Below, piece after piece: positions 1-64,000 of a stretch of DNA of 64,000 nucleotides. Below the pieces are notes generated by a model that saw nothing but the letters and a program-made list of their open reading frames with translations, was not told the DNA's origin and made no database searches. Made by a program: the position numbers and the translations under genes. The DNA comes from Lingula anatina (Eukaryota; Animalia; Brachiopoda): positions 1,674,001-1,738,000 of the forward strand of contig CM120649.1 in the NCBI GenBank assembly GCA_051362555.1, read 5' to 3'. Each line of letters starts with the position of its first letter. Position 1 is the stretch's first letter.

Positions 1-255
1 GATTTTTATTGTTGATAAACGATCGTTCTCGGCCGAGAGAGGCCATAAAATGTCATGTCTTGTGAAACTTTTGAAATTTTAAACCTCCTTTTCTTGAAGA
101 GTTTCTCGTGCGCGTCGACTACGGTAAGCACACCAAGCTACGACTTTAGATTCTTTGTGAAACACTCCTAGTAGACTGCAGCGTAGTCGACCCAGCTAGG
201 CCATTCAGTTCGAGCTAGTCAACTACGGATTTAATATTATTTGTGAAACGGGGGC
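1..255. mobile_element. Right part of a PIF/Harbinger-like MITE (same insertion as 24814-25530)
   Basis: Ends in TTTGTGAAACGGGGGC followed by CTG, matching the end of the complete copy at 24814-25530. Confidence 0.75.
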
Positions 256-1534
256 CTGAAATAACTTAGAATCGACTCCCCCCCCTCGAGGACAGCCCAA
301 TCTACTGTTTCACAAAAGAAAAACAAGGGCTCATGCACACCCCTAGTGATAAGTCTACCAAATTCCTAAAGTTAAATCTTTCTCACTCTAATGATCCAGG
401 AAGAAAAAGCAGAAATTACGACGCAGAAAAAGGAAAAAAATACAATAATATCAATCACCCCCGGTGACAGTCCAATCCCAAGTGTTACTAAAACCCCGTA
501 ATGCTCATGTACATGCTTGATAAAAGATATTCTAATTACCAATGTTTGAAATTTCTCAGCCTGTTAGTCTAGGAGACGAAGGAAAACACAAGGTATTACA
601 AGAAGGATCAACCGCACCCAGGGACAGCCCAACCCCATGTTGCAGTAAATTTCTGTGCAGGGATGCCTATGCACACAATTTAAGCTGTCAAAAACACAAT
701 GTAAATATAATTAAGAATCGCCACCCACACTGACAAATCAAATCCCAGCTGTACTAAAATCCTCATGTGCGAAACTCAGGTCTAATTATCCCCAAGGCTT
801 AAACTTCCTCACGCTTATGGTCAAGGGGGAGTTAGCTGAAATTTCAAGTTAAAAAGAATTTGTTATCATTCAACTCCCAGGGACATGCCGCCACACAATC
901 CACTATGAAATTCCAAAGTCACCATGCACATGATTCATTAAAAATATTAAAGTCTATCAATACCAAAATTATCTCACTCTTGTGCTACAAGAGGGGATGG
1001 CAAAAATTACAGTGTAAAAGGAATTGAGAATCAGAAGCGACGTCTTTTGTCTAAAAGGTGCGGGCATAACAAGCAATCAATTTTGTCAAGTGCAATGTTG
1101 TTTTGTCACCGATAACCATTTAACGTCATGATAAGCCTGATAAAATCACGAAATCAAATAGCCGTCTTACCTTGACCGGTGTAACAGTAATCAAAAGCCC
1201 CCTACGGACCTCGGTTCCTGGTAATGGTTGTCCGTAGGACTAACATTACTAGGGAATAATAGTCCTGCAGGGACTTAGGTTCCTGGCTCAGAATTAGAGT
1301 AGGTAGGACTTGTATTACTGTCGGACTTTCATTCCTATTTCATTCCTATGACGGTAATACAAGTCCGGCCATTTGAAAGTCCTATCTTTAGGCAATAATA
1401 CGGATAAATGAAAAAAACGGTGTTTTGACGTGGCTGGAGCAACATTGATTTTACGTTGAATTTAGGTAAATCAACGGCAATTCAACATATCTACCTGTTT
1501 TCAACGTTGATCCAACGTCACTATGCCTGCTGGG

Positions 1535-1850
1535 AGGGTGAATGAACACAGAAAACCAATGACTGTATATTGGCAATACCAGATCTGCCATTTCTAAACG
1601 TGTAATAAATACCAGTCACAGTACTGTCTGGAATTCAACTAAGATCCTTGAATCCAAGTCATCTGATATCCTACGTTAGATACGAGAGGTTATCAACATC
1701 AGCCGTCACCAGCCACCCATGAATAGGGTCGGGAAGGACAATCTACCTGACATTTATAAGAGGGCCGTGGCCACATATTGGTCACTGAGTATCAACATCT
1801 GCTCAAGTCATTCTGATAAAGGCCTTCATCCAGGTTGGCCGGAAGCTTCC
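1535..1850 (+). mobile_element. Penelope-like element relic (GIY-YIG C-terminus plus degenerate hammerhead-like motif)
   Basis: Homologous to 44030-44350 (SAISKHV...RKIQEAINI...LPDIYK). CTGATAA-AGGCC...GGCC-GGAA at 1813-1846. Confidence 0.7.
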
Positions 1851-1984
1851 AGTAGTTTTCTAGGCTTGTGTTTGAAAATATTCATTTACTACTTTATAAA
1901 TGTGTTTGTATATTACTGACTACGCAATGTGCTCTAGTAAAAACGGGGTCAAGGTGTCCATAAAATATATTTCTTTTCTTTCAG

Positions 1985-1998
1985 AATCGGCGGAATAA
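1985..1998 (+). CDS. Terminal coding exon of an upstream EGF-family gene copy (rest lies left of the window)
   Basis: TTTCTTTTCTTTCAG|AA TCG GCG GAA TAA, identical to the terminal exon of gene B at 27249-27262. Confidence 0.75.
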
Positions 1999-2460
1999 AC
2001 AACCAGAAAATGAAATAACAAAAATCGCAGGAGAGGATACACAGTTTTGAAGATGAAATTAACACCCATGTTTATCAAAAATATTAATTTGGACATTCAT
2101 TGAAAATTATGTATGAATTAAGTATATCAATTGAAAATAGATATTTTGGGCATTGCATTTGGTTCTTTTTCCATTTTCTCATCTCATTTGTTTTGCTGTT
2201 TATGATTCTAAACATAAAACCTTGTCGTATTTGGTTAAAGTACGAATAGAAATGAAAGTTGACAACGCACTACGGTTACTGGATTATTTTTCATGTTTTT
2301 AATATTTCAATAACAAATACGTACCACACTGCCTAACTCCCGCATTGGCCACAACAGACTCATAACCAGCTGTAATAAAAGGCCAATTTTATGAGTGATT
2401 GAAGGAAGAGTGATTGCAGGAAAATCTCTAATTTTTTGAAGTTCCAAACAGTTTCTGTGT

Positions 2461-2461
<1 letters not shown>

Positions 2462-2505
<44 letters not shown>
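2462..2505 (+). repeat. Poly(A) homopolymer
   Basis: A-run seen directly; a slightly shorter run lies at ~27726-27763 in the duplicate. Confidence 0.95.
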
Positions 2506-2507
<2 letters not shown>

Positions 2508-3388
2508 AACGTTTAACGGGGTCTGTCGTGTACAGCAAACAGTGTATCTAGCCGAGCTATAGTATCATATTAATTTACAAATTTATCACATTGGTAATTC
2601 CGATCCGTTCCACCAGGAAAACAGTGATGCCAATGCCAAATATCAACGTTTAAATTTCTAGATAAATATTTATTTATTGTAAGGAGGAAGTTTGTATATT
2701 ACTAACATGTATTTGCCCTTTTCTTGGCCTGTTTTGGTTGAATAATTTGGCTGATATTCCAACACTTTCTCGCCCTAACCTAGCTGCTTCGGCATTCGTA
2801 GCACACACACAAACGAGAGAGAGAGAGAGAGAGGGGGACCAATGCCAAGGATAGAAGGATTTTTTAAAGTTTTATTTACTCGGACTAAATCTTGCCTGAC
2901 GACAAAGTCCAATTTCGCGTTCAGAATAAGCAATTCGACTTAATAATCATCGATTTGCATATAGTCGTATATGAAAAGCGATGCTTGTTTAGTCACATTG
3001 CTTATTCTGGATAATTCAATATCATCCAAAGCGTCATACGGGTTTCCATTCGTTTTAATCCCTACGTCCTGAAATTAAATGGGTAGTGCAAATAAAATAT
3101 TACAGAGAGGCCTCTTTGTTGCAATGTTTTGGCTGTTATTCCATAACGCGCGCACACACACACACACGCACATAGAAGAGAAAGAGAGAGAGAGAGGGAG
3201 GGCCAAAAAACTGACAGCTAGATCGCTGCCACGGAAAAAGGTTATCATAAATTTGATTTAACTGAGCAATTCAAATATAATGTCGCAATCTGGTTATAGA
3301 CCTTCATAAACTCTGGTTGAATGTTTTAGGTTACCTGTTACAAATTCGTCCACATCCAGCATTTTAGGTGGTGGACAGACTAAACACA

Positions 3389-3428
<40 letters not shown>

Positions 3429-3821
3429 AATTTCATCAGAAATAATCATCGTAACAATTGGGTCAATTCGTTGGGAAACATTGTAATAAAAAAGACAAAA
3501 AAAAGTTTGCAAGAGTTGCCTTTACTGCTTTACCCAACACTAATATTTGTCAAGCTGCATGAGTGTTTATGGAAGTCCCGACCTGTATGGAAATTTTCTA
3601 GGTCAAATATAAAACTACACTGATGTACCGGTACTTGCAGTATATTATAATCAGTAGTGAGGAAAGTTTGCATTTCCTGACCTGACATCAACGAGGAAAA
3701 ACGAGGTAATTTCTATGTTAACTGAGAAATATTGTGATCAGTGCAATTCTGTAAATTGGTGGTGATCTTATCCACTGCGTACAGCGATCGTTGCTAAATA
3801 GCCAGTGGAATGTATCTCAGC

Positions 3822-3979
3822 CAGGGGCGGACGGAAACTGTCTTCTGGGTCAGATTTTTTCCAAATTTATATTAACGGGCATCTAACTTTTTTGCTGTTG
3901 CAAGAAGGTCAAAAATCTTAGATGGAACAATAAAGATAATTTGGAAGACTCTCAGAAAATATATCTGAATCCTCCCCTG
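3822..3979. mobile_element. ~160-bp MITE
   Basis: Termini CAGGGGCGGA...TCCTCCCCTG. Absent from the paralogous upstream regions (e.g. 13250-13270). Related copies at 29061-29218 and, inverted, at 55617-55782. Confidence 0.65.
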
Positions 3980-4235
3980 ACAGTGTTTCCGGTGGAGTGG
4001 AATGCTTCCTCTGTAATATATTTAGTTTAAGCTTGGTCAGGAATCCAATTAACCTTTAAATACCAAATACTGATTAATAAAGGAGATGGTTGCCTGATAT
4101 CACACTTTTAACAACCGCCTTTAGAATTTTAAGAGATGGATAGTGAATGTGTGAGAATAGACACTCTCCATTTGTTGAAACAATTTAGTACATTCAACCA
4201 CATATAGAGAAAATTTTGTTTCAAGTAATTCAACC

Positions 4236-4240
<5 letters not shown>

Positions 4241-4309
<69 letters not shown>
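4241..4309. repeat. (TA)n microsatellite
   Basis: Seen directly. Confidence 0.98.
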
Positions 4310-4311
<2 letters not shown>

Positions 4312-5029
4312 CTACAGACTATCAAGAAAATTTACTTGAAAGCCGTTGCCATTGTACAGGCTTGCTAATGGACGCTATTCGTTCCTGCAGGTATGTTTTC
4401 TGAGACAAATGGATTATATGCATTTCTGCTAAACGAAAAACAGCGGGTATTCACAGAATCTGCAAATGACTAGTAAAGTTGTTTTTTTTTTTTTTTTTTT
4501 AATAATATTCGGTTATTTTAATACCTTGAAAGATGAGCAGTATCACGACTTGATGGGTTTTCATATGTGTCATGATAATCACAAAGTAAACTGTGACACT
4601 GGCGATGTATTCTAATTGTCTTAAAAGGACAACTGTCTGTATGAAAAAAATGTAGGTGACCATTGTCAAGGAAAATATTTATTTTTTGACCTGCCGCAGA
4701 CCTTGGTCCAAAAACACCAAAACCAGTTTTTTTTACACCCAACAACGCTTGTTGCTATGGCCGCAGGCTAAACCTGACTTTCGGCCAAATATTTGTGTTA
4801 CATCAGAGGAGTTTGAAACCTTGCAATTTTTTTTTTTTGTACATCAGATGGTAGACTCGCTGCAAATGATACATGTAGCATTGAAGACAGTTATGGTATT
4901 CCCATTAGCGTGGATGATGTTAAACCTGTATGATGTTAAAATTTTGCCACTTTGTTATGAATAGTTTATTTTATTTTATTTCAGCAAAAAGTGCTATAAA
5001 ACAGTACTGTATCTAACATCAACCAATCA

Positions 5030-6174
5030 ATGACGTGATTGTTGTTCTGCCCGAGCCTTGTTCTGGCCTTGATGACGTGCATCTTTCTCAGTCAAACTCA
5101 GCTGAGTCAATCTAGTACCGGTAAGTGTATAGAGACCAGCGTGACATACATATACATGTAAAATTGCAAGTTTGCAATTCTGATGTACTGTACAGTATCG
5201 ACTTTCGTCTCTCATTTTAGTGACAAAGTGACAAAGAAATTACAAAGCAATTTATCAGCGCAAATACTGATACCAGGAGATATGTTAAATTGACCTCTAT
5301 AGACTGATATTTCTTCCTGTTATCTCTATTTGTAAATTTTAATAAAACTAACAAACCCAAGTGATTAGGTGGACCTTTTATAAACAAGGAATTGATAATG
5401 CCCGTTAAGGTGGTATTAAATTTGAAGTATTCTGTCTCGGGTGAGTGCCAACGTACACAATTTTATTTATTTTCCCTACTGTTTAGTAACAAAAGTAAGA
5501 GATCACTTTTTCCCGCCCGTCTGAGAGCCGGTACGTCGGTGCATTGATGATTTCTGCTACCTTTTCTTAGACTATTAGGGTTGGTAAGTTCGGGCATTTC
5601 GGGCAATTCGGAATTTTCGGAATTTTCACTTAACAGATTGGGCTGCTACTTCATCAATATCCAATTTTAAAATCTCGTTCTAATGGTCTAGCAGGAGTTG
5701 GCAAAAATTGCAGCGTGAAAATTAAGATTGAACCCATCCCCATTGTAATGCATTCTACAATTTTCTACTTGGCCATTAGAATCAGAGAGATGAAACTTAG
5801 GGAAACGATAGACCTATCATCAGGGACGTGCGTTAGGGCTTTGGGATTTAAGTGTGCCTATTGATAGGCCTGTCCCCGGGGATGGATAATTATAATTTCC
5901 TGGATTGTAAATTGAGCTATTTCCCTTAGAACTATAGTGAAAAAGTTGATGCTTTTGGGATTGAATGCGCCAGATAATTTGCTTCCTATCTGAAGGAACC
6001 GATAGCCAATTCACAAAGATATTTTAAAGTGAATAAAAGATGGGCTAAATAAAGAGTCAAAGCAAGAGTGAACGACAATCTAGCCAACCGTTATATATTA
6101 TCTTTATCTCTAGATATAGTTTTATTCAGGTGTACATGAAATATATTTCTTTTCTTTCAGACGTGACGGGATAA
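5030..6174 (+). pseudogene. Hollowed EGF-family pseudogene A: signal exon with premature stop plus terminal exon, all EGF exons deleted
   Basis: Exon 5030-5120 reads ATG ACG TGA TTG TTG TTC TGC (paralogs have GGA at codon 3), with donor GTAAGT at 5121. Intron pieces are homologous to the B-C and last introns. Terminal exon TTTCAG|AC GTG ACG GGA TAA at 6161-6174. Confidence 0.85.
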
Positions 6175-7050
6175 ACCCCGGGATATGCAATAGGGGATCT
6201 ACCTTTATTTGATTATATTAAAAACCAAAATTATAATAAATATTCATTTGGACATTCATTGAAAATTCTATCTCAATTAAGCATATGTATTGAAAATAAA
6301 ATATTTTGGGCATTGCATCTTATTATTTTTATTGCTCCGCAATTTTTACATCTCTTTTGTTTTACCATTTATGATTCTTAACATAGAACCCTTGTCGTTT
6401 TTAGCACGAACATATATAGACATTGACAAAACGATATGGTCAATGGATTATTTTTAATTATTATTTTTTTTTAATATTTCATTAACAAATACCACATTGC
6501 ATTGTATCCAAACTGTGGTGCAAGTGCAGTTGTGAGCAAACTCTCTGCTTGACTACATTACAACATATTTCATGATTTTAAGGCACAAGATTATTGGCCC
6601 TATATCTTGCAATGGTGAAACGTCCTTTTAAGAAACTCTCGGTGCATATGGTGATCCAGATCAAAATTATATAAAAAAAGTTTAAGTAGTCCCTGGCCTA
6701 ACCTGAAAATTTCATCAAAAGTTGTTACTTGTATCTCTTGCAAAACTATATGAAGTATACATGATGATGAATGAAACCCATATTTATCCATTCATTCATC
6801 CTTTCATTTGTCCATGTTTACGAACATTTTTATTTCAAATATACAACATTGGTCAAAAAGGTTGTCCCACCTCTAATTCTATGTGCTTTCGTTTAAAAGA
6901 CGCCTCCAGATAGTACCAAATTTACACACAAATAGCATGGGGATGTGCTTGTTAAAGGTCACGTGTCAAAACATCGTGTATGTCTATTGCGTACTGCAAT
7001 TATCCCCTGCATCGGGCGCCATTTTATGTCATCTTTTAGTTTTTTTACAG

Positions 7051-7266
7051 CAAGGGATGATATGTTGTCTTCAAATCCAGCGCCAAATGGAAGTCATCAT
7101 TGTGATTATAAGGCAAACTGTTGTAAAGCAAATGGCTTACACTTTCAATAATTACAGATAACAATTAAAACGGAATCAAATGTGTAAAAGGATAGCTATA
7201 AAGTATAATGATAACTATGGATGTGCTAGCGACGATGCTTACAAAGGGAGGGATTAACGTGCTACA
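7051..7266 (+). pseudogene. Degenerate EGF-like exon (long-loop, C-related type)
   Basis: Bounded by TTACAG and GTAAGA. Reads NGSHHCDYKANC, then after frameshifts QMCKR...NYGCASDDAYKG and GLTCY; contains stops. Confidence 0.6.
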
Positions 7267-7528
7267 GTAAGAATTCTTTATTTATAAATGTACTTTGGAA
7301 TTAAGGAGCTTCAAACAAAAAATATTTTTAGTTAATTGCGAGAGATAATTTATAATATTATGTAGTACAATTGGTGATGAAAACTTCTACTCGAAGTATC
7401 AGAAGATATTTGTCATTAGTGCTACTTTCCTTAATAAGGTCTAAAGGTGATGTTTAACTGAACCATGTCACTCAATAAACCAAATGTTTCACTCTTCAAT
7501 ATTTCAATCCCCTTGTATTTTTTTTCAG

Positions 7529-7645
7529 TTGAGTGCGACTCTAGAAAATGTTTCGACCGCGGGACCTGCGTACTGGACAGATATGGCCTGTTTTGCTTCC
7601 GGTGTCAATGTCCCGAAGGTTTTTAAGGACTGAGATGCAGCGTGG
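7529..7645 (+). pseudogene. EGF-like exon (117 nt, phase 1-1) with in-frame stop
   Basis: TTTCAG|...|GTGAG; translates ECDSRKCFDRGTCVLDRYGLFCFRCQCPEGF*GLRCSV. Confidence 0.85.
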
Positions 7646-7882
7646 GTGAGTTCTCTCCCCTCCAGATTGCACATTTACCTGTAGTCAACCAGTGTTCCGT
7701 TATTATAATGCAAGAGTAGCTTATATGGTCCGAGATCAGGTGCCTCTCTGTGTAATTGTGATACTGCAAGTGCCAAATTCTAGTGATTAAATTTAGCCAT
7801 TGGCTAAATAATTCCAATATGTAGCCAAATAATATAATAACGCCCGTTAAGTTGATTTGAAAGTGAGAAGTACACAATCGTT

Positions 7883-7885
<3 letters not shown>

Positions 7886-7962
<77 letters not shown>
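7886..7962. repeat. (TA)n microsatellite
   Basis: Seen directly; much shorter in the duplicate at ~32272. Confidence 0.98.
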
Positions 7963-7967
<5 letters not shown>

Positions 7968-8025
7968 AAAATAGAACAGTAGCTATTTTGCCCCTACCGG
8001 TTTCATTGCATCTTCAGGGGGTTTG

Positions 8026-11000
8026 CAGTCTGTCCGCAGATCTGGCATATCAATGCGTAAGCGGTGATCATTACAAAAACACCTACGCGCTTGCACAAAA
8101 TAGTCCGCAAATCCGTAGTTGTTATGTAAATCCACGAAGCTCTGTAAACAACTCATTATTTCGCTTAAAACTTTCAAGGAATAAAATTCTGAACTTGATG
8201 TAAGCGCGCAATATAAAATGAACATTTTAATTTCGACGAAAACCTTGTATCAGATGTCTAAAAATAGCACACGCATTTTTCTCAAGCAGATCGTGTAATT
8301 TTGTACCCTAAAATGAAATGATTGTAGAAAAAATGGACAAACTTACTTTATTGATATTGATATAATTTATGCAACTATATATGCTGGAATTGAGCCAAAA
8401 AGAATAAAAAATTTGTACAACCGTCCTTTTTTGTGAAATCCCTATTTTAGTGCGAAGTATGTAGGTCAGTCACTGTCATAGTGAGAGTTGTTATGGAAAA
8501 TAATACGTGAAAAAATGCCATCGGTGCTGCAGATCGACCATATCGCTGCCATAACATGGTTTTAGAATGGAAAAAAATCTGCCGTTTGCCTCAAGTTACA
8601 TAGTTTTGGGTTTGCAGACTAAAAGATGAGTCTTTTTTTTTTTGCATTCACTAAGTTTCATATAAGCGCCGAAATGTATAGAAATGATTTTGGAGTAAAC
8701 TCCCTTTGCATAGTTTAGATGCACTTGTTGACGTTCAGTACCAGTGAAATGTTATATTTTGTTGCAAAGTTAGTTGTACTTTGTGTAGGCCTACTAGCAT
8801 ACCTTTATCCGTTCTATTTCCTTTATGGAGTTGGAATCTAGACCTTTTCGAAATAGGGTGTGTGTGTCTATACACACCTGTTAACTAGCACATTGCGCAA
8901 TCAGCATTACAGGTGTACTAATTTTAAGGTTTTTCCTGGGCAGGTTTCAAAGTTGTTTTATATTATAAGTTTTAATATTGTGATTTTTTAAACAAATTAT
9001 CTCAATTTATCTGAAATTGTTGGTAGTAAAAAAAGTCTTCAAATTTAACAAGTTAAAAAAATCGTTTGTCAAGGCAGAGACACACATTTATGACCTATGC
9101 ATTGTGCTTTTTCAGTTTTAGTGAAGGTTGACAGCATACCTACCCCTGCCTTAGCTATCGCATGAGAATGGACTTGATGGCATGGAATGATGAAAAGATA
9201 CCAGTTAGACAAAGCAGAAAGTAATTAAGTGTTTATATATAAAAAAGCAAATACTTCATAATTTTTTTAACTAGCCTAATTGCTAGTAGGACCAAGGAAT
9301 TATTAATACTATAGAGTATAGTAAGAAATTACTTTGATAAACAACTGGTGTGAGACTGACCGGGTGATTTTTTTTTCTATGGATTTTTCATTAAATTTCA
9401 TTTTTTATCTGCTTTGTATAAATTTCTTGTTTCTACATACATGTATGATTTTATCATTATATTATATTTATTTTTAACAGATTCCCGAATTTCATATCAG
9501 CTGACAATAAGGGAAGAGGTGTTCTAGTCAAGACAAGGGAAAATGTATTTCCATACAATTTTGTGTGATGGTGCTGTGCTGTTGATGCAGGTGTGACTGA
9601 ACAAGAGATGGTGTTTTGTAGAGTCTTGGATATTGTTTACCCTAGAAACCTTTCTCATAGCAGACAAGTTCTGGAACAATACTTTCTTCAAGTATTAAAC
9701 AGGATGGGCTTTGACCCAAAAGACTTCCACTAAGAGTGGCCTGCCTTTAAAGAGCACATAGGTGGCATGTTTATAGTGAATAAAAGTAAAGATATGTGTA
9801 TGGATTTGTTTCAAGGCTAGGAGACCAGACAAAGATTAGAATACATGCAATAATGCTAATTGAAATTGCCTTGTTCACCCTGTCCACTTCTCAGGTGGAC
9901 CGTGGAGAGAGGATACAGTGCTCTCAAAAGAATCAAATCTGACTGAAGGTCAAGTTTGGGGAATATTATGCTTAAGTTAACCAAATTTTGACAGCAGTTT
10001 TATAGGGACCAAGTTTTCATGATCATTTAGTGAAGGAATCTATCAACCACTGGGTGGCAGGGTGACACTCTGGGAAAACGGCCCAATTTTGAACTTGAAA
10101 ATTGATTTAGTTTTCTGATTGTCATATCCAGCATTCTAAGGATTCTAAGGAAATTAAAAAATTGAAACATACTCGTATACTGAAGTTTTCTTTTTTTATT
10201 TTTAATGCATTCTACTTTGTTATGTATTTAATTACAAATTATATTCAAGAATTTTAAGCCGGGGATGATCTTAATGTATGTCAGTTTTGGCTTAAGTAAT
10301 ATTCATAACTTGCTGGGGCAGGTGCTTCTCCTGCCCTCAGAATAGAGTCAATAGACAGATCAAGTTGGCCAACGAGTTTATTGGAACCTAGTTACCTGCT
10401 TTAATTTTAAAGGCAAAAAGCTTCCAAAAACTTTTAAAAAGTCCAGTGCATGTTCATGAGGCTGAATGAACATTTCCCAGGAACAGTGCTTTAAGGACAT
10501 AAATTTTAAATGTTTACTTAGTTTTGTTTATCACACAGATTTCAATATTTTGCACTTTTAAAAACAGAAATGTAAATTTAAAATAGATTAGGGATATTTT
10601 TTTTTAATTATATGTAAGAGACAAAAATAGTACTGGTACCTAGAAATAAATCTTGAGCAGTAAAATAAGAGAACAAGGCAGATCTTAATATAATGATTAA
10701 ACCGGTGTTGAACGATTTTTTTATCAAAACCCTTTCAGGCTTTAAAAAGTACAACCTGGTCATAGGCCAGTACTTCTTTGTAAATATTTATTCAATTAAA
10801 AAATCTTGTTTTATTCATAACTAGTTCTAGCAATATCTTTTTATATTGGTCAAAATTCACACTGGATTTCTTGTGGATTGGATCGTAACTATTATACCAT
10901 TTTTGATGTTTTAAGAATGAAGTATATAACTCTTGGAATATTTCTGATTTTAGATGTACTGCACATGTTCGTATTTTAATTTTATAATGACTTGTTTGCT

Positions 11001-11953
11001 CTTATATTCAGAATATTTAAGAAAACTTGTAGTCTTGCTAAGTCGGGTCAGTGCTGCAGGTTGGTCACGTGACGCTATAAATTATGATGAAAATGGGGTT
11101 CCATTTTTGTCGTCGTTTTGGAGATGCACTAATTTCCCCTCATAAAATGGGTAAAATTTGTAGGAGACATACCTTATGATATATCATTTGAAAGTTTATG
11201 ATTTCGTCTTTCTGGAGAATGTAAATGTTTGAAAATATTTCGCTTTTCCTGCGATACATAATCATAGTAACCTACAATGTACTGCACTTGAAAAAATCGG
11301 TTTTGCCAACTTTTACACCGACTTCACGGGATTATGAACACTTTGCCAACCAGATGGGAGCCGAACGCAACATATATTTCGTAACAACACGAAGCCCACT
11401 TGTTTAGCTTTTAGAATTTATATAAAACGCTGGTGATATAAGCATTATAGCAATTTTGTTATAATTTAAACGCCCCAATGTTATACGCTTCAAAAATGCA
11501 AGTGCTTGGCGTCGCGTTCACCTCGCGCTTAAAAAAATGGACAAAGCTGAATTCACAAAATATATATACTACCAGAAAGCCAGTTTAACCAGCTTTCATG
11601 ATTAAGTTTTTAAAAATTTGTACAATTTAAACTTCTTATAGAAATCTTTAAATAGAAAATGTCGGACACGAAACGGGTCACCATTTGCAATCACCCTCGT
11701 GGATAAATCTTCCCTTTTATCGTTCTGAATCTATTTTTTATGACAACTAACCTTAAAATTCCGAATCCTTAGATATTCCCGCTTCTTTTTATGTATCTAT
11801 TGTTTAATCACACCAACTTTTGACAAAAATACACATGAAAATACGAAGAGCTCAAAAGTCGTCCATTTTCACTCGATTTTGTTGAAAGTAGTGGGAAAAT
11901 GGCCGTCGCTTCAGCCAGTGTGCACGCGCAGCTCGAAATCTGCGGACAGACTG
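8026..11953. mobile_element. 3.9-kb non-autonomous TIR DNA transposon with 3-bp TSD (Academ-like termini, unconfirmed)
   Basis: Perfect 16-bp TIR CAGTCTGTCCGCAGAT / ATCTGCGGACAGACTG; TSD TTG; the empty site GGGGTTTGTTTATTTTGCTT is at 32341-32360. Confidence 0.9.
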
Positions 11954-11967
11954 TTGTTTATTTTGCT

Positions 11968-12481
11968 TGTCTATGACGGCCTTTATCAAAGTAGCACTTA
12001 AAATAACTGGGTGATGCAAATAAAATAGCTCACTGGTGTGAGAAGAATACTTTTGTTTAATATTTTGGCTATTATTCCAACAAATTCTCGCCATCACCTA
12101 GCTGTTTAGGGATGCACAGCACACACACACGAGCGAGAGAGAGGGAGAGAGAGACCGATGCCACGGATAGAAGAATTTGTTTATTTACTCGTTCGTTTTA
12201 TTTACTTAATCGTGTTTGATGACAAAGTCCAAATTCGCATCCAGAATAAGCAATGCGAACTAACGAGCATCGCTTTTCATATAGTCATATGGTGGAAGTA
12301 ATTTCATATCATCCAAAGCGTCATACGGGTTTTCATTATTTTTAATTCCGACGGCCTGTATCAAAGTAGCACTGAAATCAACTGGGTGACGCAAATAAAA
12401 TAAAATAAAATAGCTAACTGGTGTGAGATGCCTCCTTTAGTGTAATGTTTTGGTTATTTTGGCTGTTATTCCATCACTGTG

Positions 12482-12523
<42 letters not shown>

Positions 12524-14400
12524 CAAAGAGAGTTAAGCTAGCAGAGGAATAAAAAAATGATTGATGGCTGCCACGGAAAGAAGTATATCAACTATTTGAT
12601 TTAACCTAGCAATACAAATATAATATAACATTGCTGTTATAGACCTTAATGAACTCTGGTTGAATATTTTTGGCTATCTCTCAATATCTTGCCCCAATCC
12701 AGTAGTTTATGTGGCGCACAGACACAAACACACGAGAGAGAGAATTTCATTAGAAATCTTTATCGTTAGAACTGGGCCAATTCGACGGGTAACATCATAA
12801 TAAAAAAGACAAACATATTGTTGGCTAGAGTTTCCTTTACCGCTTTACCTGAATACTAATATTTGCCAAGCTACGGGAGTGTTAATGGAAGTCACGACCT
12901 GTATGAATTTTTTCTAGGTCAAATATAAAGTACACGTTTCATGCTGAACGAAAAAAGCCAATGAAAGACCGACAAATGGCGATTGATAATAAACTGGGCA
13001 TCCTATAGGCAAATAAGCACTATCGTGATTGGATAGTTTCTCGTGTGCCACGTTATTCACGAGATACACTGATGTCCCTGTGCTGGCTGTATATTATTAC
13101 TAGGAAGTGAGAAGACGTTGCATTTCCTGACACGACTTCGACGAGAAAAAAGGAGGTAAGTTTTATGTTAACTGTGAAATGTTCTGATCGGTGCAATTCT
13201 GCAAACTTATGGTGATCTCCTGCACACACCAATTTTTGGCAACTAAGCTGTGACAACTCTCTCTGTGGTTCTGGAGGTACTTCCTCTCAAATATGTTGTG
13301 TTCATGTTTGGCCAGGAATCTAATGAACCTAGACGCGAACAAAGAGTGATTAAAACTGGAGATGATTACCTTGGTTCAAACTTTGAACGACCGCCTTTTG
13401 AATTCTAAGAAAGGAATAATGTCATTTCCCATTTGTTGAAACTATTTCAATCATATTAAGAGCAAATTTTATATCAAGTGATTTCATCATACATTTATCG
13501 CTACAGACTATCAGGCAAATTGATTTGAAATTTATTGACATTGTACGGGCGTCCTAATGGACGCTTGTCGATCCTGCAGGTATGCTCTCCAAGTTAAATG
13601 GATTATATGCATATCTGCTGAACGAAAAACAGCTGGTATTTACAGAACCTGCGAATGAGTTGCAAAAATGGTTTTAACAATATCTGGTTATAAGATGAAC
13701 ACACTTGACTTAATGGGTCCCCATATGTGTCACGATTATCACAAAGTACACTGTGACACTGGTAATCCATTCTTATGGTTTTAAAATGTAGTTGTCTGTA
13801 TGAAACAAATGCATGTGACCACGGTCAAGGAAAAGATATCCTTACTTTTTGTCCTGTGTCAGAACTTGGTCCAAAAGCACCAAAACCAGTTTTATTGCTA
13901 TGGTTACATAGCTAATTTTTGGCCAATGTTTTGAAAATCTTACAATTTTTAGGTTTCGAGGCCTTATTAAAGACATTAAACCAAGTAATTATTTTTATAA
14001 AGCCGATTAAGATAAACCGTAGTTTTACCTTTTTGTGGTACTTTTTGCATTATTAGATGTTCGATGTCTCAGTTGTTACTTGTATACGAAGTGTTGTTAA
14101 ATTAACATTTTGACCAATTCTCAGAGAGTTTAGTCCCGGAAGTGGTCCCAGAAGTTTCAGATTTCCTCATAAGTGGGCCATAATAACTTTTTGTTATTTA
14201 TAGCTAGAAGAATAAATCATTTAACGTTTTGTGAACAATGTTTATTTATTCTTTTAAAGGGCGGAATTTAAATTTTTCCACATTTTAAATTTTGTAATGT
14301 ATTTTATTGTGCAATATAACTCAATGAAATTTACAAAATTTATATTTTATTTAACTTTAAAGTAGTTTTGAGGAGGTTTATGCTTTAAATTTGTCTAAAT
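11968..14400 (+). repeat. Paralogous upstream (5' flanking) block of the gene unit
   Basis: Aligns to ~45680-48160 and ~60250-62420, and more distantly to 2740-4800, 28000-29480 and 35960-37270. Confidence 0.85.
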
Positions 14401-14506
14401 GGTATGAAATATTGATATATTCACAGATAGTTTGTATTCTCTCACCAATAGTTCTTGTTAGATTTGGCATCTGGAATATAAAGTTTTGCCTGGACTGTAA
14501 GGTCAA

Positions 14507-14508
<2 letters not shown>

Positions 14509-14556
<48 letters not shown>
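14509..14556. repeat. (TAT)n microsatellite
   Basis: Seen directly. Confidence 0.95.
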
Positions 14557-15818
14557 GTTTTACATTATTTTACACGCTCCACAAGTAGCAGTAACAACGC
14601 ACTTTTTTACTTCAACTTTTTTTTTATACAGCGTCCTTTAATTTTTCATTGGGATTTTTCAATGATAGTTTATTTATTTATTTATTTATCTATTTATTTA
14701 TTTATTTATTTATTATTGACTTACATATTGGTTGTTTCTTTGTTGCCTGCAAAAAAGAGATCAATCACCTTTTTTTACAAGGTCGATGCCTTCTCCCTCC
14801 TCTCTTGGTTCCCATCCCATCACAAGGCAATGTTTGCCTTGACGGAAGTACAATTATAGCCTCGAAATCCACAAAAGTTTGGTCACCCCATAAAGTAAAG
14901 GAGGCACTGCTCAATTACACATAAAATAATTATATTATATTGTGTAGCTATTCAGGGGATGGTTTTCATTTTTGGAATATCAAAATGACAAAAACTGACA
15001 TTTTTAGCGTTTAACACAAAAAAAAGATATAAATAAAATAAATAAATATATAAATAAAAATTATATTGTTACATATTTTACCATTGTGACTGTCCCACTT
15101 TTCAATAAGTGATGCTTGTTATCATGAGACTTATGTTATTGCTGATACATTGGTGAGCTGTGCTCAGCACCATAATGAAACACGCTGAGTGAGGTCACGG
15201 TGTAACTAAATGCTTAGTGAGGTTAAGCATCAATATTGTGTAGAAAGTGAAAAGGTAAATCTTATGATTAAAATGTGCATCAGTATATTATTTGTCTTAC
15301 TATTATTATCATTTTGATTAAATAATATTCCATGAACAAAGTATTCTTCACGTGAAAACTTACAGCAAACAAAGAGTTTCTGATCAAAAAGCCCTGAAAT
15401 CTCATGGCAGAGTTTCAGTTTCATCTTTTCTGTCACCTTTACCAAATGATTCCAGCTTATATAATCTTCTAAGCTGAATACGATGTTACTGTAACCAGCA
15501 CCCCACCCTGCAACCATGTTAGATTACATTGGAGACACTGTTTAAATGATAAATCGCTGGCACGCACAGGTAACTGCAACGATTTTGCCATGAGCGCTCG
15601 GTCGCAAATTGCAATGCACCCGAAAAAGATAATATATTGCCGTGTGGCATTGTATACGTGCCTCGTAATCTGTGATGTTTTCAAAAAAGCAAGCCCAATT
15701 TAGTTTAAAGATTGTCATACTTGTATGATGATGTTGATATTTTACCACTTTCTTATTCTGAACATCTTATTCTATTCGAGCATAGAAGCGCTATAAAACA
15801 TCTAACATCAACCAATCA

Positions 15819-15909
15819 ATGACGGGATTGTTGTTCTGCCCGAGCCTTGTACTGGCCTTGATGGCGTGCGTCTTTCTCAGTCAAACTCAGCTGAGTCAAA
15901 CTAGTACCG
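15819..15909 (+). CDS. Gene B signal-peptide exon
   Basis: ATG, hydrophobic stretch LVLALMACVFL, donor GTAAGT at 15910. Confidence 0.85.
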
Positions 15910-18900
15910 GTAAGTGTTTAAAGACCAACTCGACATCCATGTACATGTACAATAGAATGTTTGCAATTCTGAGATACGATATCTATTTTCGTTTCAGCAT
16001 TTTGATCTCAACATTGCTTGTTTGCAATAATTATATGCTTGGTTTTTATAGATCTTTTTAATTATAAGTCATTCCCACCTTTCTGCGGAGAAAGCTGCGG
16101 GATATACCCTTCTCTTTGTTTAGTCGAATTGCCACCCCTGCATTGTTTTTTCCTGTAAACTTTTATGCTGAAATGCATTCTTCCGGCCGAGGGAAGCAAA
16201 ATTAGCTTGATTGATTAAAAGATTCATAGGGCCAGACAATTTTCACTGTGAATGCAGACAATCAGTAAAACTATTGCCACAAGATGTTTCTAACCATGAA
16301 AGATGTGCCAAATTTGAGTAAATAGCGCTTAAACTTCGTTACAATTGTCGAAATGGATTTTCTTGCCGTTCGACCCTTTACACCAATCAAATCAGTGGAA
16401 ACAGGGTCACGTGATCACTTGACCTACATCTTACAGATGTAAACAATGGATTTCCACGCTAAGCTTGTAGATTTTATGGAGGATTCCCACGCGTTGTTTT
16501 AGTGAAAAAAACATACGTTGGAGGTTTCAAAACCGATGTCAATAGTAAGAGCAAGGTTAGAGAAGTTGGAAAAACACGTGTATTTACGTAATTTGCTAAA
16601 TGATGACAGAAATTCACGGCAAAATCATATGGTGTTCAGCCCGTGTGTATCACCTCAATCGCATGCCACACACTACACTACAGTATGTAATGATCGTGCA
16701 GTTATCTGTATTCTTAGATTGAATGCAGATAAATTCTCAGATGTGTTAAAGTGTATTAAATTACTCAAAAATTAGTTGACTCCATATTTCATATTGGTAA
16801 ATATAACAAAAATTCATGTGTAGAATTTTACAAAGTACCTGTATATATCATACATGCCGTCTGTTTGTGTAGCTGTGCCCAGGAAATTAAGTCAAAAAAT
16901 TAAAGTGCTTGCAAAAGATCGAATTATAAAGTATTTTATATCAAGAATTAAAATGAATATAAAGAAGTTTGTTTATTGTCATTAATTGCACCATTGTCTA
17001 GGAACAAAATATTAAAAGAAATTACAGCTCACAGTGAGCAAGGCTTTCATGTTCTTTTTGCCCTTCAGCAAATAATATAAAAAAATTAAAATACTAATAT
17101 AACATTACAGATAATATAAAATTTCTCAACTTGATTGTTTTACCTGTGAAAACGTACCTTTCTGTGTTACTTATTAACTTATTAATATCATATACAAACA
17201 TTAGTCACTGTCACTGCCATCCTCATCTTATGATCCACTAGCAACCCTTTGAGTTTTGTTTGTGCAATTTTTACAACCAGAGACATCGGTGCATGACAAT
17301 TAATATCCATGACCTGAACACCTTTTCGAATCACATTTTAGAAGCTTTACACTTGCAGCTCATGTGGATGACACAGGACCTAGCCCCAGAGTGTTTTGCT
17401 ATCCGTTGAACTTTACTTCAAGTTAATTGTTTTTTATTTCTCTCCCACGTTCATTGAGGTGTGGTGCTACAATCCACTGCTTGGCAGCAGATCTGTGGAT
17501 TTCTGATCTCTTGATCTCTCAATATACAAATTCAGAGCATCTTAGGTAAGAGGCATTATCTGCTAACTTGGGGTTGACAAGCAAAAAATGTTGAACCTGG
17601 CCTCATTTGCATTACTAGCTTCCTTCTGGCTAAAAAGATTGCACACAAATTATTCCATCACTTTTGATTTTCTTTCTGCAACTGCAAAGACTGATCAAAG
17701 ACAGGAGAAAGCCTCTATGAAGTCACTATTGCCATTATTCATGTATATATCAAAAGCTTTCCTCTCTCCTTTCCCCAAAAAGGGGTTGCAGATAGTTAAA
17801 AAACACTGGAAGTTTTGATATGCCACGCATGGACACTGATCGCAATGTCTTCTGAGATGAACCTTGTACATGTGTTTTGGGTAGGGTCATACTACTGGTT
17901 AATGGTTCTAACATAACGTCATGTTTTGCTTTTTAGAGATCAGCATACAGTGTCCTCTCTCTGAGTACTGACTACTGACTTCTACCTTTTTTTCTATCTT
18001 TATATACCTTCACATATATAATTACATTACATTGGCTTCCAAGCCAGGTGGGTTGCCAGAGTGGTCACTTTAATTCAATTACACATGCGATAGAAAAGAC
18101 TTCCAGACTGAGCACTAAATGGCTGCTACTAGTGGACACTGGGTTGATAACTTAAACTGATTGATCAAGGTGAATAATATAGTTACAAGGCAGAGAACCA
18201 TTCCTAAATACATTTGAGGTGGATGTATTTGTTAATCAAAGATATGGCTTCTTGTTTAATTGAGTTACCTAGTGTGACTCTAAACAAACTGACTTCTTTA
18301 AAATTGACCTGTAAACTGATTATATAAGTATACATCCTGAAAACATTTAACCCACACATCTATATAATTCAGGACACATAATGTTATATAACAACCTTAT
18401 AAACTTCTGGAAATTAGATTAAATGTAAATGAATTGATCATATTTATAGTTGCTATTTCAATGAAAAATTGAGAAAACTGAAAATTCATTTATGGCATTA
18501 AATTATAAGTATGACAGTTCTGTAAAATAAGTGAAATGAATTTTTTACCTTTTCATCCCATAAACAAGACCATTAATGTGACAGACATGGGTGGGAAATC
18601 AAAAACAATGAACTTGAAGTAAAGTGGATGACACACCCAGCACCTGAAAGTGTTTTGCTTTCCATTAGTTGCATGTGTATTTAGCTTCCAAATGTAATTC
18701 CAAAAGGTGTTCTTGTCGTGCATATAAATTGTCATGTACTGATGTCTGTGGTTGCGAAAATTGCACAAACAAAACTCAAAGAAAAAGGGTTGCTAGTGGA
18801 TCAGAAGATAAGGATGACAGTGATTCTGACTAATATTTGTAAGTAATAATCACAAGCAACACAGAAAATTTTATTTTCACACATAAAACAATCAAGTTTA

Positions 18901-21900
18901 GAAATGTGTTATATTTCATATTGTATATAATATAAGTATTTTCATTTTTATAATATTATTACTTGCTGAAGGGAAAAAAGAACATGTTTTTATGGGAAGT
19001 GAGGCTTTTGACCCAGTACCTTAGAGATAGAAACCAAGGAAGTTTTAGGTCACAACATAAAAATATGAAAGCCTTGCTCACTGTTAGCTGTAATTTACTT
19101 TACTTTGCTGTTGTAACTAGACAATGGTACAATTAATTAACAATAAACATACTTCTTTAAATTAAACCTCTTATTTGACCTTGTGCAAGCACTTAAATAC
19201 TTTTGAAATAATTTTTTGAGCAGCTACATAAACAGACAGCCTCTATGATACATATATAGTTTGTAAAATTATACACTTGGATTTTTGTTATATTTACCAA
19301 AATAATAATTTATTAGATAAAATTGCAACCCTAAGGTTGAGGTTGTACAAATAATGTTTAAAAGAAAATTGACAATAAACTTTAAATTATAAAACAATAA
19401 ATTATTCTTAAAATACTACACATTAAAAAGGCATTCATAAATTACTACAAGTTAAAAAGGCAATAATTAATAAAGGAATTTTTAAAACGTTCCGTCTTCA
19501 CTTTTGGTTGTAAGAATTTGGTGTTGTTTGAAAAAATGAAATGAAATATAGTGTCAACTTATCTTTTTTGGTGATTATATGCACTTTAACACACCTGAGG
19601 ATTTTAACTGCATCCAATCTGACAATACAGAGCGCAGATAACTGCAAGGTCATTACATAGTGTAGTGTGTGACATGAGATTGTAGTAGGTACACACGGGC
19701 TTAACAGCATATCTTTTTGCCGTGAATTTCTGACATCATTTAGCAAGTTACATAAATACACCTGTTTGTCCAAATTCTTTAACCTTGCTCTTACTATTGA
19801 CATTGATTTTAAAACCTACAACGTATTTTTTTCACTGAAACAACGCGCGGGAATCCTTTATAAAATATGCAAGCTTCGCGTGGAAATCCCTTGTTTACAT
19901 CTGTCAGATGTAGGTCAGGTGATCACGTGACCCTGTCTCCACTGATTTGATTGGTGTAAAGGGTCGAACGACAAGAAAATCCATTTCGACAATCGTAACG
20001 AAGTTTAAGCGCTATTTACTCAAAGTTGGCATATCTTTCATGGTTAGAAACATCTTGTGGCAATAGTTTTACTGATTATCTGCATTAACAGTGAAAATTG
20101 TCTGGTCCTATGAATATTTTGGCGAAATGAAACGATAGACCACCGCAAGTGAGGGACTATTCCTATCAGAAACCCGCAACAGTTCTAGTGAATACACGTA
20201 AGCACGTAACCTTCAGCAAAATATGGCAGAAATTTTAAAAAAGCTACAAAAAATTCTGGTTTTGCACATTTAGTCTTATTAAAAACATATCCGCATTTTA
20301 CATTTATGTTCATTATACTATTTTGTTAGCCATGATACTAAACTCTCAGAAACTGCTTTTTGACATTTTACAGATGGTGGCAGACGGTGACATCTCTAGA
20401 GAGTCCATCTGCCACTCCCACGAGCCCCATAGTCGAAGCATGATATGTTATATCTTGCAAGCTTTTTTAAAAGAAATTATTTCATCTGGCCTACAAAACT
20501 TAGAGTAGCTTATAAACTTGACCTTCTTAACCAGTTGACACGTACGAGATATTGATGATTTTTCAGAATTCAAGATGGCCGTCAGTGTGTTATGCGATTA
20601 GCAAGAGCCATACGTTCAAATAAAAAAATGTATTCTTCACATTGTTCATCATTGCATGTTTATGTATACGTCCATGCTAATTATGATCATTAATTACATT
20701 TCTGCAAGTCATTTAACAAAAAATGGACTTCAAAACACAATGGAAAGGGCAAAGAAACAGTTGTAAGACTACAAGTCTTATAACTGAAATAGACCTTAAA
20801 TGAATCAAATATAAATATATATAAAGTAAAAAAAAATATACCTGCGGACAAGACATACCACACAATAAAACATATTCTTTGGTTAAATAATACAATACGG
20901 AAAGCAACGTGTCCGTCAATGCTACTCTGTGATCGAAATAAATATCAGTTGCAGATAGATCAGTCCTGACAATGAATTATTCTAAATAAAAATTACAGTG
21001 TGGATGATGATTATGTTATCTTAGTATGTGTAAACCATATCATCATTTTGAAATTAAATTATTCTATAAATTGGGATTATTCTTAACTTTTTTTATGTAC
21101 TTTTAATACTTTTATGGGTAAATGCATTTTTGATTTTAATTGTGAATTTTGTAATAAATAATCAAGATCCAGCTATTCTTGACAACGTGGCATAGTTCGG
21201 GGATGTGCGATGGCTACCCATCTACATCATGCAGTTGAAACGTTGTTTTTGCCAATATATACTGACAGTCAATGGACGCTTTGAGGTAGGAATGTGCATT
21301 TCTACTTGTCGGGGGGTTGTTATTATTCATTGTGGATTTATTGATGACTTTGTGCTCAGGAAATTGAGATAATGATGAGATGTCATGTTGTCATGGTTCA
21401 CTGCATATGGGTTAGTCTTTTTGAAAAAGTTGATCAAATACATACTGAGCAATACTCGTTGGGTATCTGCACATTTTGAGGATTGGTTTTGGAGACCTAT
21501 ATCAAGGCCCAAAAAGGCCATCATTGTTGTTAGTCCAGTGAAGAGAAACATGCCACGTCTATCATGTGAACAACGTACGTCTCTGGGCACTGGGAATGGG
21601 GGTCCGATTTGAAAAAAAGTCATTGTCAGGCGTAGGCCTATGGACTGTTCCCAACCCACAATCAGGAACCTGGTTGAATGATACGACATACCAGGCTCTG
21701 TTGGCGCCAGACCTCATCCAGGGCGAGAGAGTGTCAAGTCCCAACCAGGATCGCTACATCAGGTTGCATCACCTGCTGGACCGGTTTCGCCATGCCAGTC
21801 ACACAGCACAAAAAAATCACCCGGTAGGAGCAACAACCGGAGCAGCAGCCCCACTTTTCGACGACGCTTGCGGGAGGTCAACCGTTGGTGGTTGTTCATG

Positions 21901-22898
21901 GCACCATACCAGTAACTGTTTGTCACTACATAGATCAGAATCTGCAACCTGACATGACCTCGTTCATGCAGCAGCAAATGATGTCACCGTCTACATTCGG
22001 TACAAATGGTCCAAGCGTATCTGGAGACCCAGGGGTGGATGTCCTACCTCGGCCTTCCTATTCTCCGAATATGAATCCAACTGAACACTTGTGGTACTAT
22101 CTTGGTCGTCAGTTGGCAAGGGCAGCAGCTGATTCAGGTACTGTGACAAGACTGGAATAGGATTCCGCATGCGCCAACGAATCAGACTCCCTGTAAATGC
22201 GGGTCCCGATTGCAGATAACCATTAAGATCTCCCTGTGCCCCAACCCCTGTTGGGCCTTGCAAAAATGTCCTTCAGACTGGGCATGTATTAAAAAGAGAA
22301 CTTACGTAACTGCCAGTTCTCTTTTGAAGAGTCTAAGAATAACTGTACCTAAGTAGTACACCTTGTCATTAAATAAAGAGTCAAATATATATTATATGGC
22401 AAATTATTAGTTCAAAACGTAATTTTACTGCTCTTTTTTTAAACTTTTTGGACATGCTATATCGGTCATTTGAAACGTGGAGTGTCATGCAGTTTGAACC
22501 CGAATCTTTCCTATTCTACGTAATTATCTATTTATAATATAATAATATTTATATTTTGACGGCCATCTTGAATTTTGAAAATTGATCAATGTTCCAGATA
22601 TAGCCACTGGCAAGAAAACTAAATTAAATTGGCTTTTATAGCCCAAGGAATTCAATTCTTAATTAAAATAACGGGGAATAACAAAGAAGTATTCAACTGT
22701 GGGACCCGTGGAAGTGGCAAACAGACTCCTTGGGGCGATGCCCTCAACCACATGTTAAGATAAGCTTATCCTGAGAGCTTAGATTCATGCCTAACACAAT
22801 ATCATAATGAACATAAATATAAAATGCGGATATGGTTTTAATAGGACAAATAAGAAGAAAAAAACAACTAATTTGCAGCTTTTATCACCTTCTGGCAT

Positions 22899-22953
<55 letters not shown>

Positions 22954-25900
22954 TTTTGGACGGCCGTTTTGGTTTTTTGCTGGAAGTTAAGCACTTAAGT
23001 GTTTTTCTAGACCTGCTGTGTTCTGCTGATAGGAAAAACTTTCAAAATACCTCTAAATTTCTGGTAGTTTTCCTATTTTTCCTCTTAAATTGACGGCCAT
23101 ATTGAAAAATTCTCAATTTCTCGGAAGTAGCAACCGAGCTAATTTTGCTTCTCTCGGCCTGACTATTGGGCCTATGTGAGTGGCGACCCGACTAGTTAGG
23201 ATTCACAATAACCAGCACAACGTATGCCATATGACCAGGTCTTTCCCTTACTTCAATCTCAATATGCTGAGTGCTATGGGGATCAAACTCATTACTTCCT
23301 GAACCAGAATGGAACACTCTGTGTTGACACTTTATGCATTATTTATGCGTAATCCAGGCGTACAAGTCATGACAGTGTGAAAACGAAAAGATATGCATGA
23401 TCTATCTATTTAAATTGTTTGAATTGCAAAAATCTAATTAAGCTATATATGTGAAATAATAAAACATGCCTGATATTTAAATTGCCTTGCAACATATATT
23501 TTCAGTCAACTGCAGTGCTGGCAGTTGCTATAATTTTGGGATTTGCAAAGATAATGCTGACGATCCGTCTGGCTTCCACTGCATTTGCACATATGACTTT
23601 TTCGGAAAGAGATGCGAATTGCGTAAGCAATATCCTTGTTACACTTTCTATCGACTGTTGTGGATAACAGGAAATACTTATGTACAACAAAATATTGGAA
23701 AACATGTTTACAATTGCAACAATTGATGGCAGCACATATGTTTAATTTAATATAATGTATCCATTATCAGTGTGTCTTTTAACAGGTGGACATTTTGTAC
23801 AAAATGAATTCCATTGGTATCAGTTACCCTGATAAGTAAGTGCTATGGGGAATTGAAATATCTAAACTGAAAGAGCATGCATAACATTTTATAAACCTTA
23901 ATTGCAATATCTTCATTTCAGGTGTTTGCCAATTGAGTGACTGCAAGAATGGTGCGACTTGTGCAGAAAATACTACAAATTCGGAAACGTCGTGTATTTG
24001 TCCCGAGGGTTATAACGGAACAGCGTGCGAAATAGGTAAACCGTGCCTTTCTAATACTGTATATATTGTGTATCTCAGTATTGAAGGATAACAACTAATA
24101 GCTCTAAGTTGTGAAGCATTCAGAAAAAAAAATTACATAACAAATTTACCAGCGCAAAAATTGATGCCAGAAGATAGTTGCAAGAATCAGTAATAGTACC
24201 TTATATCGACTGATATTAAGTCATATGGCTCTAGATCTCTCTTTATAAACTATAATACCATATTCAAACGATTATGTGGAACTCATGAAAAAACGTCCTT
24301 TGGCTCTAGATCTCTATTTATTAATTATGGTACAACTAACATATTCAGGTGATTAGGTGGACGATATGAAAACAAGTCATGATATAACGTCCCTTGAGGC
24401 GGTTTAAAAGTTTCAAGTATTTTTCCGCATGCAAGTGCCAAATTACATTTTTTATTTGTTTTCAGCACATTGTGGGGAAAACGCTCAATGCACTAACATG
24501 CAGCGTAATATTCAAGTGCCTGAGAAAAATGAAAACTGCAATGCAGAATTTGAAGAATTATGTGTTTGTAATGACGATTACATCGGGAATGGAATCAACT
24601 GCACTAGTAAGTCTTAGGCCGTATTCAGAACAGTGGACTAACTAGTATACCGGTCAAATGTGGCCGACCCACTTAAATATTTCCCCTTAATCTACTCAGT
24701 GTCTATTAGTGGATTGGACGGTTGCGTTATTTGACGCCTAGACTATAGTTAGTCGACTCTTCTGATTGAATAGTTATTTTGGTATAGCAGAAGTTAGCTG
24801 AAATCATAACCTGGCAACCGTTTCACAAAAAAACTTAAGTCGGTTTCCCTGACTAAGAGCTTGGTTACCAACGTAATTAAGTCGTTACGGCACTAAGTCC
24901 CGTTTCACAAAGAATCTAAAAGGTCGCTTACGTCGTTTTTTTCTTAGCTGCTAGTCGACGATGTCTAGCCTCCTCGGGAGGAGCCTTAAGTCGGCAAGCT
25001 CAACTAAAACTCGGTAAATGAGAGCATAAACAACAAAATTTTGGAAAGAACATACCTCCTTCACGATATTGTGTTATGATATCCTTGAATAGCACTGAAA
25101 TTTATGGAATATTGAAATTAAAAATAAAATGCCACTTCACCCAGCCGATGGCGTGTTTGTTTATGTTTTTGACCACTAGACATCCTTCAGCAGTGTTCCA
25201 CGACAAGCTTATGTTTAACTGATTAGTAAAACTAATCAATAAAGTTCAAAAACAAACTTTGTTTGTGTTTTGGCTGATTTTTATTGTTGATAAACGATCG
25301 TTCTCGGTCGAAAGAGGCCATAAAATGTCATGTCTTGTGAAACTTTTGAAATTTTAAACCTCCCTTTCTTGAAGAGTTTCTCGTGCGCGTCGACTACGGT
25401 AAGCACACCAAGCTACGACTTTAGATTCTTTGTGAAACACTCCTAGTAGACTGCAGCGTAGTCGACCCAGCTAGGCCATTCAGTTCGAGCTAGTCAACTA
25501 CGGATTTAAGATTATTTGTGAAACGGGGGCCTGAAATAACTTAGAATCGACTCCCCCCCCCCCCTCGAGGACACCCCAATCTACTGTTTCACAAAAAAAA
25601 CCAAGGGCTCATGCACACCCCTAGTGATAAGTCTACCAAATTCCTAAAGTTAAATCTTTCTCACTCTAATGATCCAGGAAGAAAAAGCAGAAATTACGAC
25701 GCAGAAAAAGGAAAAAAATACAATAATATCAATCACCCCCGGTGACAGTCCAATCCCAAGTGTTACTAAAACCCCGTAATGCTCATGTACATGCTTGATA
25801 AAAGATATTCTAATTACCAATGTTTGAAATTTCTCAGCCTGTTAGTCTAGGAGACGAAGGAAAACACAAGGTATTACAAGAAGGATCAACCGCACCCAGG

Positions 25901-27262
25901 GACAGCCCAACCCCATGTTGCAGTAAATTTCTGTGCAGGGATGCCTATGCACACAATTTAAGCTGTCAAAAACACAATGTAAATATAATTAAGAATCGCC
26001 ACCCACACTGACAAATCAAATCCCAGTTGTACTAAAATCCTCATGTGCGAAACTCAGGTTTAATTATCCCCAAGGCTTCCTCACGCTTATGGTCAAGGGG
26101 GAGTTAGCTGAAATTTCAAGTTAAAAAGAATTTGTTATCATCCAACTCCCAGGGACATGCCGCCACACAATCCACTATGAAATTCCAAAGTCACCATGCA
26201 CATGATTCATTAAAAATATTAAAGTCTATCAATACCAAAATTATCTCACTCTTGTGCTACAAGAGGGGATGGCAAAAATTACAGTGTAAAAGGAATTGAG
26301 AATCAGAAGCGACGTCTTTTGTCTAAAAGGTGCGGGCATAACAAGCAATCAATTTTGTCAAGTGCAATGTTGTTTTGTCACCGATAACCATTTAACGTCA
26401 TGATAAGCCTGATAAAATCACGAAATCAAATAGCCGTCTTACCTTGACCGGTGTAACAGTAATCAAAAGCCCCCTACGGACCTCGGTTCCTGGTAATGGT
26501 TGTCCGTAGGACTAACATTACTAGGGATCCTGCAGGGACTTAGGTTCCTGGCTCAGAATTAGAGTAGGTAGGACTTGTATTACTGTCGGACTTTCATTCC
26601 TATTTCATTCCTATGACGGTAATACAAGTCCGGCCATTTGAAAGTCCTATCTTTAGGCAATAATACGGATAAATGAAAAAACGGTGTTTTGACGTGGCTG
26701 GAGCAACATTGATTTTACGTTGAATTTAGGTAAATCAACGGCAATTCAACGTATCTACCTGTTTTCAACGTTGATCCAACGTCACTATGCCTGCTGGGAG
26801 GGTGAATGAACACAGAAAACCAATGACTGTATATTGGCAATACCAGATCTGCCATTTCTAAACGTGTAATAAACACCAGTCACAGTACTGTCTGGAATTC
26901 AACTAAGATCCTTGAATCCAAGTCATCTGATATCCTACGTTAGATACGAGAGGTTATCAACATCAGCCGTCACCAGCCACCCATGAATAGGGTCGGGAAG
27001 GACAATCTACCTGACATTTATAAGAGGGCCGTGGCCACATATTGGTCACTGAGTATCAACATCTGCTCAAGTCATTCTGATAAAGGCCTTCATCCAGGTT
27101 GGCCGGAAGCTTCCAGTAGTTTTCTAGGCTTGTGTTTGAAAATATTCATTTACTACTTTATAAATGTGTTTGTATATTACTGACTATGCAATGTGCTCTA
27201 GTAAAAACGGGGTCAAGGTGTCCATAAAATAAATTTCTTTTCTTTCAGAATCGGCGGAATAA
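15819..27262 (+). CDS. Gene B: secreted 3-EGF-like protein (SP-A-B-C), 158 aa
   Basis: join(15819..15909,23506..23622,23922..24035,24466..24606,27249..27262) = 477 nt; all introns GT-AG and phase 1; no stops. MTGLLFCPSLVLALMACVFLSQTQLSQTST / VNCSAGSCYNFGICKDNADDPSGFHCICTYDFFGKRCEL / RVCQLSDCKNGATCAENTTNSETSCICPEGYNGTACEI / AHCGENAQCTNMQRNIQVPEKNENCNAEFEELCVCNDDYIGNGINCT / KSAE*. Confidence 0.85.
16227..20110. mobile_element. Academ-like DNA transposon derivative with fold-back structure
   Basis: Termini TAGGGCCAGACAATTTTCAC / GTGAAAATTGTCTGGTCCTA; ~560-bp TIR, with inverted homology continuing to ~17450/18585. Degenerate transposase C-terminus on both strands: FVCNLF..NEARF on minus; GWEIKNNELEVKWMTHPAPESVL..CSCRAYKLSCTDVCGCENCTN on plus. 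Confidence 0.75.
21540..22335 (+). mobile_element. Degenerate Tc1/mariner transposase relic
   Basis: Fragments QDRYIRLHHLLDRF and DVLPRPSYSPNMNPTEHLW resemble the Tc1 WPxxSPDLNPIEHLW motif. Confidence 0.75.
22897..22955. repeat. (TTTA)n microsatellite
   Basis: Seen directly. Confidence 0.95.
23506..23622 (+). CDS. Gene B EGF exon type A
   Basis: TTTCAG|...|GTAAGC; C-x4-C-x5-C-x11-C-x-C-x8-C. Confidence 0.9.
23922..24035 (+). CDS. Gene B EGF exon type B
   Basis: TTTCAG|...|GTAAAC; canonical six-Cys EGF with CKNGATC. Confidence 0.9.
24466..24606 (+). CDS. Gene B EGF exon type C (atypical)
   Basis: TTTCAG|...|GTAAGT; CGENAQC...C...CVC..YIGNGINC. Confidence 0.9.
24814..25530. mobile_element. 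PIF/Harbinger-like MITE with CTG (CWG) TSD
   Basis: TIR GCAACCGTTTCACAAA / TTTGTGAAACGGGGGC flanked by CTG on both sides; the empty site CATAACCTGAAAATAAT is in the gene D intron at ~53787. Confidence 0.8.
26799..27115 (+). mobile_element. Penelope-like relic in last intron of gene B
   Basis: Duplicate of 1535-1850. Confidence 0.7.
27249..27262 (+). CDS. Gene B terminal coding exon (KSAE*)
   Basis: Strong pyrimidine tract plus CAG; in-frame stop; conserved in every gene copy. Confidence 0.8.
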
Positions 27263-27724
27263 ACAACCAGAAAATGAAATAACAAAAATCGCAGGAGAGG
27301 ATACACAGTTTTGAAGATGAAATTAACACCCATGTTTATTAAAAATATTAATTTGGACATTCATTGAAAATTATGTATGAATTAAGTATATCAATTGAAA
27401 ATAGATATTTTGGGCATTGCATTTGGTTCTTTTTCCATTTTCTCCTCTCATTTGTTTTGCTGTTTATGATTCTAAACATAAAACCTTGTCGTATTTGGTT
27501 AAAGTACGAATAGAAATGAAAGTTGACAACGCACTACGGTCACTGGATTATTTTTCATGTTTTTAATATTTCAATAACAAATACGTACCACACTGCCTAA
27601 CTCCCGCATTGGCCACAACAGACTCATAACCAGCTGTAATAAAAGGCCAATTTTATGAGTGATTGAAGGAAGAGTGATTGCAGGAAAATCTCTAATTTTT
27701 TGAAGTTCCAACCAGTTTCTGTGT

Positions 27725-27765
<41 letters not shown>

Positions 27766-29060
27766 GTTTAACGGGGTCTGTCGTGTACAGCAAACAGTGT
27801 ATCTAGCCGAGCTATAGTATCATATTAATTTACAAATTTATCACATTGGTAATTCCGATCCGTTCCACCAGGAAAACAGTGATGCCAATGCCAAATATCA
27901 ACGTTTAAATTTCTAGATAAATATTTATTTATTGTAAGGAGGAAGTTTGTATATTACTAACATGTATTTGCCCTTTTCTTGGCCTGTTTTGGTTGAATAA
28001 TTTGGCTGATATTCCAACACTAACCTAGCCTAACCTAGCTGCTTCGGCATTCATAGCACACACAAACGAGAGAGAGAGAGAGAGGGACCAATGCCAAGGA
28101 TAGAAGGATTTTTTAAAGTTTTATTTACTCGGACTAAATCTTGCCTGACGACAAAGTCCAATTTCGCGTTCAGAATAAGCAAGTCGACTTAACAATCATC
28201 GATTTGCATATAGTCGTATATGAAAAGCGATGCTTGTTTAGTCACATTGCTTATTCTGGATAATTCAATATCATCCAAAGCGTCATACGGGTTTCCATTC
28301 GTTTTAATCCCTACGTCCTGAAATTAACTGGGTAGTGCAAATAAAATATAACAGAGAGGCCTCTTTGTTGCAATGTTTTGGCTGTTATTCCATAACGCGC
28401 GCACACACACACACACGCACATAGAAGAGAAAGAGAGAGAGAGAGGGAGGGCCAAAAAACTGACAGCTAGATCGCTGCCACGGAAAAAGGTTATCATAAA
28501 TTTGATTTAACTGAGAAATTCAAATATAATGTCGCAATCTAGTTATAGACCTTCATAAACTCTGGTTGAATGTTTTAGGTTACCTGTTACAAATTCGTCC
28601 ACATCCAGCATTTTAGGTGGTGGACAGACTAAACACATGTGTGTGTGAGAGAGAGAGAGAGAGACTGAATTTCATCAGAAATAATCATCGTAACAATTGG
28701 GTCAATTCGTTGGGAAACATTGTAATAAAAAAGACAAAAAAAAGTTTGCAAGAGTTGCCTTTACTGCTTTACCCAACACTAATATTTGTCAAGCTGCATG
28801 AGTGTTTATGGAAGTCCCGACCTGTATGGACATTTTCTAGGTCAAATATAAAACTACACTGATGTACCGGTACTTGCAGTATATTATAATCAGTAGTGAG
28901 GAGAGTTTGCATTTCCTGACCTGACATCAACGAGGAAAAACGAGGTAATTTCTATGTTAACTGAGAAATATTGTGATCAGTGCAATTCTGTAACTTGGTG
29001 GTGATCTTATCCACTGCGTACACTGATCGTTGCTAAATAGCCAGTGGAATGTATCTCAGC

Positions 29061-29218
29061 CAGGGGCGGACGGAAACTGTCTTCTGGGTCAGATTTTTTC
29101 CAAATTTATATTAACGGGCATCTAACTTTTTTGCTGTTGCAAGAAGGTCAAAAATCTTAGATGGAACAATAAAGATAATTTGGAAGACTCTCAGAAAATA
29201 TATCTGAATCCTCCCCTG
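29061..29218. mobile_element. ~160-bp MITE (duplicate of 3822-3979)
   Basis: Same termini and internal sequence. Confidence 0.65.
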
Positions 29219-30468
29219 ACAGTGTTTCCGGTGGAGTGGAATGCTTCCTCTGTAATATATTTAGTTTAAGCTTGGCCAGGAATCCAATTAACCTTTAAAT
29301 ACCAAATACTGATTAATAAAGGAGATGGTTGCCTGATATCACACTTTTAACAACCGCCTTTAGAATTTTAAGAGATGGATAGTGAATGTGTGAGAATAGA
29401 CACTCTCCATTTGTTGAAACAATTTCGTACATTCAACCACATATAGAGAAAATTTTGTTTCAAGTAATTCAACCATAAATATATATATATTTATTTTGCA
29501 ATTCTGATGTACTGTACAGTATCGACTTTCGTCTCTCATTTTAGTGACAAAGTGACAAAGAAATTACAAAGCAATTTATCAGCGCAAATACTGATACCAG
29601 GAGATATGTTAAATTGACCTCTATAGACTGATATTTCTTCCTGTTATCTCTATTTGTAAATTTTAATAAAACTAACAAACCCAAGTGATTAGGTGGACCT
29701 TTTATAAACAAGGAATTGATAATGCCCGTTAAGGTGGTATTAAATTTGAAGTATTCTGTCTCGGGTGAGTGCCAACGTACACAATTTTATTTATTTTCCC
29801 TACTGTTTAGTAACAAAAGTAAGAGATCACGTTTTCCCGCCCGTCTGAGAGCCGGTACGTCGGTGCATTGATGATTTCTGCTACCTTTTCTTAGACTATT
29901 AGGGTTGGTAAGTTCGGGCATTTCGGGCAATTTTCACTTAACAGATTGGGCTGCTACTTCATCAATATCCAATTTTAAAATCTCGTTCTAATGGTCTAGC
30001 AGGAGTTGGCAAAAATTGCAGCGTGAAAATTAAGATTGAACCCATCCCCATTGTAATGCATTCTACAATTTTCTACTTGGCCATTAGAATCAGAGAGATG
30101 AAACTTAGGGAAACGATAGACCTATCATCAGGGACGTGCGTTAGGGCTTTGGGATTTAAAAGTGCCTATTGATAGGCCTGTCCCCGGGGATGGATAATTA
30201 TAATTTCCTGGATTGTAAATTGAGCTATTTCCCTTAGAACTATAGTGAAAAAGTTGAAGCTTTTGGGATTGAATGCGCCAGATAATTTGCTTCCTATCTG
30301 AAGGAACCGATAGCCAATTCACAAAGATATTTTAAAGTGAATAAAAGATGGGCTAAATAAAGAGTCAAAGCAAGAGTGAACGACAATCTAGCCAACCGTT
30401 ATATATTATCTTTATCTCTAGATATAGTTTTATTCAGGTGTACATGAAATATATTTCTTTTCTTTCAG

Positions 30469-32029
30469 ACGTGACGGGATAAACCCCGGGATATACAATA
30501 GGGGATCTACCTTTATTTGATTATATTAAAAACCAAAATTATAATAAATATTCATTTGGACATTCATTGAAAATTCTATCTCAATTAAGCATATGTATTG
30601 AAAATAAAATATTTTGGGCATTGCATTTTATTATTTTTATTGCTCCGCAATTTTTACATCTCTTTTGTTTTACCATTTATGATTCTTAACATAGAACCCT
30701 TGTCGTTTTTAGCACGAACATATATAGACATTGACAAAACTATATGGTCAATGGATTATTTTTAAAGTTTTTTTTTTATATTTCATTAACAAATACCACA
30801 TTGCATTGTATCCAAACTGTGGTGCAAGTGCAGTTGTGAGCAAACTCTCTGCTTGACTACATTACAACATATTTCATGATTTTAAGGCTCAAGATTATTG
30901 GCCCTATATCTTGCAATGGTGAAACGTCCTTTTAAGAAATTTTCGGTGCATATGGTGATCCAGATCAAAATTATATAAAAAAAGTTTAAGTAGTCCCTGG
31001 CCTAACCTGAAATTTCATCAAAGCTGTTACTTGTATCTCTTGCAAAACTATATGAAGTATACATGCACTAGTTGAAAAGTGCCTTGTGTCTTGTTCGCAT
31101 GATCTGCCTTGATATTTGTGTCATAATTTTATTGATTTGCATTCCCTGATGATGAAACCCATATTTATTCATTCATTCATCCTTTCATTTGTCCATGTTT
31201 ACGAACATTTTTATTTCAAATATACAACATTGGTCAAAAAGGTTGTCCCACCTCTAATTCTATGTGCTTTTGTTTAAAAGACGCCACCAGATAGTACCAA
31301 ATTTACACACAAATAGCATGGGGATGTGCTTGTTAAAGGTCACGTGTCAAAACATCGTGTATGTCTATTGCGTACTGCAATTATCCCCTGCATCGGACGC
31401 CATTTTATGTCATCTTTTAGTTTTTTTACAGCAAGGGATGATATGTTGTCTTCAAATCCAGTGCCAAATGGAAGTCATCATTGTGATTATAAGGCAAACT
31501 GTTGTAAAGCAAATGACTTACACTTTCAATAATTACAGATAACAATTAAAACGGAATCAAATGTGTAAAAGGATAGCTATGAAGTATAATGATAACTATG
31601 GATGTGCTATAGTGACGATGCCTACAAAGGGAGGGATTAACGTGCTACAGTAAGAATTCTTTATTTATAAATGTACTTTGGAATTAAGGAGCTTCACACA
31701 AAAAATATTTTTAGTTAATTGTGAGAGATAATTTATAATATTATGTAGCACAATTGGTGATGAAAACTTCTACTCGAAGTATCAGAAGATATTTGTCTTT
31801 AGTGCTACTTTCCTTAATAAGGTCTAAAGGTGATGTTTAACTGAACCATGTCACTCAATGAACCAAATGTTTCACTCTTCAATATTTCAATCCCCTTGTA
31901 TTTTTTTTTCAGTCGAGTGCGACTCTAGAAAATGTTTCGACCGCGGGACCTGCGTACTGCACAGATATGGCCTGTTTTGCTTCCGGTGTCAATGTCTCGA
32001 AGGTTTTTAAGGACTGCGATGCAGTGTGG
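30469..32029 (+). pseudogene. Duplicated pseudogene remnants: terminal exon 30469-30482, degenerate exons 31432-31649 and 31913-32029
   Basis: Paralogous to 6161-7645, with the same TAA stop in the 117-nt EGF exon; the signal exon is deleted in this copy. Confidence 0.8.
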
Positions 32030-32429
32030 GTGAGTTCTCTCCCCTCCAGACTGCACATTTACCTGTAGTCAACCAGTGTTCCGTTATTATGATGCAAGAG
32101 TAGCTTATATGGTCTGAGATCAGGTGCCTCTCTGTGTAATTGTGATACTGCAAGTGCCAAAATTCTAGTGATTAAATTTAGCCATTGGCTAAATAATTCC
32201 AATATGTAGCCAAATGATATAATAACGCCCGTTAAGTTGATTTGAAAGTGAGAAGTACACAATCGTTTGCGTATATATATATTAAAAAGAAAAATAGAAC
32301 AGCAGCTTTTTTGCCCCGACAGTTTTCATTGCATCTTCAGGGGGTTTGTTTATTTTGCTTACTATATGATGTCATAAAGGCTCAGTGTGATGTCTCTAAC
32401 AATGGATATTTGTGGTAATGGTAATGATG

Positions 32430-32720
32430 TTATGGTAATGAGTGTAAAAGGAAAAATTGAGACAGATGTGTATTACAAAACAACAGACACAAAGCAATAT
32501 ATCCCTTTTAACTCGTGTCATCCCAGACACATTAAGCACAACATACCATACAATCTAACTCGAAGACTATGCACAATTGTCTCAAATGAAACCATATTAA
32601 AACAAAGGCTCAAAGAGCTGGAAGGATTTCTATTAAGGAGACAATACCCAAGACAACTGATACAAACTGGGATTAAAAAAGCAGATACAGAAGAAAGACC
32701 CGAGGACCACCAAAGTCAAA
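32430..32720 (+). mobile_element. Penelope-like element RT C-terminal fragment
   Basis: IETDVYYKTTDTKQYIPFNSCHPRHIKHNIPYNLTRRLCTIVS...LLRRQYP matches the PLE RT thumb-region pattern. Confidence 0.8.
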
Positions 32721-33249
32721 TGAAAAAAGGAAGCCATACCGTACATATCGACATACATGTACCTATATATATGACTCGCCAGGGTTTTATATCTTCCCAT
32801 TGTATGTACATGTACAGGTATATCGACAGATGCAGTAAAAAAGAGACAAAAGATTTGAATTTAAGTTCAGTTTTATATTTTGAAAACTGAGCACATCTAA
32901 ATGCACCCTAGTGGTCTAAAAATTAAGCCCCCTAACTGACTACAGAAACGACTACTGTACTTTCATCACTTCCAATTTCAAAATTCAGAATTGTTCAATA
33001 ATCCAAATATACTACAAGACGTATTGATGCAGTAAATCCGTTTTCACGGTAACCCCCGTCGCAAACACAAAATTGGTATGATGCTTAATGACACTTGTCA
33101 TAGTTCTCGGTCAATTACGTACATACAGGGACTAAGGTTAATGCGTCCGCAGCTTGACAAATTATTTTTTATTAATATTGATTTATTATTAAAACTGAAA
33201 GTTGTAAAGGGAGCTCTGACCGATTTATTGTTTGCCAATTTGATTTGAA

Positions 33250-34210
33250 GTGTTACTCTTTAGAGTTAATGATGTTGCACCAGCTCCCCTGTCCGAGCAC
33301 GCATTTTATTTAAAGATGCATACAAAGTCAATTTTTTGTCATAAAAACCAACCAAATGCCAGCATATAGTTTCAGGTAGTATAACTAAGAGAATTACCAA
33401 AAGGCATTGTTTAATTTTACCCGAAAGTGATGTTTGAAAAGATTTTTCTGCCAGCATTCTATGCTGTATGTCAATGGGGCAGAAAAGAAGGTCACGAAAG
33501 TAGGTTTAATTGACAACCAAAAATTTAAAGAAAGGAGCACTCTAAAGCTCTTTTATGGCTGATCGGGTGATTTATTCAGTTTATCCCTTGGCATGTCGAA
33601 TTTATTAGAGTCGTATAAGAAACTAGTAGAAGTGGTTTACATGTGTTACTGGGAATCCACGCTCCACCGATGCTCGGTTCGTATGTGCCTTTAAACTTTT
33701 AACATTTGTACATGCAGCATTTTATAAACCTGCACCCTCTTATTTAAAAGAGCTAGTTCCACATTATATGCCATCACGAAATCTTAGATCAGGTGACCAC
33801 AATCTTTTTAAGGCTTGTAAGGCAAGTTTGGTGTTGTTCAGTGAAAAAGCTTTTTTAAAATTGCAGCACGAGAGAGAGAATGGAATACTCTGCCCATCAA
33901 TCTTAGTCAAATTGTAGGCCCTGGAGATTTTAAAAAGGAACTTAAAACCTACCTTTTTAAGCAATATTATTTTTGAATTCTTGTAATATTACATTTTACG
34001 AATAATTGTTCTTAGTTCATGGCCTAATTTTCATCTCTTATTCTTTTTTGTAGGCCTATATCTTTTTTTTACCTTTAACTTTTTTATATAACTATTTTCC
34101 TTCTTTTCATCTTATGACCATTTGTATTTTTTCCTTTTAATTGTGAATTTTATAAAGTTTATTTTGTAAAATCTATTGAATATACGTTGGATTTTAGCCT
34201 ATAAATAAAT
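33250..34210 (+). mobile_element. L2/CR1-type LINE 3' fragment interrupted by a MITE
   Basis: After removing the MITE it reads PVRARILFKLLTFVHAAFYKPAPSYLKEL..PSRNLRS..EWNTLP..FKKELKTYLF, followed by an AATAAA-rich tail. Confidence 0.75.
33314..33690 (-). mobile_element. 377-bp TTAA-targeting MITE (Kolobok-like), copy 1
   Basis: Flanked by TTAA on both sides; termini AGATGCATAC / GTATGTGCCT. Confidence 0.85.
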
Positions 34211-34249
34211 AAATATATGTTATTATTATTAAACTGCAAAACATCGTCG

Positions 34250-34830
34250 TCTGTTTCTCAAATGAATTGGGGACCATGACCGTTTCTGGGTAGAACAATG
34301 AAACCGCGTGACTTTCTTTATTGAGGTCATATTTCACCTGCACCACTCAACCAGTCAACACAGAATTTACAGAAATCCAGAAGAGGCCTACGACTAACGT
34401 GTCTCGCCTCTAAAGTGATTAAGGTCCTTGACAGCGTCAGTATTTGGAGTGGATACCACACTGGTTCCAAAACGTTAATGGTAGTCATCAATGAAAACCT
34501 GAACCAGATCAAATAAAGGAATAATCTTGAAACCACTTGACTATCACTTGATAGCGGGCACCTTGGGAACAATTTTAGGTTGCACGATGAGATCGCCGGT
34601 TCAGACACAACACTTTTAATATCGGATACCTTACAGAATCAAGGAAATGAGCAGCTACCTTGGTCATCAAAATTGCCATTTTTGAACCACATAGACAATA
34701 TTTGGGTAGACAATACAATCAACAGTCTATATGTCTTACAACAAAACTGAACCAAATTGTACGAATTGTGACCGATGCCTAAAATGTTATTCCAGATTGA
34801 ACTCTAAAAACCTATCCCAATGAAAACTTT
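34250..34830 (+). mobile_element. Degenerate Tc1-like transposase fragment
   Basis: VSIWSGYHTGSKTLMVVINENLNQ and LQNQGNEQLPWSSKLPFLNHIDNIW resemble Tc1 DDE motifs. Confidence 0.6.
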
Positions 34831-37801
34831 TCCGCTTGAGAGCCCTGACAGCACCCAGATGAGTTCAGGCGTAACAGCAACCGTTGCTTTGACTAGACAC
34901 TGACATGAGGGTCCCTTGTAGGGCGTCTTACCCTTTTACGGACGGTACTTGGGGAAAAATGTATATCCCAACTATCTCTTTTAATTCTTGTCGAGTGACT
35001 TAGAATAGGCATGTATTTTTGTTTGCTTCAGTGGCGAATTTAATTAATGAACTGATGTCACAATGACATCAAAGAGATAATTAAGGTAATAATAATTGTT
35101 TGTTTGAGATTCAAAATTCCGTAAGAAATACATTGTAAACAACGCATGGCAATATATCATATTGCATTTTATCACTAAAACGGCCGTAATTGTAGTAAAA
35201 CTAAAATCTGTGCTTTCGATGCCCATTTCTCGGTCGTCAAGCCATCCGTTACTAATGACGTAGGAATGGCACGCGGATTCGCGTTCATTCGAGATCAAAA
35301 CAACAAATGGCGGAAGAAATCGAGGAAGAAAGCAGACCCGTGATGCAGTCCTCACACGTAAGTTGCGAGTTTTTGTACAGTTCGTTAGATAACGAAAAGT
35401 CCAGTACTGCTCACATTGTAGATATAAATGGATTTTGAGTAATAAGTCGAATATATCTTATGAATCTTATATTATTGTTATATAGTGTTGTTGCTGTCTG
35501 CTTGTCCCGCGGTTTTAAGCAGGTCACCACATAATCTTGCTCGATATCGCGTGACTATGCAATGTCAGAGAGGGCTCCGTCTGTTCAAAAAAAAAAAAAA
35601 GAACTTTTAAAAATGAAAAAAACCTGGACTAACTTTGAATGCAGGAACGGAGTCATTAACCATTGGTTGGTATGGGAAAATTGCCGTTTACTCCAGGAAA
35701 ATCCAATGTATGGCCAAAATGAAGAGTTATTATGCCTTTAGAAGTTACTAAAACACGATTTTTATCATTATTTTCATTTGCCAGTCAGCAAAATAGGAAA
35801 CACTGATGCAAAATAATTTGGAAACAAATATTCAATATTAAATGTCAAGTTTGTTTTTAAAGGTGTAGTAATGACAATGTATACAAGTATTAGATAAATG
35901 GCTTTTTATGTCACACGTTCCGGTACATAGTGTGATTTTGTCGTTTATCAAATTTACAAGTAAACATGTTTTGATTTGGTTCGTAGAAAGACGTGCTTAC
36001 CGAATGGCAAGATAGAGGTAGTAAACCAGCATTGCTTTTCATTAGTCATGTACTGAAAGTAATTTCATATTACCTAATGCGGGTTTAAATTATGTATCAA
36101 AGTAGCATTGAGTTAAAAGAGTAGGTAAAAGACGAGGAAAAACCAAGTAAGTTTTATGTAAACTGAGAAATATTTTGATAATAACTATATATTAGTTATT
36201 GCTGCAATCCTGCAACTTTATGGTGACCCTTGCGCACACTGATCGTTGGTAACTAAACAGTGAAATATCTCTCAGAGGTTCTGGTGGAGGTGGTGCTTTC
36301 TCTCAAATATATGTTAAATTTGACAGGGAAAGACATTCTTACCGAACTGTATGGCAAGATAGAGGTAGTAAACAAGCATTGCTTTTCATTAGTCATATAC
36401 TGAAAGTAAATTCATAATACCTGACGCGTCATACTGGTTTACATTATGTATCGCAGTAGTCTTGATATTGGCTGTATGATGCAAATGACATATGTGACTG
36501 GTGTGAGAGGCCTACTTTGGATGCATTTTTGGCTGATATTCCAACACTTTCTCGCCCTTACCTAACTGTTTAGGCATGCGCAACGCACACGCACACACAC
36601 ACACACATACAAAGACACATAGACACAAGAACAAGAAAGAGAGGGGGAGAGAGAAAAAAATCTTACAGCTAGATTGCTGTTAGGGATAGGAGAAAAAAAA
36701 TTGATTTTACTCATCGATGCAAATAAAATTTACAAACAAAAAGTAGTTTTGGCCAGAGTTTCCTTAACCGCCATACCTAATTACTTATATATGCCAAGAT
36801 ATAGGTGTGTTTATGGAAGTCCCTATACCTAAGTTTTCTAGATCCCATATAAAAATACACCTTTCATGCTGAACGAACGGAACCGATGAAAGACCTACAA
36901 ACGGCGTGTGGCAGTAAACGGGGCATCATTTATTTATATAACCACTTTCGTGGTTGGATGGCTTCTAGTGTGCCACGTTTTTCATGAGATACACTGATGT
37001 ACTGACAGTATATTAATTCACATTGAGTAGGTGAAAAGATGAGGAAAAACCAGGTGAGTTTTATGTAAACTGAGAAATATTTTGATTGCTGCAATCCTGC
37101 AACTTGATGGTGATCCCTTGCACACACTGGTTGTTGCTAAATAAACAGTAAAATATATCCCGGTGGTTCTAGTAGAGGGTGGTGCTTCCTCTCAAATATT
37201 TGTTACATTTGACAGGGAATCCAGGGGACTTGAAGACTACCAAAGGCTGATTTATACAAGAGGCGATAACCTTACAGTGGGGTTCATAATAATGTGTCTT
37301 TTGTTTTCCGTTTCATAGCATTTAAAATATTTCAATGCCTTTTTTTGTGAATAGAGAGGGGTGGGCAAACAATGGACAACTAAACAATCCAGTCAAATCC
37401 TACACGGAATAACACAGTAACTCAAATGGAAAAACACAATAGCTTTGCTGAGTGAACACCATGGCCCGGTATGTGTGGTCTATTAGGAGTGGGACTATCC
37501 CCTGTAGCTAGGTGTCATTTACAGCAGGGTGCATCAGCCTAAAGATCACCATTGTTTGTTACGGTGACAATTAAGCCGATAGCTTTAAGTGGCTGGGAAC
37601 AATGCAGACGCGTGCTACGACAATCAGTCCAAGAGCCAGCTGTTTTGCCATTATCTTATATCCCCGTCACGCTATAGAGGCGGAATGAGCAAGAATGCCG
37701 TCGGAAAGACAATTCTTTGTGCGTTCCTGGATACTCGAAGAGTTCTGGTAATGGTTCTGCTTGATACCTGCTGATTCCGAATAAGTGTGACGGGGGCTTA
37801 A

Positions 37802-38178
37802 AGGTACATACGAACCGAGCATCGGTGGAGCCTGGATTCCCAGTAACACATGTAAACCACTTCTACTAGATTCTTATATGACTCAAATAAATTCGACATG
37901 CAAAGGGAAAAACTGAATAGATCACTCGATGAGCCATAAAAGACCTTTAGACTGCTCCTTTCTTTAAATTTATGGTTGTAAATTTAACCTACTTTCGTGA
38001 CCTACTTTCCTGCCCCATTGACATACAGCTTAGAATCCCAGCAGAAAAATCCGTTCAAACATCATTTTCGGGTAAAATTATACAATGCCTTTTGGTAAAT
38101 CTCTTAGTTATACTACATGAAACTATATGCTGGCATTTGGTTGGTTTCTGTGACAAAAAATTGACTTTGTATGCATCT
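37802..38178 (+). mobile_element. 377-bp Kolobok-like MITE, copy 2
   Basis: TTAA|AGGTACATAC...GTATGCATCT|TTAA. Confidence 0.85.
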
Positions 38179-38275
38179 TTAATCTATGCATATTGTCACA
38201 TTTTATCATTGCATCTATCCCATATATTAATAAGTGGTGCTTGTTATCATGACACTGCTATTGCTGATACATTAA

Positions 38276-38652
38276 AGGTACATACGAACCGAGCATCGGT
38301 GGAGCGTGGATTCTCAGTAACACATGTAAACCACTTCTACTAGATTCTTATATGCCTCAAATAAATTTGACATGCCAAGGGATAAACTGAATAGATCACT
38401 CGATCAGCCATAAAAGACCTTTAGACTGCTTCTTTCTTTAAATTTATGGTTGTAAATTTAACCTACTTCCGTGACCTACTTTCCTGCCCCATTGACATAC
38501 AGCTTAGAATGCCAGCAGAAAAATCTGTTCAAACATCATTTTCGGGTAAAATTAAACAATGCCTTTTGGTAATTCTCTTAGTTATACTATTTGAAACTAT
38601 ATACTGGCATTTGGTTGGTTTTTGTGACAAAAAATTGACTTTGTATGCATCT
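38276..38652 (+). mobile_element. 377-bp Kolobok-like MITE, copy 3
   Basis: TTAA TSD; the uninserted paralogous site is at ~51790-51815. Confidence 0.88.
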
Positions 38653-39223
38653 TTAATAAGTAGTGCTCAGCATCATAATAAAACACGCTGAGGGAGGGGG
38701 GGGGGTCACGGTGTAATTGGATGGTTAGTGAGGTTACGTTTCATTTTTATGAAGAAAGTGAAAAGTAAAAACGTATGATTATTATAATTATACTGCACAG
38801 ATGAATCGTCTAAAATAGCATTTCAGATGTTTAATGTTGAAATACTTTATGTATAAAATGATAAAACATGGCTTTACAAAATGTGAATTAGTGCATTTTT
38901 GTTCTTCGAGGAAATAATATTCCATATACAAAGTATTATACACCTGGAATATCCAGCAAACAAAACACAATACAAGATTTTTTTACAAAATTTTGATTGG
39001 AGACACTGAACCACTCGTTCTCACAAGCAACTGCTGCGGGAATGACTTATTATGGCCTTGAAACAAACGACCATGTTGCAATTTGTTGAGCCCTATTTAG
39101 TTTAAAGATTTTCTTGCATGTCTGATGGTGTTGGCATTTTAATACTTTTTTCTTCTGAACATCTTATTTTATTCCAGCATAGAAGTGCTATAAAAAGGGA
39201 ATGTATCTAACATCAACCAAACA

Positions 39224-39308
39224 ATGATGGGAGTGTTCTTCTGCCCGAGCCTTGTTTTGGCCTTGATGGCCTTACTCAGTCAAACTCAGCTTAGCCATAC
39301 TAGTACCT
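39224..39308 (+). CDS. Gene C signal-peptide exon
   Basis: ATG ATG GGA GTG..., donor GTAAGT at 39309. Confidence 0.85.
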
Positions 39309-42300
39309 GTAAGTGAATATGGACACTATAATACCTTGTCTGCAATTATGATATACATTGTCAATTTTCATCTTCAGTTGACACTGTTTGTCCATGTTAT
39401 TTCTGTCATTTTTTCCTGGAGTTAAGTCCATAAAAGATACGTGAATTAATAGACCTATATATTTTCCGGACCCGAGGGAGTTTTAGTACGACTGAGGGAC
39501 CCATTGGATAACAGGCCCGTAGTTGGTAGGGGGTGCGAACGCACTGTCCTTTCACTGTGTGATGTACACATGCAGTGTGTTTCACTGAGGGCCCTGCTAT
39601 GCGTTGTTATATATAATTCACTTTATCCAATAAAAATTGGGGCTAATATCACTGCTTTTGGCAAGATGTTTATAACATGCTGTGGCCAAATTTAAATGTA
39701 GTTTTTATTGAGGCAAAGACTACGTAAGAAAATCGTTACTATTAATTATTATCTTTCAGTAGCACTTTAGCCAAGTATGGTGGTTGGAACTACCTATTTG
39801 TATACTCAAGTGTGGTAAACCTGTTTTTCCAATTTTTATTTAATAAAAGAAATAATAATGGGCACAAAAAGGCATTGCGTACATAATCGAATACATCTAC
39901 GGGGATTTTTTTTTTTTAATTCTCTTTTATGGAATTTTTCGGTTCTGAATCATTCCATCTCCCCGCAGAAAATACAATCCAAGCTGCGACGTATGTGACC
40001 CTCGTAATGAGCATTCACAATAAACAGCACCGTTATATGGCCAGGTCTTTTTCCTACTCCAACCTCTATTTGCTGAATGCTATAAGCGAGGAGACAACAC
40101 GTACATAGTTTAATTGTCTTTGGTATGAGCAGGCCAGGGGAATAAAACTCCATGCGTGGACGTTTTAAAATCATTTGGACATGGCGCACAAGGCGTGGCA
40201 TTTTGAAAATAATAAGATATACATGGCAAATCAATTCAAATTGTTTGAATTTCAAAAGTTTCAACTATATATTTATATGTAGAATGATAAAGCATGCCTA
40301 ACATTTAAATTGCCTGGCAATATCTATCTTCAGACGGATGCGAGCCAAACAGTTGCTATAATGATGGAGTTTGCTTAGAAAGTGTCGAGGATCCTTCTGG
40401 CTTTCAGTGCATTTGCCCTGGTGCCTTTTTTGGAAAAAGATGCGAATTGCGTAAGCAGTGTCCTCATAACAAATTTGTCCTTTGTGGATAACAGGAAATA
40501 GTTATACAACATGTTAGAAACATGTTAGAAAGCAAGATTAATATCGCAACAATTGATACCAGCAGATATGCTTCATTTTATGCAATTTATCCATTAGCAA
40601 CGTGTCTTCCTCTATATGTAGGAGTTTTAATTTATTTATTATTTTTTTCTGCAAAACGACCATTATGTCATCATCGCTTGATGGCGCGGTATGGTCCCAT
40701 GTATATTGACGACATCTAGTTTAAATGCTTTTATTATTAAATATAAGAAAAAAGGCTCAGCAGAAGTACGCAAAAATATCAGAGTTCTGTACGAAATGAA
40801 TTCCATAGATATCAGTTACCCTGTCTAAGTAACTGCTTAAATCATAAGAATTGAAATATCTCAAATTAAAGAGCACGCGTAGCAGTTTATTACCCTTGCA
40901 ATATTTCATTTCAGGCCCGTGCCGCCTTAATTACTGCTGGAATGGTGCAAAGTGTGCAGTTAATACTACAAATTTGCTTTCGTGGTGCATTTGTCCGGAG
41001 GGGTATCACGGACAATTTTGCGATAAAGGTAGGCCGTACCCTTCTTATATTGCATTCCATGTGTAATTTGAAGCAGCAAAAGAAAATACAAAGAGAATTT
41101 ACCATCGCATATATTGACACCAGAACATATGCAATAGTAACTTCTATAGCCTGAGATCAAGCCATATGACACTAGATCTCTGTTTGTTGACTAAAAATAC
41201 AACTAACATATTCAAGTGATTAGGTGGAATTTACAAAACACGTCCTATTGTAACACCCGTTAAGGCGGTTTAAAAAGGTCAAGTATTCTGTCACGGGCGA
41301 ATGCCAGCTTATATCTTTTTACTTGTTGATAGCAACGTGTGGGGAAAACGCCCAGTGCGTTTACATACCGCTAAACAAGCCATTGCCAGAGAACAATGAC
41401 AGCTGCAATTCAGCATCTTACCAATATTGTGTTTGCGAAAAGGGTTACCTTTGGGACGGATTGAGCTGCTCCAGTAAGTTTTGTAGTTTACTGGATTATT
41501 GAACAATTCCGAAAATTGAAATTTGACATGATGAAAGTACAGGAGTCCTTTAAACAGGCAGTTTTGGGGATAAATTTATAGACCCCAGAGTTTTAGCCAA
41601 TTTTAAAATTTAACTACCCCCCTGTATATGAATGAAATGATTAAACATCTCTAACATTTAAATTGGCTTGACATCTATTTTCAGACGAATGTGAGCCTGA
41701 CAGTTGCCATAATGATGGGCTTTGCGCAGATCATATTGATGAATCGTCTGGCATCCACTGTATTTGCTTCTTAGACTTTTTCGGAGAGAGATGCGAATTG
41801 CGTAAGCAATGTCCTCGTTACGCTTACTATCGACTTTTCTGGATAATATGAAATAGTTATGTATAGCACAAGCTCATAATACATGTTTACTATAGCAAGA
41901 ACTGATACCACCAGATATGCTTCATTTTATATAATTAATTCTATGGTGGTGTGTCTTCCTAAATATGTTAATTAAATGAGTTATTCATTTATTTAATTAT
42001 TTATTTTATAGTTTTTTACTGTGAAATGAACAGTATTCCATTATCGCTTGATGGCGCGGGGTGGTCCAGTGTTAATTAATATAACACATTGTCAACATTT
42101 AGTTTAAGTGATTTTACATCTGAAGAGTAAGAAAAATGGCCTAGGAAAGTACGCAAAAAGTGACAGGTGTACGCAATTAATTCCATTGATATTAGTTACC
42201 CTGCTTAAAAATGCATACAAAGTCAATTTTTTGTCACAAAAACCAACCAAATGCCAGCATATAGTTTCAAGTAGTATAACTAAGAGAATTACCAAAAGGC

Positions 42301-43694
42301 ATTGCTTAATTTTACTCCAAAATGATGTTTGAACGGATTTTTCTGCTGGCATTCTAAGCTGTATGTCAATGGGGCAGGAAAGGAGGTCAGAAAAGTAGGT
42401 TAAATTTACAACCATAAATTTAAAGAAAGGAGCAGTCTAAAGGTCTTTTATGGCTGTTCGAGTGATCTATTCAGTTTATCCCTTAGCATGTCGAATTTAT
42501 TTGAGTCATATAAGAATCTAGTAGAAGTGGTTTACATGTATTACTGGGAATCCACGCTCCACCGATGCTCGGTTCGTATGTACCTTTAAGTAAATGCTTA
42601 AGTTATAAGAATTGAAATAACTTAACGGTGAGAGAGCATTTTATAATTCTTGCAGTGTCCTCATTTCAGGTCCGTGCCGCAATAATGGATGCTTGAATGG
42701 TGGAACGTGTGGAGTTCATACTATAACTTTGCGATCGTGGTGTATTTGTCCCGATGGTTATTTCGGAACATTGTGTCAAAAAGGTAAGCCGTGCCTTTCT
42801 AATACTGCATACTTTGTGTATCTCAGTATTAACATATAGCAGCTGATAGATCTAAGTTGTGAAGCATGCAGCAAAAGAAATTACAAAGCAAATTTAGCAG
42901 CGCAAAAATTGCTGCCAGAAAATATGTACATGTAGCAAGTACAGTAATAGTACCTTCTACAGACTGATATCAAGTCATATGGCTCTAGATCTCTCTTTAA
43001 AAACTATAAAACCATATTCAAATGATTTTGTTACGAAAACGTGTCCTATGGCTGTAGATCTCTGTTTATGATAATACAACTAACATATTCAGATGATTAG
43101 GTGGAACTTATGAAAACACGTCATAAAATAACGCCCATTAAGGTGATTTAAAATATTCAGGTATTCAGTCGCGGGCGAGTGCCAACGTACGTTTTTTAAA
43201 TTTTGTTTTCAGCACAATGTGGGGAAAACGCCCGATGCGCTGACACGCTGCGTAATCGTACATTGCCCGAGAACAATGACAACTGCAATTCATTATATTA
43301 CCAACATTGTATTTGCAACGAGGGTTACAGCGGGGATGGATTCAACTGCACCGGTAGGTCCTAGGTCGCATTCGGAACAGTGGACTAACTAGTTCTCGGG
43401 TCAAATATGGCTGACTCACTTGAATAATTCCCCCTAATCTATTCAGTGTCTTTATTGGATAAGACAGTCCTACCCCAAACTGTATTCAGAGTGAGGAAAA
43501 AACAGACATGGGCGAATTAAAGAGTTTAAGCAAGAAATAACGACACTCTAACGACACTCTAGCCACCTGTAATAATAATTTAAATTTGTGTTTATAAATT
43601 ATATCTTAAGCAATTTGACGTCAGGCAATGTCTACAACAATGAAATCTAAGGAAAAATTTGAGTAAAGGGCTATTCATAGTACATTGAGACATT

Positions 43695-43754
<60 letters not shown>

Positions 43755-44519
43755 GCCTGTTTATTCAGGTCTGTTCATATACTTTTGCTATTCTGCGTTT
43801 TTATCAAAACTATTTTTATTAAAAATATATATATTTTTTAATATCAACACTTAATAAATTTGCAAAAAATGCTTATCAGCTTGGTAGCTGGATCATAAAT
43901 AAACATTATCAAACACAAGCCGAGAAAAATGTCTTACTGTTAGCCAACCGTGGTGGGACTATATGTGAGATTAACTGCCGTGACTGCAATTCTTTTTTAC
44001 TTATTGAGACAGGTAGATATTATAAGACCAGGGTTAGTGAACACAGGAAACCAGTGAATGTATATAGACAATATACCAGCTCTGCCATTTCTAAGCATGT
44101 TATAGACAACGGCCACAGTACTGCCTGGAATTCAACCAAGGTCCTTGGATCCAAGTCATCTGATATCCTACGTAAGATACAAGAGGCTATCAACATCAAC
44201 CGTCTGCAGCCACCCACGAATAGGGTCGGGGAGGTCGATCTACCTGACATTTATAAGAGGGTCGTGGCCTCTATATACTATAAAGTCAAACTTAAAATGA
44301 TGACAGTGAGTATCAACATCTACGTACTCACGTCAGTCTGATGAAGGCCAACGTCAAAAATCTAACAGTGTGAACGTTTTCTCGGTTTGTGTTTGATAAT
44401 TTTCATTTAAGACTGAATAAATGTGTTTCTATATTACTGAATGCACAATGTGCTCTGATAAAAGCGGTGTCAAGGTGTCCATTAAATATATTTCTTTTCT
44501 TTCAGAATCGACGAAATAA
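39224..44519 (+). CDS. Gene C: secreted 6-EGF-like protein (SP-A-B-C-A-B-C), 280 aa
   Basis: join(39224..39308,40334..40450,40915..41028,41333..41473,41685..41801,42670..42783,43213..43353,44506..44519) = 843 nt; all introns GT-AG and phase 1; no stops. SP MMGVFFCPSLVLALMALLSQTQLSHTST; ends ESTK*. Confidence 0.85.
40334..40450 (+). CDS. Gene C EGF exon A1
   Basis: YGCEPNSCYNDGVCLESVEDPSGFQCICPGAFFGKRCEL. Confidence 0.9.
40915..41028 (+). CDS. Gene C EGF exon B1
   Basis: RPCRLNYCWNGAKCAVNTTNLLSWCICPEGYHGQFCDK. Confidence 0.9.
41333..41473 (+). CDS. Gene C EGF exon C1
   Basis: ATCGENAQCVYIPLNKPLPENNDSCNSASYQYCVCEKGYLWDGLSCS; acceptor GATAG. Confidence 0.85.
41685..41801 (+). CDS. Gene C EGF exon A2
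   Basis: NECEPDSCHNDGLCADHIDESSGIHCICFLDFFGERCEL. Confidence 0.9.
42209..42585 (-). mobile_element. 377-bp Kolobok-like MITE, copy 4 (in gene C intron)
   Basis: TTAA TSD; the uninserted paralogous intron is at ~40815-40840. Confidence 0.88.
42670..42783 (+). CDS. Gene C EGF exon B2
   Basis: RPCRNNGCLNGGTCGVHTITLRSWCICPDGYFGTLCQK. Confidence 0.9.
43213..43353 (+). CDS. Gene C EGF exon C2
   Basis: AQCGENARCADTLRNRTLPENNDNCNSLYYQHCICNEGYSGDGFNCT. Confidence 0.9.
43698..43751. repeat. (TA)n microsatellite
   Basis: Seen directly. Confidence 0.98.
44030..44350 (+). mobile_element. Penelope-like GIY-YIG endonuclease C-terminal relic
   Basis: RVSEHRK..TSSAISKHVIDNGHSTAWNSTKVLGSKSSDILRKIQEAININRLQPPTNR..LPDIYK, followed by CTGATGAAGGCC. 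Confidence 0.8.
44506..44519 (+). CDS. Gene C terminal coding exon (ESTK*)
   Basis: TTTCTTTTCTTTCAG|AA TCG ACG AAA TAA. Confidence 0.8.
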
Positions 44520-45844
44520 ACACCGGGAAAATGAAATAACAACCAAAAAAATACAAGACAGGATACACAGTTATTTGATTAATTTAAGAAGCAAATTTAT
44601 AATAAATATTCATTTGGACATTCATTGAAAATTGAATGTATTATATGAATGAAGTATTTCAATTGAAAATAAACTAATTTGGGCATTGCATTTGGTTCTT
44701 TATACTGCTCCACATTTTGCTGCTCCACATTTGTTTTGATATTTATGATTCTAAACATAAAAATAACTGTCGTACTTAGGTTAAGTACGAACAGAAATGG
44801 ACATTGACGACGCCTTACGGTTATTGAGTTTTTTTCATGTTTTTTTAATATTTCAATAACAAATACCACATTACAAAACTCACCCGTTAGCCACAGCAGA
44901 CTCACAGCCAGCTGTAATTATTGGTCTATTTTATGGGTATCAGAACATGTTTCGTCAAAAAGCGATTGCAGGGAGCTATCTACTTTATTGTAGTTCTAGA
45001 GGTAGTTTATACATCTGCATGTTCGGATCAACTCTGACAATGACTGTCAAACAAACCAAACCATTTTGCCGAATTATTATTTCACAAAACTTTATAAATT
45101 TATCACATTGGTAATTCTTCTCTTTTCGACTTAATGCCCTTCAATATCGAGATATAGCTTAAAAAGCTTTTAGATACATATTTATTATATGTAAGGACGA
45201 AGATTTTATATGATTAATTTGCTTTTTTTTTTTTGCCATTTATAACTGCACTACAAAAGTCAAACTAAAAATGATGTACTATTCCACTTACATATTTGTT
45301 AAACTGTTTTGACATGATTTAAGATAATTACAATGTTACTTAATAGGTTAAGATAGTGAGACACGTTACCAAAATCAATTTACGTAAAACCTACATGTTA
45401 CGAGCTCAATACAAGACTATTTGCAACGGGACAAAGTCATCTGGACAACAGCACATAAACCAAAAATTATCTTGTCTTTTGTTACTGCATCTGCCGATAC
45501 TGTAATTTTGTAATTTTGTCAAAAGTAAAAGTTAACATTTTTTGGTTTTGATTTGGTTCGTGGAAAGAAATAGTCGCCAAACAGTATGGTAAAGCAGAGT
45601 TCGTAAACAAATATCCCTTTTCTTTAGTTATATACTGGAAGAAAGTATCCAACGCGTCATGCGGTTTCCACTATGTTTGACTATGACGTCCTTTATCAAA
45701 GTAGCACTTAAAATAACTGGGTGATGCAAATAAAATAGCTCACTGGTGTGAGAAGAATACTTTTGTTTAATTTTTTGGATATTATTCCAACAAATTCTCG
45801 ACATCACCTAGCTGTTTAGGGATGCACAGCACACACACACGGGC

Positions 45845-45882
<38 letters not shown>

Positions 45883-46849
45883 GGCCGATGCCACGGATAG
45901 AAGGATTTGTTTATTTAGTCGTTTGTTTTATTTACTAAATCGTCTTTGATGACAAAGTCCAAATTAGCATCCAGAATAAGCAATGCGACCTAACGAGCAT
46001 CGCTTTTCATATAGTCATATGCTGGAAGTAATTTCATATCATCCAAAGCGTCATACGGGTTTCCATTATTTTTAATTCGGACGGCCTGTATTAAAGTAGC
46101 ACTGAAATCAGCTGGGTGACGCAAATAAAATAAAATAGCTAACTGGTGTGAGATGCCTTCTTAAGTTTAATGTTTTGGTTATTTTGGCTGTTATTCCATC
46201 ACTGTGTCACACATGCACGCACACATAAACACATACACAAGCACGCACACACACACTTACACACACACAAAGAAAGTTGAGTTAGCAAAGAGGGGGATAA
46301 AAAACTGATCGATGGCTGCCACGGATAGAAGGATATCTAATATTTGATTTAACTGAGCAATATAAATATAATATTGCAATGCTGTTATAGACCTTAATGA
46401 ACTCTGGTAGAATTTTTTTTGGCTATCTCTCACTATCTTGCCCCAATCCAGTATTTTTTGTGGCGCACAGACACAAACACAAGAGAGAGAGAGAGACTGA
46501 ATTTCATCAGAAATCTTTATCGTAAGAACTGGGCCAATTCGACGGGCAACATAATAATGAAAAAGACAAACAAATTGTTGGCTAGAGTCTCCTTTACCGC
46601 TTTACCTCAATAATAATATTTGCCAAGCTACGGGAGTGTTAATGGAAGTCACGACCTGAATGAAGATTTTCTAGGTCAAATATAAAAATACACGCTTCAT
46701 GGTGGACGAAAGAAGCCAATGAAAGACCGACAAATGGCGTGTGATAATAAATTGGGGACCCTATAGTCAAATAAGCACTATCGTGATTGGATAGTTTCTC
46801 GTGTGCCACGTTATTCACGAGATACACTGATGTCCCGGTGCTGGCTGTT

Positions 46850-46920
46850 TATTATAACCAGGAAGTGAGGAGACGTTGCATTTCGTGACCCGACTTCGAC
46901 GAGAAAAAAGGAGGTAAGTT
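46850..46920 (+). promoter_or_regulatory. Candidate TATA/Inr promoter and short non-coding first exon (gene D; conserved in paralogs)
   Basis: TATTATAA about 30 nt before TGCATTT, then donor GAG|GTAAGT at 46914. Donor-like sites are retained at 3706, 13156, 37054 and 61457. Confidence 0.4.
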
Positions 46921-48643
46921 TTATGTTAACTGTGAAATATTCTGAGCGGTGCAATTCTGCAAATTTATGGTGATCCCCTGCACACATCGATTGTTGGCAA
47001 CTAAACAGTGAAATATATGTGGTTCTGGTGGGAGGTAGTGCTTCCTCTCAAATATGTGTTGTTCATGTTTGACCAGGAATCCAATGAACCTAAATACGAA
47101 CAAAGAGTGATTAAAACAGGCGATGTTTACCTTGGTTCAAACTTTGAACAACCGCCTTTTGAATTCTAAGAAAGGAATAGTGTCATTTTCCATTTGTTGA
47201 AACTATTTCAAACAAAGAAAGTGCAAATTTTATTTCAAGTGATTTCATTATATGTTTATCGCTACAGACTATCAGGCAAATTGATTTGAAATTTATTGAC
47301 ATTGTACGGGCGTCCTAATGGACGTTTGTCGATCCTGCAGGTATGTTCTCCAAGATAAATGGATTACATGCATTTCTGCTTAACGAAAAACAGCTGGTAT
47401 TTACAGAACCTGCGAATGAGTTGCAAAAATGGTTTTAACAATATTTGGTTATAAGATGAACACACTCTTGACTTAATGGGTCCCCATATGTGTCACGATT
47501 ATCACAAAGTACACTGTGACACTGGTAATCCATTCTTATGGTTTTAATATGTAGTTGTCTGTATGAAACAAATGCATGTGACCACGGTCAAGGAATAGAT
47601 ATCCTTCCTTTTTGTCCTGTGTCAGAACTTGGTCCAAAAGCACCAAAACCAGTTTTATTGCTATGGTTACATAGCTAATTTTTGGCCTATATTTTGAAAA
47701 TCTTACAATTGTTAGGTTTCGAAGCCTTATTAAAGACATTAAACCAAGTAATTATTTTTAAAAAGCCGATTCAGATAAACAGTAGTTTTAACTTTTTGTG
47801 GTACTTTTTGCATTATTAGATGTCCGATGTCCCATTTGTCACTTGTATGCGAAGTGTTGTTAAAATTAACATTTTGACCAATTCTGAGAGAGTTTAGTCC
47901 CGGAAGTGGTCCCAGAAGTTTCAGATTTCCTTATAAGTGGGCCATAATAACTTTTTTGTTATTTATAGCAAGAAGAATAAATCATTTAACGTTTTGTGAA
48001 CAATGCTTATTTATTGTTTTAAAGGGCCAAATTTAACTTTTTCCACATTTTAAATTTTGGAATGTATTTTATTGTGCAATATAACTCAATGAAATTTACA
48101 AAATTTATATTTTATTTGTCTTTAAAGTAGTTTTAAGGAGGTTTACGCTTTAAATTTGAATAATCAGGCAAATTTATTTGAAATTTATTGACATTGTACG
48201 GGCGTGCTAATGGACGATTGTCGATCCTGCAGGTATGTTCTCCAAGATAAATGGATTATATGCATTTCTGCTGAACGAAAAACAACGGGTATTTACAGAA
48301 CCTGGGAATGAGTTGCAAAGTTGATTTAAACAATATTTGGTTATTAAGATGAACACAGTCTTGACTTGATGGGTCCCCATATATGTCACGATTATCACAA
48401 AGTACACTGTGACACTGGCGATGCATTCTAATAGTTTTAAAAGGGCAGTTATCTGTAAGAAACAAATGGATGTGGCTAAGGTAAAGGAATAGATATTCAT
48501 ACTTTTTGTCCTGTAGCAGACCTTGGTCCAAAAGCACCAAAAAAAGCTTCATTTACAAACACCAATGCTTGTTGCTATGGTTACAGGTAGAACCTGATTT
48601 TTGGCCAATTTATTTTTAAATCGGGAGAGTTGAAAACCTTCTA

Positions 48644-50029
48644 CACACACTGGACAAAAGAAGTGTCACCCCTACTGAGCCAATACTATGGGGGAGATAA
48701 ATGACTGTGGAATGATATGCTCCTAGTATCATTTTATTAACATCAAATTTCACAAAAAATCACAAAATGAGAACAAAATATACATTCTACCAAAATATGT
48801 AGTTTCAAGTCCAAAATTAGTACTTAGTGGCATAGCCACGTGACCTAACAATAGGTGCCAGTCTACGAAGCAAGGATTCATTTAATTGTCTGATGCGTTC
48901 AGGGCTATTGCTGGCCCAAGCATGAAACACTGAATATAACAGAGTTTCTCTGCTGGTTAGACGGGCATTTGTAAAAAGTTTTGACATATCATTCCACACA
49001 TTTTCTATTATGTTTGTATCCGGACTCTGGGCAGGCCACATCACCCTGCGAATGTACTGTTGGTCAAACCAATCATCAACTGCTCTGGGCCTGTGACAAG
49101 GAGCATTGTCATCCTGGTGAACAGATGGATTATTCCTTTCACCAAATATGTTAGTAATAGATGGTAGCAAGCCTGACTCCAAAACATCGATATATTTCTA
49201 GTGATTCATGTTTCCATTAACCACTATCAATTCGCCCAAGCCATGGATGCTGATGCAGCCCCACACCATGTTGAATATGCTGCTCCGGGTTGGAAAATTC
49301 AGTGCATGTGGTTCAAATGCTTTACCAGCAGTTTGCCAGTATAGTACCCGTCTGTCATCAGAGGTCAGAGCAAAGTGACACTCATCAGAAAAAATATATA
49401 GGACCAATTGTCATGAACTGTCCAGTTCCAGATCCTGTTGACCCTAGTTTACTCTACGTTACCTGTTTTGTAACGATTTAAGAGGTTTCAGTCTTGCTAC
49501 CCTGCTGTACACTCTCTGAGCATGTAACCGACGCCTAGCAATTTTCACAGACACATTCTTATGTGTGAAATTGTTCCACTGTGTTGTCAACTGACAAGCA
49601 GTGTCGAACTTTGGCAACCTGGACATCAAAATAAGTCGTCGGTCTTCACGGCCAGTATTTTTTCTTGGACGACCCATCAGAGGCAATTTGTCTCTTGATC
49701 CAGTGTTTCTATACCGAGACCAGACCCTCTGCACGGTTCTGACTGAACAATTCAATTGTATCGATATTCTGACATTGCTTATATTCCGCCTCTTCAGGTT
49801 AATAACTTGCACCTATAACCGTTAGATAATTACCTGTATCTTGCCATACTGGAGGAAGACAGGAATAACATTTGCTGTACATGTACAAGACCAACAATAC
49901 AATTCCATGGTATAGCGGTTTTATACTCATTATTCACATTATAAGTAGACCAGGCATTATAAGTACCCAAGATCTGCCTACTTTCATTACTCTGAGTTAG
50001 GGGGTGACACTTCTTTTGTCCAGTGTGTG
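48644..50029 (-). mobile_element. Full-length Tc1 (DD34E) transposon with disrupted transposase
   Basis: TIR CACACACTGGACAAAAGAAGTGTCACCCCT; TA TSD. Minus-strand ORF pieces at 48817-49847 include GRPRK, FSDECHF, QDDNAPCH and WPAQSPDTNIIENVW, with 34 residues between D and E. Confidence 0.93.
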
Positions 50030-50579
50030 TAATTGGTAGGTATCGAAGCCTTACTCTTAAAACATTAAACCAAATACATTATTTTAAAAATCTGATTGAT
50101 ATAGAACGTAGTTTTAACTTTTTTGCCATACTTTCAGAATCTTTAATTAGACGATCGATGTCTTGTTTGCCACCTGTATGCGAAATGTTGTTAAAGTAAA
50201 CATGTTTTTTTTTTTTTATTATTTCTGAAAGAGTTCCAGAAGTGGTGCTTTGTAAAGTTTCAGATTCCTAATACGTGGATCAAAATAAGATTTGATTATT
50301 CATAGCAAGAAGAGCAAATCCTCTATCGTTTTATCAACTATATTCATTTATCCCTTTAGGAGGCCAGATTGGAATTTCTCCATATTTCCAATTTTCGTAT
50401 ATATTTTATGGTGCCTGAACTCAAATCAAATTTACAAAATTTGATATGTTATTGGTCATGATGGTAGTTTTGAGGAGGTTGATGTTTTAAATTTGTAAAA
50501 ATAGTGTGAAATATTGGTATCTTCACAGGTACTTTGTATTTTGACAACCATATGTCTTGTTATCTGGAAAAATACAAAA

Positions 50580-51075
50580 AATAATAATATTTATTTATAG
50601 TCTTAACTCCAACATATGCTCAATAGACTTTACAGAATATATAAAATTCACAATTAAAAGAAAAAATACTAATGGTCATAAAATGAAACAAGGAAAATGA
50701 TGGAAGAAAAATTGTTAAAGTTATAAAATAGATATATAAAATGGTTTAGAGGTGGAAATTAAAACTATGAACTAAGAAACAATTCTTACAAGAATTCAAA
50801 AATAATATTGCATAAAAAGGTAGATTTTAAGTTCCTTTTTAAAATGTCCAGGGTCTACAATTTGTCTATGGTTGATGGGAAAATTATTCCATTCTCTAGG
50901 TGCTGTAATTTTAAAAGCCTTGTCACCGTATGACGCCATGCAATCTTGCCTTACAAGCCTTAAAAAGAAGGTACTCACCTGATCTAAGATTTCTTGCTGA
51001 TGTATAATGTGAAACAAGCTCATTTGAATAAAAGGGTGCAAGTTAATAAAATGCTGCATGTGCAAACGTTAAAAG
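50580..51075 (-). mobile_element. L2/CR1-type LINE 3' fragment
   Basis: ASYGDKAFKITAPREWNNFP..HFKKELKIYLF; same family as 33250-34210. Confidence 0.75.
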
Positions 51076-52576
51076 TGGAACTTCATTAAAACAGTTGTGA
51101 TTTTTTTTTTGAGTGCGGGTCAGTAGGAGAGCAGATATGTTCTGTACATGAGCACTATCTAAAACAGTTTACAATTGTATGGTCATCGATTTTTATTACA
51201 TAATTACGTTTTAACATTATTTTCGTTTATTATAGAGACAAACGCTCCACATATAGCAGTACCGTGGCATTATTTTTACTTCAGCTTATTTATTTCCTTA
51301 TGAAGGGGGAATGGGGGCATCCTTCTTTCAGTTATCATTGGATTATTAATGAGAGTTTATTTATTTATTTACCTATTTATTGACCTATTTATTTATTGTT
51401 TGTTTGCTGCTTGCAAAAATAGCAATCAAGTATTTGCGATGTCAATGAATTCCATTTCCTTTCTTGACATCTGTGCAATCAAAACGCAATATTTACGTAG
51501 ACGGAAGTATAATTATAGCATCAAACTAGACAAAAGTTGGGTCGTGCCATAAAATGAAAAAGACATTGCACAATTACACATAATGTAGTTATATTTGATT
51601 GTTTAGCTAATCAAGATATTACTTTCATTCTTGGAATATCAAAATTACAAATATTGACATTTTATGCGTTTGACACCACTAAAATTGCAAAATCATATTA
51701 TTTGTAATATATCTATGTCATTACACATTTTATAATTGCGACTATCCCACCATTCAATGCGCGATGCTTGTTATCATGAAACTGATGCTATTGCTGATAC
51801 ATTGATGAGTAGTACTCAGCCTCATAAGATAAAACACGCTGAGGGGGGTCACGGTGTAACTGAATGTTTAGAGAGGTTAAGCTTCAATTTTGTGTAAAAA
51901 GTGAAAAGGTAAATCTTATGATTATTATCAATATACAGCACAGATCAATTGACTTAGCTAGTTTTTGAAATGTTTAATGTTGAAAAATGTTATGCATAAT
52001 ATGATAAAACATGATTTTATAAAATGTGCATCAGTGTAGTTTTTGTTTTCTTCTTCTTATTATTATTATTATTAAATAGTATTCCATGAACAAAGTATTC
52101 TTCACGTGAAAATTTACAGCAAACAAAAAGATTCTGATCGAAAAGCCTTGAGATCCCACGGCAGAGTTTAAGTTTCATCTTTTCTGTCAGGTTTACAGAA
52201 TGATAACATATCTTATATAAGCTACCAAGCTGAGCAGGATGTTATCGTAACCAGCACTTGATACTATGTTAAATTACATTGGACGCTCTGTAAAAATGAT
52301 GAACCACGCACACGCACAGTTAACTGCAACGATGTTGCCATGAGCATTCGGTTGCAAATTGCAATGCACCTGAAAAAGATTATATATTGCCATATCGCAT
52401 TGTTTACGTGCCTCGTAATCTGTGATATTTTCAAGGAAGCAAGCCCCATTTAGTTTAAAGATTTACATACATGTATGATGATGTTGAAATTTTACCACTT
52501 TCTTTTTCTGAACATCTTATTCTATTCCAGCATAGAAGTGCTATAAAAGAATACTATCTCCAACATCAACCAATCA

Positions 52577-52661
52577 ATGATGGGATTGTTGTTCTGCCCG
52601 AGTCTTGTTCTGGCCTTAATGGCGTGCGTATTTCTCAGTCAAACTCAGCTGGGTGTCACAG
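52577..52661 (+). CDS. Gene D signal-peptide exon
   Basis: ATG ATG GGA TTG..., donor GTAAGT at 52662. Confidence 0.85.
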
Positions 52662-55600
52662 GTAAGTGTCATGTGATGTACAATAACATGTTCTCAGCGG
52701 GCAAATCATGTTGTTTCACGGTTGAAACAGTGTTGAACTAACGTACTTGTGTACAACATGTTTACTATTGCAACAATTGATGGCAGCACATATGTTTCAT
52801 TTAATATAATGTATCCATTATCAGTGTGTCTTTTAACAGGTGGGCATTTTGTACAAAATGAACTCCATAGATGTCAGTTAACCTGATTAGTAAATGCTTA
52901 AAATATAAAAATTGAAATATCAAAACTGAAAGAGCATGCCTAGCATTTTATAAACCTTAATTGCAATATCATCATTTCAGGTTCGTGCCTCATGGAAAAA
53001 TGCTACAATGGTGGAACGTGTAGAGAAAGTACTACAAATTCGAAAATCTGGTGCATTTGTCCCAAGGGTTATAGCGGAGCAGCGTGCGAAAAAGGTAAAC
53101 CGTGCCTTTCTAATACTGCATGCATTCTGTATCTGAGTATTAAAGGATAACAACTAATAGCACTAAGTTGTGCAGCATGCAGCAAAAGAAATTACAAAAC
53201 AAACATAATAGCGCAAAATTGATGCCAGAAGATAGTAACAAGAACCAGTAATAGTAACTTCTATAGACTGATATTAAGTCAAATGACTCTAGATCTCTGT
53301 TTATTAATTATAATACAACTTACATATTCAGATGATAAGGTGGAAGTTATGAAAATGCGTCATGAAATGACGTCCATTAAGGTGGTTTAAAAATTTCAAG
53401 TATTCTTTTCGCAGGCAAGTGCCAAATTATATTTTTTATTTGTTTTCAGCAAAATGTGGGGAAAACGCCCACTGCATTTACGCGCCGCGTAATCAACCAG
53501 TGCCTTTGAACAATGACAACTGCGATACATTATTACTTGAACGTTGTGTTTGCAACGAGGGTTACAGTGGGGATGGAATCAACTGCACTGGTAAGTGTTA
53601 GGCCGTATTCTGAAAAGTGGACTAACTAGTATGCCGTTCAAATGTGACCAACCCACTTGAATATTCCCCCCTTATCTATTCAGTATTTATTAGTGGATTG
53701 GAAGGTCGAGTTATTTGACCCCTAGACTAGTTAGTCGACTCTTCTGATAGATCAGTTATTTTGGTATAGTAGAAGTTAGTTGAAATCATAACCTGAAAAT
53801 AATTTAGAATCGACTACCTCCCCCCTCATGGACAGCCCAATCTACAGTTTCACAAACACCCTAAGGGCTCATGCACACCCCTAGTGATAAGTCTACCAAA
53901 TTCCTAAAGTTTTAACTTACTCACTCTTATGATCCAGGAAGAGAAAGCAGAAATTACGACGTAGAAAAAGAAAATAATATCAATCACCCCCGGGGAAAGT
54001 CCAATCCCAAGTGTAACTACAAATCCGTAATGCTCATGTACACCCTTGATAAAAGATATTCTATTTGAAATTTCTCAGCCTGTTACTCTAGGAGACGAAG
54101 GAAAAACACAAGAAGAATCAACCGCACCCAGGGACTGTCCACGCCCATGCACACAATTTAAGCTATCAAAAACGCAATGTTAATATAATTAAGATTCGCC
54201 ACCCACACTGACAAATCAAATCCCAGTTGTACTTAAATCCTCAGGTCTAATTATTCCCAAAGTTTAAACTTCCTCTCTTTTATGGTCAAGGAGGAGTTAG
54301 CTGAAATTTAAGTAAAAAAAAATGTTATCATCCAACTCCCAGGGACATGCCACCACACAATTCACTATGAAATTCCAAAGTCCCCATGCACATGATTCAT
54401 TAAACAATATTGAAGTCTATCAATATCGAAATTTCCTCACTATTGTGCTACAAGAGGGGATGGCAAAAATTACAATGTAAAAGGAACTGAGAATCAGAAG
54501 CGACGTCTTTTGTCTAAAAGGTGCGGGGATAACAAGCAATCGATTTTGTCTAACAAATAGCCGTCTTACCTTGACCGGAACACTTTAAGTCCATTGTGGC
54601 AAATTAAATCGACTTTTCATAGTCAGCAATCAGATTTTAGCAGACTAAACTTAGCCAATTGAGTTAAGATTAATTTATTTATTCATTTATTTTCCCCGCT
54701 CTTTGGTGACAAAATTCAAAGATATATTTTCTCGCCCGTCCGATATTTTATGTTTTTGAGAGGACTTTTATTGTTTTTAATCGGCAAAATGATAGATGCA
54801 TTCTTGAATTTAAAAAAATAAAAACATGTTCTGTGTTATGATGATCAAAAACCTTTGAGTAACCTAAGAGTGCTAATAAGTAGTATTTTTTTTTTTTTTT
54901 TTTTTTTTGCTCCAGACATCTCACACGATGTCAATGAAAAACCAATTAAACTAGGCCGACTCTTAACAGTATGGGAGGTGCGGGGATGTGTGATGGCTAC
55001 CCACTGTCGCCATCTAGTTGTGTATGAAACACGTCCCAGATAATTTGCTTCTTGTCTGGAGAAAACGATAGCCAATTCACGAGGGTACTTTTTAGAGTGA
55101 GAGAAAAAAGGGCGAGTCGAAGATTCTAATCAAGAGATAACAACACTCTAGCCAGTTGCAATATAGCATCTTTATGGATATAGGTTTTTTTTTTTTTTTT
55201 ATTTCGAGTTTGGTTTATAAAAATAACTTTAGAAATTTGGCGTCAGATAATGCCTATATCAACGGAATCTGATCAAACATTTGAGTAAAGGGCTAAACAT
55301 GTATGCATAACATTAAAATATGTACATAACATACAAGATTTATGTAAGTCTGTTTATTTAATATGGAGAAATGTGAAAGTACTTAAAACGTCAAAAGTTA
55401 CAAGGAGCTCCAAAATAACAATGTTTCTATCATATTTACCATCACATTCATCTTATCATTTTTAATTAAAAAATAAAAATACTGAATTAATTTGCAAAAA
55501 TGTTTATCAGCTTGGTAGCTGGATCATAAATGAAAATTATCAAACACAAGCCTAGAAAAATGGCTAACCGTTAGCTTTCCGTTGTGGGGCAGGTAGACAA

Positions 55601-56236
55601 TATAAGACCAGGGTTACTGGGGCGGATCCAGAGATATTTTCTGACAGTCTTCCAAAGTATATTTGCTGATTCATCGTCCATTTTTGACTGCCTTCCGACA
55701 GAAAAAATTATAGCCATCAATATAAACTTGGAAATCTGACCGTCTTCCGGAAGACCCAGAAGACGGCCTCAATCCGCTCCTGATATAGACAATACCAACT
55801 CTGTCATTTCTAAACATGTAATAAACACCGACCACAGTACTGACTGGAATTCAACCAAGATCCTTGAATCCGACTCGTCTGATATCCTACGTAAGATACA
55901 AGAGGCTATCAACATCAGCCGTCACCAGCCACCCATGAATAGGGTCGGGAAGGTCGATCTACCTGACATTTATAAGAGGGTCGTGGCCTCTATATACTAT
56001 AAAGTCAAACTTAAAATGATGACAGTGAGTATCAACATCTACGTACTCACGTCAGTCTGATGTCAGTCTGACGAAAGCTAACAGTATGAACGTTTTCTCG
56101 GCTTGTGTTTGATAATTTTCATTTAAGACTGAATAAATGTGTTTGTATATTACTGAATGCACAATGTGCTCTGATAAAAAACGGGGTCAAGGTGTCCATT
56201 AAACATATTTCTTTTCTTTCAGAATCGACGAAATAA
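52577..56236 (+). CDS. Gene D: secreted 2-EGF-like protein (SP-B-C), 117 aa
   Basis: join(52577..52661,52981..53094,53450..53590,56223..56236) = 354 nt. MMGLLFCPSLVLALMACVFLSQTQLGVT / GSCLMEKCYNGGTCRESTTNSKIWCICPKGYSGAACEK / AKCGENAHCIYAPRNQPVPLNNDNCDTLLLERCVCNEGYSGDGINCT / ESTK*. Confidence 0.85.
52981..53094 (+). CDS. Gene D EGF exon type B
   Basis: TTTCAG|...|GTAAAC; six-Cys EGF. Confidence 0.9.
53450..53590 (+). CDS. Gene D EGF exon type C
   Basis: TTTCAG|...|GTAAGT. Confidence 0.9.
55600..56080 (+). mobile_element. Penelope-like relic interrupted by a ~165-bp MITE (55617-55782)
   Basis: Homologous to 44020-44350; the MITE is an inverted relative of 3822-3979. Confidence 0.7.
56223..56236 (+). 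CDS. Gene D terminal coding exon (ESTK*)
   Basis: Identical to the gene C terminal exon. Confidence 0.8.
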
Positions 56237-57073
56237 ACACCGGGAAAATGAAATAACAACCCAAAAAATGCAAGACAGGATATACAGTTATTTGATTAAT
56301 TCAAGAACCAAATTTATAATAAATATTCATTTGGACATTCATTGAAAATTATATATGAATGAAGTATTTTAATTGAAAATAAACTAATTTGGGCATTGCA
56401 TTTGGTTCTTTATACTGCTCCACATTTTGCTGCTCCACATTTGTTTTGATATTTATGATTCTAAACATAAAAAAAAAAAAAAAACTGTCGTACTTAGGTT
56501 AAGTACGAACAGAAATAGACATTGACGACGCCTTACGGTTATTGAGTTTTTTTCATGTTTTTTAATATTTCAATAACAAATACCACATTACAAAACTCAC
56601 CCGTTAGCCACAGCAGACTCACAGCCAGCTGTAATTATTGGTCTATTTTATGGGTATCAGAACATGCTTCGTCAAAAAGCAATTGCAGGGAGCTATCTAC
56701 TTTATTGTAGTTCTAGAGGTAGTTTATGCATCTGCATGTTCTGATCAACTCTGACAACGACTGTCAAACAAACCAAACCATTTTGCCGAATTATTATTTC
56801 ACAAAACTTTATAATTATATCACATTGGTAATTTTCTTCTCTTTTCGACTAAATGCCCTTCAATATCGACACATAACTTTAAAAACTTTTAGATACATAT
56901 TTATTATATGTAAAGACGAAGTTTTTATATGACTAATTTGTTTTTTTTTTTCGCCATTTACAACTGCACTACAAAAGTCAAACTAAAAATGATGTACTAT
57001 TCCACTTACATATTTGTTAAACTTTTTTGACATGATTTAAGATAATTACAATGTTACTTAATAGGTTAAGATA

Positions 57074-59871
57074 TTTGAGATATTTGATAGCATTCTTAAC
57101 TTTGATGTTTTGGATATGGACTTTTCGGACCATTTCCCCTTGTCTTTTGTGATACAATGTGAGGCACACACAGATGGGGACGAGGCCGAGACCGAGACTA
57201 GTAATGTTACAAAAGGGCTTCAGTTTATATGGGACGCTGCAAAAGCTCGCCAGTTTAGAGCTATTCTCGACGACAATGTATCTAAAGACATGCTTGAACA
57301 GTGTTCTGATTTAATGCAAAATAACATAAACGAGTCTGTATTGCTACTTAACCAAGTCTTTTACAGAGCTGTGGAGGCTATGAAGGTTAAGGGCAAAACC
57401 GGACGACAGGCGGACAGAACTCAACCCGATTGGTGGGCTGCAGACTGCCAAAATAAAAAAAAAATCTGTAAAAAATCGAAAGTTAAATCAAATGCGTAAA
57501 ATCCCAACAGCGCCAAATGTTAAAGACTACATAGAAAGTAAAAAAGTGTTCAGACAGACGTGTCGTGAAAAAAAAGGATATCAAACAACAACTGGCAAGA
57601 AGCATATTGTTAAAAAGTTGTGATGATACAAGGGCATTCTGGGCAAATGTGGCACAGTTATCTAGGACACCTCGCCAAAAGACACAAATCTCTGCCACGA
57701 ACTGGTATGAAAACTTTAAGGAGTTATTGAATAGTGGTAACACAGCTATGGTGTTTTTCATGAAGACGTTATGGAAGGTCTGAGAGCGCACGATGGACAC
57801 TGTGATTGTTGTGACGAAAATAAACCATCAGATTTGAATAAAGTGATTACAGTTGAGGAAGTTCGCAGTGCAATCAGATAAATGAAGAATGGCAAAGCGG
57901 CAGGTCTGGACGCCATTCCATGTGAATTCTTAAAAAATGCAAACGATTTAATTGTGTTCTTGCCACTGGACAGTTCCCTGAATCGTGGTCGGTTGCCATC
58001 ATTTTTCCTTTGCATAAAAAAGGTAGCACGAATGATCCAAACAACTTCAGAGGCATATCATTATTAAGTGTTGTTGGCAAGGTGTTTACTAAATTATTAA
58101 GTAATAGATTAAATGCCTGGGCATCTCAGGAGGATATTATCAGTGAATGCCAGGCTGGTTTTAGGAAAGGGTATTGCACTCAGGACCAAATATTTTCATT
58201 ACAAGCAATGATACAAAAATATTTGTCGAAAAGGGGAGGCAGATTTTTCTGTATGTTTGTCGACTTTCAAAATGCTTTTGATTGCGTGGATCACCAGTAC
58301 CTCTGGTTTAAAATATGTGCAAACGGTATCCATGGCAATATACTCAGTGTTCTCAAGTCTATGTATGCACAATTGCAAGCTTGTATAAGGCTATCAAACA
58401 CATCAAGCTACACGTCAACGTTCTCATGTAGTGTTGGTACCAGGCAAGGATGCATGGTCAGCCCGTTTTTGTTTTGCTTATTCATAACTGATCTCATTTA
58501 TCTTTATGAAGAATTCTCCTGCCAAGGTATTTATATAAATCAGGAGTTCATGAACATTACCTCGCTTTTATATGCAGATGACTTAGCAAACTGTGCTGAT
58601 ACTGTGCGAAATCTGCAAAGACTCTCAGATTACGTAGCATTGTTCTGTAAACGCTGGAAAATGAATGTGAATTTTGATAAAACCAAAGTAATAGTTTTCA
58701 GAAATGGTGGTTACCTTAGACATTACGAGAAGTGGTTTTTTGACAGCGTGGAGTTAGAGACTGTATCGCATTATAAGTATTTGGGTATTATGTTTACTCC
58801 AAAGCTGTCTTAGTCCAAAGCAAAACAAACTTTAGCAAATCAAGCAAAGAAATCAATGGCAAGATGTTTCAGGTTATTTAAAAATGTGGGATCTTTGCCT
58901 CACGTCTTATGTTTTAAGATATTTGATTCAATGATAAAACCCATACTTACATATGGAGCAGAAATATGGGGTTATGAAATATCCGAATCAGTAGAGAATG
59001 TTCAAGTTAAGTTTTGTAAAAGATTATTGATGGTATCGGATAATGCAAGCACACAAGCAGTTCTTGGGGAATGTGGTCGTTACCCTCTATACATAGATTA
59101 TCATGTCAAATGTATTAAGTATTGGTTCAAGCTTTTGTGTATGGACGACGGTAGGCTACCGAAACCATGCTACAAGTTACTGTTTGACTTAGATAGTAGT
59201 GGGAGGCAAACATGGGCGAGTGACATCAAGCATCTTTTATATTCATATGGATTTGGAGTAGTATGGGAAAACCAAGGATGTGGAAATGTGGAACTTTTTA
59301 CAGAACAGTTTAGACAACGATTAATGGATATAAGCAGGCAGAATTGGCATTCCTCAGTACGCGAATCAGGCAAGCTAAGGACCTACAGCTCATTTAAACT
59401 AGATTTGGTATTTGAGGAATACTTATCTTTTGTGTCCATAGCAGAGCATAGAAGGGCCTACTGCAAGTTCAGAATATCAAACCACAATTTACAGATTGAG
59501 AAGGGACGGTATGCCAGTGTAGATGGGGAAGATAGAGTATGTGCTGCATGCCTTTCTGATGGCATAACAATTATTGAGAATGAGGAACACGCGTTAAAGT
59601 CATGCAGTTTATATAACGGTCTGAGGGAACGCTATATTCCCGAGATTACAACATTGTCACTAGCGACTGTTCTGTCATCGCATAATGTTAACTTTATAAA
59701 AAGACTTGCGGCCTTCATATATCATGCTGAGAAATTAAGAGAGTTTTTTTAGATAAGTGATTTGTGTCGTTTATGATATATATTTCTGTGTAGTCAGCTC
59801 AGTATTATTATAAATAGAACTCAATCGATGTACATTTGGCCTGAAGGCCTGAAATACAGTGAAATAAACAA
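57074..59871 (+). mobile_element. 5'-truncated non-LTR retrotransposon (RTEX-like LINE) with disrupted ORF
   Basis: End of APE domain (SDHFPL); RT motifs FRGISLLS, QAGFRKG, FVDFQNAFD, GTRQGCMVSP and YADDL; C-terminal LQIEKGRY..CAAC..EEHAL..C; 3' GGCCTGAAGGCC hairpin and AATAAA. The empty site GGTTAAGATAGTGAGACAC is at ~45346. Confidence 0.9.
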
Positions 59872-60079
59872 AGTGAGACACGTTACCAAAATCAATTAAC
59901 ATAAAACCTACATGTTACGAGCTCAATACAAGACAATTTGCAACGGGACAAAGTCATCTGAACAACAGCATATAAACCAAAAATTATCTTGGAAAAAATA
60001 GCAATTGTCACTCTGATGATCGTGTCTTTTGTTACTGCATCTGCTGATACTGTCATTTTGTCATTTTGTCAAAAGTAAA

Positions 60080-60411
60080 AGTGAGCATTTTTTTTTTTTT
60101 TGGGGGGGGGGTTGATTTGGTTCGTGGAAATACATAGTCGCCAAAAAGTATGGTTAAGCAGAGTTCGTAAACAAATACCCCTTTTCTTTAGTCAGATACT
60201 GGAAGAAAGTCGTATTATCCAACACGTCATGCGGTTTCCATTACGTTTGACTATGACGTCCTTTATCAAAGTAGCACTTAAAATAACTGGAAGATGCAAA
60301 TAAAATAGCTCACTGGTGCTAGAAGAATACTTTTGTTTAATTTTTTGGCTATTATTCCAACAAATTCTCGCCAACACCTAGCTGTTTAGGGATGCACAGC
60401 ACACACACACG

Positions 60412-60452
<41 letters not shown>

Positions 60453-62720
60453 TGCCACGGATAGAAGGATTTGTTTATTTACTCGTTTGTTTTATTTACT
60501 AAATCGTCGTTGATGACAAAGTCCAAATTCGCATCCAGAATAAGCAATGCGACTTAACGAGCATCGCTTTTCATATAGTCATATGCTGGAAGTAATTTCA
60601 TATCATCCAAACGTCATACGGGTTTCCATTATTTTTAATTCGGACGGCCTGTATTAAAGTAGCACTGAAATCAGCTAAAATAAAATAGCTAACTGGTGTG
60701 AGATGCCTTCTTTAGTTTAATGTTTTGGTTATTTTGGCTGTTATTCCATCACTGTGTCACACACGCACGCACACATACACAAGCACGCACACACACACTT
60801 ACACACACACGACAAAGAGAGTTGAGTTAGCAAAGAGGGGGATAAAAAACTGATCGATGGCTGCCACGGATAGAAGGATATCAAATATTTGATTTAACTG
60901 AGCAATATAAATATAATATTGCAATGCTGTTATAGACCTTATGAACTCTGGTTGAATATTTTTTGGCTATCTCTCACTATCTTGCCCCAATCCAGTAGTT
61001 TTTGTGGCGCGCAGACACAAACACACGAGAGAGAGAGAGACTTAATTTCATCAGAAACCTTAATCGTAAGAACTGGGCCAATTCAACGGGCAACATAATA
61101 ATGAAAAAGACAAACAAATTGTTGGCTAGAGTCTCCTTTACCGCTTTACGTCAATAATAATATTTGCCAAGCTACGGGAGTGTTAATGGAAGTCACGACC
61201 TGAATGAAGATTTTCTAGGTCAAATATAAAAATACACGCTTCATGCTGAACGAAAGAAGCCAATGAAAGACCGACAAATGGCGTGTGATAATAAACTGGG
61301 GACCCTATAGTCAAATAATCACTATCGTGATTGGATAGTTTCTCGTGTGCCACGTTATTCACGAGATACACTGATGTCCCGGTGCTGGCTGTGTATTATA
61401 ACCAGGAAGTGAGGAGACGTTGCATTTCCTGACCCGACTTCGACGAGAAAAAGGAGGTAAGTTTTATGTTAACTGTGAAATATTCTGATCGGTGTAATTC
61501 TGCAAATTTATGGTAATCCCCTGCACACACCAATTGTTGGCAACTAAGCAGTGACAACTCTCTCTGTGGTTCTGGAGGCTTCCTCTCAAATACGTGTTGT
61601 TCATGTTTGACCAGGAATCCAATGAACCTAAATACGAACAAAGAGTGATTAAAACAGGAGATGATTACCTCGGTTCAAACTTTGAACAACCGCCTTTTGA
61701 ATTCTAAGAAAGGAATAATGTCTTTTTCCATTTGTTGAAACTATTTCAATCATATAAAGTGCAAATTTTATTTCAAGTGATTTCATCATACATTTATCGC
61801 TACAGATTATCAGACAAATTGATTTGAAATTTATTGACATTGTACTGGCGTCCTAATGGACGCTTGTCGATCCTGCAGGTATGTTCTCCAACATAAATGG
61901 ATTATATGCATTTCTGCTAAACGAAAAACAGCTGGTATTTACAGAACCTGCGAATGAGTTGCAAAAATGGTTTTAACAATATTTGGTTATAAGATGAACA
62001 CACTCTTGACTTAATGGGTCCCCATATGTGTCACGATTATCACAAAGTACACTGTGACACTGGCAATCCATTCTTATGGTTTTAAATTGTAGTTGTCTCA
62101 ATGAAACAAATGTATGTGACCACGGTCAAGGAATAGATATCCTTCCTTTTTGTCCTGTGTCAGAACTTGGTCCAAAAGCACTAAAACCAGTTTTATTGCT
62201 ATGGTTACATAGCTAATTTTTGGCCAATATTGTGAAAATCTTACAATTGTTAGGTTTCGAAGCCTAATTAAAGACATTAAACCAAGTAGTTTATTTTAGA
62301 AAGCCGATTCAGATAAACCGTAGTTTTAACTTTTTGTGGTACTTTTTGCATTATTAGATGTTTGATGTCTCATTTGTCGCTTGTATGCGAAGTGTTGTTA
62401 AAATTAACATTTTGACCAATTCTTTGAATTCATTCCAATGATTTGAAATTAAATGACATTCTACGGGCGTGCTAATGGACGCTCGTCGATCCTGCAGATA
62501 TGTTTTCCGAGAAAAATGGATTATACTCATTTCTGCTAAACATAAAACAACGGGTATTTACAGAACCTGCGAATGAGTTGCAAAGTTGGTTTTAACAATA
62601 TTTGGTTATTAAGATGAACACAGTCTTGACTTGATGGGTCCCCATATGAGTCACGATTATCACAAAGTACACTGTGACACTGGCGATGCATTCTAATAGT
62701 TTTAAAAGGGCAGTTATCTG
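60080..62720 (+). repeat. Paralogous upstream block of a further gene copy (gene itself beyond the window)
   Basis: Highly similar to ~45530-48460, which precedes gene D. Confidence 0.8.
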
Positions 62721-63276
62721 TGTTGTAAAGTTAATTACTTACCCTTACACTCATTACAATTAGTAATAAAAGGGAAATCAAATAGATGAAAAGTTAGAGT
62801 GATATTGAGTGCAAGTTAAGCTTAATCGAGTGTCAACAAGTGTAGAACATGTTTTTAGTGTCAGAAGAAGATGGAAAAGATCCAAGGCAATAACATTTAA
62901 TGTGATTGGTCAATTTCATAACAGATGTTAATTTTGATCAACTGTTTATCACATGATAACTAAGTTTTGGACATGATTCAAGTATGAGTAATGCAAATAG
63001 TATTTTGGATGAGTTTAGTTGAAAACAAGGTTCTTAGACATTACCTAATAAGGGAATGTACTATGGTAAAGTAAACATGACAATGGAAAGTTTCTGGAAA
63101 TCACGCCATAAACAATAAAAAGAACATGATTACACGCGTGATCAGTACGGAAAATTAGAGTATAAATATGGGTAAAATTGTATGAAAATTAAGTGGTGAA
63201 TAAATGATTGAAGACTCCAGAACCTCGTCGGCGTTATAATAAATGGTGGAGGAAGAAACCGGTCCCGACTCTACCG

Positions 63277-64000
63277 ATGCAAAGTGAACAACCAGAGAAT
63301 TGGAGTCCTCCAGCAGCAAACACTAGAAAAGCTGTACAGAAGAAACAACTAGAGTCAGGTACCGAAGGTAAATCACCACAAAGACTGGAGAAAACACCAA
63401 CTTTATCTCCAGGAACACCTTGTTTTACATGTACTTTTGCTCCAAAATACGTTAAAGAAAGTGAACAAACTTTTGAAATTCTATCATCTAGCAGTGAGTC
63501 GTCCGAAGAAGACGAAACACTACCTGAAAATTCTCACCAACAGACTGTTGTTCAGAAATGCAGTTTGTTAGATCAAGTCGTCGAGCAAAAATCACCATCA
63601 TATTTTTTGAAAGAGGCCAAACCAATTCCAACAACAGCGACAACCAAATTTCCCAAATCATCGAATTTGAAGGGTTATGCATCGTTAAGCAAAAATCCAT
63701 TTCAAACCGTCCAGAATCTCCCATTGTTATTAGCGACGACGACGACAACGACACAACCGACTCCGAATCTTCAACTGTCATCAGCTTTTCCGAAAACGAA
63801 CCCATTATTATCAGCGACGACGACGACAACGACACAACCGACTCCGAATCTTCAACTGTCATCAGCTTTACCGAAAACGAGCCCATTGTTATTAGCGACG
63901 ACGACGAAGACGACAACACAAGCGACTCCGACAACGACAGAGTCCGCTCAGAGTCTCCAATCGTCATTGATCTCAGCGAAGAATAAGGAGCATTATTCGC
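63277..64000 (+). CDS. Open reading frame running off the window (Ser/Thr/Pro-rich, unknown product)
   Basis: No stop from 63208 to 64000 in the frame of ATG 63277 (MQSEQPENWSPPAANTRK...SSSSESSEEDETLP...); not in the ORF track because it is unterminated. Confidence 0.45.
   Translation, partial: MQSEQPENWSPPAANTRKAVQKKQLESGTEGKSPQRLEKTPTLSPGTPCFTCTFAPKYVKESEQTFEILSSSSESSEEDETLPENSHQQTVVQKCSLLDQVVEQKSPSYFLKEAKPIPTTATTKFPKSSNLKGYASLSKNPFQTVQNLPLLLATTTTTTQPTPNLQLSSAFPKTNPLLSATTTTTTQPTPNLQLSSALPKTSPLLLATTTKTTTQATPTTTESAQSLQSSLISAKNKEHYS
63720..63915 (+). repeat. 81-bp tandem repeat, about 2.4 copies
   Basis: The unit encodes PIVISDDDDNDTTDSESSTVISFSENE in the frame of ORF 63558-63986. Confidence 0.9.

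Follow-up and report, generated by a model that had tools for sequence, protein, structure and literature searches.

A tandem cluster of EGF-module genes in Lingula anatina whose exons diverge faster than their introns

In the stretch of Lingula anatina DNA analysed here (64,000 nt, hereafter the window), three intact genes of one family (B, C, and D) lie in tandem together with dead copies, and their EGF modules diverge up to twice as much as the intervening introns. We propose, with a probability of about 0.45, that the cluster encodes small secreted EGF-module proteins whose non-cysteine positions are under positive selection, likely through binding to changing targets on microbes or parasites. 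The evolutionary part of this reading is very probable; given that part, a role in defence has roughly even odds. Exons that outrun introns are rare and strongly indicate molecular conflict; most described cases are genes for venoms, immunity, or gametes. The pattern as such is well known and not new, and the family is apparently undescribed. Its occurrence in a non-venomous "living fossil" points to some partner in conflict and offers a concrete entry point into brachiopod defence or fertilisation, which are little known at the gene level. The small disulfide-braced module with its tolerant loop also offers a natural binding scaffold.

Gene models, modules, and relatives

The intact genes follow a common plan of a signal exon, phase-1 EGF-type exons A, B, and C, and a short last exon, with exon A absent from gene D. 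The features are as follows.

5030..6174, + strand, dead family copy (signal exon 5030-5120, codon 3 a stop; intron remnant; last exon at 6161)
15819..15909, + strand, gene B signal-peptide exon (ATG start; phase-1 GT donor; in frame with exon A)
23506..23622, + strand, gene B exon A, EGF domain, cysteine spacing 4,5,11,1,8 (AG/GT, phase 1-1; Pfam EGF 20.7 bits against a cut-off of 21.5)
23922..24035, + strand, gene B exon B, EGF domain, cysteine spacing 4,5,10,1,8 (Pfam EGF 27.3 bits)
24466..24606, + strand, gene B exon C, EGF-like module, shifted cysteine spacing 5,15,7,1,10 (EGF_3 match over the last 15 residues only)
27249..27262, + strand, gene B last coding exon, 4 residues and stop (then a 3′ UTR with poly(A) signals)
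39224..39308, + strand, gene C signal-peptide exon
40334..41473, + strand, gene C first cassette (A1 40334-40450, B1 40915-41028, C1 41333-41473)
41685..43353, + strand, gene C second cassette (A2 41685-41801, B2 42670-42783, C2 43213-43353)
44506..44519, + strand, gene C last coding exon (predicted protein of 280 residues)
52577..52661, + strand, gene D signal-peptide exon
52981..53094, + strand, gene D exon B (Pfam EGF 30.3 bits)
53450..53590, + strand, gene D exon C
56223..56236, + strand, gene D last coding exon (predicted protein of 117 residues)

The three intact genes hold 11 EGF-type exons (three copies of A and four each of B and C), and the predicted proteins carry two to six EGF-type modules. 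We infer that the signal exon of gene B is joined to exon A over a 7.6 kb repeat-filled intron. The gene models contain no propeptide, as the first EGF exon comes straight after the signal exon, and dibasic pairs occur only inside exon A, adjoining a cysteine. No transmembrane or enzyme domain was found in them. The dead copy at 5030..6174 has lost its A, B, and C exons. A hydrophobic-looking alternative frame of exon A was discarded because the phase-1 splice sites and the relatives support the EGF frame.

Both B exons listed above with scores pass the cut-off for Pfam EGF (PF00008), and the single A exon scanned falls just under it. All four copies of exon C stay below the cut-off for EGF_3 (PF12947, 28.5 bits), with 20.8-25.6 bits over the last 15-16 residues only. 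This six-cysteine EGF-like module with shifted spacing was seen only in the L. anatina family proteins. Within one relative (P0080) it is predicted at pLDDT 76-92 as part of the whole protein, whose first domain aligns to Notch1 EGF12 (Z 6.4, rmsd 1.5 over 39 residues). Fold searches returned generic EGF matches, Notch-type EGFs being the best, in rows dominated by the first domain rather than module C. A sequence search of solved structures with the exon C profile gave only three weak rows (E 0.08-0.18), and the top one, the plant peptide stomagen, was taken as a chance match. Atlas searches with exon C and with P0120 yielded no match of at least 0.9.

A word-index search, queried with a single exon C, gave no match; a profile search brought up the relatives. 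All full-length ones are L. anatina gene models under automatic names (delta-like, jagged, crumbs, and, on three, adhesive plaque matrix protein 2), which rest on EGF similarity only. Twelve related genes are present in RefSeq, namely XP_013390330.1, XP_013418876.1, XP_013386451.1, and nine more distant loci. The three named ones share the A-B-C module order with the window genes, and the RefSeq relatives have the same type of signal peptide and the same cysteine spacing in exon C. None of the 12 is gene B, C, or D, the best identities to window exons being at most 31/46, 26/38, and 25/37 residues. No function on record was found for these 12 genes. These Lingula genes, a dozen in all, carry names taken from the Notch pathway or from adhesive proteins and form one misnamed lineage-specific family.

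Exon divergence and codon models

The first-pass annotation had claimed, from genes B and D, that the EGF exons evolve faster than their introns, with positive selection as a suggested cause, and our recount reproduced its numbers exactly. Exon B differs at 28 of 114 nt, with 16 amino-acid-changing and 2 synonymous codons, and exon C, differing at 36 of 141 nt, has 21 and 3, respectively. Over its first 100 nt, the intron downstream of exon B holds 11 differences, and the first 25 signal codons differ at 5 nt, 4 of them synonymous. The 100-nt sample favours the contrast a little: over its full length, the B-C intron differs at 44/354 positions (12.4%), or 41/294 (13.9%) after removal of 30 nt at each end. 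The cysteines are indeed invariant: in exons A, B, and C, all 18 columns that hold a cysteine are unchanged. A conotoxin-style freezing of the cysteine codons was rejected, as 14 of 90 pairwise comparisons differ.

Across genes B and D, 64 of 255 exon bases differ, compared with 474 of 3547 non-coding bases (13.4%; Fisher p 1.5e-6), and the exons also lie above the deep intron (p 0.001). Exons B and C together were more diverged than the B-C intron in all six pairs of copies, which are not independent. On the four-copy tree, the exon rate was 1.6-2.1 times that of the deep intron (p 0.0007-0.006), and second codon positions alone gave the same 1.6-2.1-fold excess. The 11 EGF exons contain no indels.

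Codon tests were run with our own code on the 11 window exons, with only 3-4 copies per exon and naive empirical Bayes site calls. Raw counts of changed codons do not by themselves establish a dN/dS above 1, the pairwise value for genes B and D being 1.58 with p 0.29; the whole-exon omega of 1.2 was likewise not different from 1. Whole-exon measures thus do not reject a dN/dS of 1, and the claim of positive selection is supported by the site models instead. For exons A, B, and C combined, these gave 2dL of 26.5-41.4 (M1a/M2a) and 26.6-41.4 (M8a/M8) under three frequency models, and placed about one third of codons in a class with omega 4.6-7.1. The exons tested singly gave p 0.03 (A), 0.008 (B), and 0.003 (C), and exon C alone gave p ~0.01 on both other trees. 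The signal exons had an omega of 0.16 (p 0.003). Of the 39 flagged window sites, 34 differ between two database relatives outside the fit, against 25 of 64 others (p 1.4e-6); this overlap is a shared variability profile, which tolerance of the loops would equally give.

Readings of the pattern

In the reading that we prefer, recognition of changing targets, each symmetric phase-1 exon would encode one disulfide-braced module, and because of this modules could be gained or lost without breaking the frame. Unequal crossing-over may add, drop, or swap them, as suggested by gene C with A-B-C twice and gene D without A. After duplication, selection would push loop residues apart, with the signal peptide and the cysteine frame kept under constraint. 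In mucus or coelomic fluid the proteins would serve as soluble, multivalent binders, and reciprocal change in their targets on microbes or parasites could maintain selection on binding positions. Signs of birth and death are the dead copies in the window and the 12 RefSeq relatives, none of them close to the window exons.

An immune or recognition role for the B, C, and D proteins is plausible, and MgCRP-I of Mytilus offers an analogy. Like the window family, MgCRP-I is lineage-restricted, secreted, positively selected, very weakly expressed, and found in a filter feeder, with a conserved N-terminal region, hypervariable cysteine-framed modules, and multi-module precursors (PMC4558851). Unlike the window family, with one phase-1 exon per EGF module, it has another scaffold, a propeptide with dibasic cleavage, a usually cationic character, and its modules in one last exon (PMC4558851). 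Eight of the 11 window modules are acidic, in contrast to cationic antimicrobial peptides. MgCRP-I peptides, when tested, showed neither antimicrobial nor toxic activity (PMC4558851).

A bolder proposal, which we regard as rather doubtful, is that Lingula possesses an exon-shuffled repertoire of soluble EGF-scaffold recognition proteins with a lineage-specific module, in which the first disulfide is re-wired to a new cysteine and pins a long hypervariable loop. Such a repertoire would be a brachiopod counterpart of diversified immune binders or toxins, with turnover rapid enough to leave two Lingula genomes without near-identical copies in common.

The same selection could arise from sperm-egg conflict if the animal is a broadcast spawner and the products serve recognition on the gamete surface or in spawning fluid, an unlikely reading. 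Strong positive selection on small secreted proteins is a typical feature of gamete recognition in marine animals, and the near absence from eight RNA runs, whose tissues are unlabelled, fits a narrow, seasonal tissue. However, divergence among paralogs of one genome with frequent gene death would be more usual for defence families, and a Pfam scan of eight exons and the gene models revealed no ZP, CUB, or lectin domain.

It is distinctly unlikely that positive selection is absent and that relaxed loops are combined with introns homogenised by gene conversion or with exons that mutate faster. Besides the whole-exon omega near 1, this explanation can draw on the uneven divergence between genes B and D, with intron blocks at 8-12% and the upstream and 3′ blocks at ~18%. 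Model-based dS for this pair (0.19-0.23) also exceeds the intron distance (~0.14-0.15), 3 of 26 two-fold sites differ compared with 6% intron transitions, and CpG transitions account for 86 of 508 pairwise exon differences. The exon mutation rate may therefore be somewhat raised, despite only 2 differences at 18 four-fold sites. Nevertheless, the exons exceed even the most diverged non-coding blocks, although the excess is weaker there (upstream 18.2%, p 0.014; 3′ 17.5%, p 0.022). Gene conversion confined to introns, which the first-pass annotation had named as capable of undoing its claim, does not explain the contrast: no clear conversion tract was found, and between genes B and D the longest non-coding run without a difference measures 61 nt (permutation p 0.074). 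The two dead copies of an EGF exon show 5 differences in 117 positions, within a block that is 97.4% identical. The class with omega above 1 also persisted when multi-base mutation and site-rate variation were modelled together (2dL 10.6-12.3, p 0.002-0.005) and when all CpG codons were dropped (2dL 19.6-26.5); the largest 2dL in 27 null simulations was 4.49.

It is quite improbable that the proteins are adhesives or belong to the matrix of shell, setae, or pedicle and diversify along with the properties of the material. Three relatives bear the automatic adhesive plaque name, but the window modules are mostly acidic, whereas mussel plaque proteins are basic and tyrosine-rich. Published reports place EGF among the commonest domains of Lingula shell proteins and describe young extracellular-matrix paralogs under positive selection (PMC4595640; PMC13425148). 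In the 65-protein shell tables, however, all EGF-type rows have at least 759 residues, with no short EGF-only entry as judged by length and domain (Tables 25-26, PMC4595640).

A very unlikely reading is that the proteins are toxins for defence, imitating the EGF hormones of predators in the manner of the EGF-fold toxins known from ants and sea anemones. We know of no venom system in brachiopods, and none is mentioned in the titles and abstract openings among the papers listed by a literature search. Exon A carries Gly-x-Arg before its last cysteine (Gly39/Arg41 equivalents) in all three copies, a motif that B and C lack. Ant Mg1a and the Stichodactyla EGF toxins share with the window family a signal peptide directly before the EGF and no membrane anchor, but they are single hormone-like EGFs produced at high levels in venom (PMC8851504). 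The window proteins instead have two to six modules and no propeptide, the best structural matches of the predicted models are Notch-type EGFs, and none of the 11 modules shows the EGFR-ligand spacing CX7CX4-5CX10CXCX8C (PMC8657471). The evolutionary pattern does resemble that of conotoxin genes, with a conserved signal exon and introns, a fast mature-peptide exon, and fixed cysteines (PMC3862624). Conotoxin genes differ in their signal-pro-mature layout, many indels, strongly raised mature-exon dS, and venom-duct product (PMC3862624), whereas the window exons lack indels and show at most a modest rise in dS. A conserved signal with a hypervariable, cysteine-framed mature region under positive selection, as in conotoxins and MgCRP-I, is present in the window genes; the propeptide with a basic cleavage site and the distinctive cysteine framework of those precursors are not. 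Of the "toxin/immune-like" label in the first-pass annotation, the conotoxin likeness thus survives as an evolutionary pattern, and the toxin part is unsupported, with neither the ligand spacing, nor a propeptide, nor signs of venom found, and with all relatives coming from a filter-feeding brachiopod.

Endogenous signalling modulators, soluble binders in the Notch or EGFR pathway whose diversity follows that of a receptor family, would suit the Notch-like EGF spacing of A and B, the fold matches to Notch EGF repeats, and the delta-like, jagged, and crumbs names, but they are highly improbable, as developmental ligands are normally conserved rather than turned over, and the DSL domain and transmembrane segment of Delta/Jagged Notch ligands are both missing from the window genes (gene models; DSL also by Pfam on eight exons).

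Transcript reads

No spliced read was found at any exon boundary in the eight RNA runs, of each of which 6-30% was read; four runs (X1, X3, X4, X7) covered 39000-57000 and four (X2, X5, X8, X9) covered 52300-53750. As no spliced read joined exons in these runs, the splicing and secretion of the B, C, and D products are predictions from the DNA. Read depth in the window was concentrated on repeats. In run X8, 7 reads came from the signal region of another member of the family, a more distant one, and traces lay on exons B and C.

Gene structure and exon divergence

The window is eukaryotic, with a GC content of ~36% and numerous internal duplications. Reading it whole and setting exons to AG/GT borders yielded three intact EGF-type genes (B, C, and D), all on the + strand, which share a plan of a signal-peptide exon (S), symmetric phase-1 exons, and a four-codon last exon. 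These exon–intron structures are predictions, and no read joining the predicted exons was found in the eight RNA runs analysed out of nine available (6–30% of each, over part of the region).

Predicted exons, genes, and dead copy of the EGF-type family
Exon type A: 117 nt, phase-1 symmetric
Exon type B: 114 nt, phase-1 symmetric
Exon type C: 141 nt, phase-1 symmetric
Gene B: S-A-B-C, + strand, predicted 158 residues
Gene C: S-A-B-C-A-B-C, + strand, predicted 280 residues
Gene D: S-B-C, + strand, predicted 117 residues
5030–6174: dead family copy

The first-pass annotation had claimed that the EGF exons change faster than their introns, and its difference counts were all reproduced exactly. Between genes B and D, exons B and C together differed at 64/255 positions (25.1%), compared with 44/354 for the whole B–C intron and 474/3,547 (13.4%; p = 1.5e-6 against exons) for all aligned non-coding columns, which came from local alignments biased to alike stretches; a global intron alignment was concordant. 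Relative to the intron without its outermost 30 nt on either side, codon positions 1+2 evolved at a 1.56–1.94-fold rate and position 2 alone at a 1.63–2.11-fold rate on a four-copy tree (p = 0.0007–0.006). The contrast therefore persisted with these fairer baselines.

Model-based dS between genes B and D was 0.19–0.23 against an intron distance of ~0.14–0.15, with differences at 3/26 two-fold and 2/18 four-fold sites, so that a modest rise of the exon mutation rate is possible. Since the introns (8–12% different) had diverged less than the upstream and 3′ blocks (~18%), some gene conversion within the gene is also possible. The exons exceeded the upstream and 3′ blocks as well (p = 0.014 and 0.022), and no long identical non-coding tract stood out (longest 61 nt, p = 0.074). 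Intron and exon B supported one split, (B,D) versus the two gene C copies (C1,C2), while exon C was ambiguous.

Positive selection on the EGF exons

Codon counts of 16:2 and 21:3 (amino-acid-changing to synonymous), from which positive selection had been proposed, are no proof of it because a change at about three-quarters of all sites is a replacement. For genes B and D, pairwise omega was 1.58 (p = 0.29), eight comparisons ranged from 0.6 to 2.67 with one at p < 0.05, and the one-ratio omega of 1.2 did not differ from 1; this whole-exon average blends frozen cysteines with fast loops. M1a/M2a site models, in our own implementation on 121 codons with 3–4 copies per exon, gave 2dL of 26.5–41.4 and placed about one-third of the codons at omega 4.6–7.1.

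Site-model selection tests have known failure modes. With multi-base mutation alone, 2dL was 17–26; with site-rate variation alone, 11–13; and with both together, 10.6–12.3 (p = 0.002–0.005). Dropping all codons touching CpG left 70 codons and 2dL of 19.6–26.5. The signal was significant for each exon type alone, in exon C under all three trees, and the maximum 2dL in null simulations (n = 27) was 4.49. All 19 codons with posterior of at least 0.95 lay between cysteines, and the signal exons showed purifying selection (omega 0.16). Positive selection on the EGF exons, judged from a small sample of 3–4 copies per exon, is thus well supported and probable (roughly 0.87); the earlier proposal stands on the site models, not on codon counts or whole-exon omega. 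Snake venom genes show the same pattern. Conotoxin genes also display this evolutionary pattern and in this resemble the window genes (PMC3862624).

A Lingula family and its exon C module

Searching 1.84 billion representatives with a profile built from three of the C exons returned 89 matches, mostly to the last 15 residues only. Ten were looked up: eight short ones covering most of the module were all Lingula anatina RefSeq models with automatic names, and the other two were unnamed generic EGF-repeat proteins. A second search (48 matches) placed two further Lingula genes above generic EGF proteins, and the Lingula relatives from both searches comprise 12 genes, each on a different scaffold. 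Closest of these is XP_013390330.1, with module order A-B-C and a signal peptide almost identical to that of gene D, so that a lingulid is the most probable source of the window; identity of window exons to collected relatives never exceeded 67–68%.

The exon-C pattern (cysteine spacing 5, 13–18, 7–9, 1, 10–11) occurred in 14 of 163 collected proteins (25 of the 163 being LINE proteins), all 14 from Lingula, a descriptive rather than blind count because the pattern was derived from the family. In sequence, the module resembles an EGF_3 domain whose first cysteine is missing and whose lengthened loop holds a new one, and it may have a re-wired disulfide. It was predicted with good confidence within the relative P0080, where fold searches matched the ordinary EGF adjoining it. 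Window-flagged sites coincided with those differing between the relatives P0003 and P0118 (34/39 versus 25/64). P0118 and P0044, two nearly identical L. anatina relatives, differ at 12 residues: 1 over modules A+B and 11 clustered in a 23-residue span of module C, a pattern suggestive of either a swapped exon or a burst of change. Among the Lingula papers listed, mostly from outside subscription journals, titles and abstract starts gave no account of the family, and the accessible parts of the genome paper's text and supplement (PMC4595640) and of PMC8166818 held no mention of it and nothing specific to it, respectively. The window genes appear to belong to a Lingula family not described before; it has an EGF variant of its own and evolves in an already known manner.

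Candidate roles and genomic surroundings

With one phase-1 exon per module, unequal crossing-over would add, drop, and swap modules. Duplicated genes would diverge in their loops under selection with signal and cysteine frame kept, part of the copies would die, and the products would be soluble, multivalent binders without enzyme activity. Conflict with microbes or parasites is the best-fitting role, proposed tentatively at a little under even odds and favoured because of paralog-level diversification and turnover in a burrowing filter feeder. The closest biological analogue is MgCRP-I of mussels, which was inactive in toxicity and antimicrobial tests (PMC4558851).

Gamete recognition is an unlikely role. 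Neutral explanations for the fast exons, to which the possible mutation-rate rise and conversion would lend weight and which the site models oppose, are less likely still. A matrix or adhesive role is improbable; the genome paper reports positive selection for young extracellular-matrix paralogs as a general class and notes EGF-collagen shell proteins (PMC4595640), and a 2026 shell proteome lists EGF as frequent (PMC13425148). EGF-mimic toxins have an anchorless precursor in common with the window genes (PMC8851504), but the EGFR-ligand spacing described in PMC8657471 occurred in 0/11 window modules. Predator-directed toxins are very improbable, and the first-pass toxin reading is unsupported. 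An endogenous signalling role appears slightly less probable again.

Two stretches, 1–7897 and 25276–32282, are ~98% identical, either a recent segmental duplication or an uncollapsed haplotype; the second lacks 4256–5170, the part containing the dead signal exon. Both carry a fourth EGF exon type with seven cysteines (7529–7645 and 31913–32029; 5/117 differences), with an identical in-frame stop, behind a last exon and without a gene to join. A family last exon at 1985–1998, near the left window edge and nearly identical to that of gene B, implies a further family gene before the window start. A 2.2–2.5 kb block (~91% alike; 11964–14393, 45674–48158, and 60247–62423) precedes genes B and D, but inside the window its third copy is not followed by a signal exon. 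A LINE-type retroelement (57074–59871), its reverse-transcriptase frame interrupted by a stop near 58813, splits a block otherwise 92–94% identical to 44062–47885. Four copies of a 385-bp repeat (92–96% alike; 33310–33694, 37798–38182, 38272–38656, and 42205–42589), one in the A2–B2 intron of gene C, showed heavy RNA coverage by reads originating at other loci. The first intron of gene B holds a long inverted-repeat element (16217–20120, arms 74–87% alike), and 33035–33115 is an inverted piece of exon C and its downstream intron, nearest to C1. On the − strand, 63528–63986 is a 152-codon open frame, Asp/Glu/Ser-rich, with an internal 81-nt repeat.
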